From positions 1 through 52,475 of the forward strand of contig CAZEAA010000004.1 of the NCBI GenBank assembly GCA_964510015.1: 52,475 bases of DNA, in the 5' to 3' direction. This DNA is from an uncultured Sandaracinaceae bacterium (GTDB taxonomy: Bacteria; Myxococcota_A; Polyangia; Polyangiales; Houyiibacteriaceae). Position 1 is the first letter of the stretch, and every line of letters starts with the position of its first letter. The notes beneath the pieces were generated by a model. It saw only the letters and a list, made by a program, of their open reading frames with translations, was not told the DNA's origin and did not search any database. The translations under genes and the position numbers were made by a program. Positions 1 through 52,475 of the stretch are shown here, piece by piece.

Positions 1-560
1 TCGGACAAGCGCAGCAGCGGCGACGCCAGCTGGATGCCCGTGTCCTGCACGTGCCGCATCTTGGTCACGATGCGCGGGCGACCGTCTTCCATGAAGACCG
101 CGACGGCGCCGTGGGTCTCGAGCGCGGCGCGGCTGAGCGTGACCACCAAGAGGTGGCGCGAGCGCGCGTGGGCGAACAGCGCGTTGCTGGTGGCGCCAGG
201 CACGCCGTCGCACACCACCAACACGTCAGTACCGGCCGGCAGGGCCCCGACTCCCGAAGCGCCGTCCACCAGGTGAACGTTCAGGGGAAGGCCCTGGATG
301 GTCTGGTGCCCCAGCCCCTCGAACGCCGCGGACAGCGCACGGCCCTGGGAGCCACTGGCCGGAGCGCCGGAGCTGTGGACGATGACCAGGTCGATCTGCC
401 CGCCCGCCCGGCTGGTGAGGGTGCGATCGTACGAGAGCACGCGCGCGAGCACGGGCGCCACGCGGCTGGCGCCACCTTGGGCGTGCGCCACCGGCACCGC
501 CAGCGCGAGAGCCAGCGAGAGCCCGACGAGACGGGTTGTGACGGCGCTTGTCTTCACCAT
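1..560 (-). CDS. YfiR/DUF4154-like periplasmic protein, partial (C-terminus lies beyond the window edge)
   Basis: Not in the ORF track because it is open at the window edge. My minus-strand translation from the ATG at 560-558 gives MVKTSAVTTRLVGLSLALALAVPVAHAQGG... (signal peptide), then ...VLARVLSYDRTL..IDLVIVH..DVLVVCDG..LLVVTLSRAALETHGAVAVFMEDGRPRIVTKMRHVQDTGIQLASPLLRLS. This follows the DUF4154 pattern. The start overlaps the upstream receptor stop (TGATG). Confidence 0.55.
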   Translation of the reverse strand, partial: MVKTSAVTTRLVGLSLALALAVPVAHAQGGASRVAPVLARVLSYDRTLTSRAGGQIDLVIVHSSGAPASGSQGRALSAAFEGLGHQTIQGLPLNVHLVDGASGVGALPAGTDVLVVCDGVPGATSNALFAHARSRHLLVVTLSRAALETHGAVAVFMEDGRPRIVTKMRHVQDTGIQLASPLLRLS

Positions 561-2602
561 CAGAGGCTCCTGTAGGCGAGGCCTACCAGGAAGGAGAGGC
601 CGGGCGTCCCGGCGCCGGGCAGCGGTGACTCGGCACCCTGAGTCACCATTCCGGTGGCCCGCAAGGAGAGCCAGAGAGGCAAGGTCAAGGTCAGCTGTAC
701 TTCGGCCATCGCGTGCACGTGTACGCGCGGGCCGATGTCTGCATTCAATATGACAGGGGGGATACCGGACGGCACGTTGAAGTGGCGGCCCGTGGCGAGC
801 TGCACGCCACCGCCATAGCGGAAGCGATCGGCGAACCCGGCCCCCATCACCTGGGCGCTCGCCGTGAAGCTGCTGTTCTGCTCCGGCACCGCCGAGAGCG
901 GGTCCGGCTCGCCCTCTTCGTGGCTGGGCTCGTAGAGCTTCAGCACCGAGAAGGCCAGCATGAACTGCAGCTCGTCCGAGAAGCGGTAGCGGCCGGTCAG
1001 CTCCCCGCCGAGCCCGATGTGGTCGTCGTCGTCCGTGACGAAGGTCTTGCGGGCCAGCGGGTTGAAGTCTTCGATGACCAGCGAGACGAAGCGCTGCGCG
1101 TAGACGGCGCCGCTCACGTCCAGCTGCCGCCCGATGCTGGTGGCGAGGTACAGCTCGAGGCCGTCGACCGTGGGGTTCGTGACGTCGTTCGAGCCCTCGA
1201 GCAGGATGAGCCCCGTGCTGGGGTCCACGAACGAGCCGCCGCGCTCCACGTACGTGGGCGCGCGGAACGCCCGCGCTCCCGACAAGCGGATGGCCATGGA
1301 GTCCGTGTGATAGCTGGCCGACAGACGAAACGAAGGCGCGAGCTCACCCGTGATCGCGGGGATGTCACCGCGCACGGCGCCCTCGAACGTGAGCTGCTCG
1401 ATGGGGTCCCAGCGCAAGCGCACCGAGCCCGCGTAGCCCACGCGGGTGTGGTCGCTGGCCTGCGGGTGCAGGTAGGGCGCCGACACGCGCTCGATGGCCA
1501 TCTCCGCGCCCACCCAGGCCTGCACTTGCGAGCCCAGCCGCAGCTTGATCTCGCCGCCGGTGCGCTGCCCGAGAGCAAGGGTCTCGTCGTAGTTGAAGCC
1601 GCTGAAGTTGGCGGTGTCCGACTCGGCCAGCGAGAGCACGCCGCGCGCGTAGAGCGTGGCCTCGGCGAACGCGCCCGTGGGCTGCTGGAACGAGTAGCGG
1701 AGCTCGCCCTGCGCCAGCACGCGCTGCTCGTCGTGCGACTCCAGCACCAAGTGCTCGAGGCTCGAGCGCCGCAGGAACGAGCCACCCAGCACCAACGCGA
1801 TGCGATGACCCCCGTCGATGTTGACGGCCAGCCGCGTGGCCAGCGAAGCGCCGAGCGCGCTGGGCTGCTCCACGCCGTCGCCCTGGCGACCGTTGCCCTC
1901 GTTGCGTGCCGTGACGAAGTAGGCCTGCTCGAAGGTGCGGCCGCGCCGCACGAAGCGCGCGGACACCGTGCCGTCGGGCGCCAGATCGTCCGTGACGCCC
2001 ACGCGCACCCGCGCGGCCATCTGACGGGCGTCCCCCAGACCCTGGAAGCTGGTGATCTGCACCACGCCGGTGAACGCGTTGGCGCCGTGGATGGTGGACA
2101 CGGGCCCGCGCACCACCTCGATGCGCTGGATGTCCGCGAGGTCCACCGGGATGGCCGACCACTCCACGCTTCCGTCGAGCGGGCTGTTGATGGGCACGCC
2201 GTCCACCATGACGACGACGTTGTTGCCAGTCAGGCCGCCGGCGCCGCGGATGGCCACGAGGTAGCTCCCCGGCGCGACCTGCTGCACCTGCACGCCGGGC
2301 ACGTAGCGCAGCAGATCCGGGATGGTGCGGGCGCCGCTGCGCTGGATCTGGTCGTGGGTGATGACGGTGACCGTGGCGGCCGCGTCGAGCACGTCCTCCG
2401 TGTCGCGCGACGCCGCGTCGGTCTGGCCGAGGGTGTCCCGCAGCTCGAGGCCCAAGAGGTCTTCGAGCGAGCTGTCCTCGACCGCTTCCTCACGGGTCGT
2501 TTCGGGCGTGGGCTCGGGCTCCTGCGCACGCACGGACGTGGGCCAAAACGCCGCCATCACGAGCGCGAAGGCCAGGAGCCGCGGGTCACCGAACCAGTGC
2601 AT
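560..2602 (-). CDS. TonB-dependent outer-membrane receptor (680 aa)
   Basis: Signal peptide ending VRAQE. Plug-domain motifs VTVITHDQIQRSGARTIPDLLRYVPGVQV and IQRIEVVRGPVSTIHGANAFTGVVQITS. Long beta-barrel-like C-terminal region ending in an aromatic-rich strand. Confidence 0.9.
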   Translation of the reverse strand: MHWFGDPRLLAFALVMAAFWPTSVRAQEPEPTPETTREEAVEDSSLEDLLGLELRDTLGQTDAASRDTEDVLDAAATVTVITHDQIQRSGARTIPDLLRYVPGVQVQQVAPGSYLVAIRGAGGLTGNNVVVMVDGVPINSPLDGSVEWSAIPVDLADIQRIEVVRGPVSTIHGANAFTGVVQITSFQGLGDARQMAARVRVGVTDDLAPDGTVSARFVRRGRTFEQAYFVTARNEGNGRQGDGVEQPSALGASLATRLAVNIDGGHRIALVLGGSFLRRSSLEHLVLESHDEQRVLAQGELRYSFQQPTGAFAEATLYARGVLSLAESDTANFSGFNYDETLALGQRTGGEIKLRLGSQVQAWVGAEMAIERVSAPYLHPQASDHTRVGYAGSVRLRWDPIEQLTFEGAVRGDIPAITGELAPSFRLSASYHTDSMAIRLSGARAFRAPTYVERGGSFVDPSTGLILLEGSNDVTNPTVDGLELYLATSIGRQLDVSGAVYAQRFVSLVIEDFNPLARKTFVTDDDDHIGLGGELTGRYRFSDELQFMLAFSVLKLYEPSHEEGEPDPLSAVPEQNSSFTASAQVMGAGFADRFRYGGGVQLATGRHFNVPSGIPPVILNADIGPRVHVHAMAEVQLTLTLPLWLSLRATGMVTQGAESPLPGAGTPGLSFLVGLAYRSL

Positions 2603-2650
2603 CGCGCGACCCTAGCAAATATCGCCTGGGAATGGAGCAAGGGATGTACG

Positions 2651-4822
2651 ATGGGGCCCTTGGAGAAGCCCACCAAACGCTCGTTTCCCCTTGCCGCCAA
2701 GCTCGTCTTGGGGATGGCCATCGTGCTGGCCGCCGCGGCCGTCATCGCCTCGTGGGTGATCTCCGGCCGCGAATGGACCCGACTCGTGGACGCCAAGGTC
2801 CACACCGTCGAACAGATCGCCGCCCTGTTCGCGGAGTTCGAGGCCGCAGCCGTCTACTTCGGCGACGCCGACACGCTGGCCACCGACGTGCAGCGCCTGC
2901 GCGAGACCGAGGGCGTGGTCTACGGCGCCGTCTGGATGGGTGACGAAGTGGCGCCGGCCGCCGAGCTGCGCGTCACGCACGACGCCCCGCGCGCTCCGGC
3001 GCCCCCCACCGAGCAGGGTGTCACGGTGAGCGACGACCGGGTGAGCGTCGCCCGTGAGGTGCGCAACCCCGACGGGGAGGTGATCGGGCGCGTGCGCATC
3101 GACGTCACCCTCGAGGCCGAGCGCGCGTCTCACCAAGCCGCCCAAGACACCATCACGTTCTTCGCGTCGATCTTGGGCCTGGCGGTGGCCCTGCTGATGT
3201 GGGGCATGCTGGGCCACATGGTGACCCGGCCGCTCGGGGTGCTGGTCGACGCCTCGGGAGACCTGGCGGAGGGCAAGCTCACGCAGGTGCCCGTGCGCGG
3301 GAACGACGAGGTGGGGCGGCTCGGGCTGGCGTTCAACGACATGGCCGCCGCCATCCGTGACCGCGAGACGCGCATCGCCGAGACCTCGGCGCGCCTCCAG
3401 ACGCTGCTCGACCACATGGGTCAGGTCATCCTCTTGTTCGGGCCGGACGGGGCGGTCGACGACAGCCGCTCGCGCCAGGCGGACGCGTTCATCGGGACCA
3501 CCCGCCTCACGGACATCAGCCAGCTGCTGTACCCGGAGGGCAGCCTGGCCATCGAGCGCAACGCGTTCGACATGTGGAAGGACGCGGTCTTCCAGGGCGG
3601 TCGCGTGGAGTGGGACGAGCTGCTCGAGCTCGCGCCCGAGGAGCTGGCCCACTTCACCGACGCGCGCGAGCGCAGCTACAGCCTGCTCTTCCGGCCGGTG
3701 TTCGAGGGCGAGCAGCTGCAGCGGGTGCTCTTGATCGCCACGGACATCACCGCCCAGCGCGAGCTCGAGCGGTCCGTGCGCGAGAACGAGCGCGTGCACC
3801 AGAACGCCGTCGCCGCCATGCGCCGCTTGGTGGCGGGGGGAGGTCAGGTCTTCGTGCGCTTCCTCGAGCAGACACGCTCGCGCCTGCGCCGCATCGAAGC
3901 CGACATGACGGGCGCCACCGACGTGCCGCGCTCCATGGTGGGCGAGATCTTCCGCACCATGCACACCCTGCGCGCGGAGGCCCGCTGCTTCGACCTCGAG
4001 GCCGTGGGGCGCCACGCGCAGAGCATCGAGACGCGCCTCAACGATCTGCGCAGCGCGAAGTCCGGGGTGGTCATCCCGGTCACCGAGATGACCCAGCGCA
4101 TCGCAGACCTGAGCGCCGCGCTCGCCAACGCGGAGCAGCTGTTCGTGGCGCAGAGCCCGGTGGGCGAGGCCATCCTCGATCAGATCACGGTGCGGCGCGG
4201 CGACCTGACCACCGTCATGTCGCTGATCCCCACCGCCGCGCCCGCGCTGCGCAGCCACCTCGAGCGCCTGGCGGCGCGCCCGTTCGGCGAGCTGGTGTTC
4301 CTGGTGCAAGAGGCCGCGCCGCGCTGGTGCGAGCGTGCAGGGGTGAAGGCGCAGATCGCCATCGAAGGGCGCGAGTGCGCCGTGCCGGCTTCGCTGAGCG
4401 ACGTGCTCGGCGGCGTGCTCAGTCACCTCGTGCGCAACGCCATCGCGCACGGCATCGAGGCGCCGGCGAAGCGCATGGAAGTCGGCAAGCCCGAGCTGGG
4501 CACCATCCACGTGCGCTGCGAGTCCAACGACGGCGGCGTGCGCATCCTGGTGGAGGACGACGGCTCGGGCATCGACGAAGAGGGGCTGCGCACCACGGCG
4601 GCGGCCCAGGGCATCGCCGCGGAGAACGCCGACCTCATTCACCTGGTGGCGCTGGCTGGGCTCTCGAGTCGCACGGAGGCCGACGAGCTGAGTGGCCAGG
4701 GTGTCGGCCTGGACGCCGTCACGGGTGACCTGGAGAGCGCCGGGTACCGACTGACGGTGACAACCCAGCGTGGGCGTGGTACCCAATTCTCGATCATCCC
4801 GTCTGGGAAAGGCAGTCCATGA
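2651..4822 (+). CDS. Membrane-anchored CheA-type sensor kinase (2 TM, HAMP, Hpt-like, HATPase_c; 723 aa)
   Basis: Real start taken at the ATG at 2651 (MGPLEKPTKRSFPLAAKLVLGMAIVLAAAAVIA), in frame with track ORF 713..4822; the 5' part of that ORF is antisense to the receptor gene. Motifs: HAMP DEVGRLGLAFNDMAAAIRDRE; Hpt-like IFRTMHTLRAEARCFDL; CheA-type ATP-binding HLVRNAIAHGIE, GKPELGTIHV, VEDDGSGID, GQGVGLD. GGAG lies about 14 nt upstream. Confidence 0.85.
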   Translation: MGPLEKPTKRSFPLAAKLVLGMAIVLAAAAVIASWVISGREWTRLVDAKVHTVEQIAALFAEFEAAAVYFGDADTLATDVQRLRETEGVVYGAVWMGDEVAPAAELRVTHDAPRAPAPPTEQGVTVSDDRVSVAREVRNPDGEVIGRVRIDVTLEAERASHQAAQDTITFFASILGLAVALLMWGMLGHMVTRPLGVLVDASGDLAEGKLTQVPVRGNDEVGRLGLAFNDMAAAIRDRETRIAETSARLQTLLDHMGQVILLFGPDGAVDDSRSRQADAFIGTTRLTDISQLLYPEGSLAIERNAFDMWKDAVFQGGRVEWDELLELAPEELAHFTDARERSYSLLFRPVFEGEQLQRVLLIATDITAQRELERSVRENERVHQNAVAAMRRLVAGGGQVFVRFLEQTRSRLRRIEADMTGATDVPRSMVGEIFRTMHTLRAEARCFDLEAVGRHAQSIETRLNDLRSAKSGVVIPVTEMTQRIADLSAALANAEQLFVAQSPVGEAILDQITVRRGDLTTVMSLIPTAAPALRSHLERLAARPFGELVFLVQEAAPRWCERAGVKAQIAIEGRECAVPASLSDVLGGVLSHLVRNAIAHGIEAPAKRMEVGKPELGTIHVRCESNDGGVRILVEDDGSGIDEEGLRTTAAAQGIAAENADLIHLVALAGLSSRTEADELSGQGVGLDAVTGDLESAGYRLTVTTQRGRGTQFSIIPSGKGSP

Positions 4823-5202
4823 GCACCAAAGGGACCATAGTCGTCATCGACGACAGCGAGATCGTCCTGGAACAGATCCGCGCCGAGCTCGAGCCCCTCG
4901 GGTTCGCCGTCAAGACCACCACTCAGACCGTGGGAACGGCACGCCTGCTGGTCGGCGCCGACCTCGTGATCCTCGACATGCACATGCCGGGGTTGCACGG
5001 CGGCCAGGTGCTCGAAAACCTGCGTGCCGCGGTGGAAGGCATGGCCACGCCGCCCCTCTTCTACATGTACACCTCGGACCCATCCGAGGAGGCTCGATAC
5101 CGCGAATATGGATTCGATGGCGCCTTCACTCAAAAGGGCAACATCGGCTCTCTGACGCGTCAGTTGGGCGCCGCCATGCGCCTGCTCAAGCTCAAGCGCT
5201 GA
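4819..5202 (+). CDS. Single-domain CheY-like response regulator (127 aa)
   Basis: Receiver motifs VVIDDSE, LVILDMHMPGLHG, a later T, and a K in FTQKG. ATGA overlap with the kinase stop. Confidence 0.9.
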   Translation: MSTKGTIVVIDDSEIVLEQIRAELEPLGFAVKTTTQTVGTARLLVGADLVILDMHMPGLHGGQVLENLRAAVEGMATPPLFYMYTSDPSEEARYREYGFDGAFTQKGNIGSLTRQLGAAMRLLKLKR

Positions 5203-5307
5203 CGTCAGCTACTCCGGCCATACATGTGCGGCTTTCTGCCACGCCTTGAATGGTCGATGGCACCTCATCTATCCTCGGAAGGATCCCTTTGCCGCCACGG
5301 AGGCCTC

Positions 5308-5943
5308 GTGCGCTCAGCTCTCTTTCTCTCGGTTCCCTCTCTCGCCCTGGTCGTCGTCGGTTGCGGTGGCGGCGATGGTGGGACCGCACTCGAGTGGGGT
5401 GGCGCGGAGCCGCACTTCGTGGTGCAGGGCTTCATCGGCGGTCGTGAGATCGACATCGACGTGGACGACACCACGGCCGAGATCGGCTGCGTGCGTGAGT
5501 ACGTGGTGCCGGTCGTCGACGGGGTGCCCGACGAGTCGATGGCGCAGTACGTGGAGACCGAGGTCGACGTCACGTTCGAGTACATGGGCCAGCCCTACAA
5601 CTTCCAGTTCGAGTTCAAGGAGCACGACCTCCAGAACACGACGGTGGGCGACGTGATCACGGTGGTGCCCCGTGTCGAGACCGAGCTCCCCGCAGCCGAC
5701 GAGATCTGGCTCGAGTTCGAGTGGGAGTCGGAGGACGAGGTCGACGCGTTCGAGCAGTCAGCGCAGCAGGGCACCGTCACGCTGCAGCTCTTCGCCGGCA
5801 CCCCCGCGCAAGGCAGCAACATCATTCCCGAGACCGAGGGCAGCGTGGGTCTGACGGGCAGCGGTGTCTGGTCCGCGACCGAGCAGCTGGACTTCACGCT
5901 GACGGCGGTGTGCGACACGAACGACATCGAGTACCTCGAATGA
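5308..5943 (+). CDS. Acidic lipoprotein, unknown function
   Basis: Start taken at the GTG at 5308, preceded by GGAGG 5 nt upstream, in frame with track ORF 5224..5943. Lipobox LALVVVGC. Acidic, non-repetitive sequence. Confidence 0.6.
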   Translation: MRSALFLSVPSLALVVVGCGGGDGGTALEWGGAEPHFVVQGFIGGREIDIDVDDTTAEIGCVREYVVPVVDGVPDESMAQYVETEVDVTFEYMGQPYNFQFEFKEHDLQNTTVGDVITVVPRVETELPAADEIWLEFEWESEDEVDAFEQSAQQGTVTLQLFAGTPAQGSNIIPETEGSVGLTGSGVWSATEQLDFTLTAVCDTNDIEYLE

Positions 5944-6599
5944 GGTCGGTCCTCGCCACCGGGGTCGCCGCGTCGCTCCTGCTGGCGGGGTGCGTGTCCC
6001 CCGTGGACATCACCACGGCCTACCAGTCGGAGGTCTACCTCTGCGATGACGACGAGGCCTACGCCGCACGCGTCGCCGAGTGCGTGTCGCGGCGTGACGC
6101 GGGGCTGCCGTGCAGCGGCGTGATCTCCTTCGAGGGGGAGATCCGCGGGGTCGAGGTGGTGGTGGACACCGACCTCTACGAGGTGCTGGTCAGCAGCGTG
6201 CGCTTCCCAGACATGAGCCTGACGCGGGACAACGTGGACCTCTACGGCGACTCGCCCTACTTCTCGTTCGTGGCCTCCATCGGCAGCGTCGGCGGCCCGG
6301 ACTCGCGGCCGGATGGCGACGTGACCCAGGCCTTCGGGCGCTCACCCCAATGTGAGAGCGGCGCGGTCGACGACCAGGTGAGGTTCTCCTTCCGCGTGGC
6401 CGCCGCCGGGGGAAGCACCGACGACGACTTGGCGACCGGCGCGATCACCTTCTCTCGCCAGACGCCGGACGAGCACATCGGCACGTTCGACGGGACGTTC
6501 CGAAACGCACCGGACGGCACGAGCCGCGGCCACCTGCGCGGCTGCTTCACGGTGTTCACGGACCGCGCCAGCGTGGAGCAGGCCGAGGTCTGCGACTGA
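5940..6599 (+). CDS. Lipoprotein, unknown function (paralog of the preceding gene)
   Basis: ATG at 5940 overlaps the upstream stop (ATGA). MRSVLATGVAASLLLAGC lipobox. Shares an FxGExxGxExxxDxD segment with 5308..5943. Confidence 0.65.
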   Translation: MRSVLATGVAASLLLAGCVSPVDITTAYQSEVYLCDDDEAYAARVAECVSRRDAGLPCSGVISFEGEIRGVEVVVDTDLYEVLVSSVRFPDMSLTRDNVDLYGDSPYFSFVASIGSVGGPDSRPDGDVTQAFGRSPQCESGAVDDQVRFSFRVAAAGGSTDDDLATGAITFSRQTPDEHIGTFDGTFRNAPDGTSRGHLRGCFTVFTDRASVEQAEVCD

Positions 6600-6617
6600 G
6601 CGGCCCTCTCCCGAGCG

Positions 6618-7430
6618 TCAGCGCGACACCAAGCGCGTGAGCCGGTCCTTCACGCGGCGCACGCGCTCACGCTGAGCCCGCACCTGCTTCAGAGCCTTCT
6701 CGGCCGGCATCAGCACCAGCCGCTTGAGCGTCTCGTCCGGACGCGCGCGGAAGATGGTGGTGTGGTCCACGCCTCGGTAGTCCTTGGGGGGCGCCTCCGT
6801 GTAGTAGTAGACGGCGAACGACTGGCGCACCATGCCGGGTGGGCAGCGCACCTCTTCCACGCCGTGGAAGCTGCGCTCGCTGGTCTCGAAGATCACACAG
6901 CGGTTCAGCAGCGGCGCGAGGCGCAGCTCGCACTTGGACACGTCGGGGTCCCAGAACTCCACGCCGCCACCCCACTCCGGTTGCCAGGTGGGGTTCAGGT
7001 AGAGCAGCAGGTTCAGGCGTCGATACAGCTTCTGCGACTCGAGGTAGTTGAAGTCCACGTGCACATCGAGTCGTCCCCGCGGCCCCGTGACGTGGATGCC
7101 CCCGCCGGCGAGGCTCGCGTCGTAGCGCAGGTCCTGCATGCCCGTGATGTAGGCGAGGTCGGCCAGGAAGCCCTCCGAGCCGAGCGCCGCGTTGAGCGCT
7201 TGCACCTTCGCGGGGAAGCGCGAAGCGTCCGTGATCTGGACCTTGCCGTGCTCGTTGACGCCCTTGAACTCGTCGCCGAGCTCGTGCGCCCGCTGAAAGG
7301 TGGGATAGGCACGCGCCACGTCCAGGGCCTGCGCAGGCTCGAGGAAGTTGTCGAGGACGATGTGCGGGAAGGGCTTGGCAGCCCGAAACTGTGCGCGCAG
7401 GCGCTCGCGATCGAGAGGGCGGATCATCAT
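6618..7430 (-). CDS. 2OG-Fe(II) oxygenase superfamily protein (270 aa)
   Basis: Start taken at MMIRPLDRERL (ATGATG at 7430-7425, GGAG upstream). HxD...H facial triad candidates: DVHVDFN and SFHGVEEV. Double-stranded beta-helix-like sequence LNLLLYLNPTW..GGGVEFW. Confidence 0.75.
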   Translation of the reverse strand: MMIRPLDRERLRAQFRAAKPFPHIVLDNFLEPAQALDVARAYPTFQRAHELGDEFKGVNEHGKVQITDASRFPAKVQALNAALGSEGFLADLAYITGMQDLRYDASLAGGGIHVTGPRGRLDVHVDFNYLESQKLYRRLNLLLYLNPTWQPEWGGGVEFWDPDVSKCELRLAPLLNRCVIFETSERSFHGVEEVRCPPGMVRQSFAVYYYTEAPPKDYRGVDHTTIFRARPDETLKRLVLMPAEKALKQVRAQRERVRRVKDRLTRLVSR

Positions 7431-7560
7431 GAGAGCTCCGTTGACCCTAGGGCCGGGCGGATCTTTCGGCCACTGGCGTACGAATCCGGTTCGGGCATAC
7501 TGACCTTTCCCTACACCGGCGTCGACCCTACGCGCCCCGTGAGTTTTCCGAGCGTCACCC

Positions 7561-8706
7561 ATGGCCACCGCGATCGTCCCCCACAGCGTCACGAGAAAGC
7601 CCCTGGTGGAGGCCTTCAACGCGCAGCTGCGTGCGGCCGACTCCCCGTGGGGCTTCTACGTGGACCCCACGCCCGCCTGGATCCCGAAGGTGCGCGCGGA
7701 CCAGCCCGTGTGGCGCGAGCTGCACCTGGCCGTGGAGCAGGCGGGGCAGCCCGACGAGCGCTGCGTGGGGGCCTACGGCCTCAAGCCGCAGGTCTGGCGG
7801 GTGCACGGCAAGGACCACGTGGTGGCCGACTGGCAGGGGCCCGTGTCGCTCGGCGCCATCGACAACCGCTACGCGGCGCTGGGGCTGCGCTTGCTGCGCG
7901 ACATGAAGAAGAAGCAGCCGCTGCTCTACAGCTGGGGCCACGGCGGCGATGGCGAGCCCATCGTGCAGCTGCTCACCAAGATGGGCTGGCGCTTGTACGC
8001 CACCCCGTTCGTGTTCCGCGTGTGCAACCCGAGCGCGTTCCTGCGCAAGAACGCCTACCTGCGGAGGGACCCGCGGCGCGCCCTGGGACAAGACGTGCTG
8101 GCCGCCACGGGCCTCGGCACGCTGGGCCTCCGCGCCCTGCACGGGGCGCTGCGGCTGCGCTCGGGCAAGCGCTTCACCGGCGCGGCCCACGTGGTGAGCG
8201 AGTTCGGTCCTTGGGCGGACGACCTCTGGGCGCGCGCGCGCGACCGCTACGACGCCATCGCGGTGCGCGACGCCGACGCCATGAACACGCTGGTGCCGCG
8301 CGAGCACGTCACGCAGGAGTGGCCCGAGCCCACTCGGCTGCGGGTGACGCGCGCCGGAGAGACGCTCGGCTGGGCGGTGGTGGTGCACAAGCAGCTCTCC
8401 GGGGACGCGCGCTTCGGTGACCTGCACGTGGGTCAGATCGCGGACTCGTTCGCGCTGCCCGAGCACGCGGGCGAGGTGCTGCACGCGGCCTTCGAGCACC
8501 TGCGCGGCCTGGGCGTGGACCTCGTGACCGCCAACCAGTCGCACCCGGGCTGGGTGCAGAGCTACGCCGACAACGGGTTCGTGGTGCTGCCCGACCGCAG
8601 GCTCTTCTGCGCCTCGCCCGAGCTCGAGGCCCTGCTGCAGCCCTTCGAGCAGACGCGCCGCAGCTTGTTCCTGACCAACCTGGACGGCCACGGGCCCATG
8701 CTCTGA
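7561..8706 (+). CDS. GNAT-fold (FemAB/CelD/HfsK-like) acyltransferase candidate (381 aa)
   Basis: Clean coding-like composition. The size and the C-terminal segment (LGWAVVVHKQ..GDLHVGQIAD..GVDLVTANQSHPGW) resemble large GNAT/FemAB-type acyltransferases. The functional call is weak. Confidence 0.55.
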   Translation: MATAIVPHSVTRKPLVEAFNAQLRAADSPWGFYVDPTPAWIPKVRADQPVWRELHLAVEQAGQPDERCVGAYGLKPQVWRVHGKDHVVADWQGPVSLGAIDNRYAALGLRLLRDMKKKQPLLYSWGHGGDGEPIVQLLTKMGWRLYATPFVFRVCNPSAFLRKNAYLRRDPRRALGQDVLAATGLGTLGLRALHGALRLRSGKRFTGAAHVVSEFGPWADDLWARARDRYDAIAVRDADAMNTLVPREHVTQEWPEPTRLRVTRAGETLGWAVVVHKQLSGDARFGDLHVGQIADSFALPEHAGEVLHAAFEHLRGLGVDLVTANQSHPGWVQSYADNGFVVLPDRRLFCASPELEALLQPFEQTRRSLFLTNLDGHGPML

Positions 8707-8716
8707 CGGAGACGCC

Positions 8717-9613
8717 ATGACCACCGTAGACCCCACCCCCGAACGCACCACGAAGTCGGCCTCCGACGTGGCCGTGCGCCTGACGAAGCTGTCGCGCGAG
8801 CGCTCGTGGAACGTGTACACGGACATCGCGTGGCCAGAGGCGCTCACGGGCGAGCGCTACTGCATGGCGCCCGAGCTGATGAGCATCTGGAACACGCCCT
8901 ACTGGGACACCCTCAGCGAAGAGCAGCGCATGCGCCTGTCACTCTACGAGTGCGCCAATTTCTTCAGCCTGACGCTGCAGGGCGAGCGCCCGCTGGTGGC
9001 GGGCATCAGCGACCGGCTCTACTCGAAGCGCGTCACGGCCGACGCCACCGAGTACCTGCACCACTTCTTGGATGAAGAGAACAAGCACATGGTGATGTTC
9101 GGGATGTTCCTGAGCCGCTACGTGGGCAAGGTCTATCCCGAGAAGAAGATCGCGCTCGATCGCACCTACGCGAAGGGCGAAGAAGAGGTGATGTTCTTCT
9201 GCAAGGCGCTCGTGGTGGAGGAGCTGGGCGACTACTACAACATGCAGATGATGAACGATCCGCGCATCGAGCCGATCGTGCGCGAGCTGAACGACCTGCA
9301 TCACCGCGACGAGTCGCGCCACATCGCCTTCGGGCGCCTGCACCTGCGTGAGCTGGCCGAGCGTTGGCTCGCCGAGTGGCCCGACGAGGTGCGCGTGCGC
9401 GTGCAGACCTGGCTTGCGCAGTACCTGAAGAGCAGCTGGGCCGACTTCTACAACCCGAGCATGTACCGCGACGCGGGCGTGCCGGACGCCTTCAACGTGC
9501 GCACCGCCGTGCTGGCGCACCCGGCCAGCGCCACCTTGCGCAACACCGCCAGCGCGAAGCTGGTGCGTCTGTTCGTGGACAGCGGGCTGCTCACGGAAGT
9601 GCCCTCGCTCTGA
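8717..9613 (+). CDS. AurF-family-like diiron oxygenase (298 aa)
   Basis: Two ExxH motifs on predicted helices (LDEENKH and HRDESRH), plus additional conserved Glu (LYECANFF, VVEELGD). This matches four-helix-bundle diiron N-oxygenase/desaturase-like proteins. Confidence 0.7.
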   Translation: MTTVDPTPERTTKSASDVAVRLTKLSRERSWNVYTDIAWPEALTGERYCMAPELMSIWNTPYWDTLSEEQRMRLSLYECANFFSLTLQGERPLVAGISDRLYSKRVTADATEYLHHFLDEENKHMVMFGMFLSRYVGKVYPEKKIALDRTYAKGEEEVMFFCKALVVEELGDYYNMQMMNDPRIEPIVRELNDLHHRDESRHIAFGRLHLRELAERWLAEWPDEVRVRVQTWLAQYLKSSWADFYNPSMYRDAGVPDAFNVRTAVLAHPASATLRNTASAKLVRLFVDSGLLTEVPSL

Positions 9614-9629
9614 GGCGCGCCGGGGGGCC

Positions 9630-11513
9630 GTGGGTTTCCTGACGCTGCTGCTGCTGACCGCCTTCGCAGGGTGGAGCGCGCTCCTCGTGGCACGGCGCCT
9701 CTACCGGGGCAGCCGCGCCGAGGCGTGGATCGCGGCGTGCGCCGTGTGGCTGCTGAGCGTGCTCGCCCCCATGCACGCGCTCGGGTGGATGGGCCAGCTC
9801 ACGCCGCTCCACCTCGGCGTCACGTCGGTGTGCCTGTCGGGCATGGGCCTTGTGCTCGCGCTGCGCGGGACGCCGCCGTCGTCTCACTCCGAGGGAGCGT
9901 TCGCCCGGCGTGCGCTCACCGACATGCTCACGCTGCCGCGCGATGCCTTCGTGGAAGCGTGGCGTGGGTCAGCGTGGGTGGGCCTCGCGCTCACCGCCGT
10001 GGTGTCGATGTGCGCGTTCACCGCCGTGTTCGCCTATCTCGCCCCCTCGTGCAGCTGGGACGGCGTCTGGTACCACGAGTCCATCGTGGGCTTTGCCATC
10101 CAGGAGCGCGGCTTCGCGTGGGTGCACGTGCCCCCGGGGCTCGAGTACGTGAACGGCTACCCCAAGAGCAGCGAGCTGTTGAGCCTGTGGGCCGCGATCT
10201 TCTCGGGTCGCCGGCTGATCGAGGGGGTGCAGAGCGGGATGGCGCTGGTGCTGCTGTTCGGCACCTACGGGCTCGCGCAGCGCTTCACGGCGAAGAAGGT
10301 GCACGCGCTCGGCTTCGCGTGCGTGCTGGTGCTCACCCCGGGCGTGGCGCTCCAGCTGCGCAGCACGCTCACCGACGTGTGCTTCGTGGCGGTGTTCGCG
10401 GTGGCGCTCTACTTCGTCACGCGGCCCGAGCTGCGGCTCGCCGACCTCGCGCTGGGCTGCCTCACGGCGGGCCTCCTAGGGTCCATGAAGGGCACCGCGG
10501 TAGCGATCACGCCGCTGCTCCTCGCGCTCGCCGCCACCCGCGCGGTGAGCGTGGCCCGTCGTGAGGGGTGGCGCCCAACGCTCACGACGCTGGTCTTGGC
10601 CACCCTCGTAGGGTGCGCGCTGTCGGCGCCCGGCTACGCGCGCAACGCCCAGCGCACGGGGAACCCGCTCTGGCCGGTGCACGTCGAGGCGGCCGGTCTC
10701 GCCTTCGATGGCCCGGCCAGCCTCGCCATGTCGCGCGACGACGCCCTCCGCGAGCTGTTCGCGCCACCTGCGACGCCGCAGCTGCGGGACACGCGCGACA
10801 ACGGCTACGGCAACGTGCTGCCGTTCTTGTTGCCGGTGCTGCTGGGGGCTGCGGGGGCCGAGCTGTTGGCCGGCCTCGTCCGACGTCGGGGGCGGCCCAC
10901 TCCCGCGCACGTCCAGCTCGCGTGGTTCGTGCTCGTGACGGCGCCGTCGTTCGTGCTGTCTCCCGCCGGGTGGTGGTGGGCCCGCCTCAACCTCCACGTG
11001 CTGGCGGTGGCCTTGCTCTGCGCGGTCTGGGTGGTGGGTCGCCCCACGCGCGAGGCGCTCGCGGACGGCCTGCTGGGGGCGTTGATCGCGGGCGCGCTGG
11101 TCACGCTGTGGTGGTCGCTGCCCGCGTGGGACATCACCCCCGAGCGGGCCGCGACGCTGCCGCAGCTCCCAGCCCACGAGCGCGACGTGCTGCCGCTCAA
11201 CCAGACGGCGCCGCCCGCGGACGTGGCGCGCGCGCGCGAGCGCGAGCTGACCCGTGGCACGGTCGTGGCCTTCGACGGCAGCTACCGCTTCCCGGCCATG
11301 CTGTGGAACGAGGACTTCAGCAACCGCGTGGTCTACCTGGACGGCACGCCCCACGCGGGGGACTTCGAGCAGCGCCTCCGGAGCGCCGACGCCCGCTGGA
11401 TGGTGGTGCGTCGCGGCGGTCCGTGGGACCGGCTGCTCGCTGCGGCCACCGAGACATGGGAGCGAGTCGGTGCGCTCGACCGTGGCACCCATGGCTATCG
11501 ACGCCGTGAGTAG
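9630..11513 (+). CDS. Polytopic membrane protein, GT-C (ArnT/PMT-like) glycosyltransferase candidate (627 aa)
   Basis: GTG start at 9630. About 12 hydrophobic segments over the first 470 aa, an acidic/aromatic first-loop motif SWDGVWYHES, and a soluble C-terminal tail. Confidence 0.55.
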   Translation: MGFLTLLLLTAFAGWSALLVARRLYRGSRAEAWIAACAVWLLSVLAPMHALGWMGQLTPLHLGVTSVCLSGMGLVLALRGTPPSSHSEGAFARRALTDMLTLPRDAFVEAWRGSAWVGLALTAVVSMCAFTAVFAYLAPSCSWDGVWYHESIVGFAIQERGFAWVHVPPGLEYVNGYPKSSELLSLWAAIFSGRRLIEGVQSGMALVLLFGTYGLAQRFTAKKVHALGFACVLVLTPGVALQLRSTLTDVCFVAVFAVALYFVTRPELRLADLALGCLTAGLLGSMKGTAVAITPLLLALAATRAVSVARREGWRPTLTTLVLATLVGCALSAPGYARNAQRTGNPLWPVHVEAAGLAFDGPASLAMSRDDALRELFAPPATPQLRDTRDNGYGNVLPFLLPVLLGAAGAELLAGLVRRRGRPTPAHVQLAWFVLVTAPSFVLSPAGWWWARLNLHVLAVALLCAVWVVGRPTREALADGLLGALIAGALVTLWWSLPAWDITPERAATLPQLPAHERDVLPLNQTAPPADVARARERELTRGTVVAFDGSYRFPAMLWNEDFSNRVVYLDGTPHAGDFEQRLRSADARWMVVRRGGPWDRLLAAATETWERVGALDRGTHGYRRRE

Positions 11514-11516
11514 CGC

Positions 11517-12554
11517 TCAGGACGCGGTGCCCAGCAGCTCGGCGCGCGCTTCGTTCGGCGTGCGGCCGCGCGCGCTGCGGAAGGCCCGCGAGAAGTTCGC
11601 GGCGTCGGCGTAGCCCAGCTCGAGGCCGATCTCGGTGATGGAGCGGCGCGGGTCCGCCAGCCAGCGGTCGGCGAGCGTGAGGCGCGCGTGGCTCTGCAGC
11701 TCGCGGAACGACACACCCTCCTCTTGGAGGCGACGCCGCAGCGAGCGGCTCGAGAGGCCGAGCACGCGGGAGACCGCCTCGAGGTCCAGGAAGGGCGGCC
11801 CGTGCTCGCTGAGCGCGTGCGCCACCATGCTGGCCACGCGCGCCGGGTCGGGGCGCGACGCCAGCTGCTCGAGGCAGCGCTTGCGAGCGGTCTCGTGCGC
11901 GCGCGCGTCGGCGAGCGGCAGGGCCACGCCGAGAAGCGACGTGGGCATGCGCAGCTCGTAGTGCGGCTGGTCGAAGCGCAGGGCGATGTCGATGCCGTCC
12001 ACCCACGCGGGCAGGCCGGGCGGGCGGGGGTGGCGCGCGTCCAGCTCCACGTCCTTCGGCAGCACCCCGCCCAGCAGGAAGCGCAGCTGCGCATACAGGC
12101 TGCCGCTCATGGTGGCCGTGTGGAAGCGCTCCACCTCGGGGTGCAGCGGCCAGCGCACGCCGAGCCGCACGCCGGTGCGCGTCCCACGCGGGTGCACGCT
12201 CAGCGCGAAGAGCGGCATGAGCAGCGCGAAGCACTCCACGATCAGCTCGATGGCGTCGGCGATGGTGGGCGAGGTCAGCGCGGCCACGCTCAGGGAACCG
12301 TGGCTCATCAGCTGCAGTCGCTGGCCCACCTGCAGGCCCAGCTCGTCCGTGTTCTCGAGCTCGCAGCCGCGCCCCACCAGCGCCTCGACCTGCGCCAGCG
12401 TCAGGTAGCTCTCGTCGCCGACGAAGGCGTCTGCGGGGATCCCCGAGAGGAGCGCGAGCGCCGCAGGGTCGTGTCCACGCTCGCTCAGCACGTCCAGCAG
12501 GATGGCGTAGTAGCGCGGCGGGATGAACGCCTGGACGGGACGCGCGGAGACCAT
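11517..12554 (-). CDS. AraC-family transcriptional regulator (345 aa)
   Basis: Start at MVSARPVQAF (12554). C-terminal AraC HTH: ITEIGLELGYADAANFSRAFRSARGRTPNEAR. N-terminal ligand-binding-like domain. Track ORF 11517..13022 extends spuriously upstream. Confidence 0.85.
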   Translation of the reverse strand: MVSARPVQAFIPPRYYAILLDVLSERGHDPAALALLSGIPADAFVGDESYLTLAQVEALVGRGCELENTDELGLQVGQRLQLMSHGSLSVAALTSPTIADAIELIVECFALLMPLFALSVHPRGTRTGVRLGVRWPLHPEVERFHTATMSGSLYAQLRFLLGGVLPKDVELDARHPRPPGLPAWVDGIDIALRFDQPHYELRMPTSLLGVALPLADARAHETARKRCLEQLASRPDPARVASMVAHALSEHGPPFLDLEAVSRVLGLSSRSLRRRLQEEGVSFRELQSHARLTLADRWLADPRRSITEIGLELGYADAANFSRAFRSARGRTPNEARAELLGTAS

Positions 12555-12625
12555 GCGGGAGTGTCGCCTCACGGCGCGCGGGGAGACAACCCCGTCACGC
12601 GGAGTCGGTGCTCGTGGACCTCGAG

Positions 12626-14017
12626 TCAGGGGGTGACGCTGCTCCAGCGGGGGTCGTCGTTCAGCTGCGCCGAGAGAAACGCCGCGAGCCCCGGGGTGGC
12701 CGAGAAGGGCGCCACGGTCAGCGCGCCGTGGCGCTCGCCCACGTAGTAGAAGCTGCGGTGCGCGCCGGTGGTGGGGACACCCTGCACGAAGGCGTTCAGG
12801 TCGATGAGCCCCGCGCGCATGCTGATGCGCACGAATGGGAAGAAGGGGATCAGCTCGCTCGTGAAGTGCGGCGGGTTCCCGAGCGCGTCGAACAGCGAGT
12901 AGAGCCCCATCACCACCTGGTCGCCGTACGCGCACACCATCGCGCTGCGCACCCCGGGATGGAGCGCGTGGATGGAGCGCCAGGTCTCGTGGTTGCCGAA
13001 CTCGGCGCAGCCCGTGCACCACGCGTCGATGGTGTTCTCCAGGGCCCAGCCGCGTCGCACCGCGTCGTGGCTGGCCACCGAGTAGTAGGGGCGCGCCTGC
13101 ACCGGGCCACCGTCGTTGATGAGGTACGGCGACGGCTGGCCGAAGGACTCGAACACCTGCGCGATCTGGTGGTAGTTGCCGAGCGTGCCCACGCCGCCCG
13201 CGCTGAAGCCCGCTATCACCACACGCCCGGCGTGCTCGAAGGTGGGCGCCACGGCGCTGATGGCGTGCTGCACGTTGCGGTAGCCCACCTGCTCGAGCGG
13301 CGCGAAGCCCGCGTACGTGGACAGCTTGTCGGCGAGGTGGAAGTCGAGCGTGCAGTGCGGCAGCACCACGTAGCTGGCGTCACGCAGCGGGTTGTCCGCG
13401 GCGTCGCGGTCGAAGATGCCCGTGTGCCGCTCGCCGTTGCCGTTCCACCACGCGAGCGGGTCGCTGCCCATCGCGTTCAGGATCGCGTCGCGGTGTGGCG
13501 GCAGGTTGCAGCTGATGTCGTCGTAGCAGATGCCCCCACCCATCAGGAACACCACCAAGTCGTCGCTCGCATCGGTGACGTTCACGAACACGCCGCTGTC
13601 GGTGCCGTTGGCGCAGCGCATGCCGTCGATGGGCAGGTAGCGCCAGGTCTCGAGCTCGTCGGCGCTCGTCTCGATGAGCGGTCCGGGCTGGTACCACGCG
13701 GGGGGCGCGGGCAGCGTGGGGCCGAGGTCGGTCGGCCCGCCGAGGTCCGGAGGGCCAGCGTCCATGCCCGCGCCATGGTCCACGCTCGCGCCTTGTTCCG
13801 CGGTGGCCCCGAGGTCCAGGGTCGCCACGGGGTCCGCGTCGGGCAGACCCAAGCTGCCATCCATCTCGATGCCCTGGATCGAGGCATCCCCGCAGCCGAC
13901 GAGCAACAGGCTCGCGACCGCGAGCAGCACCACCACCGCCACCACGGCATGCCAGGGGCAATGCGCGGAGTGCCGAGACCGATGAGAGCCCGAGGTCGTG
14001 ACGCAGGTCGTGTCCAT
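12626..14017 (-). CDS. Pectin-acetylesterase (PAE/Notum)-family lipoprotein esterase (463 aa)
   Basis: Start at MDTTCV (14017). Lipobox LLLVGC. Family motifs FLMGGGICYD and IAGFSAGG (GxSxG nucleophile). The upstream part of track ORF 12626..14605 is antisense to the SDR gene. Confidence 0.7.
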   Translation of the reverse strand: MDTTCVTTSGSHRSRHSAHCPWHAVVAVVVLLAVASLLLVGCGDASIQGIEMDGSLGLPDADPVATLDLGATAEQGASVDHGAGMDAGPPDLGGPTDLGPTLPAPPAWYQPGPLIETSADELETWRYLPIDGMRCANGTDSGVFVNVTDASDDLVVFLMGGGICYDDISCNLPPHRDAILNAMGSDPLAWWNGNGERHTGIFDRDAADNPLRDASYVVLPHCTLDFHLADKLSTYAGFAPLEQVGYRNVQHAISAVAPTFEHAGRVVIAGFSAGGVGTLGNYHQIAQVFESFGQPSPYLINDGGPVQARPYYSVASHDAVRRGWALENTIDAWCTGCAEFGNHETWRSIHALHPGVRSAMVCAYGDQVVMGLYSLFDALGNPPHFTSELIPFFPFVRISMRAGLIDLNAFVQGVPTTGAHRSFYYVGERHGALTVAPFSATPGLAAFLSAQLNDDPRWSSVTP

Positions 14018-14183
14018 GTCCGGCAGGGTCGCGTCATGCGCTGCGCCTCGCCTGTCGCCGCGGGACAAACCCTTGTCATGTGTGGCCAGCTTTCGCGGAC
14101 CCCCGGAAGCAGCTTGGCCAGAAGTGACAACCGCCTGTCCCGTCGCGACAGGCGCGCCCGCCGAGATCAGGCACCCTACGGGC

Positions 14184-15038
14184 ATGACACAGCTCGCAGG
14201 GAAGAAGACGCTGATCACGGGCGCCGGCAGCGGCATCGGCAAGGCGCTGGCGCTGCTGGCCGCCGAGAAGGGCGCGCGGCTGGTCCTGACGGACGTCAAC
14301 GCGGAGAGCTTGAACACGGTGGTGAGCGACGTGCGTGCGCGCGGCGGCGACGTGCTGCTGGCCCGCGCGTTCGACGTCTCCGACCACGACGCCGTGCGCA
14401 GCTTCGCCGACGAGCTCGCTCGCGAGCACGGCAGCGCCGACGTGGTGGTGAACAACGCGGGCATCGCCATCTGGGGCCGCGTGGAGAGCATGTCGCACGC
14501 GGACTGGCGCAAGGTCATCGACGTGAACCTGATGGGGCCCATCCACGTGATCGAGTGCTTCGTTCCGGCCATGATCGCGGCGGGTCGCGGTGGCCACCTC
14601 GTCAACGTGTCGTCGGCCGCCGGGCTCTTCGGGCTGCCTTGGCACGCGGCCTACTCGGCCAGCAAGTTCGGGCTGCGCGGCGTGTCCGAGGTGCTGCGCT
14701 TCGACCTCGAGCGGCACGGCATCAAGGTCAGCCTGGTGTGTCCGGGCGGCGTGAACACGGGCCTCGTCAGCACCGTGAAGGTGGCCGGCGCGGACTCCAG
14801 CAGCCCCGCGTGGGAGAAGCTGCGCACCCGCTTCGCCAAGCACGCCGTCACCCCCGAGCACGCGGCGGCTTGCATCGTGCGCGGTGTGGAGCGAGACCAC
14901 TACATGGTCTACACGTCGGCCGACATCCGCTTGGGGCAGTGGTTCCAGGCCCGTTTCCCCTGGCCCTACGAGCAAGTCATGCGCCGGCTCAACCGTGAGT
15001 TCGACCGCGCGCTCGCTGCGCAGGGTTCGCGGCCGTGA
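14184..15038 (+). CDS. Short-chain dehydrogenase/reductase (284 aa)
   Basis: TGAGSGIGKA cofactor motif, NNAG, catalytic YSASK. Start taken at MTQLAGKKTLITG. Confidence 0.9.
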   Translation: MTQLAGKKTLITGAGSGIGKALALLAAEKGARLVLTDVNAESLNTVVSDVRARGGDVLLARAFDVSDHDAVRSFADELAREHGSADVVVNNAGIAIWGRVESMSHADWRKVIDVNLMGPIHVIECFVPAMIAAGRGGHLVNVSSAAGLFGLPWHAAYSASKFGLRGVSEVLRFDLERHGIKVSLVCPGGVNTGLVSTVKVAGADSSSPAWEKLRTRFAKHAVTPEHAAACIVRGVERDHYMVYTSADIRLGQWFQARFPWPYEQVMRRLNREFDRALAAQGSRP

Positions 15039-15580
15039 GCGCGCGCAAGCCACGCATCGCGCCGGGCAACCTGCGCGACCTGGGTCTCTTCAACGGGGCG
15101 CTCACGCGCGCCCTCGGCGTGGCCAGCGGGGGCCCGCCGCCCAACATCTTCCTCACGCTCGGCCGGCACCGCTCGCTGTTCCGCAAGTGGCTGCTCTTCG
15201 CGGGCGGCCTGATGCCCGGCGGTGAGCTCAAGCGCAGCGAGAGCGAGCTGGTGATCCTGGGCGTGGCCCACACCATGCGCTGCGCCTACGAGTGGGACCA
15301 CCACGAGCGCCTCGCGAAGCGGGCGGGCGTGTCCGAGGAGGCCATCGCGTGCGTGCGCCAGGGGAACTTCGAGGCCGAGTGCTTCACCGCGCGCGAGAAG
15401 GCGTTCCTTCAGGCCTGCCAAGACCTGTACGACCGGCGCGAGATCCTCGAGGACACCTGGCGCGCGCTGGTGGAGCTGGCCACCGAGGTGGAGATCATCG
15501 AGCTGTGCATGCTGGTGGGGCACTACCAGATGCTGGCGATGACGCTGAACACGCTGCGCGTGCCGCTCGACCCGCGCTGA
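15035..15580 (+). CDS. Carboxymuconolactone decarboxylase (AhpD-like) family protein (181 aa)
   Basis: CAYEWDHH motif in an all-helical sequence. GTGA start/stop overlap with the SDR gene. Confidence 0.8.
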   Translation: MSARKPRIAPGNLRDLGLFNGALTRALGVASGGPPPNIFLTLGRHRSLFRKWLLFAGGLMPGGELKRSESELVILGVAHTMRCAYEWDHHERLAKRAGVSEEAIACVRQGNFEAECFTAREKAFLQACQDLYDRREILEDTWRALVELATEVEIIELCMLVGHYQMLAMTLNTLRVPLDPR

Positions 15581-15608
15581 CCGCTCAGCGCGTGATCACG
15601 CGGACTGC

Positions 15609-18062
15609 TCAGCGCGTGACGACGCTGACCGCTCGGCAGGTGCCTTCGGCGTACAAGTTGCCGGCCGAGACGCGGTAGCCCTGGAAGCCCGTCATGAATT
15701 CACCGGTGGCGCACGCAGGCGGCGATGCGCCCCAGCTTCCGATATCGGCTTGGACCGTGCTGCTCGTGCCCACTGTGATGCTGTAGCTGTACTGTTCCCC
15801 TTCGATGAGCAGCGGGGCGCAGTCGAGCCGTCGACCGCCGTTGTGGATACGCGTGACGAAGGTGTTCGCCGGGCAGTCCACGCGGTGCGGCGTGACGCCT
15901 CCCACCGTGCCACCGATGTAGTTCGCGTCGCTCGTATTGCCGCCGGTGGTCACCTGGTAGTCGTACGGAACCGAGCCCACACGCCCGACCACCGCGCGCG
16001 CGCAGCGTGCCGCTCCTCCCTTGGTGCCCTCGCTGGCGCCGCTCGGGATGTACTGGAGCTCGATGCCCACCATCAGCCACCCGGCGGGGCACTGCGACTG
16101 ACGGAGGGTGTCCGCCGGCGACGCCATCAAGAACGTCCGCAGGCTGGCCATCTCGCCGGACGCGATGCTGGCGGCGCAGCCCTCGTCCACGACCCCGTTG
16201 CAGTCCTCATCCCGGTTGCTGCACACCTCGGTCCCGCCCGGATAGCTCGTGGCGAAGTTGTCGTTGCAGTCCGTGGTCGGCAGGCCCCCGACGCAGGTGG
16301 CGTTGACGGGCGCGAACCCGTCCTGGTCCGAGTCCTCGTTCGCGTCCACGCCGCCGCCCGACGAGCAGTTGGAGTCGATGCGGTCACAGCTCTCGGGGGC
16401 GCCCCAGTAGGTGCTCGCCACCGTGTCGTCGCAGTCGTTGCGTGGGAAGCCGCCGGAGCAGGCGAATTGGCTCGGGCTGCGGCCGTCCATGTCGACGTCT
16501 TCGCTGGGCTCCGCGCCGCCGCCCGACGAGCAGTCGTTGTCCAGGCGGTCGCAGCGCTCGTAGGTACCAGGGTACGTGGTGGCGAGCGTGTCCACGCAGT
16601 CGTCCTTCGGCAGCGGCCCGCCACTGCACGCGGCGTCGAGCGCGGCATGCCCGTCCACGTCGAAGTCTTCGTCGGGCTCCACGCCGCCGCCCGAGGAGCA
16701 GTCGTTGTCCACGCGGTCGCACGCCTCCGGGGCTCCGCCGTACATGGTGGCGATGGCGTCGTTGCAGTCGTCCTTCGGGAGCGGCCCTCCGCTGCACGCC
16801 GCGCCGAGCCCCGCGTGACCGTCCAGGTCGCCGTCTTCGTCGGACTCCACGCCGCCGCCCGACGAGCAGTTGTTGTCGAGCCGGTCGCACAGCTCGGTGG
16901 CGCCGAAGAAGATGACGGCGTTGCTGTCCACGCAGTCTCCGTCACGCGCCACGCGCCCCGCCACGGGGACACACGACAGCACGGTGGGCAGGGTGGCGTC
17001 GCCGAACGTGTCGCCGTCGCTGTCCACGTACCAGGGCACGTCCACCGCGCCCTCGTCCACGTTTTCGTCGCAGTCGTTGTCGGCGGCGTCGCAGATCTCC
17101 GGAGCGCCCACGCGCGTGGCGGGGTCGTCATCGTCACAGTCCGTGGCGGTGGCCGCGAAGCCCGCAGCGCCGGGGCAGCTACGCACGCCGGCTGCGCCGA
17201 GCTCGCCGTGTCCATCGTTGTCCGCGTCGGGGTAGAGCGTGATGCTCACGCCCTCGTCCACCGTCTCGTCGCAGTCGTTGTCGACACCATCGCAGACCTC
17301 CGGCGCACCGGGGTTGCGGCCAGAGTTCCCGTCGTCGCAGTCGTCCGCGTTCGAGACCAGGTCCGGCGCGTCGGCACACCCCATGATGGGCGGCGAGGCG
17401 CTGTCGCCTGCGCCATCGTCGTCGAGGTCGGGGTACAGCAAGCGCACCACGTTCTCGTCCATCGATCCGTCACAGTCGTTGTCCACGCCATCGCAGACCT
17501 CGCTCGTGTTCGGGTTGGTGCCGGGAGCGTTGTCGTCACAGTCACGTCCACACGCGTCCTCGCCATCCACCTCGGTCGCGCGGTTGCAGCAGAGCTGGTC
17601 GGGACTGCCGTCCCGGTCTTGGTCGCGAAAGCCGAACGTCCGAGGGTCGCAGTCTTCGTCGTGGTCCAGCGTGTCGCACACCTCGACGTTGCCGGGGAAG
17701 CGCGCCGGGTCCGCGTCGTCGCAGTCGCCGCCACCACACTCGATGGCCAGCACCCCGTCCCCGTCCGCGTCTTCGGTGACGCTGCAGTCGGTCAGGCACA
17801 GGCGGCTCAGCTCCACGCAGGTCTGACCCTCGCGACACGCCCCATTCGGTGGCGCCACACAGCCGCGCGCGTCGGCCAGCGGCGCGCCGGGGGCACACCG
17901 GACGAGGCCCGTGCAGAAGAGCCCGCTGTCGCAGTCGGGGTCGCTGCTGCAGACCGCGCCCGCGTCGTCGGTGACCAGGGTTCCGTCCGACCCGCAGCCC
18001 GAGATGAACGCGAAAACGACGGCCGTGACGGCCAACATGGACGGAGCAGCCCGGAGCGACAT
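15609..18062 (-). CDS. Cys/Asp-rich lipoprotein with MopE-type putative metal-binding repeats and an unassigned C-terminal domain (817 aa)
   Basis: Start at MSLRAAPSMLAVTAVVFAFISGC (lipobox). More than 8 copies of the CDDxxxxxxPGxxExCDGxDNDCDxxxDE-type motif. The rest of track ORF 15609..20003 is antisense to the DltA-like gene. Confidence 0.8.
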   Translation of the reverse strand: MSLRAAPSMLAVTAVVFAFISGCGSDGTLVTDDAGAVCSSDPDCDSGLFCTGLVRCAPGAPLADARGCVAPPNGACREGQTCVELSRLCLTDCSVTEDADGDGVLAIECGGGDCDDADPARFPGNVEVCDTLDHDEDCDPRTFGFRDQDRDGSPDQLCCNRATEVDGEDACGRDCDDNAPGTNPNTSEVCDGVDNDCDGSMDENVVRLLYPDLDDDGAGDSASPPIMGCADAPDLVSNADDCDDGNSGRNPGAPEVCDGVDNDCDETVDEGVSITLYPDADNDGHGELGAAGVRSCPGAAGFAATATDCDDDDPATRVGAPEICDAADNDCDENVDEGAVDVPWYVDSDGDTFGDATLPTVLSCVPVAGRVARDGDCVDSNAVIFFGATELCDRLDNNCSSGGGVESDEDGDLDGHAGLGAACSGGPLPKDDCNDAIATMYGGAPEACDRVDNDCSSGGGVEPDEDFDVDGHAALDAACSGGPLPKDDCVDTLATTYPGTYERCDRLDNDCSSGGGAEPSEDVDMDGRSPSQFACSGGFPRNDCDDTVASTYWGAPESCDRIDSNCSSGGGVDANEDSDQDGFAPVNATCVGGLPTTDCNDNFATSYPGGTEVCSNRDEDCNGVVDEGCAASIASGEMASLRTFLMASPADTLRQSQCPAGWLMVGIELQYIPSGASEGTKGGAARCARAVVGRVGSVPYDYQVTTGGNTSDANYIGGTVGGVTPHRVDCPANTFVTRIHNGGRRLDCAPLLIEGEQYSYSITVGTSSTVQADIGSWGASPPACATGEFMTGFQGYRVSAGNLYAEGTCRAVSVVTR
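16224..16889 (-). repeat. Four tandem 54-57-aa (about 165-170 nt) intragenic repeats
   Basis: Protein residues 392-613 contain four repeat units: CDRLDNNCSSGGGVESDEDGDLDGHAGLGAACSGGPLPKDDCNDAIATMYGGAPEA; CDRVDNDCSSGGGVEPDEDFDVDGHAALDAACSGGPLPKDDCVDTLATTYPGTYER; CDRLDNDCSSGGGAEPSEDVDMDGRS...; CDRIDSNCSSGGGVDANEDSDQDGFA... Confidence 0.8.
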
Positions 18063-18212
18063 GGACGCGAGGATACGCGCGTCCAGAGGCAAAGCGGACG
18101 CTTGACCGCGGGCTGTCGACGACCCCAAGCACCATTTTGCACACCTTGCAGCACCTATGCGCACATGCAAGATTGCAGCCTCACTCCCGCGCTCCCGCAG
18201 GCCGCCGACCCG

Positions 18213-18470
18213 ATGCACGACCCCCAGACCATTCGCCCGCAGCTCAAGCGCTGGCTGCTGGACCACGCCAGCGCGGCGCCGCCAGCGGAGTTCACGGACC
18301 AGCTCCGCATCCTCGAGGTGGGGCTGCTCAACTCGCTCGACATCGTGGAGTTCGTGCTCTTCATCGAGGAGCTGCGCGGCGTGGAGGTGGACACCGACGA
18401 GATCGAGCCCGAGGTCTTCACCAGCATCGACACCCTGTGGGCGGCGTTCTTCGCTCCCCTCTCGGCGTGA
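18213..18470 (+). CDS. DltC-like (D-alanyl-type) carrier protein (85 aa; alternative start 18165 gives 101 aa)
   Basis: In frame with the tail of track ORF 15750..18470. EVGLLNSLDIVEFVLFIEELRGVEVDTDEIEPEVFTSIDTL parallels the DltC phosphopantetheine-site region as I recall it (EEGLLDSFGTVELLLAIENRF...ITEFDRDVWNTPNNI). No clear SD for either start. Confidence 0.7.
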   Translation: MHDPQTIRPQLKRWLLDHASAAPPAEFTDQLRILEVGLLNSLDIVEFVLFIEELRGVEVDTDEIEPEVFTSIDTLWAAFFAPLSA

Positions 18471-18491
18471 GATGCACGAGGTGACCGCGAC

Positions 18492-20204
18492 ATGAGCCAC
18501 GAGCCGACGCTGCGGAGTGGTTTCCTGAGGTCGCTCGCGCGCTTCCCCGAGCGTCCTTGCCTCGCCATCGGCGACGAGACGCTGACCTACGCGGCGCTCG
18601 CGGAGCGGGCCCGGGCCATCGCCGCCACGCTGGACGCGCACACCGACGAGCCCTCCATCCGAGAGGCAGCCGCGGGCCAGCCTCCCAGCCGGCTGACGGC
18701 CGTCTTCGGTCACCGTCACCCCACCGCCTTCGCGGGCCTCCTGGGCGCGCTGCTGCACGGTCATGGCTACGTGCCGCTCAACCCCACGTTCCCGCTGCCG
18801 CGCAGCGCCGCCATGCTGGAGCGCTCGGGCTGCGCCGCGCTGGTGGTGGACGCCACGGCCAGCGCCAAGCTGCCCGAGCTGCTGGAGGGCTTTGCGCGCG
18901 CGCTCGTGGTGCTGGTGCCCGACATGATCGACGCCGCGGAGCTCACCGCGCTGCGCGCCGCGCTGCCCACGCATCGCGTGCTGGGGGCGCTCGACCTCGC
19001 GCCCGCGCGCGACCATGTGCTCGGCGACGCGGCCCCCGACGACGTGGCCTACCTGCTCTTCACCAGCGGCTCCACCGGTCAGCCCAAGGGCGTGATGGTG
19101 GCGCACCGCAACGTGAACGCGTTCATCGACGTCATGGTGGAGCGCTACGCCATCACCGAGCACGACAAGTTCAGCCAGACGTTCGACCTGACCTTCGACC
19201 TGAGCGTGTTCGACACCTTCTGCGCGTGGGAGCGCGGCGCCTGCGTGTGCGTGCCCACCGCGCAGCAGAAGCTCTTCCCCAGCAAGTACCTGAAGCAGCA
19301 CGAGCTGACGGTGTGGTTCAGCGTGCCGTCCACCGGCGTGCTCATGAGCCGCCTGCGCATGCTCAAGCCCAACAGCTACCCGAGCCTGCGCTGGACCCTG
19401 TTCTGCGGGGAGGCACTGCCGTCCGACATCGTCACGCAGTTCGCCGCGGCGGCGCCCGCGTCCGTGGTGGAGAACCTCTACGGCCCGACCGAGCTGACCA
19501 TCGCGTGCACGCTCTATCGCTGGAACGGGGAAGCGTCTTTGGCGGAGTGCGCGCACGGCGTGGTGCCCATCGGCGAGCCCTACCCCGGCATGCGGGTCAT
19601 CGTGGTGGACGAGGCGCTCCAGCCGCTGCCGCGCGGCGAAGCGGGCGAGCTCTTGCTGGCGGGTGCGCAGGTGACGCCGGGCTACTGGCAGGACCCGGAG
19701 CGCACGGCGAAGGCGTTCGTGGTGCCGCCGGGCGAGACCGAGGTGTTCTACCGCACGGGCGACCGCGTGCGCTGGCCCGAGGGTGGCCCGCTGCTGTACC
19801 TCGGACGCGTGGACAACCAGGTGAAGATCCAGGGCTACCGCGTGGAGCTCGGCGAGATCGAGGCCGTGCTGCGCGACCTCGGCCGCACCGAGGTGGCCAT
19901 CGCGATCGGCTGGCCGCTGTCCACGAGCGGCGCGGACGGCGTGGTGGGCTTCGTGCAAGCGCCCGAAGGGGCCACGGACGAAGCGCGCTTGGCATTGAGC
20001 CAACAGCTGGTGGCGGACAGCAAGTCGCGCCTGCCGAGCTACATGCAGCCGTCGCGCGTGGTGCTGGTGGACGAGTGGCCGCTCAACGCCAACGGCAAGG
20101 TGGACCGCGCTGCGCTGCGCGCGGTGGTGGACGCCGAGGCTCTGGCCACGGCACCCCAGAGGCCCGGCGCGAGCGCGAGCACGGGCACGGAAGGCGTCGC
20201 GTGA
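18492..20204 (+). CDS. Stand-alone adenylating enzyme, DltA-like carrier-protein ligase (570 aa)
   Basis: AMP-binding core motifs [58 protein letters not shown]. It has the FCGE variant (TLFCGEALP) and TVWFSVPST, which parallel DltA FMFCGEVLP and NVWTSTPSF as I recall them. No C, T or TE domain. Confidence 0.9.
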   Translation: MSHEPTLRSGFLRSLARFPERPCLAIGDETLTYAALAERARAIAATLDAHTDEPSIREAAAGQPPSRLTAVFGHRHPTAFAGLLGALLHGHGYVPLNPTFPLPRSAAMLERSGCAALVVDATASAKLPELLEGFARALVVLVPDMIDAAELTALRAALPTHRVLGALDLAPARDHVLGDAAPDDVAYLLFTSGSTGQPKGVMVAHRNVNAFIDVMVERYAITEHDKFSQTFDLTFDLSVFDTFCAWERGACVCVPTAQQKLFPSKYLKQHELTVWFSVPSTGVLMSRLRMLKPNSYPSLRWTLFCGEALPSDIVTQFAAAAPASVVENLYGPTELTIACTLYRWNGEASLAECAHGVVPIGEPYPGMRVIVVDEALQPLPRGEAGELLLAGAQVTPGYWQDPERTAKAFVVPPGETEVFYRTGDRVRWPEGGPLLYLGRVDNQVKIQGYRVELGEIEAVLRDLGRTEVAIAIGWPLSTSGADGVVGFVQAPEGATDEARLALSQQLVADSKSRLPSYMQPSRVVLVDEWPLNANGKVDRAALRAVVDAEALATAPQRPGASASTGTEGVA

Positions 20205-21055
20205 ACAAGCGCTGGGTCATCAAGAAGGCCGCGCGCGGGGCGGTCACCTTCGGGTCACTGGCCAGCGGCGCGCTCGCGCTGCGCGGGGCCCTCGCGCGGG
20301 GTCCACGGGTGCGCGGGCTGACGTACCACCGCGTGGGCGACGACGCGCCGCAGGACCCCTTCTGCGTGACGCGCAGCGCCTTCGACGCGCAGATGCGGCT
20401 GCTGGCCGAGGAGGGCCGCGCGGTGTCGCTCGAGCAGGTGCAGCGCTTCGTGGCGGGGCGCGAAGACCTGCCCGATGGGGCGTGCCTCGTGACCATCGAC
20501 GACGGCTGCCTCAGCACGCTGACCGAGGTGCTGCCCACCCTGCGCCGCTGGGGCGTGCCGGCCGTGGCGTTCGTGAGCGCGTCCATCGTGGGCGGCGACT
20601 ACGAGGGCCTGCCCGAGCGATTCCTCACGTGGGACGAGCTGCGCACGCTGGACGAGAGCCCGCTCATCACCATCGGCTCGCACGCGCACACGCACCGCTC
20701 GCTGGGGCTCATGTCGGTGGACGACGCGCGCCACGAAGCGCTGCGCTCGCGCGAGACGCTCGAACGTGAGCTCGGCCACGAGGTGCGCTGCTTCGCCTAC
20801 CCGTTCGGCACGCGCGCGGACTTCAACCCAGTCACCGAGCGGGTGCTCGCGGACGCGGGCTACCACGTGGCGTTCAACTCCATGCACGGCACCATCCAGA
20901 AGGGCATGGATCCCATCAGCCTGCCGCGCGTGAAGATCGAGGGCGGTGAGCCGCTCGCCATGTTCGCGCTGCAGAGCCGCGGCGCCCTCGACGCGTGGCG
21001 CGTGGTGGACCAGAACCTCTACCGCTTGCAGCGCGTGCGCCGGGAGATCACGTGA
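20201..21055 (+). CDS. Polysaccharide deacetylase, NodB-homology domain (284 aa)
   Basis: GTG at 20201 overlaps the upstream stop (GTGA). Motifs VTIDDG, GSHAHTH, CFAYPFG. In frame with the tail of track ORF 18557..21055. Confidence 0.85.
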   Translation: MNKRWVIKKAARGAVTFGSLASGALALRGALARGPRVRGLTYHRVGDDAPQDPFCVTRSAFDAQMRLLAEEGRAVSLEQVQRFVAGREDLPDGACLVTIDDGCLSTLTEVLPTLRRWGVPAVAFVSASIVGGDYEGLPERFLTWDELRTLDESPLITIGSHAHTHRSLGLMSVDDARHEALRSRETLERELGHEVRCFAYPFGTRADFNPVTERVLADAGYHVAFNSMHGTIQKGMDPISLPRVKIEGGEPLAMFALQSRGALDAWRVVDQNLYRLQRVRREIT

Positions 21056-22215
21056 TCTTCCTGGCCAGCGCAGCGCTGGGCGTCACGGGCACGCTCGCCA
21101 CCCTGCCGGGGACGCTCGAGCTGGGCATGCTGACCGTGGGCTCGCTGCTGGGCCAGCCACGCCGGCTCGGCGACGCGCGTGAGTGCGGGAAGCTCGCCGT
21201 GATCGTGCCGGCCCACAACGAGGCCGGCGGCATAGAGCGCTGCGTTCTGAGCTTGCTCACGTGCGCGCAGCCCCCGAGCGGCGCGCGCGTCATCGTGGTG
21301 GCCGACAACTGCAGCGACGACACGGCAGCCCGCGCGCGCGCGGCGGGTGCCGAGGTGCTGGAGCGCACCGACACCGTCCGCCGCGGCAAGGGCTTCGCGC
21401 TCGAGTACGGCTTCGAGCACGCGCTGCGCGACCCGAGCGTGGACGCCTGCCTGGTGGTGGACGCCGACACCACGGTGCAGCCCGACTTCCTGGTGGCCAT
21501 GGCCGCAGCCTTCGCGGGTGGCGCCGACGGGGTGCAGTGCCGCTACCTGGTGAGCAACGCCGACGAGCACCGCCTGCGCAACGTGGCGCTGCTGGCCTTC
21601 AACGTGGCGCGCCCCCGTGCACGTGAGCGCTTCGGGCTGTCGGTGGGCATCCTGGGCAACGGCTTCGGCCTGCATCGCCGCGTGCTCGAGGCCCTGCCCT
21701 ACACGGCGCGCTCGGTGGTGGAGGACCTCGAGTACCACGTCATGATGGTGCGCGCGGGCTTTGCCGTGCGCTTCGTGGAGCAGACCGCCGTGAGCGCCGC
21801 CGTGCCCACCACGGAGGCCGCCGAGACCACGCAGCGCGCGCGCTGGGAGGGAGGCCGCCTGCGCATGCTGCGCGAGCTGGCGCCGAGCCTGTGCGCCGAC
21901 GTGCTGCGCGGGCACGGACGCAGCGTGGAGCCGCTGGGTGAGCTGCTGCTGCTGCCGCTGGCGTCGCACGTGGGCATCCTCGCGCTGGTGCTGGTGGTGC
22001 CCTTCCCGCCCACGCAGCTGTACGCCGCGGGTGCCCTCGGCCTCGTGGGCGCGCACGTGCTGAGCAGCCTGCTGACCAGCGGCGCCACGCGCAGCGACTG
22101 GGTGGCCCTCGGCACGGCCCCCTTCTACGTGGCGCGCAAGCTCGCGCTCATGCCCGCCATCCTGCGGGCCTCGAAGACGGAACAGGAGTGGGTGCGCACC
22201 GCCCGCCCCAGCTGA
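21052..22215 (+). CDS. Processive-type family-2 glycosyltransferase with C-terminal membrane domain (387 aa)
   Basis: GTG at 21052 overlaps the upstream stop (GTGA). Motifs AVIVPAHNE, VVADNCSDDT, VVDADT, VEDLEY, QRARW (QxxRW). Hydrophobic N-terminal and C-terminal segments. Confidence 0.85.
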   Translation: MIFLASAALGVTGTLATLPGTLELGMLTVGSLLGQPRRLGDARECGKLAVIVPAHNEAGGIERCVLSLLTCAQPPSGARVIVVADNCSDDTAARARAAGAEVLERTDTVRRGKGFALEYGFEHALRDPSVDACLVVDADTTVQPDFLVAMAAAFAGGADGVQCRYLVSNADEHRLRNVALLAFNVARPRARERFGLSVGILGNGFGLHRRVLEALPYTARSVVEDLEYHVMMVRAGFAVRFVEQTAVSAAVPTTEAAETTQRARWEGGRLRMLRELAPSLCADVLRGHGRSVEPLGELLLLPLASHVGILALVLVVPFPPTQLYAAGALGLVGAHVLSSLLTSGATRSDWVALGTAPFYVARKLALMPAILRASKTEQEWVRTARPS

Positions 22216-22237
22216 GGTCTGCGGTGGAGAGAAGACC

Positions 22238-23275
22238 ATGTTGATGCGAAGCACCGAGACCCCTCCACTGCGCTCGAGCCGCCTCCCCGGCGTGCGCGTG
22301 GTGGGCTCCCTGTGCCTGCTCACCCTCGTGGCGGGCACGAGCCAGTGCAGCCGCCGCCCCGCCGACGAACCCAGCCACGAAGTCAGCAGCGATCCCGGCC
22401 GCGAAGTCAGCAGCGACGTCAGCAACGACGTCCGCAACGACGCCACCACCACCGCGCCGCGCGACACGCAGCCTCCCGGTGAGCTGCCGAACCCCCGGGC
22501 GCCGCTCACGAGCGCCAACGTCTTCTTCCTCGGGCACAGCCTGCAGGGCTGGCATGCGGCCGCGATGATCGCGAACTTCAGCGCGCACGCGGGCGTCACC
22601 TACCGCTACAAGTCCGCCATCGGCAACGGGGCCAACCTGATGTGGCAGTGGGACCACCCCACCACGGCCGAGGGGCACAACCCGCGCACCACGCTCGGCG
22701 CCGAGCCCTTCGACGTGCTGGTCATGACCGAGGCGATCCCACTCGCCACCCACGTGCAGTGGTCCGACAGCGTGGCCAACGCGGGCCGCTTCCTCGCGCT
22801 CGCGTACGCGCAGAACCCAAACGTTCAGGCCTATCTCTACGAGACCTGGCACTCGCGGAACGTGAGCGACTGGCGTGGGCAGCTCGACAGCGACCGCGCG
22901 CTCTGGATGTCCATCGTGAACGGCGTGAACGCCGCGCACCCCGGTCGCGACATGCTCCTGATCCCCGGTGGGCGGGCCATGGCCGCGCTGGTCGACCGCA
23001 TCGAGGCCGGCGGCGTGCCGGGCATCTCGAGCGTGGACGCGCTCTTCGTGGACGACATCCACCTGAGCGACACCGGCTGGTACTTCATCGCCATGGTGCA
23101 GTACGCCACCATCCTGCGGCGGTCCCCGGTGGGCCTGCCGGCCGCCACCACCAATCGCTTCGGCGTGGCCATCCCACCGCCTCCCGCCAGCGCGGTGCCC
23201 GTCATGCAAGCGATCGCGTGGCAGGTCGTGCTCGGCGATCCCTCGGCTGGTGTGGCCGCCACAGACGCGCCATGA
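22238..23275 (+). CDS. Exported SGNH/GDSL-like hydrolase or transferase candidate (345 aa)
   Basis: GGAGAGAAG lies 5 nt upstream of the ATG. N-terminal signal/anchor followed by a low-complexity linker. Block I-like FFLGHSL and block V-like DDIHLSDTGWYFIA. Paralog of 41041..42027. Confidence 0.6.
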   Translation: MLMRSTETPPLRSSRLPGVRVVGSLCLLTLVAGTSQCSRRPADEPSHEVSSDPGREVSSDVSNDVRNDATTTAPRDTQPPGELPNPRAPLTSANVFFLGHSLQGWHAAAMIANFSAHAGVTYRYKSAIGNGANLMWQWDHPTTAEGHNPRTTLGAEPFDVLVMTEAIPLATHVQWSDSVANAGRFLALAYAQNPNVQAYLYETWHSRNVSDWRGQLDSDRALWMSIVNGVNAAHPGRDMLLIPGGRAMAALVDRIEAGGVPGISSVDALFVDDIHLSDTGWYFIAMVQYATILRRSPVGLPAATTNRFGVAIPPPPASAVPVMQAIAWQVVLGDPSAGVAATDAP

Positions 23276-23285
23276 ACGCTCGCCC

Positions 23286-24488
23286 ATGACGCGCTCGGTC
23301 CCACTCGATCGCCGCTACCTGCTGGTGATGCCGATCCCCTACTACGTCGACGACTTCGGCGCGGTGTGGGTGGATCGTCTGTGGAAGCACGATCTCGAGC
23401 GGCACCTCGACTACCTGCCGCAGCTCACGCTGACGGCGCCGTGCGCAACGCTCGGCGCCGAGAAGGACATGGTCCGCTTCGACCCACCGGCGGGCATGAC
23501 GCTGATCCCGCTGCCCCACACCACGTCCATGACGAGCGCCGTGCTGGGGCTGCCCACCACCGCGCTGCGGCTCTTCCGCGCGGTGAAGGCCAACGAGATC
23601 GTCCACTCGGGCGCGGTCGGGTGGCCGTATCCCATCGGCTGGCTGGCCAACCTGTTCGCGAGCCTCCTGCGCAAGCCGCTGGTGGTGGTGGTGGAGAGCG
23701 CGCCGTGGCGCTCCACGGGGGAAGACGACTCGTGGAAGCGACGCCTCCGCAAGGTGGTCTACGAGCGGCTCGCGCGCTGGTCGTGTCGCCGCGCGACGGT
23801 GGCGTTCTTCACGCAGCCGGCCTACCGCGAGTCGCTCTTCGGTGGTCGCGGCACCGCCTACGTCACGCCGGCCACCTGGATGAACGCCGACGACATCGTC
23901 TCCGAAGCAGCCGCGCAGACCCGCTGGCAGGAGCGCGTGCGCGAGCCCGTGCGGCTGCTCTTCGCGGGCCGCCTGGACGCCGACAAGGGCGTGCGCGTGC
24001 TGCTGGACGCCGTCCGCGCGAGCGACGCCAAGGGCCAGGCCGTCGCGCTCGACATCATCGGCTCGGGCCCGCTGCGCGACGTGTGCGAGCAGGCCGCACG
24101 CGAGCTGCGCACGGCCACGATCCGAATGCTGGATCCCGTGCCCTACGGCGCTCCGTTCTTCGCGCTGGTGGACAGCTACCACGCCGTGGTGGTCCCGAGC
24201 GTGACCGACGAGCAGCCGCGCATCCTCTTCGACGCACACGCGCGCGCCGTGCCGATCATCGCCTCGGGCACGGACGGACTGCGGCCCCACGTCGTCGAAG
24301 GCGAGCGCGAATTCCTGGTGACCCCGGGCGACGTGCGCTCCCTACAGGCCGCTCTCGAGCGCGCCACGGCGCGTCCCGAAGAGCTGCGTGACAACGGCCT
24401 CGCGGGGCGGCGGAACGTGCTCGGTCTCACGCACCAAGCCATGCACGAGAATCGGTCGGACATCTTGCGGCGCCACTTCGGGGCCTAG
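23286..24488 (+). CDS. GT-B fold (family 4-like) glycosyltransferase (400 aa)
   Basis: Start at MTRSVPLDRRY. C-terminal Rossmann half: LLFAGRLDADKGV..VVVPSVTDEQPRILFDAHARAVPIIAS..VTPGD. Confidence 0.8.
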   Translation: MTRSVPLDRRYLLVMPIPYYVDDFGAVWVDRLWKHDLERHLDYLPQLTLTAPCATLGAEKDMVRFDPPAGMTLIPLPHTTSMTSAVLGLPTTALRLFRAVKANEIVHSGAVGWPYPIGWLANLFASLLRKPLVVVVESAPWRSTGEDDSWKRRLRKVVYERLARWSCRRATVAFFTQPAYRESLFGGRGTAYVTPATWMNADDIVSEAAAQTRWQERVREPVRLLFAGRLDADKGVRVLLDAVRASDAKGQAVALDIIGSGPLRDVCEQAARELRTATIRMLDPVPYGAPFFALVDSYHAVVVPSVTDEQPRILFDAHARAVPIIASGTDGLRPHVVEGEREFLVTPGDVRSLQAALERATARPEELRDNGLAGRRNVLGLTHQAMHENRSDILRRHFGA

Positions 24489-24528
24489 ATCCGAGCGCCC
24501 GGGCAATCCCTTCCATCGCAGAATCGCA

Positions 24529-24592
24529 CTTGTTCCAAGGCATTTGGCCACCCCGGCTCGAGAACCGGGGTGGCCAAACCCCTTGAAACAAG
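24529..24592. terminator. Long GC-rich hairpin between convergent genes (bidirectional terminator candidate)
   Basis: Perfect 14-bp stem TTTGGCCACCCCGG (24543-56) / CCGGGGTGGCCAAA (24565-78) with an 8-nt loop. The stem extends after a 2-nt bulge by 11 of 12 further pairs (24529-40 with 24581-92). No U-tract on either side. Confidence 0.5.
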
Positions 24593-24653
24593 CACCGTTC
24601 CAACCCGAGAGGGCCCACCAAGCCCGAGGTTCGTTACCGTCAACCCAGCGCCC

Positions 24654-26300
24654 CTACCGCTGCCGCGCGAACACCACCACCTCGCGCGGCGCGAACGGCA
24701 GCCACGCCCCCGTCGTCCGGCGAGCGATCACCCGCGCGCCCTCCGGCGCCGCATACGCGACCGCGAACGGCGCCGCCGCGCGGTCCGCCAGCGCGTTCGT
24801 CCGCGGCGCGCCCGCGAACATCTCGGCGTGCTGCTGCTGGTAGTTGTCGTACTCGAAGCCCGCCTCGATCGGCACGTCGGGCTGGCTGCGCTGGTGCGCC
24901 TCGGCGAGCGCCCACACCGCGCGCTGCCCCGCGAGGTAGTCGTGCGTGGCCGCGGCGCTGAAGAGCGCGACGAGCAGCACCCACGCGAACGCAGGGCCTA
25001 GCAGCCGACGCGAGACCACAGGGACGTCCCGGAGCAGGAGCAACCCGGGGACGAGCGGCACCATGAAGAGCGCGTAGCGGTCGAAGTGCGCCCCGTAAGC
25101 CAGGGCGAACGGCGCGAAGCCGATCACCATCAGCGCCAGCAGAAAGAGGGCGTGCACCGACCGCGGCCCGCTACGGAAGTCGCGAGCCGCTCGTCCGAGC
25201 GCGTCGCCCACCAGCGCCGCCAGGGCACCGGCGCCCAGCGAGGCGAGCACCGTGATGACGAGCAGGACCGCCGCGGGGAGCGCCGGCGGAGCACCCGGCA
25301 GCGTGCGCGGGCCCACGGCGAGCCCCAGCCAGATGTTGCCCACGTCCTCGCGCGGGAAGCGCACGCCCAGCACCAGCAGCCCTCCCGCGAACAGCACACC
25401 CATCCCGAGCGCCGCCAGCAGCACCCCCCGATGCGTGCGCGCGCGGGCAGCCAGCAGCACCAGCAGCAGCGGCAGCAGCGAGAGCCCGAGGTGCAGGAAG
25501 AGGAAGCCGGTGCGCTCGAGGGGCAGCCGCAGCACCCCCAGGTGCAGGTGCGCGAGGTCCAGCAGCGCCTCCCGCAGGCCCGCGTCGCGCGTGTCGTAGA
25601 GCGCGGGCAGCCCGAGGTGGCGGTCGATCCACGCGCGGCTCAGCGGCAGCGACGCGCCCACGATCAGCAGCGGCGGCAACACGCGCAGCAGCGTGGACCG
25701 ACGGAGGCCCCAGCGAGCCGAGCCCGCGACGGCGAACGCCAGCGGCAAGATCAAGCCGACCTGCCGCACGAGCGTGGCCAGCACCGCGAGCAGCGTGCCC
25801 ACCACCAGCGGCGTCGTGCGCCCGCTGTCGAGCGCGCGCATCAGGCAGAGCGAGCTCGCGAGCAGCAGCGTCACGAACGGCACGTCGGTCATGAAGGTGT
25901 GCGACAGCGCCACGTAGACCGGCTGCGCCAACAAGCAGCTCGCGCCGAGCAGCGCCACGGGGGCGGCGACACCGCGCTCACGAAGCAGCCGGAACGCGAG
26001 GCCGACGCCGAGCCCTCCCAGGACCAGCGTGGAGACCCGCAGCGCCGTGAAGGAGAAGCCGAAGGGCAAGCAGAAGAGCGCCCCCCACCCCAGTTGCGGC
26101 AACAGCGGCATGCTCTGCCAGAAGGTCAACCGCAGGTCGCCCTGCTCGACCCAGCTCTTCACCGGCAGCGAGTAGGCCCAGTCGTCGTTGAGCGGCAGCT
26201 CGGCCACCGGGTTCGCGATCAGCGCCACCAGCACCCACGCTACGGACAGCGAGACGCTGGCCGCGCGGTCGGACAGGGGGCGGTCGAGGAGTGCCTGCAT
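24654..26300 (-). CDS. Polytopic membrane protein, GT-C (family 39/83-like) glycosyltransferase candidate (548 aa)
   Basis: Start at MQALLDRPL. First-loop motif LNDDWAYSLP, more than 10 hydrophobic segments, and a soluble C-terminal domain. Confidence 0.6.
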   Translation of the reverse strand: MQALLDRPLSDRAASVSLSVAWVLVALIANPVAELPLNDDWAYSLPVKSWVEQGDLRLTFWQSMPLLPQLGWGALFCLPFGFSFTALRVSTLVLGGLGVGLAFRLLRERGVAAPVALLGASCLLAQPVYVALSHTFMTDVPFVTLLLASSLCLMRALDSGRTTPLVVGTLLAVLATLVRQVGLILPLAFAVAGSARWGLRRSTLLRVLPPLLIVGASLPLSRAWIDRHLGLPALYDTRDAGLREALLDLAHLHLGVLRLPLERTGFLFLHLGLSLLPLLLVLLAARARTHRGVLLAALGMGVLFAGGLLVLGVRFPREDVGNIWLGLAVGPRTLPGAPPALPAAVLLVITVLASLGAGALAALVGDALGRAARDFRSGPRSVHALFLLALMVIGFAPFALAYGAHFDRYALFMVPLVPGLLLLRDVPVVSRRLLGPAFAWVLLVALFSAAATHDYLAGQRAVWALAEAHQRSQPDVPIEAGFEYDNYQQQHAEMFAGAPRTNALADRAAAPFAVAYAAPEGARVIARRTTGAWLPFAPREVVVFARQR

Positions 26301-26361
26301 GGTGACCCGGAGGGAGCGTCTTGGGGCATGGCGCGCCCCCCGGCAAGTCACGCACGCAGGC

Positions 26362-27876
26362 TCAGGGCGCTGCGTCGGCGGTCACGAAGAACACGCCCGT
26401 GAGGTCCTCGCTGACCGAGATCGGGTCCCCGCCGCCGTCGCGCGACTCCACGCGCCACTGGTAGTACATGCCGGGCTCGAGCGGGCCAGCGTAGTCCACG
26501 CTCGGGTTGCCGCTGCCCATGAACCCCGGCTCGGTGCTCTGCCACACCTCGGTTCCGAACACGTCGTAGACGCGCACGTCGTAGCTCTGCTCACCCGAGT
26601 CATCGGCCCACTCGAAGGTCACGGTCGCGTCGCTGGCCACCTCGGTGGGGGCGTCGGCGCCGGGTGAGAAGATCTCGAGCGCCTCGGTCACCTTGAAGCT
26701 CCCGCTCACCGTGATGTCGGCGCCCGCCACGTCCACGAAGACGATCTGGGTGCCGGCGATGCCGGGATCGGGGTCGCGCACCAAGAGGTCGTTCTCGAAC
26801 GCGGCCAGCACGGCGTAGCGGCCCGCGGGAACCCCCTCGATGACGTAGCTGCCGCTGATGCTCGGCGCCGTTCCCGGCTCGGGCGCGCGCAGGCCGGGGG
26901 CGACCTCACCGCGCACGAAGGTCTCGGTGATCTGCACGAAGGTCGACTCGGGGATCAACACCACGCTCGTGGCGCTGCCTCCCGGGGCGTTGACGATCTG
27001 CAGGACACCCGAGACCGTGGCGAGCGGGTCCTCGTTGGCGGCGAGGTCCACGTCGGTGAGCGCGGCGTCGACCACGGTCACGTCCGCGCTGTCGAGCGAG
27101 CTGCCGGCCCGATAGCCGCGCACGGAGTAGGCCCCAGGAGCCACGCCGTAGATGACGTACGAGCCGTCGGAGTCCGCGTAGCCGAACGGGCACGGAGCGG
27201 TCTCGCACTCGGCCACCACGAGCGTGCCCGCCGGGTCGTCGCCGCCCACCACACCGCTCAGGCTGGGCAAGCCCACCTGCGCTTCGGGGACGCCGATCAG
27301 CACCACGTCGGTGCTGCCGTTGTCGGCGACGAAGCCCACGTCGGTCACCGCCACGGCCTCGCTCGCGTCGATCGGCAGCGCGGGCCGGAAGCCGCTCGGG
27401 AACGGCAGGTAGTCCTGCGCCGCGACCCGCAGCGTGAAGGTCCCCGAGACGGGCAGGCCCATCGCGTCACGCACCACCGGGACCGCCAAGCGGTAGTGTC
27501 CCGCCGCGTCGGTCAGGGCCACCCGCGTGACCACGGAGCCTGCGTTGTCAGCGGCGAGCACGCGCGCCCCCTCGATGGCGCTTCCGTCCGCCGCGTCGGT
27601 CACGTCGCCGTCCACGAACACGGGCGAGAAGCACGCGTGCTCGCCAGTGCTCACGGGGTCGCAGACCAGACCATCGCCGCAGGCGTCCGCCACGGAAGGG
27701 TCACAGACCTCGGTGCAGGTCGCCTCCTCGGTGCCCACGGCCAAGCAGACATAACCGTCGCCGCAGTCGGGCGCCGCGAGGTCGCACGCGCGCTCGGGCG
27801 AGCTGCTCTTGCAGCCGGACACGAGCCCCATCAGCACGAAGAGGAGAAGAGTGGAGCGAAGCAGGATGCGAGTCAT
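26362..27876 (-). CDS. Lipoprotein with carboxypeptidase-regulatory-like beta-sandwich repeats (504 aa)
   Basis: Start at MTRILLRSTLLLFVLMGLVSGC (lipobox). Repeated G.V.D...G.P..GA.V...TD..G.Y.L..VP.G.Y-type segments. Confidence 0.65.
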   Translation of the reverse strand: MTRILLRSTLLLFVLMGLVSGCKSSSPERACDLAAPDCGDGYVCLAVGTEEATCTEVCDPSVADACGDGLVCDPVSTGEHACFSPVFVDGDVTDAADGSAIEGARVLAADNAGSVVTRVALTDAAGHYRLAVPVVRDAMGLPVSGTFTLRVAAQDYLPFPSGFRPALPIDASEAVAVTDVGFVADNGSTDVVLIGVPEAQVGLPSLSGVVGGDDPAGTLVVAECETAPCPFGYADSDGSYVIYGVAPGAYSVRGYRAGSSLDSADVTVVDAALTDVDLAANEDPLATVSGVLQIVNAPGGSATSVVLIPESTFVQITETFVRGEVAPGLRAPEPGTAPSISGSYVIEGVPAGRYAVLAAFENDLLVRDPDPGIAGTQIVFVDVAGADITVSGSFKVTEALEIFSPGADAPTEVASDATVTFEWADDSGEQSYDVRVYDVFGTEVWQSTEPGFMGSGNPSVDYAGPLEPGMYYQWRVESRDGGGDPISVSEDLTGVFFVTADAAP

Positions 27877-27934
27877 CCCCGTTATACCCAGCACCGGCGC
27901 GACTGGATACGCTCTCACTGTACGGCGCGGTGCG

Positions 27935-28369
27935 TCAGTCGGCCGAGCAAGGCCCGTCGTACGGCGTCATGGTCAGCACCCGCGTGACGCGGAACCCCTG
28001 CGCGCCCTCGAGCACCTCCACCCACAGGTTGTGGCGCATGCTCCGGCCGTAGGCGTGCACCTCGATGCAGCGCGTGCCCCACTCGACCGTGGTGCCCACC
28101 GCTTGGAACGACGTGCTGTCGTGCACGATGTTGAAGGCCGGCGTGCTCTCCCCGCGCTCGCCCCGCACCACGCGGAGCGCGTCGCCCTCGGCGCGTTCGG
28201 CGGCCGCCGGCGACTCGGCCTTGACCTCCTCCAAGAAGGCGACCACCAGCTCGGCCTGAGGCTTCGCGCGGTATTGGGCCACCCAGTAGGCCACGGCCAG
28301 CGCCGCGGCGAGCGCCAACAGAAACCAGACAGGACGCGGCACCAGAGGTGGGAGCTCGTCTTCAGCCAT
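27935..28369 (-). CDS. Small N-terminally anchored protein, unknown function (144 aa)
   Basis: One TM segment (VWFLLALAAALAVAYWV) followed by a balanced, coding-like sequence. The competing overlapping frame is Arg/Pro-rich. Confidence 0.5.
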   Translation of the reverse strand: MAEDELPPLVPRPVWFLLALAAALAVAYWVAQYRAKPQAELVVAFLEEVKAESPAAAERAEGDALRVVRGERGESTPAFNIVHDSTSFQAVGTTVEWGTRCIEVHAYGRSMRHNLWVEVLEGAQGFRVTRVLTMTPYDGPCSAD

Positions 28370-28491
28370 GATGGGTCACCCTTAGCCCGTCCCACTCGGA
28401 CGGTGTGTTCCCAGTGTAAGTCGAGGTCGGACGAGATATCAAACTGTGCGTGGCTGGCCCACCTGCTTCGCGTCTGTCAGCCTGCGCCGCG

Positions 28492-29490
28492 ATGTCGGCC
28501 GTTCTGCTGCAACGCGTGGGTGTCGTGGCCATCGGGCGCAACGAAGGGGCGCGGTTGCAGCGCTGTCTCCGCTCGCTGCCGAGCGGCCTCGCGCGCGTGG
28601 TCTACGTGGACTCGGGCTCCACGGACGGCAGCGTCCCGTTCGCCCGCGAGGCCTCCGCCGAGGTGGTGGCGCTCGACATGAGCACGCCCTTCACGGCGGC
28701 GCGCGCGCGCAACGCGGGCTGGCAGCGGCTCGTGGCGCTCGAGCCGGGCGTGACGTTCGTGCAGTTCCTCGACGGGGACTGCGAGCTGGACACCGGCTTC
28801 TTGCCCGCGGCCATGGCGGTGCTCGACGCGGAGCCGGAGGTGGCCGTGGTGTGCGGTCGTCGCCGCGAGGTGGCCCCCGCGGACTCGGTGTTCAACCGGC
28901 TGTGCGACATGGAGTGGAACACGCCGGTGGGAGACGCCGCGGCGTGCGGGGGCGACGCGTTGATGCGCGTGTCCGCGCTGCGGGCCGTGGGGGGCTACGA
29001 CCCGACCCTGATCGCAGGAGAAGAGCCCGAGCTGTGCCTGCGCTTGCGGCGCGCGGGGCACCGCATCCGCCGCATCGACGCCGAGATGACCCGCCACGAC
29101 GCCGCCATCGAGCGCTGGTCGCAGTGGTGGCTGCGCAACGCGCGCGCGGGCCACGCGTACGCCGAAGGCTTCCATCGCTACGGCCGCGAACCGGAGCAGC
29201 TCTACCGCCGCGAGGTCGCGTCGAACGCGGTGTGGGGCATGGGCTTGCCGGCGCTCAGCCTGGGGCTCGCGCTGCCCACGCTGGGGGGCAGCCTCTCCCT
29301 GTTGGGGCTGTATGGCGTGCTCTACCGGCGCATCCGCGCGGACCGCCTGTCGCGCGGAGACAGCCCCGAGGACGCCACGCTCTACGCCACCTACACGGTG
29401 CTCGGGAAGGTGCCGCAGGCGCGCGGTGCCGTGCAGTTCTACGCGCGCTTGCTGCGCCGCGAGCAGGCCTCGCTCATCGAGTACAAGTGA
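28492..29490 (+). CDS. Family-2 glycosyltransferase with C-terminal membrane segment (332 aa)
   Basis: Start at MSAVLLQRVGVVAIGRNEG. Motifs VDSGSTDGS, FLDGDC, AGEEPELCLRLRRAGHRI. Confidence 0.8.
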   Translation: MSAVLLQRVGVVAIGRNEGARLQRCLRSLPSGLARVVYVDSGSTDGSVPFAREASAEVVALDMSTPFTAARARNAGWQRLVALEPGVTFVQFLDGDCELDTGFLPAAMAVLDAEPEVAVVCGRRREVAPADSVFNRLCDMEWNTPVGDAAACGGDALMRVSALRAVGGYDPTLIAGEEPELCLRLRRAGHRIRRIDAEMTRHDAAIERWSQWWLRNARAGHAYAEGFHRYGREPEQLYRREVASNAVWGMGLPALSLGLALPTLGGSLSLLGLYGVLYRRIRADRLSRGDSPEDATLYATYTVLGKVPQARGAVQFYARLLRREQASLIEYK

Positions 29491-29532
29491 GCCCGCGGGC
29501 GCACCGCCGGGAGCCGATGACGCGGCGCCCCG

Positions 29533-30567
29533 TCAGTTGTCGGCCGTGAGCGTGCCCCACTCGACCACGCGCAGGTTCGAAAGGACCAGGCTCGCGGTGG
29601 TGCCGCTCTCGAGCACGCCGTCGTAGGCCTCGCGCGCCTCGGCCGAGCCGTCGGCGTACACGTTGATGGAGCCCGAGAAGTCACCCACGTAGGCGCCGTA
29701 GACCTGCAGCGCGCGCGCGATGGTGCGCCCCGCTGGCGAGAGGCCCAGCGTGCTGACGTCGAGCGTGGGGTCCAGCTGGATGCGGCCGCCGCAGGGGATG
29801 CCCTCGGTCTCGGAGATGCTCCCGTTGGCCGGGTGACCCGTGCTGGCGGGTGACACGAACCAGCGCTGACGAATGCCCGGATAGCCCAGCACCAGGGCGT
29901 GCGGGATCTCGCCGGCTTCGAGCTCTGCCGCTGTGATCAACCCCGCGATCAGCGGGAAGCCGCAGGCGCGCGAGCCGTGCGAGGCGTACCACGCGCTCGG
30001 GCCGCCCTTGGGTGGGCGCACGCCGCTGCCGCGCAGGTCCACGCTGCTGCACAGCGTGCAGTCCCAGCCTCCGTCGCTGCGCGGGCGCCCTTGGAAGAAG
30101 TCGTAGGCGCGGCCGGCGTCCACGTCCACCAGCGTGAGGTGGCCGTCCCCCGCCGGGGCCGCGAGCGCGCCGGCCGGCACCGGCCAGCGGAGCGTCACGT
30201 TCTCGCCCTCGTTGCTGAGCGGCGTGTGCACGTCCACGCGCGGCGTGCTCGCGTTCACCCAGTAGACGGGCACGCTCCACGGGTGGATGGACACGCTCAG
30301 CCCCGGCCACTCGGAGCTCGCGGCGAGGTGCTGCACCAGCGTGGCGCTGTCCGGCCGAAGGGCGACGCCCGCGGGGATGGGCGTGTTCCACGGGCTGCTG
30401 TCCGCGAAGGGGCGAAACGTGTCGGGGGGCGGCGGCCGCTGGGGGTCGACCGTCACGCCGTGCTCGGGGGAGCCCGCGGCCCCGCTGCACGCCACGATGA
30501 GCGCCGCGGCAGCGCCCACACCGACGATCGCGGAGAGCGCCGAGACGGCCCGGAACCGCAGGGTCAC
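29533..30567 (-). CDS. Lipoprotein, unknown function (344 aa)
   Basis: Lipobox LIVAC. Last gene of the minus-strand operon, with a 4-nt overlap with the upstream gene. I recognise no motif. Confidence 0.65.
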   Translation of the reverse strand: MTLRFRAVSALSAIVGVGAAAALIVACSGAAGSPEHGVTVDPQRPPPPDTFRPFADSSPWNTPIPAGVALRPDSATLVQHLAASSEWPGLSVSIHPWSVPVYWVNASTPRVDVHTPLSNEGENVTLRWPVPAGALAAPAGDGHLTLVDVDAGRAYDFFQGRPRSDGGWDCTLCSSVDLRGSGVRPPKGGPSAWYASHGSRACGFPLIAGLITAAELEAGEIPHALVLGYPGIRQRWFVSPASTGHPANGSISETEGIPCGGRIQLDPTLDVSTLGLSPAGRTIARALQVYGAYVGDFSGSINVYADGSAEAREAYDGVLESGTTASLVLSNLRVVEWGTLTADN

Positions 30568-31079
30568 GACCGCTCCGAGGGCGGTAGCGCGCCCGAGTCC
30601 ATGAAGTGGCGGATGGCGTCGAACAGCGGCCCCTCACGGAGCGCCGGCTCGGCCACACCCGCCGCGGCGCGCACCTGCGCCGCGAGGCGCTCGAGACCCG
30701 CCGACAGCTCGCGCTCGTCCCACACCACCACCACGCCCGGACGCTCGCCGAAGCGCCGCGCGGTGGCGAGCTGATGGTCGTTGCGGGTCTCGCGCAGCTC
30801 CGCGCGACGCGGCAGCACCAGCACGGGCTTGCCCCGCTCGAGGGCCGCGAAGAGGGTGCCGATGCCCGCGTGCCCCACGAGCGCGTCGGCCTCGTCGCAC
30901 GCTCGCTCGAAGCGCGCAGGCTCGAGGAAGCGCTGCGCCCGGAGGTGAGGCGTGGCCAGCGTGGTGTCGCCCACCTGCGCCGTGACGCGCGCGCTCGGGT
31001 TCGCCGCCGCCCACGCATCCATGGCCTGCACGAGGCGGTCGAAGGGCATCTGCGCGCCCACCGTGAGGAGCAGCTTCAT
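30564..31079 (-). CDS. Alg13-like glycosyltransferase catalytic subunit (Glyco_tran_28_C type; 171 aa)
   Basis: Start at MKLLLTVGAQMPFDRL, with an ATGA overlap with the Alg14-like gene. Motif HAGIGTLFAALERGKPVLVLPR..NDHQLATA. Confidence 0.8.
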   Translation of the reverse strand: MKLLLTVGAQMPFDRLVQAMDAWAAANPSARVTAQVGDTTLATPHLRAQRFLEPARFERACDEADALVGHAGIGTLFAALERGKPVLVLPRRAELRETRNDHQLATARRFGERPGVVVVWDERELSAGLERLAAQVRAAAGVAEPALREGPLFDAIRHFMDSGALPPSERS

Positions 31080-31579
31080 CCGAGCACGCTCCCCGCGAAG
31101 CGCGGGCCGCCGGGGCGCGCCAGCTCGGGCCACTGCGTGAGCCACAGGTCCGCGAAGCGCCCCACCTTCTGCCCGCTCATGCTGAGCTCGTCCACGTTGG
31201 CCAGGCTGTCCACCCAGATGGTCCGGGCGCCGAGCGCGCGCCCCAGCACCACGCCGAAGAAGCCGGGCAAGGCGCCCGTGCTGACCACCACGTCGGGGCG
31301 CTCGTCCAGCAGCACGCGCAGCACCTGCGTGGCGCAGCGCAGCATCCCGAGGCGATCCCAGCGGGTGGTGTCCGGCACCACGCGCAGCGGCGCGTCGCCC
31401 ACGTGGGCTCGGTAGGCCTCGTCCACCGTCACGAACACCATGAAGTGCCCGTCGAAGGCGGGCCGCAGGCGCAGCAGCTCCACGAAGTGCCCGCCCCCCG
31501 AGCTGATGGCGAGCACCTTCTGACGGCGGCGTCCTTCGGCGCTCGCGGCGGCGCTCGCGCTAGCGTGACGACGGCTCAT
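31076..31579 (-). CDS. Alg14-like membrane-associated glycosyltransferase subunit (167 aa)
   Basis: Motifs VLAISSGGGHFVELL, VVVSTGALPG, IWVDSLANVDELSMSGQ. Pairs with the Alg13-like gene, as in PssD/PssE and Cps14F/G. Confidence 0.85.
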   Translation of the reverse strand: MSRRHASASAAASAEGRRRQKVLAISSGGGHFVELLRLRPAFDGHFMVFVTVDEAYRAHVGDAPLRVVPDTTRWDRLGMLRCATQVLRVLLDERPDVVVSTGALPGFFGVVLGRALGARTIWVDSLANVDELSMSGQKVGRFADLWLTQWPELARPGGPRFAGSVLG

Positions 31580-31581
31580 GC

Positions 31582-33636
31582 TCAGCCCGCGAAGCCCGAG
31601 AGGAATTCGTCCACGTTGCCGGCTCGGTCGTTCTGGCGAGCCACCGCGTCCGACACCGCCAGCAGCGCGAAGGCCACGCCGCCGTCGAGGGCCAGCTCAC
31701 GCCGCACCCGCCGCAGCTCGGAGGCCTTGATGCCCGCCCCCACCAGGACGATCACGCCATGCGAGCGGCGCGCCGCGCGACGCAGACCGGCGACGCCGCG
31801 CGGGCCGTCCCAGGTGCAGGTGCGGACCCGCAGCGCGTGCGTGATACGGATGCCCCCCGTCTCATCGTTCGCCAGCACCGAGGTGAAGCCACCGGACGGG
31901 CTCACGCGCGGGCGCCGCGCCATGGGCAAGACGTTCCCGATGACGTGACGCTCCGGCTCGCCGGGCACGCTCGGGGGGTGCGTGGACACACTGCCGGCAC
32001 CCGTCTGCGCGCTGCGCACGGGGGCCATCACGGTCTCGTTCTCTTCCTGGAGCACCCCGCGCCAGGTCTGACGGATGACCAGCGTGAGCATCTCGGCCAG
32101 CTGCCGCTCGACCTCCGTGGCGCCCACCAGCAAGAGCTCGCCGCGCTTCTCGCCCATGAGCGCCTCGAGGTCGGCCAGGAGGTCTTCGAAGGCCTCGCTG
32201 TTGCGCGGCCAGCTGGAGGTGGCCACCACCGGGCCCTCACCCCACCAAGCGATCTCCGTTGGCGCGATCAGCCGCAGCCCGTTCAGGTCGCGCCCCACCA
32301 CCACCAGCAGCGCCAGCAGGCCGAAGATCAACGGCACGCCCAGCGCGATGAGCTTCTTCTTCTTCGACGGGACCGCGTTCTCGGGCGGGATGGCGTTCGA
32401 CACCGTGCGGAAGCCGGTGGGGATGTCGTGCAGCTGGTCGTCGATGGTGGCGGCGCGCTCGGTCAGGCTCTCCACCAGCGCACCCTTCACGTTCACCTGC
32501 GCCAGCAGGCTCGCGGCCTGCGACTCGATGTCGCTGAAGCGGTTGCCACGCTCCTCGGCCGCCGTGGCCAGCTGCTCGAGGGTGGTCTGGCGGGAGACCA
32601 GGGTCTCGAGCTCGGTCTGTGCCGTCTCGAGGCTGGTGCGGCGCGCGGACGAGACGCCCCCCGACCCGCCACCGCTGCCGGACGTGGTCCCCGAGGCGTC
32701 CTCCGCTGAACCCTCGCGCTGCTGCCGCTCGAGCGCGGCGACCTGCCGCTGGAGCGACTGGATCTGCGGGTGCGAGTCGCCGAGGCCCTGCCCGCGCGCC
32801 TCGCGCAAATGCTGGCGGAGCTCCACCAAGCGCGCGTCTTCGATGCGTCGGCTGGCGCTGTTCGCGCCGCTGCTGCTGCTGGTGCCGGTGCCCCGCGAGC
32901 GTGAGGCCCCTTCGATGGACGCCGTCAGCTGACGCACCCGCGCGCGCGCCGCCTCCACCTCCGCGGCGGCCAGGGTGGCCTCGGTGCGCAGCTGCGCGGC
33001 CTGCGCGATGACCTGCGACTGCTCCACGTTCATCTCGCTGATGCCGTGCTCCGAGCGGAACGTGTCGTAGGCGGTGCGCGCGTCGTTCAGCTCCACGGCC
33101 GTGGCGGCGATGCGCTCCGACACGCTGGCCTGCTCGGTGCGCAGCGAGGCCTCGCGTTGCTCCGTGATGTGCTGCAGGAAGAGCACCACCGCGTCGTTGG
33201 CCAGCGCGGCCGCCTGCTCGGGCGTCTCACCGTATGCGTTGAAGCTGATCTGACGCGTGCCCTGGTCGGCGGACACCTGCAAGATCGCGCGCATGGCGTC
33301 CACGTGGATGCGCTGGAGGCCCGCGCGCTCGCGCATCTCGAGCACGAAGCGGTCGGTGAGCGCCACCGAGGCGAGCGAGGGCAGGTCCTGCTGCGCCTCG
33401 AGGAAGCTCTGGCCGGGGAGGCCTTCGTAGCGCACCACGGCCGACGTCAGGTACGCGCGGCCGATCACGAACTTGGCCACCACGACGCCGATGACGAGGC
33501 CCACCAGCGCCGCGCCGAGCACCCACTTCTTCCCGCGCCAGACCACGCGGACCAGGCGACCGAGATCGAGCGGCGAGCCGGGCCGCTTCGTGCCGCCCTC
33601 CTCGTCATCCATGTCTTGTTGTGATCGTGGGCTCAT
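31582..33636 (-). CDS. Polysaccharide co-polymerase (Wzc-like PCP) with a degenerate C-terminal kinase-like domain (684 aa)
   Basis: TM1 at about aa 38-56, a long coiled-coil periplasmic region, and TM2 at about aa 429-447. The C-terminal 234 aa has an EAF segment but no GxxxxGK[ST] and no Tyr at all. Confidence 0.8.
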   Translation of the reverse strand: MSPRSQQDMDDEEGGTKRPGSPLDLGRLVRVVWRGKKWVLGAALVGLVIGVVVAKFVIGRAYLTSAVVRYEGLPGQSFLEAQQDLPSLASVALTDRFVLEMRERAGLQRIHVDAMRAILQVSADQGTRQISFNAYGETPEQAAALANDAVVLFLQHITEQREASLRTEQASVSERIAATAVELNDARTAYDTFRSEHGISEMNVEQSQVIAQAAQLRTEATLAAAEVEAARARVRQLTASIEGASRSRGTGTSSSSGANSASRRIEDARLVELRQHLREARGQGLGDSHPQIQSLQRQVAALERQQREGSAEDASGTTSGSGGGSGGVSSARRTSLETAQTELETLVSRQTTLEQLATAAEERGNRFSDIESQAASLLAQVNVKGALVESLTERAATIDDQLHDIPTGFRTVSNAIPPENAVPSKKKKLIALGVPLIFGLLALLVVVGRDLNGLRLIAPTEIAWWGEGPVVATSSWPRNSEAFEDLLADLEALMGEKRGELLLVGATEVERQLAEMLTLVIRQTWRGVLQEENETVMAPVRSAQTGAGSVSTHPPSVPGEPERHVIGNVLPMARRPRVSPSGGFTSVLANDETGGIRITHALRVRTCTWDGPRGVAGLRRAARRSHGVIVLVGAGIKASELRRVRRELALDGGVAFALLAVSDAVARQNDRAGNVDEFLSGFAG

Positions 33637-33646
33637 GCTGCTCTCC

Positions 33647-38320
<4,674 letters not shown>

Positions 38321-38335
38321 TCCTCCTGCGGCGGC

Positions 38336-39370
38336 TCAGCGCGGGTTCGTGCTGATCACCGCGGCGCCCAGTCCGGTGGTGGCCGCCACGCTCACCAGCG
38401 GCGCGATGGCCGACATCACGTCGCGCAGCTTGGAGAGCCCGCTGGCCCCCACGTAGACCACGTCGCCGGGCGCGAGGAGGGGATCGGGCCCCGTGCCCTC
38501 CAGCAGCTCGTCGAGGCGCGCGACGTAGACCTGCGGTGCGGCGTGGTCACCGCGCACCACGATGATCTCGGCGTGGTCCGCGTCGCGCGTAGGGCCGCCC
38601 GCGAAGGCGAGCGCGAGCGTGAGGCGCAGGCCCGGGCGGAACGGCATGACGCGCGCGGCGTTCACTTCCCCCAGCACGCTCACGAGCGAGTGCACGGCGG
38701 GCGGAACGTAGAGGTGGTCGCCCGGGCGCAGGCGCACGTTGTGCCGCGGGTCCCCCGTGATGGCGAGCGCGAGGCTGACGGGCAGCACCTGACCGTTGCG
38801 CACGAGCCGCGCGCCCTCGACGTCGGTCATGGAGACGGAGACTCCGTCGGTGTCTTCGCTGATGCCGCCTCCCGAGAGCGCGAACAGGTCTGCGAGGCGC
38901 ATGCCGGGCACCACGGTGTGACGTCCGGGCGTGGTGACCGCGCCGATCACCGTCGCGCGCTGACCGTTGGGCGCCGCGACGATGATGGTCACGCGCACCG
39001 TCTGATCGAAGGGCCGCATGGCCGTCTCGATACGGCCCTCGGCGTCGGTCAACGACAGGCCGGCCACGTCCACGTCGCCCGCGAGCGGCACGTGCAGCAC
39101 GCCGCGCTCGTCCACCGTGAGGCCCAGGACGGCAGACTCGGTGCCGCTGATCATCTGCAGGTTCACCACGTCGCCGGGCATCAGCGTGAGCGCCAGCGGC
39201 GGGTCTTCGTCGAGGCCCGTCAGCGCCGAGGGCGCTGCCTGTACGAATCCAGTTTCGGCGGATGGCGTGGTGGGAAGGGGCGGAAGCGAGCTCCCGCATC
39301 CGGCGCTGACGACGCCGAGCAGCGTGGCCAGCATCGCATAACGTGGGCCGGTATACGGGGATGTAGGCAC
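38336..39370 (-). CDS. Outer-membrane polysaccharide export lipoprotein (Wza-type OPX; 344 aa)
   Basis: GTG start at 39370. Lipobox VVSAGC. Poly_export-like LMPGDVVNLQM, then SLBB-like repeats (VIGAVTTPGRHTVVPGMRLADL; VLGEVNAARVMPFRPGLRLTLA), and a hydrophobic C-terminal helix. Confidence 0.85.
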   Translation of the reverse strand: MPTSPYTGPRYAMLATLLGVVSAGCGSSLPPLPTTPSAETGFVQAAPSALTGLDEDPPLALTLMPGDVVNLQMISGTESAVLGLTVDERGVLHVPLAGDVDVAGLSLTDAEGRIETAMRPFDQTVRVTIIVAAPNGQRATVIGAVTTPGRHTVVPGMRLADLFALSGGGISEDTDGVSVSMTDVEGARLVRNGQVLPVSLALAITGDPRHNVRLRPGDHLYVPPAVHSLVSVLGEVNAARVMPFRPGLRLTLALAFAGGPTRDADHAEIIVVRGDHAAPQVYVARLDELLEGTGPDPLLAPGDVVYVGASGLSKLRDVMSAIAPLVSVAATTGLGAAVISTNPR

Positions 39371-39589
39371 CGCACCTAGCTAGCGCTGAACTTGACCGGC
39401 GGCAAGGCGCCCAACGTGATCTTTTACCGTGAAACAGGCTCGTTGCGGCCCGCTCAGGGGGTCTCGTGCGCTTGGAGTGGATTTCACTCTCACCGTCAAG
39501 TTTCTGCGCGGCGCTCAAGAATTTAGTGGCCGGATCGGAGAGAGTGACCCAAGGTGCCCCCGTGTAGTTTTTCGCCTACGCCGCCCCCT

Positions 39590-41026
39590 ATGCCCCTCTT
39601 CGACCCCACCAAGACCGGCATCATCCGCCCCTACCACTCCATGCTGACGCTGGTGCAGCGTGCGCTGGATGTCGTGATGATCGTCGTCGCGCTGTGGCTG
39701 ACGATGGTGGCCTTGGAGGATCTGAGGGCCCCCGACCCGTGGCACATCCACGACACGCTGGCCGCCGGCGCGGCCTCGCTGCTCTTCCTCTTCGCGGCCG
39801 ACGCCTGCGGTCTGTACGAGGGCTTCCGCGGCGTGCCCATGGTGCAAGAGCTCAAGCGCGTGTGGCTGGCCTGGTTCATCGTCTTCGCCGGGCTGCTGAT
39901 GCTGGCCTTCGCGTTGAAGGAGTCGGCCACCTACAGCCGCGCCGTGGCCTTCGGCTGGATGCTCGGCGCGCCGCTGCTGGTGAGCGTGTGGCGCGCGCTG
40001 GTGCGCCTCGCCCTGCACGAAGCGCGGCGCCGCGGCCACAGCACGCGTCGCGTGGCCATCGTGGGCATGACGCAGCTCGGTGAGCGCGTCGCGCGCAGCA
40101 TCAACGGCGCGCCGTCGCTCGGCCTGCACTTCGAGGGCTTCTACGACGACCGCAAGGAAGACCGCCGCCACGCCATCGGCGCCGAGGTGGGGGACTACGC
40201 GGGCACCTTCGACGAGCTGGTGGCGCGCGCCACGCTGGGCGACCTCGACCTGGTGTACGTCTGCTTGCCGCTGCGCGCCGAGTCGCGCGTGCACAAGCTC
40301 ATCGCCGAGCTGGCCGACACCACCGTGAGCGTCTACGTGGTGCCCGACTTCTTCGTGTTCGACCTGCTGCACGCGCGCTGGACCTCGCTCGGCGACATCC
40401 CGGTGGTCAGCATCTTCGAGACGCCCTTCATGGGCACCGAGGGCTGGCTCAAGCGCTTCGAGGACATCGTGCTCGGCACGCTCGCCGTGCTGGTGGCCGC
40501 CATCCCCATGGCCATCGTGGCCATCGGCATCAAGCTCACCAGCAAGGGCCCCGTGCTCTTCAAGCAGCGGCGCTACGGCCTCCATGGCGAGGTCATCGAC
40601 GTCTACAAGTTCCGCTCCATGACGGTGGCCGAAGACGGCACCAACGTGAAGCAGGCCACCGCGAACGACAGCCGCATCACGCCCTTCGGCGCGTTCCTGC
40701 GGCGCACCTCGCTGGACGAGCTCCCGCAGCTCTTCCACGTGGTCTCGGGCAGCATGAGCCTGGTGGGCCCGCGCCCGCACGCCGTCGCGCACAACGAGGC
40801 CTACCGCAAGCACATCTACGGGTACATGCTGCGCCACAAGGTCAAGCCGGGGCTCACGGGCTGGGCGCAGGTCAATGGCTGGCGCGGTGAGACCGACACG
40901 CTCGAGAAGATGGAAAAGCGCATCGAGCACGACCTCGAGTACATCCGCCGGTGGAACCTCCTGCTCGACATCAAGATCGTGTTCCTGACCATCTTCGGTC
41001 GCGCGGTGCATCAGAACGCGAAGTGA
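39590..41026 (+). CDS. Undecaprenyl-phosphate hexose-1-phosphate transferase (WcaJ-type large PHPT; 478 aa)
   Basis: Four N-terminal TM segments and a central Rossmann-like domain ([11 protein letters not shown]). C-terminal catalytic domain: [45 protein letters not shown]. Alternative GTG start at 39554 (GGAGAGAG 9 nt upstream). Confidence 0.9.
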
Positions 41027-41040
41027 GCCGGGTGGGCCGC

Positions 41041-42027
41041 ATGTCCCGCCGCAAGACCCTCGGGGTGCTGCTCGCGCTGGGCTCGGCGTTGCTGGGCGGA
41101 GTGGGCCTCGCCGTGAGCCGGCGCGTGCACAAGCTGTGGGTCATCCCCGAGGCACCCAGCCGCAGCATGAGCACGGCCGCCTGGGCCGAGACGCCGCCGG
41201 TGCAAAGCCTGCACGTGCTCTTCGTGGGCCACAGCCTGGTGAACCAAGACATGCCCGCCATGGCGCGCGGGGTGGCGGCCAGCCTCGGCGTGGACCTCAC
41301 CTACGACGTGCAGCTCATCGACGGTGGCTCGCTCGCGGTGAACTGGAACCAGGCGCAGCGCGCCACCGGCGTGCGGGCACGCGAGGCGCTGCTCACCGGC
41401 GGCTACGACACGCTGGTGCTGACCGAGGCCGTGAACTTGGACGACCACCTGCGTTGGAGTGAGCCGAGCCATCACGCCGCGCTGTGGTACGCGCTCGCCC
41501 GCGAGCACCGGCCGGACGCGCGCCTCTTCTTCTACGAGACCTGGCACCACCGCGACCAACCGCGCCACGTGCGGGGCCTGCCGCTGGTGCAGAGCCGCAT
41601 GAGCTGGCGTGAGCACCTCGACGCGGACCTCGGCAAGTGGGAGCACATCGTGGACGAGGCGGAGCGCGAGTACGCGACCTTCCATGCGAGCACGCCGCTG
41701 CACGTGGACATCGTGCCGGGTGGCCAGGCGCTCGCGGCGCTGGTGGACGCGGTCCGCGCGGGGCAGGTGCCCGGCGTGCCGAACGAGGCCCTGCTGTTCC
41801 GCGACAACGTGCACCTCACCGACCTCGGCAACTACTTCATCGCGCTGGTGCAGGTGGCCACGCTGGCCCGTGTGAGCCTCGATGGTGCCACCAACCAGGT
41901 AACGCGCGGCGACGGGCAGTCGGTCGTGGTGCCAGCTGAGACCGCGCGCGCGCTCGCTCGCATTGCCCAGCGTGCGGTCCGCCTCTATCCCCGCTCGGGC
42001 GTGCTGAGCCCACCGGAGCCGAACTGA
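41041..42027 (+). CDS. Exported or anchored SGNH/GDSL-like protein, paralog of 22238..23275 (328 aa)
   Basis: N-terminal TM/signal (LGVLLALGSALLGGVGLAV). Motifs LFVGHSLVNQDM, LVLTEAVNL, FFYETWHHR, VPGGQALAALVDAVRAGQVPG and RDNVHLTDLGNYFIALV align segment by segment with the other copy. Confidence 0.6.
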   Translation: MSRRKTLGVLLALGSALLGGVGLAVSRRVHKLWVIPEAPSRSMSTAAWAETPPVQSLHVLFVGHSLVNQDMPAMARGVAASLGVDLTYDVQLIDGGSLAVNWNQAQRATGVRAREALLTGGYDTLVLTEAVNLDDHLRWSEPSHHAALWYALAREHRPDARLFFYETWHHRDQPRHVRGLPLVQSRMSWREHLDADLGKWEHIVDEAEREYATFHASTPLHVDIVPGGQALAALVDAVRAGQVPGVPNEALLFRDNVHLTDLGNYFIALVQVATLARVSLDGATNQVTRGDGQSVVVPAETARALARIAQRAVRLYPRSGVLSPPEPN

Positions 42028-42029
42028 TC

Positions 42030-45000
42030 ATGTCCGACGAATACGAAGTCATGGAGCGCGACATCGCCGTCGTCGGGATGGCGGCGCGGGTGCCCGGGGC
42101 CAACACGCCCGCCGAGCTGTGGAAGAACCTGGTGGGCGGTGTGGAGTCCATCCGGCAGTACAGCGAAGAGGAGCTGCGCGCGGCCGGCGAGAAGCCCGAG
42201 CTGCTGCGCCACCCGCGCTACGTGCGCGCCGCCGCCCCGCTCGCGGGGGTGCCCCTGTTCGACGGGGAGTTCTTCGGGTTCAGCCCGAAGGAGAGCGCCA
42301 TCATGGACCCGCAGCACCGGCACTTCCTCGAGTGCTCGTGGGAGGCCCTCGAGAACGCCGCCCATCCGCCCGAGCGCTTCAAGGGCCCCATCGGCGTGTT
42401 CGCCGGCTGCGGCATGGGCAGCTACTTCTACGTGAACGTCTGCTCGCAGGCCGAGCTGGTGCGCGACGTGGGCCTGTTCCTGCTGCGTCACACGGGCAAC
42501 GACAAGGACTTCCTCGCCACGCGCGTGAGCTACCTGCTGGACCTCGCGGGGCCTTCGGTGAACGTGCAGACGGCCTGCTCCACGTCACTCGTGGCCACGC
42601 ACCTCGCGGTGCAGAGCCTGCTCGCGCGCGAGTGCGACATGGCGCTCGCCGGCGGCGTCACCATCGAGCTGCCGCAGGACCGCGGCTACGTCTACCAAGA
42701 GGGCGAGGTGCTCTCGCCCGACGGACACTGTCACGCCTTCGACCACCGCGGTCAGGGCACCGTGTTCGGCAGTGGTGTGGGCGTGGTGGTGCTGCGCCGC
42801 CTGGGCGACGCGCTCGACGACGGCGACGTGATCCACGCCGTGATCCGCGGCACCGCCGTGAACAACGACGGCGCGAAGAAGGTGAACTACCTGGCGCCCA
42901 GCGTGGACGGACAGGCGGCCTGCGTGGTGGAGGCCCTGGGCGTGGCCAACGTGGACGCGCGTAGCGTGGAGTACATCGAGTGCCACGGCACCGGCACCGC
43001 GCTCGGCGACCCGATCGAGGTGGAGGCGCTCACGCAGGGCTTCCGCACGCAGACCGACGCGCGCGGCTTCTGTCAGCTCGGGTCCATCAAGACCAACATC
43101 GGGCATCTCGACACGGCTGCGGGGGTCATCGGGCTGATCAAGGCGTCGCTCGCGCTGCGCCATGCGCAGATCCCCGCGTCCCTCGGGTACGAGAAGCCCA
43201 ACCCCGCCATCGACTTCGCGAGCTCGCCGTTCCGGGTCGCGAGTCAGCTGTCGGAGTGGCCGGCCCCCGCGGCTCACCCGCGCCGCGCGGCCGTGAACTC
43301 GCTCGGCGTGGGCGGCACCAACGCGCACATCGTCTTGCAAGAGCCACCCGGCCTGCCCGACGCCGAGCCACCCACGCGCCCCGTGCAGCTGCTCACGCTG
43401 TCGGCGCGCACGCGCAGCAGCTTGGACGCGCAGAGCCAGCGGCTCGCCGAGCACTTCACCGCACACCCGGACCTGTCCCTCGCGGACGCGGCCTTCACGC
43501 TGCACCACGGGCGCCGTGAGTTCGCGGAGCGGCGCGTGGTGGCGGCGGCATCGCTCGCCGAAGCGGCCGAGCTGCTGCGCACGGGCGACCCGCAGCGGGT
43601 GTTCACGCACAGCGTGCTGCGCGGCAAGACCGAGAGCGGCGCCCCGCACGTGGCCTTCCTGCTGCCAGGCGGCGGCGCGCAGTACGCGCGCATGACGGTG
43701 GACCTCTTCGAGCACGAGCCCGTGTTCCGCGAGCACATGGAGCGCGGCTTCGCGCTCTTGCAGGAGCGCCATCAGGTGGACCTTCGCCCGCTGCTGTACC
43801 CCGCGCGGGGGCAAGAGGCCGCGGCCGACGCGGAGCTGACGCCCATGAATCGGCAGCTGCCCGCCATCTTCCTCACGAGCGTGGCCATGGCGCGCCTGTT
43901 CGAGAGCTGGGGCGTCACCCCGAGCGCGTACCTCGGTCACAGCGTGGGCGAGAACACCGCCGCGCACTTGGCTGGCGTGATGACGCTCGAGGACTGCCTG
44001 GGCCTGGTCATGCTGCGCGCTCAGCTCTTCATGGAGACGCGGCCGGGCGCCATGCTGTCCGTCACGCTGTCCGAAGCCGAGGTGCGCGCGCTCCTGCCCA
44101 GCACCCTGGACCTCGCCGTGGTCAACGGCCCGAGCGCCTGCGTGGTGTCGGGCGATCCGGAGGCCATCGCGGCGATCGAGGCGCAGCTCGCCGGGCGCGA
44201 GGACGTGGAGACGCAGCGCTTGGCCATCCCGGTGGCGGCGCACTCGCGCCTGCTCGACCCGATCCTCGAGCGCTTCACCGCGTACCTCTGCAGCATTCGC
44301 CTGCGCGCGCCCAGCGTGCCCTTCCTGTCCAACCGCAGCGGCACGTGGATCACCGACGCCGAGGCCACGGATCCCACCTACTGGGCCAGCCACCTGCGCA
44401 GCGCGGTGCGCTTCGGGGACAACGTGGACGCGCTCTTGCAGCGCGGCCCGAGCGTGCTGCTGGAGGTGGGCCCCGGCCGCGCGCTCAGCTCGCTCGCGCG
44501 TCAGCACGCGGGCTTCCGCGCGGGGGGCCATCAGGCCATCGCGTCGGTGCGGCACAAAGACGAGGTGGTCTCGGACGTCACCTACTTCACCGCCTGCCTC
44601 GGCCGGCTGTGGGCCACCGGCGCCGCGCTCGACTGGGCGCCCATGTGGCCGGGCGAGCTGCGCTCGCGCGTGGAGCTGCCCACCTATGCGTGGGACCACA
44701 AGAGCTTCTTCATCGAGCCCGCGCTGCCCGTGAACGCGCCCAGCGAGCAGGCGCTCGAGAAGCTGCCCGACGTGCGCAGCTGGGGCTTCGTGCCGCGCTG
44801 GAAGCCCTCGCTCGCGGACCTTCCGCTCGAGGGCAGCGAGCCCGACGCGCCGCGCACCTACCTGCTGTTCATGGACCGGGGTGGCGTGGGGCAGCGCCTG
44901 CGTCAGCGCCTCACCCAAGCGGGCCAGCACGTGGTCGCGGTCTACGAAGGCGACGCCTTCCATCACCGCGGCAACGACGAGTACACGCTCAGCCCGGAGC

Positions 45001-48000
45001 GCGGGCGCGAGGGCTATGCCTCGCTGATCACGGACCTGGTGGAGCGCGGGCGCACGCCGGAGCGCGTGGTGCACCTGTGGCTGCTCGAGGCCGAGCAGAC
45101 GTTCCGTCCGGGCTCGAGCCTCTTCCACCACCACCTCGAGCGCGGCTTCTTCAGCCTCTTCTTCCTGGCCAAGGCGCTGGTGGACGCCAGCATCGCGAAC
45201 GTGCACCTCACGGTGATCGGCGATGGCCTCGTGCGCGTGGTCGACGAAGCGCTGCCCGACCCGCAGAAGGCCACCGTGCTCGGTCCGGTGAAGGTGCTGT
45301 CGCGCGAGCTCGAGGGCGCGAGCGCGCGGCTGGTGGACGTGCAGCTGCCGGCCCAGCGCAGCCAGCTCTTCGGTGGCTCGCTGCGCGCGGGCTTGCTCGA
45401 CCCGTTCGGTGGCAAGAAGCGGGTGGAGCAGGAGCTCGACGCGCTGACCGAACGCTTGGTAGATGAAGTGCGCGCCGCGGCGGGCGACGAAGTGGTGGCG
45501 CTGCGCGGTGACCGGCGCCTCACGCAGGTGCTGGCTCCGCGGGCGCTCGAGGAAGTCGCCGGCCCGAACGGCATGCCCACTCCAGAGGCCGCTGCTGGTC
45601 TCGGGAGACCCGAGTATGGGAGCACTCTCGGAAAGCCCGAGACCCTGCGCGAGCGCGGCGTCTACCTGATCACCGGCGGCCTCGGCGGCCTGGGCCTCAC
45701 CGTGGCCGACTACCTGGCGCGCACGTGTCACGCACGCCTCGCGCTGCTGGGACGCACGCCGCTGCCCGCGCGCGACCAGTGGCTCGCGTGGATCGCGCAG
45801 CACGGCGCGGGGGACCGCGTGAGTCAGCGCATGCAGCGCGTGCTGGACCTCGAGGCGAGCGGCGCCGAGGTGCTGGTGCTGACGGCGGACGTCACCAACC
45901 GCGAGGAGATGCAGGCCGCGCTCGGCACGCTGCACGCGCGCTTCGGGGCGCTGCACGGCGTGTTCCACACGGCCGGCGAGCTGGACGACGACCTCATCGC
46001 GCTCAAGACGCTCGAGAGCGTGGAGCAGGTCTTCGCGCCCAAGATCCAGGGCACGCGCATCCTGCACGAGCTGACCGCCGAGAGCCGCCTCGACTTCATG
46101 CTGCTCTTCAGCTCCACCTCCACGGTCACCGCGCCCGCGGGGCAGGTGGACTACGTGGCCGCCAACGCCTTCCTCGACGCATTCGCCGAAGGCCAGCGCG
46201 CCGCGGGCTCGCCGGTCACCTCGCTGCACTGGGGCATCTGGGCCGACGTGGGCATGGCCGCCGAGCCTGGGCGCCTGCGGGCTCACGCGCGCGTGGGTGA
46301 CCGGGTGGGGCAGCAGCCCACGCACCCGTGGCTGAGCGCGCGCGTCAGCGACGGCCGCGGCGAGTCCAGCCTGCGCGGCACGCTGTCGTCCGCGCAGCAC
46401 TGGATCCTGGACGGGCACCGCACGCTCGCCGGCCACGCGCTGATCCCCGGCACCGGCTACCTCGAGCTCGCGCGCGCCGCGCTGCGCGCCTACGGCGAGA
46501 CGGGGCCGTTCGAGATCGAGGACCTCTTCTTCGTCCGCCCCTTCGCGGTGGCCGATGGCGAAGCCCGTGAGCTGTTCGTAAAGCTGCGGCCCACCGCGCG
46601 GGGCTATCGCTTCGAGGTGCGCGGGCACGTCAGCGTGGGTGGCCGGGCAGGCACGGTGCTCATCGCGCAGGCGCACCTGGCGCTGCAGCTCGCCGCCGCC
46701 CCGGCCGACCTCGGCGCGGCGGAGCTCGCCGACATCGAGGCGCGCTGCACCACGAGCCATCTGGGACCTGTGGGCCCCGACGAGAGCGGCCTGCGCACGG
46801 CGCAGGAGGCGCACCTGCGCTTCGGGCCGCGCTGGCGCGTGCTGCGCGAGGCGCACCTCGGCCGCACCGAGGGCATCGCGCGCTTGGCGCTGCCGCCGCC
46901 GTTCACCGCCGAGAGCAGCGAGTTCGGCCTGCACCCCGCCCTGCTCGACATCGCCACCGGCTGGGCCATGTCCCTGATCGAAGGCTACGACGCGAGCACC
47001 CTCTACGTGCCCGTCTCCTACGAGCGCGCGCGCGTCTACCACGACCTCACGCCGCAGCTGCTGAGCTGGGTGCGCACGCCCGTGGTGAACCACGCCGACG
47101 CGGAGTTCGTGTTCTTCGACGTCACGCTCATGGACCCGAGCGGCAGGGTGCTCATGGAGGTGGAGCGCCTCGGCCTCCGGCGCATGAGCGGCGGCCCGGA
47201 CTTCGCGCTCGGCGGGCGCGTGGCGCCGACGGACGTGACCTTCCACGAGGACAGCAGCGAGCACGCCCCCTCGCCCGGTGAGGCGCTGCGCGACCGGCTC
47301 TTGCAGCAAGGCATCCGCACGGCCGAAGGCCAGGACGCCCTCGGCCGCGTGCTGCAGCAGCTCGCGCCGAAGTCTGGCGGGGCGCCCGCGCAGATCTTCG
47401 TGAGCTCCATGGACCTCCCCACGCTGGTGAAGCAGAGCAGCGCGGGCGAGAAGGCGCGCAGCGCCGGAGCCGGGCTCGAGCTGGCGCGCCCGGACCTGGG
47501 CGTGGACTACGTGGCCCCGCGGGACGAGGTGGAGAAGACGCTGGTGGGCTTCTGGCAAGAGCTGCTGGGCGTGGACCAAGTGGGCGTGCAGGACAGCTTC
47601 TTCGACCTCGGCGGTCACTCGCTCTTGGCGGTGCGCCTGTTCGCCAAGATCAAGTCGGCCTACCGCGTGGAGTTCCCCATCTCGGTGCTGTTCGAGGCGC
47701 CCACCATCGAGCGCTGCGCGGCGCTCTTGCGCGAGCACCTCGGGCCGCAGACCGACGTGGAAGGCAGCGCGGACGTGAGCGCGCCGAGCACCGCCGCGCG
47801 CCCGCGCTACACGCACCTCGTGGCCATGCACACCGGCGACGGAGGGCCCAAGACGCCCTTCTTCCTGGTGGCCGGCATGTTCGGCAACGTGCTCAACCTG
47901 CGGCACCTCGCGCACCTGGTGGGCACCGACCGGCGCTTCTACGGCCTGCAGGCGCGCGGCCTCTACGGGGAGCAAGCGCCGCACGAGACCTTCGAAGAGA

Positions 48001-48656
48001 TGGCCGCCGAGTACATCGCCGAGCTGACCAGCGTGCAGCCCCGCGGGCCCTACTTCCTGGGCGGCTTCTCGGGTGGCGGCATCACGGCCTACGAGATCGC
48101 GCGGCAGCTCGAGGCGCGCGGCGAAGAGGTGGCGCTGCTGGTCATGCTGGACACCCCGGTGCCCATGCCGCCGGCTGACCTGAGCCTGCGCGACCGCGTC
48201 TTGATCCAGCGCTCCGAGCTGCGCTCGAAGGGCCCCGCGTACGTGGCCGAGTGGGCCGAGCGCCGCGCCGCGTGGGAGCTCGGCAAGCTGCGCCGTCGCT
48301 TCGAGAGCGCCACGCCGGACAACACGCCCGAGAAGTTCCACGACGAGGCCATCGAGCAGGCGTTCCGGCGCGCGCTCGGCCGCTACGTGGTGGCCCCCCG
48401 CAAGCACGCCGCGGTGCACCTCTTCCGCCCCAAGCTGCCGGTGGCCTACGACCTCGGCGAGGGCCGCCGCATCAACCACGAGCGCTCCTACGTGTTCGAG
48501 GACAACGGCTGGACCCCCTTCGTGCGCGAGGTGGTGGTGGCCGAGGTGCCGGGTGACCACGACTCCATGGTGCTCGAGCCCAACGTGCGCGTGCTGGCGC
48601 GGCGCCTGCGCGAGGTGGTGGAGCAGGCGGAAGCGGCGCAGCGGAGGTCGCGATGA
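42030..48656 (+). CDS. Single-module type I polyketide synthase, KS-AT-(psi-KR)KR-DH-T-TE (2208 aa)
   Basis: Domain evidence, with approximate residues and window coordinates:
- KS, aa about 10-436 (42057-43337): QTACSTS, ECHGTGT, NIGHLD.
- AT, aa about 541-860 (43650-44609): GHSVGE, Arg in VMLRAQ, VAAHS.
- KR, aa about 940-1410 (44847-46259): YLITGGLGGLG, LDD, PKIQG, DYVAANAF.
- DH, aa about 1431-1720 (46320-47189): HPWL, LDGHRTLAGHALIPGTGYLE, LHPALLD.
- T, aa about 1828-1905 (47511-47744): [12 protein letters not shown], Ser codon at 47619-47621.
- TE, aa about 1940-2200: GGFSGGG, MLDT, GDHDSM. Confidence 0.95.
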   Translation: MSDEYEVMERDIAVVGMAARVPGANTPAELWKNLVGGVESIRQYSEEELRAAGEKPELLRHPRYVRAAAPLAGVPLFDGEFFGFSPKESAIMDPQHRHFLECSWEALENAAHPPERFKGPIGVFAGCGMGSYFYVNVCSQAELVRDVGLFLLRHTGNDKDFLATRVSYLLDLAGPSVNVQTACSTSLVATHLAVQSLLARECDMALAGGVTIELPQDRGYVYQEGEVLSPDGHCHAFDHRGQGTVFGSGVGVVVLRRLGDALDDGDVIHAVIRGTAVNNDGAKKVNYLAPSVDGQAACVVEALGVANVDARSVEYIECHGTGTALGDPIEVEALTQGFRTQTDARGFCQLGSIKTNIGHLDTAAGVIGLIKASLALRHAQIPASLGYEKPNPAIDFASSPFRVASQLSEWPAPAAHPRRAAVNSLGVGGTNAHIVLQEPPGLPDAEPPTRPVQLLTLSARTRSSLDAQSQRLAEHFTAHPDLSLADAAFTLHHGRREFAERRVVAAASLAEAAELLRTGDPQRVFTHSVLRGKTESGAPHVAFLLPGGGAQYARMTVDLFEHEPVFREHMERGFALLQERHQVDLRPLLYPARGQEAAADAELTPMNRQLPAIFLTSVAMARLFESWGVTPSAYLGHSVGENTAAHLAGVMTLEDCLGLVMLRAQLFMETRPGAMLSVTLSEAEVRALLPSTLDLAVVNGPSACVVSGDPEAIAAIEAQLAGREDVETQRLAIPVAAHSRLLDPILERFTAYLCSIRLRAPSVPFLSNRSGTWITDAEATDPTYWASHLRSAVRFGDNVDALLQRGPSVLLEVGPGRALSSLARQHAGFRAGGHQAIASVRHKDEVVSDVTYFTACLGRLWATGAALDWAPMWPGELRSRVELPTYAWDHKSFFIEPALPVNAPSEQALEKLPDVRSWGFVPRWKPSLADLPLEGSEPDAPRTYLLFMDRGGVGQRLRQRLTQAGQHVVAVYEGDAFHHRGNDEYTLSPERGREGYASLITDLVERGRTPERVVHLWLLEAEQTFRPGSSLFHHHLERGFFSLFFLAKALVDASIANVHLTVIGDGLVRVVDEALPDPQKATVLGPVKVLSRELEGASARLVDVQLPAQRSQLFGGSLRAGLLDPFGGKKRVEQELDALTERLVDEVRAAAGDEVVALRGDRRLTQVLAPRALEEVAGPNGMPTPEAAAGLGRPEYGSTLGKPETLRERGVYLITGGLGGLGLTVADYLARTCHARLALLGRTPLPARDQWLAWIAQHGAGDRVSQRMQRVLDLEASGAEVLVLTADVTNREEMQAALGTLHARFGALHGVFHTAGELDDDLIALKTLESVEQVFAPKIQGTRILHELTAESRLDFMLLFSSTSTVTAPAGQVDYVAANAFLDAFAEGQRAAGSPVTSLHWGIWADVGMAAEPGRLRAHARVGDRVGQQPTHPWLSARVSDGRGESSLRGTLSSAQHWILDGHRTLAGHALIPGTGYLELARAALRAYGETGPFEIEDLFFVRPFAVADGEARELFVKLRPTARGYRFEVRGHVSVGGRAGTVLIAQAHLALQLAAAPADLGAAELADIEARCTTSHLGPVGPDESGLRTAQEAHLRFGPRWRVLREAHLGRTEGIARLALPPPFTAESSEFGLHPALLDIATGWAMSLIEGYDASTLYVPVSYERARVYHDLTPQLLSWVRTPVVNHADAEFVFFDVTLMDPSGRVLMEVERLGLRRMSGGPDFALGGRVAPTDVTFHEDSSEHAPSPGEALRDRLLQQGIRTAEGQDALGRVLQQLAPKSGGAPAQIFVSSMDLPTLVKQSSAGEKARSAGAGLELARPDLGVDYVAPRDEVEKTLVGFWQELLGVDQVGVQDSFFDLGGHSLLAVRLFAKIKSAYRVEFPISVLFEAPTIERCAALLREHLGPQTDVEGSADVSAPSTAARPRYTHLVAMHTGDGGPKTPFFLVAGMFGNVLNLRHLAHLVGTDRRFYGLQARGLYGEQAPHETFEEMAAEYIAELTSVQPRGPYFLGGFSGGGITAYEIARQLEARGEEVALLVMLDTPVPMPPADLSLRDRVLIQRSELRSKGPAYVAEWAERRAAWELGKLRRRFESATPDNTPEKFHDEAIEQAFRRALGRYVVAPRKHAAVHLFRPKLPVAYDLGEGRRINHERSYVFEDNGWTPFVREVVVAEVPGDHDSMVLEPNVRVLARRLREVVEQAEAAQRRSR

Positions 48657-49600
48657 AGCTGCTGTGCGTGATCCTCAACTACAAGACCGCGGACATGACG
48701 CTGGACGCCATCCGCGCTGCCCGGGCCGCGCTCACCACGCTCGACCACCGCATCGACGTGGTGGACAACGACTCGCAGGACGGCTCGTTCGAGAAGCTTT
48801 GGAGCGCTGTGGCCGACGCGGGCTGGCCCGACGTGCGCGTGGTGCAGAGCGGGCACAACGGCGGCTTCGGCGCCGGCAACAACGTGGCCCTGCGCGCGGC
48901 GCTGCTCGAGCCCGACCCACCCGAGTTCCTCTACATCCTGAACTCCGACGCGTTCCCGGCGCCCGATGCGATCACAGCCCTGGTGCAGTTCCTGGAGACG
49001 CACCCGCGCGCGGGCATCGCCGGCAGCTTCATCCACGGCCCCGACGGCGACCCGCACCTCACCGCCTTCCGCTTCCCCAGCATGGCCAGCGAAGCGCTCA
49101 GCGGCTTCCGTCTCGGCGTGCTGCAGCGGCTCTTGCCCGACCGCGAGGTGCCCATCCACCCCATGCCCAGCGCCACGCAGCGCGTGCCCTGGCTGGCGGG
49201 CGCGTCCATGATGTTCCGCCGCGAGCTGCTGCAAGAGATCGGGCTCTTCGACGAGACGTTCTTCCTCTACTTCGAGGAGACCGACCTGTGCCGCCGCGCC
49301 CAGCTCGCCGGCTGGGAGTGCTGGTACGTGCTGGAGAGCCGCGTGGCCCACATCGGCAGCGTGTCCACCGGCATGAAGAACAAGGGCCGCCCCATGCCGC
49401 GCTACTGGTTCGACAGCCGCCGCCACTACTTCACCAAGAACCACGGCGCGGCCTACACGTGGGCCGCCAACGTCCTGCACGCGGCGGGCCTCGCCACGTT
49501 CAAGGCGCGCGCGGGGCTGCAGGGGAAGCCGGATCCCGACCCGGTGAACTTCCTGCGCGACTTCGCGAAGTACAACTTCGTGGAGCGCCGCCCGCGGTAG
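48653..49600 (+). CDS. Family-2 glycosyltransferase (rhamnosyltransferase-like; 315 aa)
   Basis: ATGA overlap with the PKS stop. Motifs LCVILNYKT, VVDNDSQDGS, GHNGGFGAGNN, LNSDA, FFLYFEETDLCRR. Confidence 0.85.
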   Translation: MKLLCVILNYKTADMTLDAIRAARAALTTLDHRIDVVDNDSQDGSFEKLWSAVADAGWPDVRVVQSGHNGGFGAGNNVALRAALLEPDPPEFLYILNSDAFPAPDAITALVQFLETHPRAGIAGSFIHGPDGDPHLTAFRFPSMASEALSGFRLGVLQRLLPDREVPIHPMPSATQRVPWLAGASMMFRRELLQEIGLFDETFFLYFEETDLCRRAQLAGWECWYVLESRVAHIGSVSTGMKNKGRPMPRYWFDSRRHYFTKNHGAAYTWAANVLHAAGLATFKARAGLQGKPDPDPVNFLRDFAKYNFVERRPR

Positions 49601-49822
49601 CTCCGGCGGGCGGACGATTCCTCGCCATCGTCGACGATTACCCACGGGCTGTTTACGATTCGTCCGCCAACTACGTAAACGTCAACAAGGCGGTTGACGA
49701 TTTGCTCTGCCGCGCCGGAAACGTGACCGGCAGAACGGAGGCCTTCGGGTGCGGCTCAGGGCTTCGTCGGCGCTTCGAGGTCCACTGGGGTCGTGTCGTG
49801 TCGACGTGGCGTGGGTAAGCTA

Positions 49823-49850
49823 TTGACGCAGTCAGTCAATGGCTTAGAGT
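49823..49850 (+). promoter_or_regulatory. Sigma-70-like promoter candidate with overlapping palindrome, upstream of the toxin gene
   Basis: TTGACG (49823-28), a 16-nt spacer, then TAGAGT (49845-50). The ATG at 49857 lies only 6 nt past the -10 element, implying a leaderless or near-leaderless mRNA. ATTGAC-N7-GTCAAT (49822-49840) overlaps the -35 element. Confidence 0.4.
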
Positions 49851-49856
49851 GATGGC

Positions 49857-50147
49857 ATGCGCTTCGAGTGGGACGCACGCAAGGAGCGCCAGAACATCAC
49901 GAAGCACGGAGTCAGCTTCAAGGAAGCTGAGGAACTCTTCACCTCGAAGGTCGACTTCCTCGAACTCTATGACGCCGAGCACTCGGACCTCGAGGACCGA
50001 TTCATCGCGATCGGTCCCATCCGCCGGGGACTCGTCCTGGTGGTCTTCACCGAGCGGGTGGAGGACACGATACGGTTCATCAGCGCCAGATGGGCCTCCA
50101 AGGCCGAGCACCTCCTCTATACCGAATACACGGAGCAACATCGATGA
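49857..50147 (+). CDS. brnT: BrnT-family (DUF497) toxin (96 aa)
   Basis: MRFEWDARKERQNITKHGVSFKEAEELF is the family signature, and the size is typical. Third-codon positions are visibly less GC-rich than in flanking genes. Confidence 0.85.
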   Translation: MRFEWDARKERQNITKHGVSFKEAEELFTSKVDFLELYDAEHSDLEDRFIAIGPIRRGLVLVVFTERVEDTIRFISARWASKAEHLLYTEYTEQHR

Positions 50148-50431
50148 AGAGCACAGGTGAACTCACCAAGTCCGACTTCGCCCGGGCGCTGCGCCGCACT
50201 CAGCGCGAGCGCATCATGCGCGGCGAGCTGCAGCCCGGTGATGTGGCTGCCCTTCGACGCTTCATCGGGCTGACTCAGACCCAGTTTGCCGACGCGCTCG
50301 GCATCAGCGTTCACACGCTCCGAAACTGGGAGCAGGATCGAAGGACGCCCGAGGGACCTGCACTCGCGCTGTTGCGCATCGCGGCTCGCCACCCGGGTGT
50401 GGTTCGCGAAAACGTCCGCAGCGCGGCGTGA
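50144..50431 (+). CDS. XRE-type helix-turn-helix antitoxin candidate (95 aa)
   Basis: ATGA overlap with the toxin stop. HTH: LRRFIGLTQTQFADALGISVHTLRNWEQDRRTPEGPALALLRI. In frame with track ORF 50090..50431. Confidence 0.75.
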   Translation: MKSTGELTKSDFARALRRTQRERIMRGELQPGDVAALRRFIGLTQTQFADALGISVHTLRNWEQDRRTPEGPALALLRIAARHPGVVRENVRSAA

Positions 50432-50459
50432 CGCCCACTTTCGAGGTCGACTACCGCCT

Positions 50460-50813
50460 TCAGGGCATCTGGTCCAGCGGCTTCACCCCCGGACGCAGCA
50501 GCGCCCGCAGCGCCCAGGTCAGCAGCCCCATGAACACCAGCAGCCACGCGCCGAAGTGCACCAGCGCGCCCAGCGCCACGCTCGCCTCGTGAACGGCGCC
50601 GTCGCCGCCCTCGCAGCGCATGGACAGCGCGCCCACCGGGCGTCCGTCCGGGAGGTACTCGGTCTGGCCCACCTCGGTGACGAACTCGGCCTCCTCGCCG
50701 CACATCACCCAGCCCACGCCCAGCGCGGCCGGAGCCACCGAGAACGAGACGGCCGTGGCGAGAGCTGCGAGGAACAGCCCTCCCCCGACCACGAATGCCA
50801 CCTTCTTACGCAT
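50460..50813 (-). CDS. Small two-TM membrane protein, unknown function (117 aa)
   Basis: N-terminal and C-terminal hydrophobic helices flank a Cys-containing loop. The competing frames are Arg-rich. Confidence 0.5.
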   Translation of the reverse strand: MRKKVAFVVGGGLFLAALATAVSFSVAPAALGVGWVMCGEEAEFVTEVGQTEYLPDGRPVGALSMRCEGGDGAVHEASVALGALVHFGAWLLVFMGLLTWALRALLRPGVKPLDQMP

Positions 50814-50841
50814 CGCTCGAACGCCGCGTCCGCTGCTTCGC

Positions 50842-51441
50842 TCAGGGCTTCTTCAGCGCTTCGAGGATCTGCTTGTCCAGCTCGTACTGGCGGAACGCGA
50901 GGATGCTGCGCTCGAAGATCACGCGGCCCATGAGGACCCACATGAAGACCCAGATGGGGTACGCCACGATCGAGCCACAGAAGAGGTCGAACTGCGGGTC
51001 GCTCTCGTACGTGCCCGGCGTGCCGGAGGCGTAGTCGTAGTTGTAGCTCTCGTGCGTGAGGGCTTGGTACCAGACGAAGAAGAGCCCGAAGACCGAGGGC
51101 ACCAGCATGAACAGCCAGAACCCATAGAGGACCTTCAGCACGCGCGGTGAGACGAAGTTGTCGAACGAGAAGTCGAAGAGCGACTTGAGGAACCCCTTGG
51201 CCTCCGCCTTCTTCGCGTCGAGGTCTGCGCTGCCACCACCACCCCCACCGCCGCCACCCTGCACGGGCGGGAACTGAGCCGCGGCCGGCTGCTGCGGCTG
51301 AGGGAACCCGCCCTGCGGCTGCTGGAACCCCGCCTGCGGCTGGGGCGTGGGCTGCTGGGCGTACCCTCCCTGCGGCTGAGTGGGCTGAGGCGGAAATTGA
51401 CCCGGAGGCGGAAAGCCGCCCTGCGACGGAGGCTGGTTCAT
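50842..51441 (-). CDS. DUF4282-like membrane protein with Pro/Gln-rich N-terminus (199 aa)
   Basis: FLKSLFDFSFDNFVSPRVLKVLYGFWLF matches the DUF4282 signature. N-terminal PQ-rich repeats and a run of 9 Gly. Confidence 0.75.
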   Translation of the reverse strand: MNQPPSQGGFPPPGQFPPQPTQPQGGYAQQPTPQPQAGFQQPQGGFPQPQQPAAAQFPPVQGGGGGGGGGSADLDAKKAEAKGFLKSLFDFSFDNFVSPRVLKVLYGFWLFMLVPSVFGLFFVWYQALTHESYNYDYASGTPGTYESDPQFDLFCGSIVAYPIWVFMWVLMGRVIFERSILAFRQYELDKQILEALKKP

Positions 51442-51540
51442 ACGAAGTCCCTTGCTGGTCCTCGGCCCGCGGTGTGCGACCCCCCAAGACCACCAGCGAC
51501 GCTACGTGAGGACGCGCAGCGGTGTCCAGTGATTCCGCGA

Positions 51541-52263
51541 TCAGGGAGCATGACGGCGCCGAAAGCGGCGCACGTACCCCGCGGTGACGGCGATGAAGGA
51601 CACGACGCCGGACGGGATCAGGCCGAGCAAGAACGCGAACGAGAACACCGCCAGCAGCCACGCCAGCGCCGCGAGGACGTTGCCCGAGAAGGCGATGGCG
51701 CCGAGGTCGATGATCAAGAGCGGCAGCAGGATCACCAGCGCGATGGCGCCCGCATGGCCGACGTGTCCCATGTCGGCGATCAGCCAGTGCCGCGCGCCAC
51801 CGACTTCGAGGCACGCAGCGGCCACGTCGTTGGCCGCGCTGTCGAGGGGCCCGCTCATCAACCAGAACGAGATCATCAACGCGAGTGGGATGAGGAAGAC
51901 GGGCACGAACACCCAGGGCCCCGAGAGCGTCCACGACGCACGGAACGCCGCGAACACGGCCGCGATGGGCGCCCCCACCACCAGGGCGTAGACGAGCGCG
52001 AAGAAGGGCAGCACCACGTAGGTGCCCGGAGGAGTCGCGGCACCTTTCACCAGCTCGCTGACCACGGCGTACACGATGAACGCGAAGATCAGCCCGCCGA
52101 TCACGCCGAGCGCCTTCCAGAAGGGCCGAAAGAACGCGCCCAGCACGAAGCGCAGCTCCGCCTTGAACACCGCGAATCCCTTGGTGGCCGCCTGCTTCCC
52201 AGCCGCTTGGGCGCGCTCGAGTGCCGACGCGTCGTTCTCCATCGTGGGAGGATGCCACGCCAT
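51541..52263 (-). CDS. Polytopic membrane protein, unknown function (240 aa)
   Basis: At least 6 hydrophobic segments and a basic C-terminal tail. The alternative ORFs covering this span are Arg/Pro-rich shadows. Confidence 0.6.
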   Translation of the reverse strand: MAWHPPTMENDASALERAQAAGKQAATKGFAVFKAELRFVLGAFFRPFWKALGVIGGLIFAFIVYAVVSELVKGAATPPGTYVVLPFFALVYALVVGAPIAAVFAAFRASWTLSGPWVFVPVFLIPLALMISFWLMSGPLDSAANDVAAACLEVGGARHWLIADMGHVGHAGAIALVILLPLLIIDLGAIAFSGNVLAALAWLLAVFSFAFLLGLIPSGVVSFIAVTAGYVRRFRRRHAP

Positions 52264-52313
52264 GCGGCGCGGCGGAGTGTCGCGCCGCTAGCGGATGAGA
52301 GACCGCTTCATGG

Positions 52314-52475
52314 TCAGGCGGTGAGCCGATACACGGCCGCCTCCTGGCGCACCATGCCCAGCTCTTCGAGCGCTTCCAACACCGCGCGGACGGATGCCTC
52401 CGGGTTGCGCTTGAAATGACTCGCCAGCACCTCGGAGCTGGCTCCGCCGTGCGCAAGAGCGGCCCGCACCGCGGC
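52314..52475 (-). CDS. C-terminal fragment of a possible winged-helix protein, partial (N-terminus lies beyond the window edge)
   Basis: Open at the window edge, so absent from the track. My translation is ...AAVRAALAHGGASSEVLASHFKRNPEASVRAVLEALEELGMVRQEAAVYRLTA*, with the stop at 52316-52314. Confidence 0.35.
   Translation of the reverse strand, partial: AAVRAALAHGGASSEVLASHFKRNPEASVRAVLEALEELGMVRQEAAVYRLTA

Follow-up and report, generated by a model that had tools for sequence, protein, structure and literature searches.

In an uncultured Sandaracinaceae bacterium, the genes for a tandem-GNAT protein (X), an AurF-type diiron oxygenase, a stand-alone carrier protein and a stand-alone adenylating enzyme (the ligase, or A), often followed by the gene for a CE4 deacetylase, represent a conserved, widespread and apparently undescribed unit, and this cassette probably acts intracellularly to modify a building block of a polysaccharide. 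The window analysed is a stretch of 52,475 nucleotides (GCA_964510015.1 CAZEAA010000004.1:1-52475), whose features are listed in Table 1; a full-text literature search found no description of the cassette. Its ancestral order is X, AurF-type oxygenase, carrier, ligase and usually CE4, which in this genome is split by an insertion of 8.6 kb. A first-pass annotation had taken the six genes from the carrier to a GT4 glycosyltransferase as a functional unit of Dlt type. The conserved partners of the carrier-ligase pair are instead X and the AurF-type N-oxygenase, which that reading missed because they lie 8.6 kb upstream of the carrier here.

Table 1 Features of the window, with positions counted from its first nucleotide
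Feature	Position	Strand	Remarks
TonB-dependent receptor	560-2602		Also in the syntenic locus L165
2OG-Fe(II) oxygenase	6618-7619	-	Divergent from X; PF13640 66.8 bits
X, tandem-GNAT (N-myristoyltransferase-like) protein	7561-8706	+	381 aa; AF2/Foldseek
AurF-family diiron oxygenase	8717-9613	+	PF11583 158 bits (cut-off 29.6)
Lineage-specific block splitting the cassette	9630-18212	.	8.6 kb; absent from other type I loci
Stand-alone carrier, type II PCP-like	18213-18470	+	85 aa; Ser in GLLNSLD
Stand-alone amino-acid adenylating enzyme (ligase)	18492-20204	+	570 aa; TIGR01733, AMP-binding, AMP-binding_C
CE4 (NodB/PgaB-type) deacetylase	20201-21055	+	284 aa; PF01522 (Polysacc_deac_1) 64 bits
EpsU-like membrane GT2	21052-22215	+	387 aa; PF13641, PF13632
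Exported SGNH-fold protein, DUF4886-like	22238-23275	+	345 aa; AF2 and Foldseek
GT4 glycosyltransferase	23286-24488	+	400 aa; PF13692 (Glyco_trans_1_4), PF00534 (Glycos_transf_1)
GT2 (w22)	28450-29490	+	PF00535
Alg13/Alg14-like split glycosyltransferase pair	30564-31579	-	PF04101, PF08660
Wzz/PCP-type chain-length protein	31582-33636	-	PF02706
Formyltransferase-like domain, A domain split by luciferase-like monooxygenase, PCP	33647-38320	-	1557 aa; PF00551/PF02911, PF00501 (twice), PF00296, PF00550
Wza-type polysaccharide export protein	38336-39379	-	PF02563 and SLBB domains
Initiating polyprenyl-phosphate hexose-1-phosphate transferase (PHPT; Bac_transf)	39554-41026	+	PF02397 218 bits, PF13727
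Second exported SGNH-like protein	40951-42027	+	Paralogue of 22238-23275
Type I PKS, KS(Cys)-AT-KR-DH-carrier(GGHSL)-TE	42030-48656	+	Without loading module
GT2	48653-49600	+	PF00535; overlaps PKS stop codon

The six genes between 18213 and 24488 had been called hard-wired, and in this genome they are indeed tightly spaced: all six ORFs lie on the plus strand, their coordinates were verified, the five intergenic distances are 21, -4, -4, 22 and 10 nt as claimed (both overlaps being GTGA), and RBS-like GAGG and GGAG motifs precede the ligase and SGNH genes. The fold and domain classes proposed for the six proteins were borne out by Pfam and NCBIfam matches, motifs and Foldseek, as was the location of an adenylating enzyme and a carrier, both stand-alone, within a polysaccharide locus. 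Beyond the two closest relatives, however, the deacetylase is the only one of the downstream genes that recurs next to the pair.

The survey comprised about 170 related loci, labelled by L-numbers, L165 and L166 being the two closest Polyangiales relatives. Type I loci have the order X, AurF-like, carrier and A, often then CE4, and the counts refer to those with enough flank. The carrier was present in 20 of 20, the AurF gene in 16 of 16 (in each case immediately 5' of the carrier), X in about 12 of 14 (directly upstream of AurF-carrier-A) and the deacetylase in about 10 of 17; X is missing from L006, L091 and L099, and the deacetylase from about 40% of the type I loci. Hosts of the X-AurF-carrier-A order include Sandaracinus, Pseudomonadales, Burkholderiales, Steroidobacteraceae and Myxococcota MAGs as well as many metagenome contigs. 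In many cases the genes for AurF, carrier and ligase adjoin or overlap one another (L168: 8864-9730, 9730-9996 and 10001 onward), and the CE4 gene, which overlaps the ligase stop codon in the window, is paired with the ligase in many genomes, including L167 and L169, where AurF and X were not seen upstream of carrier-A. No type I locus other than that of the window, L165, L166 and L085 included, has the 8.6 kb block between the AurF-like and carrier genes, and X and the AurF-like protein are 83-85% identical to their L165/L166 orthologues. The block encodes a multi-TM protein of 627 aa, an AraC-type regulator (so labelled from the translated sequence alone), a pectinacetylesterase-like protein, an SDR, a CMD and a MopE-repeat lipoprotein. 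The 2OG-Fe(II) oxygenase is a recurrent neighbour of the cassette, with orthologues in L085, L165, L166, L006 and L099.

A second arrangement, found in 51 loci including relatives among Acidobacteriota and Actinomycetota MAGs, consists of A and the carrier, followed by an NMT-like GNAT, a hexapeptide acyltransferase or both; of the 33 loci with sufficient flank, 28 show this order. A CE4-like protein is again recurrent, and the arrangement is an independent case of the same logic. In every phylum sampled, the cassette is accompanied by glycosyltransferases, Wzz/Wza, Wzy, exosortase or sugar-nucleotide genes, an exosortase gene directly adjoining it in L004.

The ligase had been read as DltA-like. 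It passes the generic amino-acid adenylation model TIGR01733 (343 bits, cut-off 317), whereas the DltA models give 266-273 bits, below their cut-offs of 560 and 476. Comparison with PDB entries yielded 328 bits for VinM (E 1.4e-96), 268 for IdnL7, 249 for AlmE (4oxi) and 203 for DltA (29% identity), and the enzyme groups with generic NRPS-type A domains, VinM, IdnL7 and AlmE rather than with DltA. The resemblance of its pocket motifs to those of DltA is real and includes the Cys, but the Cys of CGE is also found in the glycine module of LgrA. The inferred 10-residue pocket code is DLFFLCLIAK, compared to DLMTMCTVAK in Bacillus subtilis DltA; its residues are invariant in 19 of 19 aligned sequences, and WFSVPS, LFCGE and NLYGPTELTIA are retained in most of about 100 loci. 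Like thiolating A domains of the ordinary kind, the enzyme retains the catalytic lysine (K536) and the aspartate that binds the α-amino group. Since the pocket code alone does not specify the substrate, its assignment to a small α-amino acid of the Gly or Ala class is a prediction; the closest solved relatives (VinM, IdnL7, AlmE, LgrA module 2 and DltA) activate Ala or Gly.

The carrier, likened earlier to DltC, matched no Pfam family, no DltC model and, at E<=1, no DltC chain in the PDB. It resembles type II PCPs, with PltL as best PDB match (6.5e-6) and the aminoacyl carrier 4h2s at 7.6e-4, and its NCBIfam matches to ACPs are weak. The serine of its G(I/L)L(S/N)SLD motif is invariant in 21 orthologues. 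X has no sequence match in Pfam, NCBIfam or the PDB and 388 homologues, among the best 120 of which all named ones are termed "hypothetical". Its AF2 model (pLDDT 94, pTM 0.90) finds NMTs and Eis-like GNATs as top Foldseek matches (E ~1e-10, TM ~0.5, ~10% identity), a likeness to GNATs at the fold level only. We propose X as the acyl or aminoacyl transferase of the cassette, the donor of which could also be acyl-CoA rather than the carrier. The AurF-like protein is too remote for a PDB sequence match; its diiron N-oxygenase site is complete, with the AurF-type ligand set E90, E121xxH124, E169 and H195xxxE199xxH202, a pattern kept in at least 17 of 18 orthologues. It is probably an N-oxygenase of the carrier-bound amino acid, a family assignment being in itself no proof of N-oxygenation of a tethered substrate.

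The deacetylase contains the motifs TIDDG, HAHTH and AYPFG and scores 88.8 bits with the PgaB N-domain model, below its cut-off, and weakly (34.7 bits) with that of HfsH. TM segments were predicted in none of the ligase, X, the AurF-like protein and the deacetylase. The N-terminus of the latter, which comprises a conserved segment RWxVKKAAR...LGS, is mildly hydrophobic and ends in ALA, could be a signal or anchor; this would place the enzyme outside the cytoplasm and counts against a cytoplasmic pathway.

The remaining three genes of the run (EpsU-like GT2, SGNH protein and GT4) are unremarkable components of the polysaccharide locus around them and specific to this lineage. The GT2 has the motifs D89-D90, D137xD139, E224-D225 and Q261RARW265, which are the sole basis for regarding it as a putative processive synthase, hydrophobic segments at residues 1-19 and 294-341, and 242.7 bits with the EpsU model (cut-off 700). 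L165 and L166 are the only other loci in which it lies close to the ligase, and it is not a conserved partner of the cassette. Fold and export of the SGNH protein were confirmed (AF2 core pLDDT >95; GHSL and DxxH invariant), but it does not qualify as a DltD analogue, since outside L165 and L166 its family is not associated with the carrier pair. Its best Foldseek matches are the DUF4886 protein 4i8i, GDSL lipases, PatB and CE2/CE3 esterases. The GT4 has one clear orthologue (50%), upstream of the cassette in L085, and weak GT4 matches in other loci.

The locus looks like a Wza/Wzc/PHPT exopolysaccharide locus. A polymer made by a synthase alone had been assumed; with a PHPT, a Wza and a Wzz/PCP-type protein encoded here, the product appears to be lipid-linked and Wzx/Wzy-like, although neither Wzx nor Wzy was recognised in the window. 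Several of its genes recur around the cassette: GT2 (w22) has matches of 44-53% in L006, L009, L089, L099, L165 and L166; the GT2 overlapping the PKS recurs with cassette and PKS (matches in L088, L089, L091, L006 and L164); and the Alg13/Alg14-like pair is also found near carrier-A in L001, L167 and L169. The formyltransferase-like protein (TIGR04020, 485 bits) has an F-A(monooxygenase)-PCP architecture that also occurs upstream of carrier-A-deacetylase in L167 and L169, where a protein of 675-725 aa without Pfam match, Wzz-like by size and position only, lies between it and Alg14; both this architecture and the KS-first PKS recur in cassette-bearing loci. The two SGNH-like proteins are 34% identical over 276 aa (E 2e-43), the second having a hydrophobic segment at residues 35-57 and its true start probably nearer 41040.

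From the observed gene content, synteny, fold classes and active-site motifs we infer substrate, order of steps, acceptor and topology as follows, with a probability of roughly 0.45: the carrier receives a small amino acid, which is N-oxygenated and then passed by the GNAT to an amine that the deacetylase has exposed on a sugar, all in the cytoplasm and before export. The ligase would activate an amino acid of the Gly/Ala class and form a thioester with the phosphopantetheine arm of the carrier, on which the AurF-like enzyme would N-oxygenate it, comparable to HamC and PvfB acting on NRPS-bound valine. The deacetylase would strip an amino sugar, part of a nucleotide- or lipid-linked precursor, of its N-acetyl group, X would attach the carrier's (modified) aminoacyl group to the amine thus freed, and the glycosyltransferases of the locus would extend the decorated unit, with export thereafter. 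The earlier core idea of de-N-acetylation followed by aminoacylation from a carrier is therefore reasonable in outline, because ligase and carrier lie in a polysaccharide locus and the pairing with CE4 is recurrent. The "unidentified membrane-crossing step" postulated with it would be dispensable: if every carrier-dependent step is cytoplasmic, as in AlmEFG, neither a DltB-like channel nor any other Dlt-type membrane step is needed.

Evidence against such tailoring includes the type I loci without X or the deacetylase, the lack of AurF and X upstream in L167 and L169, and the co-occurring KS-first PKS, which may be what actually uses the aminoacyl-carrier. The (N-oxygenated) aminoacyl group would then serve as starter, the PKS would add one or a few malonates (KR, DH), and the TE would release or transfer an amino-polyketide acyl group that becomes a polysaccharide substituent or lipid anchor, X and CE4 perhaps being used for attachment. 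The PKS shares the locus with the cassette, its KS has an active-site Cys (TACSTS, HGTGT; AT motif GHSVG) and no loading domain, so that an external starter is needed, and its own carrier bears a PCP-type GGHSL motif. In five of ten full-flank loci (L001, L002/3, L005, L089 and L091), orthologues (44-55%) are encoded no more than 10 kb from the cassette, but none was seen within this distance in L085, L165, L006 and L099, the PKS of the window is 22 kb away, and type II loci carry acyltransferases and FkbH-like proteins without such a PKS; we therefore consider this route doubtful. A diffusible N-oxygenated amino-acid metabolite, i.e. a signal or siderophore like valdiazen, pyrazine N-oxides or hydroxamates, with merely co-located EPS genes, is improbable: the pvf and ham pathways do have an AurF-like enzyme, A and carrier as their core, AurF-type enzymes form the hydroxamates of lipothrenins, and a TonB-dependent receptor is encoded in the window and in L165, yet polysaccharide genes surround the cassette in every phylum sampled, it includes a polysaccharide deacetylase gene whose start often overlaps the preceding stop codon, and the carrier has no accompanying reductase or condensation release domain.

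VinM and IdnL7, which add L-Ala to an ACP-bound amine, are the best stand-alone structural relatives of the ligase, and it could accordingly join the amino acid directly to a carrier-tethered amine or a sugar amine instead of the carrier thiol. This is decidedly improbable, as the core cassette has one carrier and one ligase and nothing else to pre-load the carrier, which adjoins the ligase in both arrangements, and K536 and the α-amino-binding Asp are those of ordinary thiolating A domains. Hardly any credence is given to the original Dlt-like proposal, according to which the aminoacyl group would traverse the membrane by an unspecified route, and a synthase-made, partly deacetylated polymer would be esterified by the SGNH protein as DltD analogue. 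The tight packing of the six genes, the confirmed SGNH fold, the DltA-like pocket with its Cys and AlgX/GDSL-type proteins near the cassette in L002 and L004 would fit it. Ligase and carrier, however, fail the DltA and DltC models; neither the SGNH family nor the GT2 accompanies the pair outside L165 and L166; the SGNH homologues elsewhere are secreted and free-standing and carry T9SS or RTX modules; DltD is not among the 50 best fold matches; and the conserved partners are soluble GNAT and hexapeptide transferases. The reported absence of DltB was confirmed: among the window proteins scanned against Pfam or NCBIfam, none matched MBOAT/DltB or DltD, and no MBOAT was found in nine Pfam-annotated neighbourhoods of related loci.

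The proposed cytoplasmic tailoring shares features with several known systems. The TIGR03098 ligase of exosortase A/PEP-CTERM systems, described together with an acyl carrier protein, is a computationally defined ligase inside EPS loci, but it is annotated as an acyl-CoA ligase, whereas our enzyme is an amino-acid adenylation domain with 211 bits against this model, far under the family cut-off of 592. With activation of L-Ala or Gly-type substrates and a small discrete carrier, VinM/VinL and IdnL7 are the nearest stand-alone relatives of solved structure; they differ in serving the starter-unit protection of polyketide macrolactams, in forming an amide on an ACP-bound amine and in the lack of a polysaccharide context. 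Removal of a sugar N-acetyl group and re-acylation of the amine is known from NodB/NodA/NodF, LpxC/LpxD, MshB/MshC/MshD and HfsH/HfsK; the acyl donor of NodA/NodF and LpxD is an ACP, MshD is a tandem GNAT, and HfsH and HfsK modify the holdfast polysaccharide. We know of no adenylating enzyme with a PCP-type carrier delivering an amino acid, and of no N-oxygenase, in these four pathways. PvfB/PvfC and HamC/HamD likewise have an AurF-family diiron enzyme with the same ligand pattern encoded beside an A domain and carrier, and HamC oxidises NRPS-tethered L-Val (PMC11659414). There, diazeniumdiolates or pyrazine N-oxides are released via a reductase domain, whereas here the carrier is free-standing, the pocket is of a smaller-residue type and the context is that of a polysaccharide.

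DltABCD, which D-alanylates teichoic acids, also combines a stand-alone A enzyme and a small carrier for a surface glycopolymer, and DltA and our ligase have D, L, C, A and K of their pockets in common. Besides the low identity and sub-cut-off scores, the carrier that is not DltC, the missing DltB and the unconserved SGNH protein, the transfer itself is probably cytoplasmic and N-directed here, in contrast to the extracytoplasmic O-esterification by Dlt. In AlmEFG of Vibrio cholerae, the DltA-like ligase AlmE loads glycine on AlmF, and AlmG transfers it to lipid A without DltB (PMC4278540). The logic of a stand-alone ligase, a carrier and a dedicated transferase is the same, and AlmE scores above DltA against our ligase. 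AlmG is an LpxL-type membrane acyltransferase forming an ester on lipid A, whereas in the present cassette the candidate transferase, a tandem GNAT, is soluble and accompanied by an AurF-type oxygenase and a CE4 deacetylase, and the target would be a polysaccharide precursor.

A single large polysaccharide locus takes up the window, which has a G+C content of about 71% and whose proteins have their nearest relatives in Polyangiales and Sandaracinaceae MAGs. Family scans identified a PMT_2-type GT-C, further GT2s and an Alg13/Alg14 pair, together with components of export and initiation, namely a Wzz/PCP protein, Wza and an initiating transferase of the Bac_transf type. Rfam gave zero matches over the whole window, and a promoter and terminator scan of 17900-24800 yielded nothing exceeding shuffled sequences. 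The six plus-strand ORFs of the first-pass annotation were recovered (see table), with spacings of 21, -4, -4, 22 and 10 nt and GTGA at both -4 overlaps. Its assignments were also borne out for the third gene, a Polysacc_deac_1 (CE4) protein (PF01522, 64 bits vs. a cut-off of 23.1) in which the motifs TIDDG, HAHTH and AYPFG are readable and the Asp-Asp and His-x3-His metal/catalytic set is present, and for the sixth, a GT4 according to the family scan. The fourth gene product contains all motifs of a GT2 (D89D90, D137AD139, E224D225, Q261RARW265) and C-terminal hydrophobic segments (294-341), and is thus predicted to belong to the processive class; its top named model is EpsU (242.7 bits, under the cut-off of 700).

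Coordinates and properties of the features discussed (window coordinates unless a related locus, L165-L169, is named)
Feature	Coordinates	Strand	Properties
TonB-dependent receptor	560-2602; L165 1-332	- (window)	Edge of the syntenic region
ORF without family match	2612-4786	-	Probably a shadow ORF
2OG-oxygenase	6618-7619	-	Divergent from X
X	7561-8706	+	381 aa
AurF-like protein	8717-9613		
Insertion	9630-18212		8.6 kb
Multi-TM protein	9630-11513	+	627 aa, about 10-12 hydrophobic segments; starts 16 nt past the AurF-like gene
MopE-repeat protein	15609-18083	-	Lipoprotein-like; nine copies of a Cys-rich "putative metal-binding motif" (PF11617, 220 bits)
Carrier	18213-18470	+	
Ligase	18492-20204	+	
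CE4	20201-21055	+	
GT2	21052-22215	+	EpsU-like
SGNH protein	22238-23275	+	
GT4	23286-24488	+	
F-A(LLM)-PCP	33647-38320; L167 1-2616; L169 35-4717	- (window)	1557 aa (window); formyltransferase-like, split A domain, PCP
SGNH paralogue	40951-42027	+	Directly upstream of the PKS
Type I PKS	42030-48656	+	2208 aa; KS-AT-KR-DH-carrier-TE, without loading module
GT2	48653-49600	+	Overlaps the PKS stop codon
ABM-type monooxygenase	L165 9103-9435; L166 3418-3756	-	Between AurF and carrier

The ligase is built of AMP-binding and AMP-binding_C domains and exceeds the cut-off of the amino-acid adenylation model TIGR01733 (343.4 vs. 317.4 bits). Its α-amino-binding Asp (D236, in FDLS) and catalytic K536 are invariant in a 19-sequence alignment, to which the statistics for position 239 (FDxS motif) are confined. 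Its designation as DltA did not survive comparison with the dedicated models (266.5 and 272.7 bits vs. cut-offs of 559.85 for TIGR01734 and 476 for NF003417); identity to DltA of B. subtilis, the sequence of which was checked against 3E7W, is 29% in the alignment, and the top PDB scores were obtained with NRPS A domains (LgrA). At the ten motif-anchored specificity positions the ligase reads D-L-F-F-L-C-L-I-A-K and DltA D-L-M-T-M-C-T-V-A-K, with D, L, C, A and K in common and with differences at positions 278 (F/T) and 322 (L/T). The DltA-like pocket motifs noted earlier are therefore real, including the invariant Cys of FCGE (C305), but in a comparison covering DltA and LgrA module 2 this Cys is not diagnostic of DltA, since it also occurs in the CGE motif of LgrA's glycine module. 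All 19 diverse homologues that were compared share the specificity code, and the ligase motifs are kept in about 100 loci.

The carrier has no Pfam match, PF00550 included. It had been likened to DltC, yet no DltC model was matched at E ≤ 0.01 and no DltC chain in the PDB at E ≤ 1; it resembles type II PCPs (best PDB match PltL, 6.5e-6; the aminoacyl carrier protein 4H2S was also matched), has PCP/ACP matches in NCBIfam as well, and contains a Ser in G(I/L)L(S/N)SLD which is invariant in 21 orthologues. The reported lack of DltB at the locus was confirmed, with no MBOAT or DltD family match among the scanned window proteins, and neither was found in nine Pfam-annotated neighbourhoods of related loci. 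The cassette is outside the Dlt family.

Upstream of the six genes lie X, a protein without assigned family, and a member of the AurF family (PF11583, 158 bits vs. a cut-off of 29.6). PDB sequence searches returned nothing usable for X, the AurF-like protein or the SGNH protein, so that fold prediction was needed. For X, which has no sequence-family match either, the AF2 model (pLDDT 94) displays a tandem-GNAT architecture, i.e., two GNAT-fold domains in one chain, and all 50 best PDB matches in Foldseek are N-myristoyltransferases (NMTs) or Eis-like GNATs (probability 1.00, E about 1e-10, TM 0.45-0.54). The family comprises at least 388 homologues, and among the best 120 every named one is "hypothetical". 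In the AurF-like protein the ligand set E90, E121xxH124, E169 and H195xxxE199xxH202, which we take to be the three-His, four-carboxylate pattern of the AurF structure, is kept in at least 17 of 18 orthologues. The AurF homologues HamC and PvfB oxidise an NRPS-tethered amino acid (PMC11659414), and AurF-type enzymes such as LitN have been implicated in hydroxamate formation (PMC10616846). The annotated 5' ends of X and of the divergent 2OG-oxygenase gene overlap by 59 nt, and the latter probably starts at a codon further downstream.

Database clusters related to the ligase at 58-100% identity number more than 120. The order of an approximately 370-aa protein, AurF, an 87-aa carrier and the ligase is common to Sandaracinus amylolyticus, a Pseudomonadales MAG and a Burkholderiales MAG, and in these neighbourhoods a large PKS, a GT4, AlgX/GDSL proteins, Wzx/Wzy or an exosortase are located near the cassette. 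When all window proteins were mapped onto 160 further loci from genomes and metagenomes, two arrangements were distinguished. A split by ligase identity alone (54% or more) mixed both and was abandoned; re-sorting by the position of the carrier placed L094, L095, L097, L007, L101, L108 and L008 in type II. Type I loci, with ligases about 54-85% identical to that of the window, have the order [2OG-oxygenase, minus strand], X, AurF, carrier, ligase, often followed by CE4. After removal of the loci shown to be type II, those with enough flank contained the carrier in 20 of 20 cases, AurF in 16 of 16, X in about 12 of 14 and CE4 in about 10 of 17. The 51 type II loci (in L007-L023 and L094-L163, e.g., L129, L131 and L113), relatives of which were found by the genome scan in Acidobacteriota and Actinomycetota MAGs, have a carrier that passes PF00550 directly after a ligase with the same pocket motifs; downstream of the carrier, 28 of 33 loci encode a hexapeptide acyltransferase, an NMT-like GNAT (PF00583 and PF01233) or both. 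Other recurrent genes are those for an FkbH-like HAD protein, a second ACP and a CE4-like protein of 594 aa. X and the 334-aa GNAT of type II have no direct sequence similarity and are linked at the level of fold and Pfam NMT only.

The six consecutive genes had been taken as a functional unit, but the conserved partners of carrier and ligase are X and the AurF-like protein, whereas the EpsU-like GT2 and the SGNH protein occur, among type I loci, in the two closest Polyangiales relatives only (L165 and L166, 74-85% identity), and the GT4 has one clear orthologue (L085, 50% identity). L165 and L166 contain 2OG-oxygenase, X, AurF, a small ABM gene, carrier, ligase and CE4, followed by a GT2, an 803-aa oxidoreductase/epimerase, the EpsU-like GT2 and the SGNH protein; L166 has one extra 299-aa ORF beside the ABM gene. 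From this gene order we conclude that the block downstream of the AurF-like gene in the window is a lineage-specific insertion that splits the cassette, and that the GTGA junction between CE4 and GT2 arose secondarily in this genome. The ABM gene of the two relatives occupies the position of the insertion, which encodes the multi-TM protein, a putative AraC-type regulator, a pectinacetylesterase-like protein, an SDR, a CMD protein and the MopE-repeat lipoprotein, the gene of which is divergent from that of the carrier across 129 nt of intergenic DNA. The multi-TM protein was considered for the supposedly missing membrane step and rejected; since Pfam and NCBIfam gave no match for it and none of the related loci contains it, it is placed outside the conserved system. 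Candidate identities are a Wzy-like polymerase or some other membrane enzyme.

F-A(LLM)-PCP is an NRPS-like megaprotein inside the polysaccharide locus; a luciferase-like monooxygenase of the MupA/Atu3671 type (TIGR04020, 485 bits) interrupts its A domain. In L167 and L169 it recurs directly upstream of carrier, ligase and deacetylase, together with Alg14/13, an epimerase and, where Wzz would be expected, a protein of 675-725 aa; these blocks correspond to those in the window. The PKS has the active-site Cys in its KS, a PCP-like GGHSL carrier motif and an unusual domain order, and together with the adjoining GT2 it recurs near the cassette in several phyla. The minus-strand ORF at 2612-4786 probably shadows, in high-GC DNA, a histidine kinase gene on the plus strand; at the corresponding place in L165 the opposite strand is annotated with a HAMP/HATPase_c histidine kinase and, after it, a response regulator. 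The TonB-dependent receptor would be relevant if the product of the cassette binds metal.

As the most likely mechanism, to which we assign a probability of roughly 45% as a whole, we propose that the ligase would load a small α-amino acid (Gly or Ala class) onto the carrier, that the AurF-like enzyme would N-oxygenate the carrier-bound amino acid, that CE4 would free the amine on a nucleotide- or lipid-linked amino sugar, that X would pass the acyl group to this amine, and that the glycosyltransferases and the Wza/Wzz-type machinery of the locus would complete and export the polymer. Gene content, synteny, folds and catalytic motifs are observed, and we infer substrate, order of steps, acceptor and topology. 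No TM segment is predicted in ligase, X, AurF-like protein or CE4, and the N-terminus of the latter (RWxVKKAAR...LGS...) is conserved in sequence, which is not typical of a signal peptide. The outline of the first-pass annotation, a carrier-borne amino acid combined with a deacetylase, is kept, but its functional unit, Dlt kinship, SGNH role and need for a membrane-crossing step are given up.

Several alternatives have to be weighed against this route. The aminoacyl-carrier might prime the KS-first PKS, which we consider unlikely, the PKS being located within 10 kb of the cassette in 5 of the 10 type I loci with full flanks. It is very unlikely that the cassette, embedded in a polysaccharide locus, makes a diffusible N-oxidised metabolite. 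Among stand-alone PDB enzymes the ligase scored best with 8K4R, the VinM-VinL complex (328 bits), followed by 6AKD (268 bits) and 4OXI (249 bits), which are IdnL7 and AlmE, respectively, and by DltA (203 bits and below); for a VinM-like activity on an amine we see a slim chance. An extracytoplasmic route via the SGNH protein, as first suggested, is hardly credible. The call as an exported SGNH-like protein was correct, because the AF2 model (core pLDDT >95) matches DUF4886, GDSL lipase, PatB and CE2/CE3 esterases in Foldseek (E 8.6e-9 to 1e-4), and GHSL and DxxH are invariant among the homologues, many of which are fused to T9SS sorting or RTX modules (T9SS domains in Bacteroidota, RTX repeats in others). 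The invariant residues are S101 in GHSL (block I), G131 (block II) and D272xxH275 (block V); the Asn of block III was not located, and the protein has no family match. However, its co-occurrence with the cassette in L165 and L166 only argues against a cassette partner with a DltD-type role, and DltD entries are absent from the 50 best fold matches. A paralogous exported SGNH-fold protein with 34% identity is encoded upstream of the PKS.

A more specific version of the preferred carrier-to-sugar route is that an N-hydroxylated (hydroxamate-forming) or further N-oxidised aminoacyl group is built on the carrier by the AurF-type N-oxygenase and delivered by the tandem-GNAT protein to an exopolysaccharide amino sugar. 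We regard it as decidedly unlikely; if true, it would imply a polysaccharide that carries siderophore-like or redox-active side groups as part of its structure and, together with the KS-first PKS and F-A(LLM)-PCP, a widespread class of NRPS/PKS-tailored bacterial glycans in Myxococcota, Gammaproteobacteria and Burkholderiales, with the sister arrangement in Acidobacteriota and Actinomycetota MAGs. If the general model holds, amino-acid-derived, possibly N-oxidised substituents of environmental exopolysaccharides become predictable from sequence, the "hypothetical" family X receives a function, and a concrete, testable enzymatic route is available in S. amylolyticus, a named species with the cassette in a complete genome, where the X homologue is I5071_47580.

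The individual parts are of known kinds; their combination and its wide spread inside exopolysaccharide loci appear to be undescribed, and no description of the cassette was found in the open-access full-text literature, absence from which is not proof of novelty. To our knowledge, carrier-protein-dependent aminoacylation of cell-surface polymers is represented by two systems, Dlt and AlmEFG, both of which matter for surface charge and resistance to antimicrobial peptides. The cassette would add a third logic, in which an NRPS-type loading pair, a predicted N-oxygenase, a GNAT transferase and a sugar deacetylase are combined in exopolysaccharide loci, with a much wider distribution (two gene arrangements, several phyla). 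NodB/NodA/NodF, LpxC/LpxD and MshB/C/D are pathways of deacetylation followed by N-acylation, and the proposed route resembles their logic. Contrary to the earlier idea, the absence of DltB need not mean an unknown membrane-crossing step. AlmEFG has no need of DltB, its ligase and carrier being complemented by a dedicated transferase (PMC4278540), and the mechanism proposed for the cassette is similar in that it likewise relies on ligase, carrier and transferase, with no DltB in either system.

Follow-up and report, generated by a model that had tools for sequence, protein, structure and literature searches.

A myxobacterial locus in which an NRPS-PKS pair and a second carrier-protein module lie among glycan genes

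An orphan NRPS/PKS cluster has been known from roseobacters since 2007; papers from 2015–16 still described its product as unknown, and the roseobacter papers from 2007 to 2015–16 assign no product to any cassette of this family. For the lipid carrier of the Sinorhizobium K-antigen, the PKS-like protein RkpA and the acyl carrier protein RkpF have been proposed. In Collimonas, carenaemin depends on a PKS-NRPS cluster together with a Wzy-dependent one, and attachment to a lipid-linked repeat was proposed (PMC8313283), which is a precedent for the concept of a thiotemplate product joined to a glycan pathway.

We analysed a 52,475-nt stretch of DNA from an uncultured Sandaracinaceae bacterium (contig CAZEAA010000004.1, GCA_964510015.1), hereafter the window, and within it the span 18213-49600. 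GC3-based gene calling with Pfam and NCBIfam scans reproduced the gene content and domain orders given in the original prediction, and its 4-nt overlaps at 20201, 21052, 30564, 31076 and 48653 are exact. The prediction had called the system undescribed, but the NRPS/PKS pair and its GT2 are the orphan roseobacter cluster. A GNAT-like protein expected upstream was not found; a CMD-family protein, an SDR and a pectinacetylesterase-like lipoprotein lie there instead. Taken as a whole, the span is, with somewhat better than even confidence, best explained as a locus for a surface glycan in a Sandaracinaceae-type myxobacterium, with two carrier-protein modules built in. It is probably one system, for a glycan or glycoconjugate that would bear Gly-malonate-derived and aminoacyl substituents, although the chemistry and transfer steps are conjectural.

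The NRPS-PKS pair and its relatives

The NRPS, g29 (33647..38320, − strand), has the order F-x-A(LLM insert)-T, as judged by Pfam, NCBIfam and residue conservation in a 54-member family. Its F domain (aa 1-295) carries N103/H105/D141, which are kept in 50-51 of the 54 members. Between F and A lies a condensation-domain remnant (~296-560) that matches only the C-terminal half of such a domain; the HHxxxDG motif is missing from g29 and is not conserved in the family, in agreement with the earlier statement that no condensation domain here is catalytically intact. The A domain, into which a luciferase-like monooxygenase is inserted at ~800-1150, has the Gly code DILQMGMIWK, near-invariant in the family as DILQ(M/F/L)GM(I/V)WK, and the T-domain serine (Ser1483) is present in 52/54. 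Taken together, the catalytic and code residues are kept in 50-54 of the 54 members.

The type I PKS, g33 (42030..48656, + strand), reads KS-AT-(psiKR)KR-DH-ACP-TE in Pfam and NCBIfam scans and has a full set of catalytic residues. All 38 homologues carry the KS Cys-His-His, AT Ser, KR Tyr, DH His/Asp and ACP Ser. Its KS-AT region is similar to KS domains located downstream of NRPS modules (8xju/8xjz, ClbK and further hybrid NRPS/PKS entries). The closest relative of the AT domain is ZmaA, which uses an ACP-linked extender unit, so that the extender of g33 may not be malonyl-CoA.

Full-length homologues of g29 and g33 (44-87% and 43-82% identical to the window, respectively; 40-82% for g33 if F-less Gemmatimonadota variants are counted) are adjacent in 39 of the 47 loci that are 20 kb or longer, and occur in Myxococcota, Rhizobiaceae, Rhodobacteraceae, Planctomycetota, Spirochaetes, Chloroflexi and other phyla. 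On sequence evidence, the two genes are an ancient adjacent pair encoding one hybrid assembly line, and the span thus holds two thiotemplate modules rather than the three independent ones first proposed. The pair is commonly accompanied by a g34-like GT2, a PPTase and a g32-like SGNH protein. Counted by locus, neighbours include a PPTase (19), the g34-like GT2 (15), Wzx (13), a g18-like GT2 (11), Alg13/14 (10), and a Wzy-like protein, a g24-like GT2 and the g32 family (8 each); GT4s, WecG, PCP, OPX and PHPT are further neighbour families.

Except in Chloroflexi and Gemmatimonadota, the pair is surrounded by Wzx/Wzy/PCP/OPX/PHPT/GT genes. Among loci of at least 20 kb, NRPS homologues lie amid such genes in 12/12 from Myxococcota, 8/8 from Rhizobiaceae, 3/3 from Rhodobacteraceae, 2/2 from Spirochaetes and 4/5 from Planctomycetota. 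Annotated isolate plasmids show the same linkage: Aminobacter pUSP1 carries the PKS, then NRPS-PPTase-GT, and farther on an O-antigen-ligase family gene, OPX, a flippase and GTs, and a Ruegeria plasmid carries PKS-GT2-NRPS amid GTs, a sugar transferase, acyltransferases and a polysaccharide deacetylase. That thiotemplate genes are linked to glycan genes is therefore not an accident of this window. In the relatives examined, g20-g23 are unconserved. In Chloroflexi, seven loci place the pair inside ordinary NRPS clusters that also encode C-T-TE and A-T-C proteins and halogenases, and these loci contain none of the labelled glycan gene families. The pair can thus serve non-glycan chemistry.

Export, priming and glycosyltransferase genes

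In the window, the NRPS operon opens with g30, an OPX outer-membrane polysaccharide export lipoprotein (38336..39370, −; Pfam Poly_export, SLBB), and continues through g29 to g28, a polysaccharide co-polymerase (PCP) with a Wzz domain in Pfam and NCBIfam and no Walker A kinase motif (31582..33636, −); these genes are separated by 10-15 nt. The order OPX, NRPS, PCP is shared with L001-L003, L127, L128, L130 and L131. In L004 a PPTase is inserted between NRPS and PCP and the NRPS still directly follows OPX, as it does in nine myxobacterial loci, the window included; OPX also precedes the NRPS in L012. In L002, L003 and L004 the NRPS operon is present and no PKS lies within about 10 kb. The PKS operon includes g31, a WcaJ-type polyprenyl-phosphate hexose-1-phosphate transferase (PHPT; 39554..41026, +; TIGR03023 532 bits against a cut-off of 411). 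PHPT, PCP and OPX are parts of the Wzx/Wzy-dependent pathway. An assembly line woven between export genes suggests that its product decorates or primes a secreted sugar polymer rather than being a free antibiotic.

The span encodes three GT2s in all, including the QxxRW enzyme that had been listed as a separate synthase. The soluble GT2 of the conserved cassette, g34 (48653..49600, +; Pfam), has homologues (45-58% identity) beside the PKS or NRPS in 15 related loci, among them Ruegeria sp. ANG-R and the Ruegeria plasmid NZ_CP065364, and tblastn adds L013. Homologues of g24 (28450..29490, +; GT2 by Pfam) are 40-53% identical and occur in cassette loci of Rhodobacteraceae, Rhizobiaceae, Planctomycetota, Aminobacter and Sandaracinaceae. 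The Alg13/PssE-like and Alg14/PssD-like subunits, g26 (30564..31079, −; Pfam Glyco_tran_28_C, NCBIfam PssE) and g27 (31076..31579, −; Pfam Alg14, NCBIfam PssD), have clustered homologues in 10 cassette loci (11 by tblastn).

It is possible, but rather unlikely, that the NRPS-PKS-GT2 cassette instead makes a small free metabolite, either a glycosylated Gly-polyketide or a glycolipid, and only shares a neighbourhood, sugar-nucleotide supply or export route with the locus of an unmodified polymer. The roseobacter genome papers treat the cluster as one for a secondary metabolite, the four-gene Ruegeria form (NRPS, PKS, GT, PPTase) looks self-sufficient, the Chloroflexi pairs lie in classical NRPS clusters lacking glycan genes, and g33 ends in a standard TE whose Ser and His are kept in 36/38 homologues. 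Against this, the NRPS is packed between OPX and PCP in the nine myxobacterial loci, the PKS is flanked by PHPT/SGNH genes and a GT2, and Wzx, Wzy-like, PCP, OPX and PHPT genes recur close by in five phyla; moreover, a cassette served by a single GT would not need Alg13/14 and two more cassette-linked GT2 families.

We consider it improbable that the NRPS-PKS product is an aglycone, that is, a reducing-end primer or anchor that carries the glycan during its assembly or is joined to it at the end, in parallel with RkpA/RkpF of Sinorhizobium. The KR of g33 precedes its DH, an order seen in iterative synthases that leaves the chain length of the product uncertain, and together with a weak similarity to PfaA this suggests possible iteration, in which case the product would be a longer unsaturated amino-lipid. 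The most constant partner, g34, could glycosylate a polyketide, and the TE could either pass the product to a sugar or release an acid. However, the WcaJ-type PHPT, above its family cut-off and in the same operon as the PKS, already provides priming on undecaprenyl phosphate, and formyl and hydroxyl tailoring of a glycine starter is in keeping with a head group rather than a lipid.

The second carrier-protein module

The first gene of the span, g15 (18213..18470, +), is predicted from its translation and weak NCBIfam ACP matches to encode a stand-alone 85-aa carrier protein with the serine motif GLLNSLD; the Pfam scan returned nothing for it. It is followed by g16 (18492..20204, +; Pfam AMP-binding, NCBIfam AA-adenyl-dom 343 bits), a stand-alone amino-acid adenylation enzyme. 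This enzyme had been described as DltA-like, with a "D-Ala-like" substituent, but it scores 272 bits with the NCBIfam DltA model, under the cut-off of 476, and among solved structures its nearest matches are glycine-activating A domains (LgrA module 2, 361 bits; 4oxi, 249 bits) and not DltA (203 bits). Its hand-read pocket code, D-L-F-F-L-C-L-I-A-K, suggests a small alpha-amino acid. The next gene, g17 (20201..21055, +), overlaps the last 4 nt of g16, which would fit translational coupling, and encodes a CE4 polysaccharide deacetylase (Pfam Polysacc_deac_1; weak PgaB, IcaB and HfsH matches) with the motifs TIDDG and HAHTH (HxxxH). The module is completed by g18 (21052..22215, +), a membrane GT2, EpsU-like, with three predicted TM segments and DAD and QRARW motifs, and by g19 (22238..23275, +), a membrane-anchored SGNH-like protein with GHSL and DDIH motifs.

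Linkage of the A/carrier/deacetylase/GT2 module with the NRPS operon, as originally suggested, held up, in that the module re-associates with it in two other lineages with differing gene orders. Orthologues of g16 (66-80% identity) occur in L004, L130 and L131, each with a g17 homologue adjoining the A gene. In L130 and L131, g16-g17-g18-g19 lie beside the NRPS operon in inverted order, with the g19 orthologue (62%) adjoining g18; L004 has g16, g17 and g18 without g19, and a fragment of a g15 orthologue adjoins its A gene. The module thus adjoins the NRPS operon in three lineages, with g19 along in two of them. Homologues of g18 are found in 11 cassette loci, including those of Rhizobiaceae and Planctomycetota.

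These arrangements bear on the improbable reading that chance has brought together two or three clusters with no relation to one another: one for EPS, one orphan NRPS-PKS, and an aminoacyl-carrier/deacetylase set for another envelope polymer. The operons do differ in direction, and g20-g23 are without counterparts in the relatives examined. These are a GT4, g20 (23250..24488, +, start possibly 23286; Pfam Glycos_transf_1), not conserved in L001, L004 or L130; a 10-TM GT-C protein, g21 (24654..26351, −; Pfam PMT_2 and PMT, 10 hydrophobic segments), absent from related loci, accessory and of doubtful membership; an accessory lipoprotein with a CarboxypepD_reg domain and lipobox LVSGC, g22 (26362..27876, −), with no homologue among related loci; and an accessory 144-aa single-TM protein from the ORF scan, g23 (27935..28369, −). 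Close relatives L001 and L128 likewise have no g15-g24 homologues past g25 in the retrieved sequence: an AT3 acyltransferase replaces g24 after g25 there (NRPS 77% identity) and in L127 (87%), followed by genes unrelated to g15-g24 in L001 and by the contig end in L127 and L128. Chance is opposed by the return of the second module to the NRPS operon in L004 and L130/L131 in differing orders and orientations, by the gene-by-gene interleaving of export and thiotemplate genes inside operons, and by the spread of the glycan-gene association across phyla.

Putative substituents and their transfer

For a single decorated glycan, we infer the chemical steps, the acceptor, the transfer enzymes and the arrival of the groups on a polysaccharide as follows. 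Glycine would be activated by g29 and held on its T domain, where the formyltransferase domain and the luciferase-like monooxygenase would modify it, likely by N-formylation and alpha-hydroxylation. The KS of g33 would accept this glycine-derived starter and add a malonyl-type unit; after reduction and dehydration, the TE would off-load a small unsaturated amino-acyl unit. An oligosaccharide built by g34 together with Alg13/14 and the remaining GT2s would receive this unit or be attached to it, most probably at the cytoplasmic face, on the lipid-linked repeat, with the TE as the most likely transferase. In the second module, g16 would charge g15 with a small amino acid, the size of Gly or Ala, and g17 would expose a hexosamine amine on the g18-made glycan, to which the aminoacyl group would be added. 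The SGNH proteins g19 and g32, membrane-anchored and presumably periplasmic, may be post-flip acyl-transferases or esterases.

Several observations count against this scheme. The window contains no enzyme known for acyl transfer from a carrier protein to a sugar, and no membrane route for the donor of the SGNH proteins. The Chloroflexi loci, the NRPS operons of L002-L004 with no PKS close by, the AT3 gene in place of g24 in L001, L127 and L128, the ZmaA-like AT and the KR-before-DH order of g33 also weigh against it, as does the lack of any known product in the family. As first noted, Wzx, Wzy, PPTase and MBOAT are also lacking; a tblastn search of the whole window, using representatives taken from related loci, found no PPTase, Wzx, Wzy, AT3 or BY-kinase, and Pfam returned none of these and no MBOAT among the scanned ORFs. 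Wzx, Wzy and PPTase would be encoded elsewhere in the genome.

The two SGNH-like proteins are paralogs, as proposed (34% identity, E 2e-43), and share a GHSL...DxxH signature of SGNH type. The DUF4886-like g32 (41023..42027, +), whose Ser71/Asp261/His264 are invariant in an alignment, adopts an SGNH fold in its AF2 model (mean pLDDT 94.6), with a membrane helix at the N terminus; Foldseek matched the model to 4i8i, GDSL hydrolases and PatB, and the family occurs in Rhodobacteraceae and Rhizobiaceae cassette loci. The NRPS operon closes with g25 (29533..30567, −), a lipoprotein with no Pfam match that belongs to a large myxobacterial family (>370 homologues, every one annotated hypothetical) and is syntenic in L001, L127, L128, L130 and L131.

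Gene content of the span

Because the G+C content of the window is ~70%, genes were called by third-position GC (GC3) and annotated with Pfam and NCBIfam. The span 18213-49600 holds 20 genes (g15-g34) in five transcription units. Operon 1 (18213-24488, + strand) encodes a carrier protein (g15, 85 aa), a stand-alone adenylation enzyme (g16), a CE4 deacetylase (g17), a GT2 (g18), the SGNH-like protein g19 and a GT4 (g20); operon 2 (28369-24654, − strand) encodes a small TM protein (g23), a lipoprotein (g22) and a GT-C protein (g21). A lone GT2 gene on the + strand, g24, forms its own transcription unit. Operon 4 (39370-29533, − strand) comprises genes for an OPX (g30), an NRPS (g29), a PCP (g28), Alg14 (g27), Alg13 (g26) and a lipoprotein (g25), and operon 5 (39554-49600, + strand) encodes a WcaJ-type PHPT (g31), a second SGNH-like protein (g32), a PKS (g33) and a GT2 (g34), the two operons diverging from a 183-nt promoter region (39371-39553). 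These calls and domain scans reproduced the gene content and coordinates of the original prediction, and the five 4-nt overlaps that it quoted are all exact. Its glycosyltransferase inventory needs correction: the QxxRW synthase and the GT2s are present, but the GT2 genes total three with the QxxRW enzyme counted among them. The GNAT-like protein that it placed upstream was not found among the upstream genes.

The PHPT g31 scored 532 bits against the NCBIfam model TIGR03023 (WcaJ type, cut-off 411), and Pfam identified a Wzz domain in g28 and Poly_export and SLBB domains in g30. The GT2 g18 has three TM segments and DAD and QRARW motifs. Motif checks found the catalytic residues intact in g17, in g18, in the formyltransferase (F) domain of g29 and in all domains of g33. 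Wzx, Wzy, PPTase and MBOAT had been listed as missing from the window, and Pfam and tblastn searches agreed. Neither a Wzx flippase nor a Wzy polymerase was detected by either method in the window, although both are present in related loci; tblastn found no Sfp-type PPTase in the window, and no ORF of the span matched MBOAT or DltD in Pfam. Searches placed the lipoprotein g25 in a large family of hypothetical lipoproteins and gave it no function; Sandaracinus amylolyticus has unrelated paralogs. Genes g20-g23 have no counterpart in any related locus examined. Judged by gene conservation, the 31-kb block is a conserved core (g15-g19, g24 and g25-g34) with lineage-specific fill. Exact-sequence look-ups of the window proteins gave matches only on short metagenome contigs from the same organism.

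A hybrid NRPS-PKS assembly line

In the NRPS g29, Pfam placed a Formyl_trans_N/C domain at aa 1-295, followed by a middle region of ~260 aa, an AMP-binding (A) domain split by a luciferase-like monooxygenase (MOx; Bac_luciferase, aa 813-1126), and a PP-binding (T) domain. The monooxygenase insert scored 486 bits against TIGR04020 (MupA/Atu3671 family), above the cut-off, and 375 bits against PuwE (PDB 6ket). Among solved structures, the A domain is most similar to LgrA, and the F domain matches ArnA, sugar N-formyltransferases and Fmt (E ~1e-13) better than the LgrA F domain (E 2e-6). Within the middle region, aa 378-557 match the C-terminal half only of condensation domains (Txo1, McyB). The HHxxxDG motif is absent from this region. 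When 54 full-length family members were aligned, a local HRH proved not to be conserved, and the middle region had a mean identity of only 26%. The specificity code, read by hand against the GrsA sequence, is D-I-L-Q-M-G-M-I-W-K, the glycine code with two Leu-to-Met changes. Across the 54 members, code positions 235, 236, 239, 278, 301 and 331 do not vary and 322 and 517 hardly do; position 299 may be M, F or L, and position 330 I or V. The F-domain residues N103, H105 and D141 are present in g29, and the Asn/His/Asp set is kept in 50-51 of the 54, as is the T-domain serine in 52. The domain scans, the code and the alignment thus confirm the reading of g29 as F-C*-A(MOx)-T with glycyl specificity (C*, condensation remnant), and with it the absence of a catalytically intact condensation domain.

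The PKS g33 has the domain order KS-AT-KR-DH-ACP-TE, with catalytic residues kept in the 38 PKS homologues examined. Its KS-AT resembles KS domains that lie downstream of NRPS modules (8xju/8xjz, ClbK and other hybrid NRPS/PKS entries). The AT domain (43647-44669) scored 254 bits against the ZmaA AT (PDB 4qbu), compared with 120-170 bits against malonyl/methylmalonyl ATs (DEBS, CurL), and its xAAHS motif is invariant in the 38 homologues. ZmaA reportedly uses an ACP-linked hydroxymalonyl extender; the extender unit of g33 may therefore be unusual. We set aside the idea that g15 and g16 feed an ACP-linked extender to this ZmaA-like AT, because the AT motif is also invariant in loci that lack g15 and g16, and because these two genes always accompany the deacetylase. 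KR precedes DH in g33, an order also found in iterative PUFA and enediyne synthases, so g33 may extend its chain once or iteratively.

A scan with g29, using one genome per species, returned 80 loci, against which all window proteins were run by tblastn and in which all ORFs were clustered de novo. Full-length g29 homologues (44-77% identity) occur in Myxococcota, Chloroflexi, Rhizobiaceae, Rhodobacteraceae, Planctomycetota, Spirochaetes, Actinomycetota and other groups. In 39 of the 47 loci of at least 20 kb, a full-length g33-type PKS (43-82% identity, same domain order) adjoins the NRPS gene; the window has 3.7 kb between the two genes, which belong to divergent operons. The span had been credited with three independent carrier-protein modules. 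Given this adjacency, the NRPS and PKS are one hybrid line, and the aminoacyl-carrier genes of operon 1 make up the second module. The pair, which with its GT2 is hereafter called the cassette, keeps recurrent company: an Sfp-type PPTase in 19 related loci, a g34-like GT2 in 15, a Wzx flippase in 13, a g18-like GT2 in 11, Alg13/14 in 10, and a g24-like GT2, a g19/g32 family member and a Wzy-like protein in eight each. GT4s, WecG, PCP, OPX and PHPT also recur.

The core of this system is not undescribed, as had been supposed. An NRPS/PKS/glycosyltransferase/PPTase cluster is conserved in roseobacters, Ruegeria sp. ANG-R among them, and is present in 28 of 57 sequenced roseobacter genomes, about half (Collins et al. 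2015, PMC4337385). The same orphan cluster was reported by Gromek et al. (2016, PMC5014874), and both papers cite Martens et al. (2007) for its first description. In the ANG-R locus, g29 aligns over aa 13-1525 (47% identity) and g33 over aa 11-2201 (49%) with full-length homologues of the same domain order, the single-module PKS of the cassette being about 2,200 aa long. The GT2 g34 is 57-58% identical (58% in ANG-R) to the GT2 encoded between the PKS and NRPS genes in this locus and in L132. The roseobacter cluster differs in including a PPTase, which the window lacks, and in being a compact set of four genes. The window has its NRPS and PKS genes in two divergent operons, the one interspersed with OPX/PCP genes and the other with PHPT/SGNH genes. 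The searchable literature assigns no product to the cassette and holds no later characterisation of it.

Two characterised systems help to place g29. Like the initiation module of LgrA (F-A-PCP, linear gramicidin), g29 has an N-terminal F domain with the N/H/D residues ahead of A-T. Unlike LgrA, it carries the condensation remnant between F and A and the monooxygenase insert in A, its F domain is nearer to ArnA, sugar N-formyltransferases and Fmt, and no C domain follows. Like the A(MOx) modules of MtaG and MelG (myxothiazol, melithiazol), it has a glycine-code A domain interrupted between A4 and A5 by a luciferase-like monooxygenase. In contrast to these modules, g29 has no functional C domain before this unit and no TE after it, and it would act as a starter module feeding a KS rather than as a terminal amide-forming module.

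Stand-alone A proteins 33-39% identical to g16 are encoded in five metagenome loci (L091:107-2476, L092, L093:10001-12511, L094 and L095), each with a separate formyltransferase-like gene nearby that is ~31% identical to the g29 F domain and lies downstream, except in L094, where it is upstream. The pairs suggest a split A-plus-F version of the g29 chemistry.

Association with glycan-export genes

For each locus of 20 kb or more, we counted labelled glycan genes up to 10 kb from the NRPS gene. Such genes were present in all 12 loci of Myxococcota, all eight of Rhizobiaceae, all three of Rhodobacteraceae, both of Spirochaetes and four of the five of Planctomycetota. None of the seven Chloroflexi loci and none of the four Gemmatimonadota loci had them; the Gemmatimonadota NRPS homologues also have no F domain. 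Outside these two phyla, the link between the cassette and glycan genes is real. The annotations of isolates bear this out. On plasmid pUSP1 of Aminobacter sp. MSH1, the PKS gene is accompanied by an NRPS-PPTase-GT-hypothetical set, a GH9 gene, and an O-antigen-ligase family-OPX-BcsQ-like-flippase-GT-GT4 series. On a Ruegeria plasmid, PKS-GT2-NRPS lies amid GTs, a sugar transferase, acyltransferases and a polysaccharide deacetylase, and in Planktotalea (L023) the order is GT4-GT2-Wzx-PKS-GT2-NRPS-PPTase-g32-like-PCP-kinase-like, with GT2-GT4 further along.

In nine myxobacterial loci (the window, L001-L004, L127, L128, L130 and L131), the NRPS gene immediately follows OPX and is followed by PCP, with a PPTase gene between NRPS and PCP in L004; in the window the flanking gaps are 15 and 10 nt. 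This interleaving is hard to square with the idea that the clusters of the span are adjacent by chance, a view that we also disfavour because the partners re-associate in other lineages.

The Chloroflexi loci bear on what the cassette makes. In L008 and L011, which hold no glycan genes, the pair sits in ordinary NRPS clusters with two C-T-TE proteins, an A-T-C protein, two flavin halogenases, an acyl-CoA dehydrogenase and an AT3 protein. This context favours a free glycosylated metabolite as the product, the default view in the roseobacter papers. The pair is therefore best viewed as a cassette for one particular building block, which is used mostly, but not solely, in glycan contexts. Since the cluster habitually lies inside Wzx/Wzy-type glycan loci and, in myxobacteria, is threaded among OPX, PCP and PHPT genes, its product should be sought in surface polysaccharides and lipid-linked oligosaccharides instead of in culture extracts. 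We found no statement in the searchable literature that the orphan cluster is systematically embedded in glycan-export loci, and this observation appears to be new.

The F domain is kept in the sugar-free Chloroflexi loci, which argues for action on the thiotemplate-bound glycine rather than on an amino sugar. An ArnA-like role in formylating an amino sugar, with g34 or g18, g17 and g21 as analogues of ArnC, ArnD and ArnT, respectively, was set aside for the same reason and because g21 is not conserved.

Cooperation between a thiotemplate line and a repeat-unit pathway has a precedent. For carenaemin of Collimonas arenae, genetics show that a hybrid PKS-NRPS works with a Wzy-dependent repeat-unit pathway, and in the proposed model the core is attached to a lipid-linked sugar repeat before Wzx export (PMC8313283). 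There, the genes form two separate loci with architecturally unrelated synthetases, whereas in the window they are interleaved within single operons and the assembly line has one NRPS module and one PKS module. The window also shares PHPT, PCP, OPX, GT2, GT4 and an EpsU-like GT2 with the myxobacterial Wzx/Wzy EPS pathways. The genes for Wzx and Wzy lie apart from the main cluster in the Myxococcus EPS, BPS and spore-coat loci. To our knowledge, no characterised Myxococcus polysaccharide locus contains thiotemplate enzymes.

An aminoacyl-carrier module and a possible route to a modified glycan

The second module centres on g16, which has the Asp235 and Lys517 equivalents and, by these residues, is a bona fide amino-acid adenylating enzyme. 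The label "DltA-like" proved loose. Against NCBIfam DltA models with cut-offs of 476-560, g16 scored 267-273 bits (272 for the subfamily model, cut-off 476); in the PDB, the second (Gly) A domain of LgrA ranked first (361 bits), followed by two stand-alone A proteins, 4oxi (249 bits) and DltA (203 bits). Entry 4oxi is AlmE of V. cholerae, which serves the AlmEFG lipid A system as its glycine ligase. The pocket, read by hand as D-L-F-F-L-C-L-I-A-K, is lined by bulky residues, which suggests a small amino acid as the substrate, with Gly, Ala and D-Ala as candidates.

In two other lineages, the NRPS operon has orthologues of g16 (66-80% identity) and g17 (65-78%) as neighbours. In a Polyangia locus (L004), OPX-NRPS-PPTase-PCP-Alg14-Alg13-g18 is accompanied by genes for a 739-aa secreted protein, g17 and g16, and the contig ends with a fragment of g15. 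The other lineage is a Sandaracinaceae MAG (L130/L131), where g25 is followed by a 664-aa protein, g19, g18, a GFO/IDH/MocA-epimerase fusion, a g24-like GT2, g17 and g16, all inverted. The recurrence of the same partners in different orders points to a functional linkage of g15-g18 with the NRPS operon, which g19 joins in two of the three lineages. Pairing of the orphan cluster with this module, in Sandaracinaceae and Polyangia, is apparently new. A metagenome scan with g16 found only two close relatives, both on short contigs, and the "g16-like" A proteins of Rhizobiaceae and Chloroflexi (cluster 25) were rejected as orthologues at 23-28% identity. The GFO/IDH/MocA-epimerase fusion (727-803 aa) also adjoins a g24-like GT2 in Planktotalea (L023:21128-23311; L130:15598-18009 in the Sandaracinaceae MAG) and is missing from the window; it is probably a sugar-nucleotide modifying enzyme for the g24 substrate.

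AlmEFG adds glycine to Vibrio cholerae lipid A, and Dlt carries out D-alanylation. As in these systems, g16 is a stand-alone adenylating enzyme beside a small dedicated carrier protein in an envelope-glycan locus. The window differs: it has neither an AlmG-type acyltransferase nor DltB (MBOAT), and nothing in it matched the DltD family, g19 and g32 having an SGNH fold but being DUF4886-like. The constant partners of g16 are instead a CE4 deacetylase and a membrane GT2, with an SGNH protein in two of three lineages.

The SGNH paralogs g19 and g32 are 34% identical to each other. In an alignment of 91 sequences of the g32 family, G69-H70-S71-L72, E172, W174, D261 and H264 are invariant. Sequence searches of the PDB with g19, g32 and the window protein u07 gave no match, so the fold of g32 was taken from its AlphaFold model (pLDDT 94.6), in which a long N-terminal helix precedes an alpha/beta domain. 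The best PDB neighbour of this model is the DUF4886 protein 4i8i (E 3e-9), followed by many GDSL/SGNH hydrolases; others include the peptidoglycan O-acetyltransferase PatB and the periplasmic SGNH domain of an LPS O-acetyltransferase. Both proteins are thus membrane-anchored SGNH enzymes, presumably facing the periplasm, and a role as late acyl-transferases or esterases is plausible. They had been put forward as candidates for moving a carrier-bound acyl group, but from the presumed periplasmic side direct uptake from a cytoplasmic carrier protein would be impossible. In L001, L127 and L128, whose NRPSs are 77-87% identical to g29, the place next to g25 that g24 takes in the window is occupied by an AT3-family acyltransferase (L001:18747-19994, L127:10799-11665, L128:11034-11352). 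Such an enzyme and the SGNH proteins would make up a two-part O-acylation system; the window has no AT3.

The window encodes an intact F-A_Gly(MOx)-T starter, an intact KS-AT-KR-DH-ACP-TE module, a dedicated GT2 and other GTs, a PHPT, a PCP and an OPX. How these might work together can be sketched as follows. Glycine tethered to the T domain of g29 would be N-formylated and alpha-hydroxylated; in MtaG and PuwE, the alpha carbon of a tethered substrate is the site at which LLM (luciferase-like monooxygenase) domains of this family add the hydroxyl group. The modified glycyl starter would undergo one extension (or iterative extension), reduction and dehydration by g33, and the TE would off-load the product onto a sugar of the lipid-linked repeat, for which Pks13 and trehalose provide a precedent for TE transfer to a sugar. 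Separately, g17 would unmask the amine of a hexosamine, which would accept the amino acid borne by g15. We put forward, as a possibility that is less likely than not, that the hybrid line builds a non-sugar substituent directly on a lipid-linked oligosaccharide that is exported by Wzx/Wzy/PCP/OPX, joined in this lineage by carrier-dependent aminoacylation of a de-N-acetylated hexosamine. The original integrated reading was directionally right, and the comparative data support it, with two modules in place of three and a known orphan cluster as the core. An alternative, in which the cassette makes a reducing-end aglycone or anchor in the manner proposed for RkpA and RkpF, is disfavoured by the WcaJ-type PHPT encoded in the same operon as the PKS.

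If the substituent model is true, a thiotemplate-made polysaccharide modification would be common to myxobacteria, rhizobia, marine roseobacters, planctomycetes and spirochaetes, and would account for the roseobacter NRPS/PKS cluster known from 2007 without a product. A polymer substituent would be a new way to decorate bacterial glycans, with bearing on biofilm, symbiosis and phage-receptor biology. Ruegeria, Aminobacter and Neorhizobium are tractable hosts for the cassette, and the question of the roseobacter product, standing since 2007, is now a concrete experiment.

The locus may have outlying members upstream of the span. A 2OG-Fe(II) oxygenase (6618-7619, − strand) and a 381-aa protein (7561-8706, + strand), encoded 10 kb upstream next to an AurF-like di-iron oxygenase and a 10-TM protein (together 8717-11513), have 43-56% homologues beside the cassette in L015, L017, L024 and L056; the 10-TM protein itself (9630-11513) had no family match. 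Divergent from g15 is an 817-aa lipoprotein (15609-18062, − strand) with nine MopE-type 'putative metal-binding' Cys-rich repeats, whose frame runs on as a spurious 1464-aa ORF across g15 and g16. Directly after g34, where GC3 is lower, the locus has its right border at a toxin-antitoxin pair (49849-50431). The pair includes an HTH/MqsA-like antitoxin ORF (50090-50431, + strand); the call of a BrnT-type toxin beside it comes from another assembly of this sequence (L081).

Follow-up and report, generated by a model that had tools for sequence, protein, structure and literature searches.

Why a gene for a carrier-protein-dependent enzyme should lie between two genes for polysaccharide export is the question raised by a locus of an uncultured Sandaracinaceae bacterium. 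The window analysed here, a stretch of 52,475 nucleotides, carries this gene as the second of six packed minus-strand genes, all of which were found as open reading frames in the order given by the first-pass annotation, with coding-type GC3 values of 0.90–0.95. The first (38336–39370) encodes an OPX/Wza-type outer-membrane polysaccharide export lipoprotein, with Pfam matches to Poly_export (4.5e-13) and SLBB/SLBB_2 above the gathering score, NCBIfam export-protein matches under the cut-off, and an N-terminal ...VSAGC motif assigned by eye as a lipobox. It is followed by the gene for a 1557-aa NRPS loading module ('FAT', hereafter the loader; 33647–38320), by that for a Wzz-family polysaccharide co-polymerase (PCP) without a BY-kinase domain (31582–33636), and by those for the PssD/Cps14F/Alg14-like (31076–31579; Alg14, PssD at 69 bits, WelK by NCBIfam) and PssE/Cps14G/Alg13-like (30564–31079; Glyco_tran_28_C, PssE at 81 bits) glycosyltransferase subunits. 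The last gene (29533–30567) encodes a lipoprotein with the lipobox LIVAC, read in the sequence, which had no Pfam, NCBIfam or PDB match, gave an unusable single-sequence AF2 model (pLDDT 34) and is kept only in the closest relative, the MAG L004 (74%, tblastn).

The claimed junctions, gaps of 15, 10 and 2 nt followed by two 4-nt overlaps, can be read directly in the sequence. The wza stop codon TGA is followed by 15 nt (gccgccgcAGGAGGA) and the loader GTG, the loader TGA by 10 nt (GGAGagcagc) and the ATG of the PCP gene, and the TGA of the latter by 'gc' and the ATG of pssD. The pssD/pssE overlap holds only with the pssE start at ATG 31079 (MKLLLTVG...) and not with the longest-ORF start, GTG 31145; the pssE/lipoprotein overlap is GTGA. 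The loader start itself is ambiguous over six codons (GTG 38320 or ATG 38308/38302). A Shine-Dalgarno sequence is present at each junction, and the predicted gene spacing is operon-like. No sigma-70-like promoter or intrinsic terminator was found at the junctions, which is weak evidence in a myxobacterium of 70% GC.

Pfam, NCBIfam, profile comparisons with the PDB and a family alignment together show the predicted architecture of the loader to be F–C'–A–T, where C' is a half condensation domain and the A domain has a glycine code and a luciferase-like monooxygenase (LLM) insert. The formyltransferase (F) domain (aa 1–300, N and C subdomains, Formyl_trans_N/C; 37421–38320) matches ArnA formyltransferase (5e-37), FMT (7e-32) and the LgrA F domain (1e-22), and its catalytic triad N103/H105/D141, which aligns with ArnA N102/H104/D140, is invariant in 41 of 41 homologs. 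The C' region (aa ~322–565; 36626–37357) is a remnant comprising the C-terminal lobe and the C–A linker; it aligns with residues ~190–475 of condensation domains from Txo2 (E 7.5e-19), Txo1, McyB and EntF, is the least conserved segment of the loader, and has the HHxxxD(G) condensation motif in no member of the family alignment. The adenylation domain (34001–36625) is split into aa 566–801 and 1152–1440; its AMP-binding matches (aa 570–783, profile positions 1–241, and aa 1164–1370, with AMP-binding_C also recognised) break at profile position 241. After core A4, between A4 and A5, lies the insert, a MupA/Atu3671-type FMN luciferase-like monooxygenase (aa 802–1151; 34868–35917; Bac_luciferase) that scores 485.6 bits against TIGR04020 (cut-off 244). 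Across the family the specificity code hardly varies; it reads D-I-L-Q-M-G-M-I-W-K and is close to the published glycine codes DILQLGLIWK and DILQLGMIWK. The thiolation domain (33764–33955; PP-binding 2e-14) has an invariant Ser1483 in a GGHS motif. No TE domain and no full C domain were found by Pfam, alignment or profile comparison with the PDB, and the protein has no membrane segment and is cytoplasmic. Its domains and motifs mark the loader as a predicted N-formylglycine loading module, of the same kind as OzmO and CongA.

The regular partner of the loader is encoded at a distance of 3.7 kb, by the PKS gene of a divergent operon (PGT–SGNH–PKS–GT2) whose plus-strand junctions measure 14, 2 and −4 nt (a 4-nt PKS/GT2 overlap). 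The two operons have in common a 183-bp intergenic region (39371–39553), in which the blocks conserved in L004 include AAACTTGAC. The first plus-strand gene (39554–41026) encodes a WcaJ-type polyprenyl-phosphate hexose-1-phosphate transferase, the priming PGT (TIGR03023 at 532 bits, over the cut-off; Bac_transf and CoA_binding_3). The second (41041–42027; gene model P0241) encodes a membrane-anchored 328-aa protein with an invariant GHSL...DxxH, for whose family there is no Pfam model; its SGNH/GDSL fold was assigned from an AF2 model (pLDDT 94.4) with Foldseek matches to DUF4886 (E 8e-9), GDSL esterases and PatB. A paralog lies at 22238–23275, and homologs adjoin the cassette in Alpha- and Betaproteobacteria. 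The third gene (42030–48656) encodes a 2208-aa type I PKS, KS-AT-KR-DH-T-TE by Pfam and active-site motifs, with intact KS, AT, B-type KR and TE and a single carrier domain; the fourth (48653–49600) encodes the cassette-associated 315-aa GT2 (Glycos_transf_2). Two GT-C-like membrane proteins are also encoded in the window. The first-pass annotation had described a lone thiotemplate enzyme inserted in an export operon, but the loader is best read as the loading half of a two-protein NRPS–PKS line. This line is woven into the back-to-back polysaccharide operons, and we consider it probable that a small formylglycine-derived acyl unit joins the exported surface glycan. Counting against this reading are the DH motif, a variant that departs from HxxxGxxxxP and DxxxQ/H, and the missing PPTase and Wzx homologs in the 52-kb window; likewise Wzy was not recognised in the scanned window ORFs.

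The PKS could also be read as an iterative enzyme that, with KR and DH but no ER, builds a polyene or unsaturated hydrophobic aglycone or anchor from the formylglycine starter, for a glycolipid or anchored capsule, as in the proposal for WcbR. Its KR precedes the DH, an order that resembles iterative PUFA- and enediyne-type synthases, and GT2 and PssD/E often accompany the pair, also in loci without a visible PGT. A type I PKS, WcbR, is needed for capsule production in B. pseudomallei (PMC3735121). However, the WcaJ-type PGT at the head of the PKS operon means that a polyprenyl-linked route is already provided, and a PKS with one carrier domain, without ER or product-template features, gives no sign of iteration in its sequence; we regard such a lipid product as improbable.

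The first-pass annotation saw a carrier-protein-dependent enzyme in the slot between wza and wzc that in canonical loci holds the Wzb phosphatase. On this reading a self-contained enzyme would have replaced Wzb and would act directly with the export machine, e.g. by aminoacylating the polymer during translocation, and would need stoichiometric co-expression. The wza-wzb-wzc arrangement is the enterobacterial group 1 layout and is not known as a rule for Myxococcota. The description of the next gene product as a Wzc-like PCP stands as far as the Wzz domain is concerned (6.3e-9, with a TIGR03007-like region at aa 136–439), where hydrophobic segments at ~aa 38–58 and ~428–448 flank the Wzz-family periplasmic domain. 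Conversely, Pfam and PDB comparisons do not bear out a Wzc-type kinase domain: the C-terminal 237 residues (aa 448–684) had no Pfam match even at E ≤ 5, no Walker or kinase similarity and no GxxxxGK[ST] motif were seen in the C-terminal ~235 residues, and PDB Wzc chains align at aa 21–80 only, the N-terminal WzzE/Wzc match being weak. Neither a BY-kinase nor a phosphatase, Wzb included, was found in the scanned window ORFs. Without a tyrosine-kinase domain in the PCP, the locus has no Wzb slot that needs filling, and no Wzb function is being replaced.

The gene order itself is conserved. Nine assemblies, all from one Sandaracinaceae-like clade, share the Wza–loader–PCP order, with identities of 55–88%; it is found in the independent MAG L004 (77% identity) and in seven further assemblies, and is thus neither chance nor an assembly artefact. 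Wza orthologs immediately precede the loader in L001, L004–L007, L015, L084 and L085, the PCP gene follows the loader in eight loci, and wzx follows the PCP gene in L005, L006 and L008. In a neighbour-joining tree the Wza-linked loaders are monophyletic, and the clade of the window's loader is sister to the proteobacterial loaders. An order kept at such identities in a monophyletic clade is old and not a recent insertion, and no flanking repeats, tRNAs or compositional break were found around the loader gene. The first-pass annotation had likewise seen no signs of recent insertion; an arrangement unique to this strain and bearing such signs would have spoken against it, but the synteny survey shows that the order recurs in relatives. 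The gaps flanking the loader in these relatives are, however, 30–230 nt, and in one of them a PPTase gene intervenes between loader and PCP, so that the tight coupling from which stoichiometric co-expression had been deduced is not a conserved feature. The replacement of Wzb thus draws on the tight spacing, the Shine-Dalgarno sequences, the lack of terminators at the junctions and the order kept in relatives, and is contradicted by the kinase-free PCP, by these wider junctions, by a cytoplasmic loader that itself has neither a C nor a TE domain with which to discharge its cargo, and by the KS-led PKS that is the loader's constant partner. We consider it very improbable.

How far the loader–PKS pair extends beyond this clade was apparent from the survey of related loci. 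Of 55 loci that bear the F domain, 43 have this PKS gene within 10 kb of the loader gene, usually directly downstream, and the two genes are neighbours or lie near each other in eight phyla or more, with linked loci in Myxococcota, Chloroflexota, Planctomycetota, Spirochaetaceae, Actinomycetota, Acidobacteriota and Alpha-, Beta- and Gammaproteobacteria. GT2 orthologs (45–58% identity) adjoin the PKS or loader gene in 17–18 loci from Alpha-, Beta- and Gammaproteobacteria, Myxococcota, Spirochaetaceae and Planctomycetota. When the ORFs of 88 loci were clustered in an unbiased way, the recurring neighbours were PPTase (22), GT2 (18), Wzx flippase (15), PGT (14), PssE (14), PssD (12), GT4 (11–12), WecG (9) and SGNH proteins (9); PssD accompanies the cassette in 12 of the 55 loci. 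In S. amylolyticus the PKS–GT2 pair is found ~20 kb downstream in the same supercluster. This wide spread, together with a prior report of an orphan cluster (PMC4337385), had been overlooked by the first-pass annotation. The position of the loader gene and its neighbours elsewhere suggest that the product of the line would serve as a unit of a surface polysaccharide.

The same survey contains loci that count against a glycan product. In one MAG the PKS–GT2 pair is 60 kb from the loader; in L086 unrelated genes flank an isolated loader–PKS pair and no glycan genes are close by, and in Chloroflexota the pair sits among further NRPS/PKS modules. These last two contexts make a free small-molecule product possible. 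Loader and PKS would then yield a diffusible metabolite, such as a formylglycine-derived heterocycle or a gamma-amino acid, maybe glycosylated by the GT2, and the operon position would reflect co-regulation or hitch-hiking. In keeping with this, a second NRPS lies near the pair in Hydrogenophaga, the TE belongs to the hydrolytic type that is usual in NRPSs, and the Roseobacter cluster is treated in the literature as a secondary-metabolite BGC (PMC4337385). Still, several phyla repeatedly show Wzx, PGT, PssD/E, GT2, GT4, WecG and SGNH genes as neighbours, the loader is kept between OPX and PCP down to 55% identity, and no BGC-typical efflux transporter adjoins in the window; a free metabolite appears rather unlikely to us.

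For an acyl unit that joins an exported glycan, the following route can be outlined. No product has been assigned to any member of this family (PMC4337385), and consequently we infer each chemical step. The A domain would load glycine onto the T domain, and the F domain would N-formylate the tethered glycine from 10-formyl-THF, as in OzmO, CongA and LgrA; there is precedent for F–A(Gly)–PCP loaders that feed N-formylglycine to a KS (PMC4504003). The embedded FMN monooxygenase could then oxidise this carrier-bound unit, with the alpha carbon as the most plausible site, in analogy with TIGR04020 LLMs, carrier-bound oxidation having precedent both in these and in FMN monooxygenases (PMC8739492, PMC13638107). 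The KS would accept this starter, one malonyl unit would be added, and KR and DH would process it, whereupon the TE would either free or transfer the product, a C4 formamido(-hydroxy)-enoyl acid or its cyclised form. The dedicated GT2, PssD/E and other GTs may add the unit to, or carry it on, a PGT-primed undecaprenyl-linked glycan; that the TE or the SGNH proteins act as the acyltransferase joining unit and sugar is a guess. Outside the cytoplasm, the SGNH proteins and a nearby deacetylase-family protein could trim or move acyl or formyl groups, and PCP and Wza would export the decorated polymer. With loader and PKS split over divergent operons that share one 183-bp control region, synthesis of the unit would be tied to glycan priming and export.

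Among known systems, the loader most resembles the loading modules of oxazolomycin (OzmO), conglobatin (CongA) and rhizopodin and the formyl-valine module LgrA in its N-terminal F domain with an intact N-H-D triad, and OzmO/CongA-type modules also in the glycine-type adenylation code and the carrier domain with its phosphopantetheine serine. A phmmer search with the F–C' region as query found 1,386 clusters at E ≤ 1e-30, among them multimodular forms and forms of ~1,200 aa that lack the monooxygenase. In OzmO and CongA the carrier serves a KS-led PKS, a likeness that for the window consists in genomic linkage (the 43 of 55 loci above). Unlike these, the window loader has an LLM in its A domain and a half C domain between F and A, its partner is a single PKS module, and its setting is glycan assembly and export. 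No SGG[KR]DS/SGGxDS motif of an OzmP/CongE-type cyclodehydratase was found in the six-frame translation of the window or the ORFs of the 88 loci; a conglobatin-style oxazole is therefore not supported, and the missing SGGKDS-motif enzyme speaks against an oxazole-forming ozm/cong-like pathway. With MtaG (myxothiazol) and MelG (melithiazol) the loader shares an A domain of glycine type that carries a monooxygenase between A4 and A5. Those, however, are terminal C–A(MOx)–T–TE modules in which glycine is sacrificed for a terminal amide, whereas the window loader is an initiating F–C'–A(MOx)–T module with no TE and no upstream chain to amidate.

As regards the setting, OPX, a Wzz-domain PCP, a WcaJ-type PGT and several GTs are common to the window, to group 1 capsule/colanic acid loci and to the Wzx/Wzy EPS loci of Myxococcus; the window differs in its PCP without a BY-kinase, in the loader between OPX and PCP, and in that Wzb, Wze, Wzx and Wzy were not found in its scanned ORFs. 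The CPS-I capsule of Burkholderia pseudomallei is ABC-transporter-dependent, and no formyltransferase–A–T loader is known in its locus. Its WcbR is likened to the window PKS by locus setting, both being type I PKSs inside a surface-polysaccharide locus (PMC3735121). The same loader, PKS and GT2 families as in the window are found in the orphan four-gene NRPS/PKS/glycosyltransferase/PPTase cluster of the Roseobacter group (Martens et al.; PMC4337385), with 47–58% identity to Ruegeria ANG-R and Algicella. The order PKS–GT2–loader–PPTase is seen in Ruegeria sp. ANG-R (L079), Algicella (L002), Planktotalea (L026) and Paracoccus (L056). The window by comparison has no PPTase gene, which may be located elsewhere in the genome, and its cassette is split over divergent operons and interleaved with genes for OPX, PCP, PGT, PssD/E and SGNH proteins.

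The window, apparently one complete metagenomic contig of 52,475 bp, has a G+C content of ~70%, and because long spurious open reading frames (ORFs) are common at this composition, gene models were chosen by third-position G+C (0.90–0.97) in combination with homology. A 1870-aa plus-strand ORF (33767–39379), antisense to the loader and wza, was dismissed as a high-GC artefact from its codon-position G+C pattern. The closest relatives of the encoded proteins are found in Sandaracinaceae MAGs (Myxococcota), with 88% identity for the best match of the 1557-aa NRPS protein, here denoted the loader. Coordinates, domain matches and direct reading of the junctions bear out the six-gene minus-strand operon, including its spacing, as described in the first-pass annotation: a Wza-type export lipoprotein (OPX; 38336–39370, Poly_export and SLBB domains), the loader (33647–38320, Pfam and NCBIfam domains), a polysaccharide co-polymerase (PCP; 31582–33636, Wzz domain), PssD/Alg14-like (31076–31579) and PssE/Alg13-like (30564–31079) proteins identified by domain searches, and finally a lipoprotein of no detectable family (29533–30567). 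The wza stop codon (TGA) is followed by 15 nt including AGGAGGA and the GTG start of the loader, the loader stop (TGA) by 10 nt including GGAG and the ATG of the PCP gene, and the PCP stop (TGA) by a mere "gc" before the ATG of pssD. The last two junctions are 4-nt overlaps, that of pssD and pssE only if pssE starts at the ATG at 31079. The terminal lipoprotein had no match in Pfam, NCBIfam or the PDB, and an AlphaFold model built from its sequence alone was of too low confidence to be used (pLDDT 34).

Upstream of wza, a gap of 183 bp (39371–39553) separates this operon from an equally compact plus-strand operon, with spacings of 14, 2 and −4 nt, which encodes a WcaJ-type priming phosphoglycosyl transferase (PGT; 39554–41026), a 328-aa protein of no known family (41041–42027), a 2208-aa type I PKS with the domain order KS-AT-KR-DH-T-TE (42030–48656) and a GT2 glycosyltransferase (48653–49600). 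Within the divergent region, the blocks GACCTTGGGTCA, AAACTTGAC, CTTGCCGC and GCGCTAGC are identical in L004, a related locus with 77% identity in which both divergent operons are matched gene for gene, and these blocks are candidate common regulatory sites of the two operons. As to promoters or terminators within the minus-strand operon, which would speak against a single transcript, no promoter-like or terminator-like site was seen at any junction; with 0 sigma-70 promoters and terminator-like sites at the level of shuffled sequence, the scan was uninformative and is weak evidence in such a genome. The earlier impression that there are no signs of recent insertion was confirmed, as the surroundings of the loader carry no flanking repeats beyond short ones expected by chance, no tRNAs and no compositional break.

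The proposal that the loader fills the slot of the Wzb phosphatase did not survive inspection of the PCP. The wza-wzb-wzc order is the enterobacterial group 1 pattern and no general rule. In the PCP of the window, the Wzz domain is accompanied by a long coiled stretch in the periplasm and by a second membrane segment, and the 237 C-terminal residues match no Pfam family at E ≤ 5. PDB chains of Wzc align to residues 21–80 only, leaving a degenerate Wzc kinase without sequence support in both the Pfam and the PDB comparison. As the PCP has no BY-kinase, there is no Wzb function for the loader to replace. No kinase, phosphatase, Wzx or phosphopantetheinyl transferase (PPTase) was found among the window ORFs scanned or probed. 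Nor is the loader a lone thiotemplate enzyme within an export operon. It forms one half of an orphan NRPS-PKS-GT cassette of wide distribution, interleaved here with glycan priming and export genes and, in this lineage, organised around what is predicted to be a single divergent control region.

In the loader, Pfam and NCBIfam models identify Formyl_trans_N/C, a split AMP-binding domain, AMP-binding_C and PP-binding, and an FMN luciferase-like monooxygenase of the MupA/Atu3671 type (TIGR04020, 485.6 bits vs a cut-off of 244) sits within the AMP-binding domain, breaking it at profile position 241. A profile built from 27 family members was run against PDB sequences, whereby residues 20–307 matched the complete ArnA formyltransferase domain (E 5e-37), FMT (7e-32) and the LgrA F domain (1e-22), while residues ~322–571 matched only the C-terminal half (~190–475) of the condensation domains of Txo2, Txo1, McyB and EntF, with E-values down to 7.5e-19. 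An alignment of 41 full-length homologs showed the formyltransferase triad N103/H105/D141, the carrier serine 1483 and the A-domain lysine to be invariant. The half condensation segment is the least conserved part of the loader, and an HHxxxD motif is absent from it in all 41 homologs. The A-domain specificity code D-I-L-Q-M-G-M-I-W-K hardly varies in the same alignment, and we take it to be a glycine code from its resemblance to the published DILQLGLIWK and DILQLGMIWK. Together, domain and residue evidence argues that the loader is an F–C'(half)–A(Gly, monooxygenase insert)–T protein that can by itself neither condense nor release its cargo. A phmmer search with the F plus half-C unit (residues 1–565) against 1.84 billion representatives retrieved 1,386 clusters at E ≤ 1e-30, in proteins of ~1,550 aa (with the monooxygenase), ~1,200 aa (without it) and, for multimodular forms, up to 4,364 aa, so that a half condensation domain seems common to F-A-T loaders in general, a feature so far undescribed.

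The PKS retains the Cys/His/His residues of the KS, the AT serine and a KR with an LDD (B-type) motif and catalytic Tyr; its DH motif is slightly deviant, its carrier domain bears a GGHSL motif like that of peptidyl carrier proteins, and its TE is of the NRPS type (GFSGG). Since a KS-first module without a loading domain needs a carrier-bound starter, the loader is the obvious putative donor. The GT2 has no sequence relative in the PDB. For the 328-aa protein, a model based on a 29-homolog alignment (pLDDT 94) displays an SGNH/GDSL fold with an N-terminal membrane helix, and among the structures close to it are DUF4886, GDSL esterases and PatB, a peptidoglycan O-acetyltransferase. The GHSL and DxxH motifs are invariant in this family, which has no Pfam model. 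A second, likewise membrane-anchored SGNH paralog is encoded at 22238–23275 (+), and members of the family are repeatedly found next to the cassette in Rhizobiaceae, Rhodobacterales, Xanthobacter and Hydrogenophaga.

The Wza-loader-PCP order is not unique to this strain. An HMM survey of all loci revealed that the loader is immediately preceded by a co-oriented OPX gene in eight further loci (L001, L004, L005, L006, L007, L015, L084 and L085), and a PCP gene after the loader in L001, L004–L008, L084 and L085. A PPTase gene sits between the two in L007, and Wzx follows immediately behind the PCP in L005, L006 and L008. Junction gaps around the loader in the relatives are 30–230 nt. In Sandaracinus amylolyticus (L001) the PKS-GT2 pair lies ~20 kb further downstream, forming one supercluster, and in one further MAG it is 60 kb from the loader. 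Six loaders flanked by OPX and PCP genes passed the ORF filter (window, L001, L004, L007, L084 and L085), and these group as one clade when 54 loaders are placed in a neighbour-joining tree, with loader identities among these relatives down to 55%, which argues that the arrangement is of a single, old origin and no strain-specific insertion. The sister group of this clade comprises L015, likewise with an OPX gene upstream, together with alpha- and betaproteobacterial loaders (Roseobacter, Rhizobiaceae, Hydrogenophaga); the clade stands apart from the other Myxococcota loaders, which adjoin the PKS. The grouping suggests inter-phylum transfer, i.e. that this type of cassette was exchanged between Proteobacteria and the Wza-loader-PCP myxobacterial lineage.

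Loader contexts were collected via exact-protein look-ups and one scan of 185,579 species genomes, and were searched by tblastn with the window proteins. A homolog of the window's PKS was located within 10 kb of the loader in 43 of 55 loci bearing an F domain, mostly directly downstream, and the exceptions are mostly contig ends or members of the Wza-loader-PCP clade. Linked pairs occur in Myxococcota, Chloroflexota, Planctomycetota, Spirochaetaceae, Actinomycetota, Acidobacteriota, Rhizobiaceae, Rhodobacterales, Hydrogenophaga and Cellvibrionaceae, and the loader-PKS-GT2 cassette in at least eight phyla. When all ORFs of the 88 loci were clustered independently of the window and annotated with Pfam, the recurrent neighbours were an Sfp-type PPTase (22 loci), the cassette GT2 (18), a Wzx-type flippase (Polysacc_synt_3; 15), PGT (14), PssE and PssD (14 and 12), a GMC oxidoreductase (13), GT4 enzymes (11–12), an EpsU-like GT2 (11), a WecG-type GT (9) and the 328-aa SGNH protein (9). 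From the recurring Wzx, PGT, GT and PssD/E neighbours it follows that the cassette resides within lipid-linked glycan assembly machinery in many lineages. A serious rival is that loader and PKS make a free small molecule: in L086 the pair stands alone, without glycan neighbours, and Chloroflexota loci with the cassette are rich in other NRPS/PKS modules. On the other side, the Sandaracinaceae layout together with these neighbours yields a testable hypothesis, namely that the cassette makes a thiotemplate-derived substituent of a surface polysaccharide.

Further genes of the window may belong to the same system. A second carrier-protein system (18219–21055, +) consists of a small carrier protein of ~80 aa (18219–18470), a DltA-like amino-acid adenylating enzyme (18492–20204; above the TIGR01733 cut-off at 343 bits) and a Polysacc_deac_1 protein (20201–21055), and is kept in S. 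amylolyticus and L085, which points to aminoacylation of the Dlt type, or to deformylation/deacetylation, as a further step within the supercluster. At 7561–9613 (+), a 381-aa protein of no known family precedes an AurF-like di-iron oxygenase. The S. amylolyticus supercluster shares this pair (52% and 58% identity), adjoining the carrier/ligase/deacetylase triad, and the functional locus may therefore span ~7.5–49.6 kb of the window. Two large polytopic membrane proteins, one with PMT_2 (ArnT/GT-C-like) matches and the other without family, are encoded at 9630–11513 (+) and 24654–26351 (−), and could be periplasmic glycosyltransferases or stand-ins for an unrecognised polymerase. A lipoprotein at 15609–~18070 (−), which parts the carrier/ligase genes from the upstream redox genes, carries many Cys-rich CDxxDNDCD-type repeats, which are typical of myxobacterial secreted proteins.

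Loaders of the F-A(Gly)-PCP type are established starters of hybrid lines, and N-formylglycyl-S-PCP followed by KS extension has been proposed for oxazolomycin, conglobatin and rhizopodin (PMC4504003). Formylation of a tethered amino acid has been demonstrated in vitro for LgrA (PMC4504003), and TIGR04020-type LLMs and related FMN monooxygenases act on carrier-bound intermediates by hydroxylation or oxidation, in many cases at the alpha position (PMC8739492, PMC13638107). By analogy, and as the most likely mechanism, the A domain would load glycine, the F domain would N-formylate it and the embedded monooxygenase would oxidise the carrier-bound unit, after which the PKS would perform a single malonyl extension, ketoreduction and dehydration, and the TE would release or transfer the finished unit. 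An oxazole of the conglobatin/oxazolomycin type is unsupported, as a CongE/OzmP-like gene is absent from the window and all 88 loci. Judging from the neighbouring genes, the product would be placed on, or would start, a glycan primed by the PGT, built by the cassette GT2, PssD/E and other GTs, flipped by Wzx in the relatives, trimmed by the SGNH and deacetylase-family proteins and exported by PCP and OPX. We tentatively propose, as a reading that is possible rather than probable, a cross-phylum pathway in which an NRPS-PKS-made, oxidised formylglycine-derived C4 unit is an integral building block, or a decoration, of a surface glycan that is assembled in lipid-linked form and exported via Wzx, PCP and OPX. 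On this reading, the orphan NRPS/PKS cluster of the Roseobacters would make cell-surface glycoconjugates and not an antibiotic, and the genomic signature of the pathway would be most explicit in the Sandaracinaceae, where the loader lies between OPX and PCP and the PKS behind the PGT. Non-sugar building blocks would gain a new class, glycan export would be coupled to assembly-line enzymology in a new way, and genome-mining tools would have to classify such "BGCs" differently; should the glycan reading be wrong, the locus would still clearly exemplify a secondary-metabolite line that shares its regulation with EPS export.

Attention has been drawn to the cassette since 2007, as a cluster that is conserved in marine Roseobacters but has no assigned product, and the four-gene Roseobacter version, kept in 28 of 57 genomes, has an uncharacterised product (PMC4337385). 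Our literature search returned only statements to that effect and no later paper assigning a product; the roseoceramide paper deals with another cluster. The PKS-GT2-loader-PPTase layout of this cluster is that of Algicella, Planktotalea, Paracoccus, Hydrogenophaga and Ruegeria sp. ANG-R. The two polytopic membrane proteins of the window, taken with the formyltransferase domain, a GT2 and a deacetylase-family protein, loosely recall the Arn (Ara4N) pathway. A precedent for a type I PKS within a capsule locus is Burkholderia WcbR, which is needed for polymer production (PMC3735121), and the PKS of the window is likewise located amid glycan genes.

Follow-up and report, generated by a model that had tools for sequence, protein, structure and literature searches.

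An NRPS-like/polyketide synthase cassette among surface-polysaccharide genes of a Sandaracinaceae bacterium and its plausible glycoconjugate product

The analyses presented here assign the type I polyketide synthase (PKS) of an uncultured Sandaracinaceae bacterium to a conserved hybrid cassette whose product is probably joined to a sugar polymer and not set free like an antibiotic, because the cassette almost always lies among surface-polysaccharide genes. In the window (the whole stretch of DNA analyzed, 52,475 nucleotides of contig CAZEAA010000004.1) the PKS belongs to a block of four plus-strand genes (39590-49600), which we read as an arm of a surface-polysaccharide locus of ~31 kb, at about 18.2-49.6 kb, with an absorbed NRPS-like/PKS cassette.

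The four-gene block and the surrounding polysaccharide locus

The preliminary description had given the order of the block as a priming transferase, an SGNH-like protein, the PKS and a family 2 glycosyltransferase (GT2), and the open reading frames bear this out. Direct reading also confirmed its 14-nt gap (first stop TGA 41024-41026, next ATG 41041), its 2-nt gap (stop 42025-42027, PKS ATG 42030) and the ATGA shared by the PKS TGA and the GT2 ATG (48653-48656), through which, as judged from sequence, the GT2 is translationally coupled to the PKS. All four frames have a third-position GC of 0.92-0.97, as expected of real genes in a window of uniform ~71% GC. A sequence search found no sigma-70-like promoter inside the block, and a weak hairpin lies ~80 nt past the GT2 stop, both of which are weak evidence. 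A Sandaracinaceae MAG with a PKS of 81% identity shows an identical four-gene order, and this, together with the PKS-GT2 adjacency in 62 of 85 PKS-centered loci from several phyla, indicates that the arrangement exceeds chance.

The individual identities proposed for the block were likewise upheld. The first gene (39590-41026, 478 aa, four predicted TM segments) encodes a WcaJ-type polyprenyl-phosphate hexose-1-phosphate transferase (PHPT), with Pfam Bac_transf (5.8e-65) and CoA_binding_3 domains and a score of 532 bits (cutoff 411) for NCBIfam TIGR03023, the equivalog of WcaJ-type undecaprenyl-phosphate glucose phosphotransferases. Its neighbor (41041-42027, 328 aa) has no Pfam or NCBIfam match; its AlphaFold2 model (pLDDT 93.3) shows a membrane-anchored SGNH fold with an N-terminal helix (residues 3-33) and has Foldseek matches to DUF4886, GDSL lipases, CE3 esterases, PatB and SsfX3, while G63-H64-S65-L66 (GHSL, Ser65) and D255 and H258 (DxxH) are invariant among homologues. 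It is a candidate glycan acyl-esterase or acyl-transferase and a member of the cassette, and its homologues lie downstream of the FAP gene (see below) in 29/85 loci. A plus-strand paralogue at 22238-23275 (BLASTP 36% identity, E 7e-42; GHSL and DxxH common to both) cross-matches the tandem SGNH pair found downstream of the cassette in roseobacters. The GT2 (48653-49600, 315 aa) is a soluble Glycos_transf_2 protein with a GT-A fold (AlphaFold2 pLDDT 88.9), and its Foldseek neighbors are generic GT-A enzymes from which the acceptor is not readable.

Upstream of the block, a 219-bp region (39371-39589, GC 0.61) is likely the shared promoter region of both arms, and a sequence search detected no consensus promoter in it. 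The minus arm begins with a Wza-type outer-membrane polysaccharide export protein (38336-39370; Poly_export and two SLBB domains), continues through the FAP gene and reaches a 684-aa polysaccharide co-polymerase (31582-33636; Pfam Wzz 6e-9, NCBIfam pepcterm_ChnLen below cutoff). What had been called Wzc has a Wzz domain, but neither a kinase domain (Pfam) nor a Walker A motif (regex) was detected in this protein. After a 2-nt gap comes an Alg14-like/PssD-type glycosyltransferase subunit (31076-31579; Pfam Alg14, NCBIfam PssD/Cps14F 69 bits), and then its Alg13-like partner (30564-31145; Glyco_tran_28_C 8e-5, codon-phase plot), the true start of which is probably downstream of 31076.

The remainder of the locus holds, on the plus strand, a small carrier protein of ~85 aa (18213-18470; codon-phase signal, motif GLLNSLD) with a homologue in S. 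amylolyticus, a stand-alone DltA-like amino-acid adenylation enzyme (18492-20204; TIGR01733 343 bits, cutoff 317) with the specificity code DLFSLCLIA(K), a PgaB/IcaB/HfsH-like polysaccharide N-deacetylase (20219-21055; Polysacc_deac_1 1.6e-17, and NCBIfam), an EpsU-like membrane GT2 with 3 TM segments (20995-22215; 242 bits, below cutoff), a GT1/GT4 glycosyltransferase (23250-24488; Pfam, with NCBIfam EpsE-like below cutoff) and a second Pfam GT2 (28450-29490), and on the minus strand a PMT_2/GT-C membrane glycosyltransferase with 10 TM segments (24654-26351). That second GT2 is not a paralogue of the PKS-linked enzyme; in many roseobacter loci its orthologue precedes the PKS by ~3.7 kb, with tblastn matches in 32/85 loci (median 53% identity).

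The PKS and its NRPS-like partner

Pfam and motif reading resolve the PKS (42030-48656, plus strand, 2208 aa) into a single module, KS-AT-psiKR-KR(B-type)-DH-PCP-like carrier-TE, consistent with the type I PKS with its own thioesterase of the preliminary description. The KS comes first and no loading domain was found. In an alignment of 10 members from four phyla or classes the KS Cys-His-His, AT Ser/Arg, carrier Ser and TE triad are invariant, as are the KR Tyr with its LDD-type Asp and the DH His/Asp, and more than 100 full-length homologues share 52-91% identity. The AT motif is VAAH, from which the extender unit is not callable; carrier and TE resemble NRPS domains (GGHSL motif, EntF-like). 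The KR-before-DH order is unusual and resembles that of iterative PUFA (PfaA) and enediyne synthases, which similarly lack an ER, and there is in fact a partial NCBIfam match to PfaA.

A conserved partner of the PKS, which the preliminary description had not recorded, is encoded on the divergent arm: a 1557-aa NRPS-like initiation module (FAP; 33647-38320, minus strand; Pfam, and NCBIfam TIGR04020 486 bits, cutoff 244) comprising a formyltransferase, a truncated C-like linker in which motif reading found no HHxxxDG, a glycine-type A domain into which a luciferase-like monooxygenase of the MupA/Atu3671 family is inserted, and a PCP. In the PDB it is best matched by LgrA (F-A-PCP) and the PuwE LLM, and its specificity code DILQMGMIW(K) is close to that for glycine. 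Its gene, preceded by a Shine-Dalgarno sequence, is sandwiched between wza (15-33 nt, depending on start codon) and the co-polymerase gene (10 nt). The absence of a PKS loading domain and the presence of a conserved FAP partner therefore point to a hybrid NRPS-like/PKS line, and the earlier view, in which the PKS makes a polyketide or lipid by itself, is not supported. At its simplest, this line would join a single amino-acid starter to a single C2 extension, and its product looks like a small acyl unit, not a lipid anchor.

Distribution of the cassette and its genomic neighbors

The cassette, consisting of the PKS, GT2 and FAP genes, with a PPTase and SGNH paralogues as further members, occurs in more than 530 species-level genomes, mostly of Rhodobacteraceae and also of Myxococcota, Planctomycetota, Acidimicrobiia, Rhizobiales and Gammaproteobacteria, and is carried on plasmids and chromids as well. 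Among the 85 PKS-centered loci compared, GT2 orthologues are present in 69 (in the adjacent cases <600 nt downstream of the PKS) and FAP in 72, with the order PKS-GT2-FAP in 55, and 11 loci (Planctomycetota, Acidimicrobiia, Gammaproteobacteria) place FAP directly ahead of the PKS in NRPS-to-PKS order; no FAP was found within 10 kb of PKS-GT2 in S. amylolyticus or in one Myxococcales locus. The adjacency kept across phyla and a GT2 identity of 58-60% between Myxococcota and Rhodobacteraceae support the proposed functional coupling of PKS and GT2.

By raw count, at least one of Wza, co-polymerase, Wzx, PHPT, Wzy-like and WecG lies within 10 kb in 60 of the 66 full-length loci. A Pfam census of the flanks returned only glycosyltransferases, Wzx, WecG, PHPT and PPTase as recurrent families, with Wzz (9) and P-loop kinase domains (7) in addition in Rhodobacterales. 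Glycan genes neighbor the cassette in Hydrogenophaga, Amaricoccus, Planctomycetota, Sandaracinaceae and Sulfitobacter and on Ruegeria and Aminobacter plasmids, and one Myxococcota locus reads PKS-GT2-Wza-FAP on one strand. Hydrogenophaga and the Ruegeria plasmid each carry a transposase fragment next to the cassette, and an MFS transporter is among its immediate flanks in S. amylolyticus.

Proposed product, rival readings and known systems

Given these neighbors, a polyketide-glycan conjugate is plausible, with the scales about level and gene context as its basis; of the original prediction, the preference for a conjugate over a free polyketide is favored, and a stand-alone, lipid-producing PKS is not supported. 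We infer a pathway whose observed points are the glycine-like code, the missing loading domain and the conserved catalytic residues. FAP would adenylate glycine and load it onto its PCP, its N-terminal F domain would N-formylate it, and the inserted monooxygenase, likened to MtaG/PuwE-type domains, may alpha-hydroxylate the tethered unit. The KS-first PKS would then take this starter and one malonyl-type extender, and its B-type KR and DH would yield a 4-(formamido)but-2-enoyl-type thioester on the PCP-like carrier. From there the TE would off-load the unit, transferring it straight to a sugar of a polyprenyl-PP-linked intermediate or freeing an acid for later glycosylation. The tightly coupled, highly conserved GT2 would add or extend a sugar at the ketide unit, and the two membrane-anchored SGNH-fold paralogues could act on acyl groups at the membrane or periplasmic face, either transferring or trimming them. 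In this bacterium the glycan itself would be primed by the PHPT and extended by the other glycosyltransferases, with the Wzz-domain co-polymerase and Wza as its export route, giving a polysaccharide or lipid-linked oligosaccharide with a small glycine-plus-ketide-derived substituent or end-group. Against such a conjugate, the TE could do no more than hydrolyze, leaving a free small molecule for the GT2 to glycosylate; a condensation-type or known acyl-to-sugar transferase is lacking, and no Wzx, Wzy or PPTase homologue was found in the window.

The strongest rival, to which we assign a minor share of the probability, is an ordinary secondary-metabolite cluster in which FAP and PKS make a small amino-acid/ketide acid that is TE-hydrolyzed and GT2-glycosylated to a diffusible glycoside, EPS proximity then reflecting shared NDP-sugar supply, surface co-regulation or history. 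The intact triad of a canonical type I TE, the MFS transporter in S. amylolyticus, the plasmid and chromid locations and the presence among NCBIfam GT2 relatives of MftF, which glycosylates a small cofactor, are all in keeping with this, as are antiSMASH-type analyses, which class the cluster as NRPS-T1PKS, and a literature that counts it among secondary-metabolite clusters. However, no metabolite has been assigned since 2007 to a cluster so common in well-studied roseobacters, the recurrent neighbors are Wzx, Wzy-like, Wzz/kinase, PHPT, WecG and Wza rather than tailoring enzymes or efflux pumps, wza is interleaved among cassette genes both in the Myxococcota locus above and in the window, and the membrane-anchored SGNH paralogues suit glycan processing.

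An iterative PUFA/enediyne-like PKS, as proposed for WcbR/RkpA, would instead build a long unsaturated acyl chain, and the GT2 would start the glycan on this chain as its lipid anchor or aglycone, equivalent to the glycolipid or lipid-anchored EPS suggested earlier. Its domain layout and PfaA match fit, PKS genes thought active in capsule loci are described (PMC3908369), and PKS-GT2 is the most invariant adjacency, sometimes without a nearby FAP. Yet we consider this improbable: a dedicated NRPS-like loading module, which is colinear in 11 loci, typifies hybrid lines that do not iterate, carrier and TE both resemble those of NRPSs, and the PHPT already provides a polyprenyl-phosphate-dependent initiator, so that no alternative lipid primer is needed. 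Horizontal transfer, suggested by the plasmids, the many unrelated taxa and the transposase fragments, might even mean that a mobile cassette entered this EPS locus by accident and has no functional link to it. This we find highly improbable, since at least five phyla or classes show the glycan-gene association, with differing gene orders, window GC is uniform, and the cassette genes are dispersed among wza, co-polymerase and PHPT with very short gaps (plus arm 2-14 nt, minus arm 2 to about 30 nt), a pattern that insertion as one block would not produce.

The cassette described here is the conserved Roseobacter PKS/NRPS cluster, reportedly first noted in marine roseobacters by Martens et al. 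in 2007. It corresponds to the orphan Roseobacter PKS/NRPS/GT/PPTase cluster (PMC4337385, PMC5014874), the product of which was never identified (PMC4337385, PMC5014874, PMC10584327). Together with the type I PKS genes wcbR/rkpA already described from capsule loci (PMC3908369), this makes the earlier statement that no described EPS pathway contains a PKS too broad. For the glycoconjugate pathway proposed here, the N-formylation by FAP is likened to that of LgrA, OzmO and CongA, and in the oxazolomycin and conglobatin pathways F-A(Gly)-PCP modules pass a formylglycyl thioester to a KS, which condenses it with malonyl-CoA (PMC4504003).

Two divergent arms around the polyketide synthase

At ~71% GC the window yields raw ORF lists crowded with spurious frames, so third-position GC (GC3) was used to pick the real genes. 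The four plus-strand genes of the preliminary description were all confirmed in coordinates, strand and junctions: a PHPT gene (39590-41026; Pfam Bac_transf and CoA_binding_3), a gene for an SGNH-like protein (41041-42027; 328 aa), the PKS (42030-48656; 2208 aa) and a GT2 (48653-49600) have GC3 values of 0.92-0.97, and their successive junctions read as gaps of 14 nt and 2 nt and an ATGA overlap. Against the NCBIfam model TIGR03023 (WcaJ_sugtrans) the PHPT scores 532 bits, with the equivalog cutoff at 411, and by family score it is assigned as a WcaJ-type undecaprenyl-phosphate glucose phosphotransferase. A promoter scan found no sigma-70-like promoter within the four-gene block, and only a weak hairpin stands 3' of the GT2 stop.

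Pfam matches give the PKS the layout KS-AT-psiKR-KR-DH-carrier-TE, and since its KS begins at residue 10 there is no loading domain. The catalytic motifs (KS Cys-His-His; AT GHSxG with Arg; a B-type KR with LDD; DH His/Asp; a PCP-like 'GGHSL' carrier; TE GxSxG) show no variation among ten aligned members, which span four phyla or classes. Having the KR before the DH is unusual, and the psiKR-KR then DH arrangement (residues ~917-1722) resembles PfaA and the enediyne PKSs, unlike modular PKSs. The AT specificity motif (residues 733-740) is an atypical 'VAAH' that does not permit an extender call, and the DH motif reads HxxxxGxxxxP in place of the usual HxxxGxxxxP; domain order, VAAH and DH motif are all conserved family-wide. 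The best PDB matches of the KS-AT region are 8xju and 8xjz (complex with a 'peptide synthetase').

The SGNH-like protein matches no Pfam or NCBIfam model, and 49/49 of its homologues are named 'hypothetical'. An AlphaFold (AF2) model built on a 23-sequence alignment (pLDDT 93.3, pTM 0.89) has an N-terminal membrane helix and finds as Foldseek neighbours DUF4886 (E 4.6e-9), GDSL lipases, CE3 carbohydrate esterases, the peptidoglycan O-acetyltransferase PatB and the acyltransferase SsfX3; a Sulfitobacter homologue also gives a weak Pfam match to DUF4886. Invariant in the 23 sequences, and common to a paralogue at 22238-23275 (36% identity, E 7e-42), are G63-H64-S65-L66 with the block I Ser and D255-x-x-H258 of block V; G95 and T128-E129, candidate positions for blocks II and III, are also invariant in the 23 sequences. 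Because of this confident fold, its neighbours and the invariant motifs, the SGNH-like label first given to the protein is correct.

The GT2 has a GT-A fold and is 58-60% identical to Rhodobacteraceae proteins. We considered whether it could be of the ArnC/GtrB type, and rejected this: it has no TM segment, its best NCBIfam models are MftF, rhamnosyltransferase and HpsN, and automated names are WbbL-like. An Arn-like logic for the locus (formyltransferase, ArnC-type GT2, ArnD-type deacetylase and ArnT-type GT-C) fails at this same gene and on these same grounds. No PDB match was found for the GT2 by sequence, and a fold search returned generic GT-A neighbours only, from which its acceptor is not inferable.

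Across a 219-bp divergent intergenic region (39371-39589) lies the minus-strand arm. It opens with wza (38336-39370; Pfam Poly_export and SLBB, hence an OPX protein), followed by an NRPS-like gene (33647-38320; 1557 aa), which we term FAP for its F-A-PCP layout, a gene for a co-polymerase (31582-33636; Pfam Wzz), and an Alg14-like and Alg13-like GT pair. FAP follows wza after 15-33 nt, the figure varying with the start codon; 10 nt separate FAP from the co-polymerase gene, and 2 nt separate the latter from the Alg14-like gene. FAP, which is encoded on the strand opposite to the PKS and 3.7 kb away from where the PKS starts, combines Formyl_trans_N/C, a C-like linker of ~260 aa without HHxxxDG, a split AMP-binding domain and a PCP. 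The AMP-binding domain, of glycine type, is split between core motifs A4 and A5 by a luciferase-like monooxygenase of TIGR04020 (MupA/Atu3671 family; 486 bits, cutoff 244). The A-domain code, DILQMGMIW(K), is near the canonical glycine code when aligned to a GrsA reference fragment, the formyltransferase motifs are intact, and the closest solved structures are LgrA, an initiation module of F-A-PCP layout, and PuwE for the insert. The interpretation in the preliminary description is partly supported, but it missed FAP, the key partner of the PKS; the line is a hybrid NRPS-like/PKS one.

The co-polymerase had been labelled 'Wzc'. Profile and motif searches of the protein found only a Wzz domain and a coiled-coil region, with no kinase domain, no CbiA/ParA/AAA match and no Walker A motif of a tyrosine autokinase; as read from its sequence it is a co-polymerase but no demonstrable Wzc. 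Roseobacter loci often have Wzz and CbiA/ParA (kinase-type) proteins beside the cassette instead of the kinase-less form in the window.

A conserved cassette and its glycan neighbours

Homologues of the PKS are widespread. More than 100 are full-length, at 52-91% identity and with the same domain set in all, and a scan of species-representative genomes gave at least 532 relatives, most of them in Rhodobacteraceae and others in Myxococcota, Planctomycetota, Acidimicrobiia, Gammaproteobacteria and Rhizobiales; full-length copies are also found on plasmids and chromids. The closest named relative (81%) belongs to a Sandaracinaceae MAG (L005) in which synteny is identical on both arms, making Sandaracinaceae the probable origin of the window. 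Full-length tblastn matches at 46-54% identity come from Leisingera, Ruegeria, Sulfitobacter, Shimia and other loci.

Over 85 PKS-centred loci, FAP is found in 72/85, the GT2 orthologue in 69/85 (less than 600 nt downstream of the PKS in 62 of these 69) and a PPTase in 62/85. SGNH homologues occur in 29/85, mostly as two tandem genes that follow the PPTase, the second GT2 (GT2b) in 32/85, WecG in 33/85, a Wzx-type flippase in 26/85, and a Wzy-like ORF of 9-10 TM segments directly 5' of the PKS in 38/85. The gene order is PKS-GT2-FAP in 55 loci and FAP-PKS(-GT2), colinear from NRPS to PKS, in 11; in Sulfitobacter the genes for PKS, GT2, FAP, PPTase, SGNH and an 837-aa protein overlap by 4 nt. 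A polysaccharide deacetylase was found in only 2 loci and was rejected as a general cassette member. Two more genes accompany the roseobacter cassette, in Sulfitobacter mediterraneus (L060) and in ~30-38 other loci: the 9-10-TM ORF (8239-9696 of L060), directly 5' of the PKS and with a sub-threshold Wzy_C match, and the gene for the 837-aa protein (23670-26183), an N-terminal SGNH paralogue fused to ~550 aa without a Pfam match.

The company kept by the cassette is that of glycan genes. By Pfam, it is flanked in Hydrogenophaga by GT1, GT2, WecG, a deacetylase, PMT_2, UbiA and PHPT; in Amaricoccus by GTs and Acyl_transf_3; in Planctomycetota by Wzx, GT2 and Wza; in Sulfitobacter by Glyco_tranf_2_4, GT2b, WecG and a Wzy-like gene; and on a Ruegeria plasmid by AT3 acyltransferases, DegT, GTs, PHPT and UbiA/GtrA/DprE-like genes. 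An Aminobacter plasmid carries a Wza-type exporter, an O-antigen-ligase family gene and a BcsQ-like ATPase, and there, just as in the window, FAP and the PKS are divergent; one Myxococcota locus (L010) runs PKS-GT2-Wza-FAP on a single strand with a Wzz-domain gene alongside. At least one of Wza, a polysaccharide co-polymerase, Wzx, PHPT, a Wzy-like gene or WecG lies within 10 kb in 60/66 full-length loci, as a raw count.

In a flank Pfam census of 17 non-Rhodobacterales loci the only recurrent families were GT1, GT2, GT4, WecG, Wzx, PPTase and PHPT. The 19 Rhodobacterales loci gave GT2 (11), PPTase (10), Wzz (9, with CbiA/ParA P-loop 7/5), Wzx, WecG and GT1 (6 each), epimerase (4) and PHPT (3), so that Wzz/kinase genes stand in about half of them. 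Because the flanking ORFs came from a crude GC3-based caller that performs poorly in mid-GC genomes, these counts are lower bounds; a tblastn search with the Wza and co-polymerase of the window matched few loci and likewise underestimates the association. The glycan-gene pattern is consistent over very different taxa and gene orders, which strengthens the glycan link drawn in the preliminary description and shows it to be general.

Some versions of the cassette also stand beside decaprenyl-phospho-arabinose-like genes, in two unrelated taxa (the Ruegeria plasmid, L086 29768-33682; Hydrogenophaga, L002 2806-6038). The set comprises a UbiA prenyltransferase, small GtrA/TMEM234-like membrane proteins, a DprE1/2-like pair of FAD oxidoreductase and SDR, and a PMT_2 GT-C, and hints at a polyprenyl-phosphate-pentose donor in these versions.

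Judged by orthology, the cassette itself is not new but already known from the Roseobacter lineage as the 'conserved PKS/NRPS cluster', attributed to Martens et al. 2007, which comprises PKS, glycosyl transferase, NRPS and PPTase, is present in 28/57 genomes and has an unidentified product (PMC4337385, PMC5014874); in 2023 it was still called 'novel, no MIBiG relative' (PMC10584327). Orthology covers the whole length of the PKS (46-54% identity), whose KS-AT-KR-DH-carrier-TE layout is shared, and extends to the GT2 (58-60%) and the F-A(MOx)-PCP 'NRPS'. However, whereas the Roseobacter loci have exactly the order PKS-GT2-NRPS-PPTase, the window has its NRPS-like gene on the divergent strand between wza and the co-polymerase gene, has the WcaJ-type PHPT and SGNH genes ahead of the PKS, and is without a PPTase in 52 kb. 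In our literature search no paper was found that gives the cassette a product or ties it to polysaccharides. The literature describes four genes and presumes a secondary metabolite, but the conserved set found here is larger, adding SGNH paralogues, GT2b, Wzy-like, WecG, Wzx and Wzz/kinase genes, and points to a glycan pathway.

Other genes of the window

Within 18213-21055 (+) are encoded a small ACP/PCP-like carrier protein with a GLLNSLD motif, a stand-alone DltA-like amino-acid adenylation enzyme with the code DLFSLCLIA(K), and a PgaB/IcaB-like N-deacetylase. They form a second carrier-protein system in the polysaccharide locus, one that looks like Dlt-style aminoacylation of a de-N-acetylated sugar, and S. 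amylolyticus has this trio too, 5-7.6 kb upstream of its PKS (2384-5220 of comparison locus L001). A plus-strand run at 7561-11513 encodes three proteins, one unknown (381 aa), one an AurF-like diiron oxygenase and one with 10 TM segments and no annotation (627 aa); its first two genes are syntenic in S. amylolyticus (L001 53-2166), directly ahead of the carrier/adenylation pair, and the run may act in this pathway too, for instance to oxygenate an amino acid bound to the carrier. The upstream part of the locus also holds an EpsU-like GT2 (+), the SGNH paralogue (22238-23275, +), a GT1 (+), a PMT_2 GT-C (-) and GT2b (28450-29490, +). Amid these GT genes, 26362-30567 (-) codes for three proteins of no evident function that are predicted to be secreted or membrane-anchored: one of 518 aa with a CarboxypepD_reg domain, one of 144 aa, and one of 344 aa that has a signal-like helix at its N terminus and matches no family.

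PHPT and OPX, which belong to a group-1-like Wzx/Wzy locus, are present in the window, and Wzc kinase, Wzx and Wzy were not found: the ORFs gave no Polysacc_synt or Wzy_C match, nor did tblastn with Wzx and Wzy-like queries from related loci. The unassigned multi-TM candidates are the PMT_2 protein and the ORF at 9630-11513. Searches of the window for AT3, including an AT3 acyl-translocase, for MBOAT and for BY-kinase likewise found none. As no Sfp-type PPTase appeared in the 52 kb, either as a 4PPT_N/ACPS match among the ORFs or by tblastn with three cassette PPTases, the three carrier domains must rely on a PPTase encoded elsewhere.

Outside the polysaccharide locus, an ORF of ~848 aa placed between it and CMD/SDR genes (15609-18155, -) bears nine copies of a MopE-type putative metal-binding motif (PF11617, E 3e-66). 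The stretch 560-5202 holds a TonB-dependent receptor (-), a HAMP/PAS/Hpt histidine kinase (2630-4822, +) and an adjoining response regulator (4819-5202), and an AraC-family regulator lies at 11517-12497 (-).

Proposed product and known systems

Starting from what is directly observed, namely the gene set and its conservation, the intact motifs, the glycine-like A code, the SGNH and GT-A folds and the persistent glycan neighbourhood, a pathway can be drawn in outline. FAP would load glycine, N-formylate it and perhaps alpha-hydroxylate it; the PKS would extend this starter once, its KR and DH giving an enoyl thioester, and the TE would off-load the unit onto a sugar or water. The GT2 may then glycosylate at the unit built by FAP and PKS, the SGNH proteins may transfer or trim acyl groups, and PHPT, GTs, co-polymerase and Wza would assemble the polymer and export it. 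A glycoconjugate bearing an NRPS/PKS-derived unit strikes us, as the product, as an evenly balanced proposition, and the specific formylglycine-plus-one-ketide chemistry is somewhat less likely still. More broadly, we tentatively propose that the Roseobacter cluster, with its more than 530 species-level genomes in at least five phyla or classes, might be no secondary-metabolite cluster but a dedicated assembly-line module, putting a (formyl)glycine-plus-ketide substituent or end-group on Wzx/Wzy-type surface polysaccharides, with off-loading onto the sugar by the TE and/or the SGNH proteins.

Three other readings were weighed against a glycoconjugate product. A free glycosylated metabolite would agree with the secondary metabolite presumed in the literature, but the larger conserved set points to a glycan pathway and we regard this reading as unlikely. 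An iterative PKS making a lipid anchor has a parallel in the wcb and rkp capsule clusters, which are ABC-transporter-dependent and for whose PKS a lipid-supplying role is proposed. For the cassette, however, the expected product is a small substituent and not a lipid, and the lipid anchor appears distinctly improbable. Chance insertion of the cassette into a glycan locus, set beside glycan neighbours that recur over such different taxa, is scarcely credible.

If the proposed module does decorate surface polysaccharides, it would represent a new class of glycan modification by thiotemplate enzymology. The cassette is among the most widespread NRPS/PKS gene sets of marine Rhodobacteraceae, and the question of its product dates from 2007. 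The comparative evidence identifies its full conserved gene set (F-A(MOx)-PCP loader, PKS, GT2, two SGNH-fold proteins, GT2b and Wzy-like/Wzx/Wzz neighbours), redirects the search for the product from organic culture extracts to EPS, CPS and LPS fractions, and predicts testable building blocks: glycine, formyl and one malonyl-type unit. Should this be borne out, thiotemplate-built acyl units would join the repertoire of bacterial glycan decorations, and could matter in the biofilm, algal-host and predator-prey surface interactions of roseobacters and myxobacteria.

The domains of FAP have precedents in other assembly lines. MtaG and MelG, of the myxothiazol and melithiazol pathways, have A domains with an inserted monooxygenase, in a terminal module that forms an amide by oxidative cleavage of glycine. 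FAP shares with these and with the PuwE monooxygenase an insert between A4 and A5 of a glycine-type A domain, but its module serves for initiation and has an F domain at the N terminus. For oxazolomycin and conglobatin it is established that an F-A(Gly)-PCP loader passes its formylglycyl thioester on to a KS, which condenses it with malonyl-CoA (PMC4504003), and similar to OzmO, CongA and LgrA, FAP has the F-A-PCP layout, intact formyltransferase motifs, a glycine-type A code and a conserved KS-first PKS partner. It differs from OzmO and CongA in the luciferase-like monooxygenase that interrupts its A domain, and in feeding a single PKS module (KR, DH, TE) in a glycan context rather than a multimodular PKS; in the window and among the cassette neighbours no cyclodehydratase-like family for oxazole formation and no additional PKS was found.

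The preliminary description had held that PKS genes belong to no described EPS pathway. This is too broad, because the type I PKS genes wcbR and rkpA are described within capsule loci, in a cluster that holds capsule synthesis and export genes (PMC3908369); for PKS genes in Wza/Wzc loci our literature search returned nothing specific, and a 2026 paper on PUFA-type hybrid lipids omits the family. Compared by context, WcbR (Burkholderia) and RkpA (Sinorhizobium) resemble the window PKS as a single large type I PKS amid polysaccharide genes. The window differs in having PHPT, Wza, a Wzz-type co-polymerase, an NRPS-like loader and a TE, and no ABC-transporter genes among the annotated ORFs of the locus. 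The cassette also shares the logic of Dlt D-alanylation and of AT3/SGNH O-acylation (OatA, PatB), in which an adenylating enzyme, a carrier and a membrane-anchored SGNH protein take part: PatB is a structural neighbour of the SGNH protein, and the locus has its own pair of DltA-like enzyme and small carrier. Here, however, the acyl unit would be PKS-built and the window is without MBOAT or AT3; AT3 genes do adjoin the cassette in Amaricoccus and Ruegeria.
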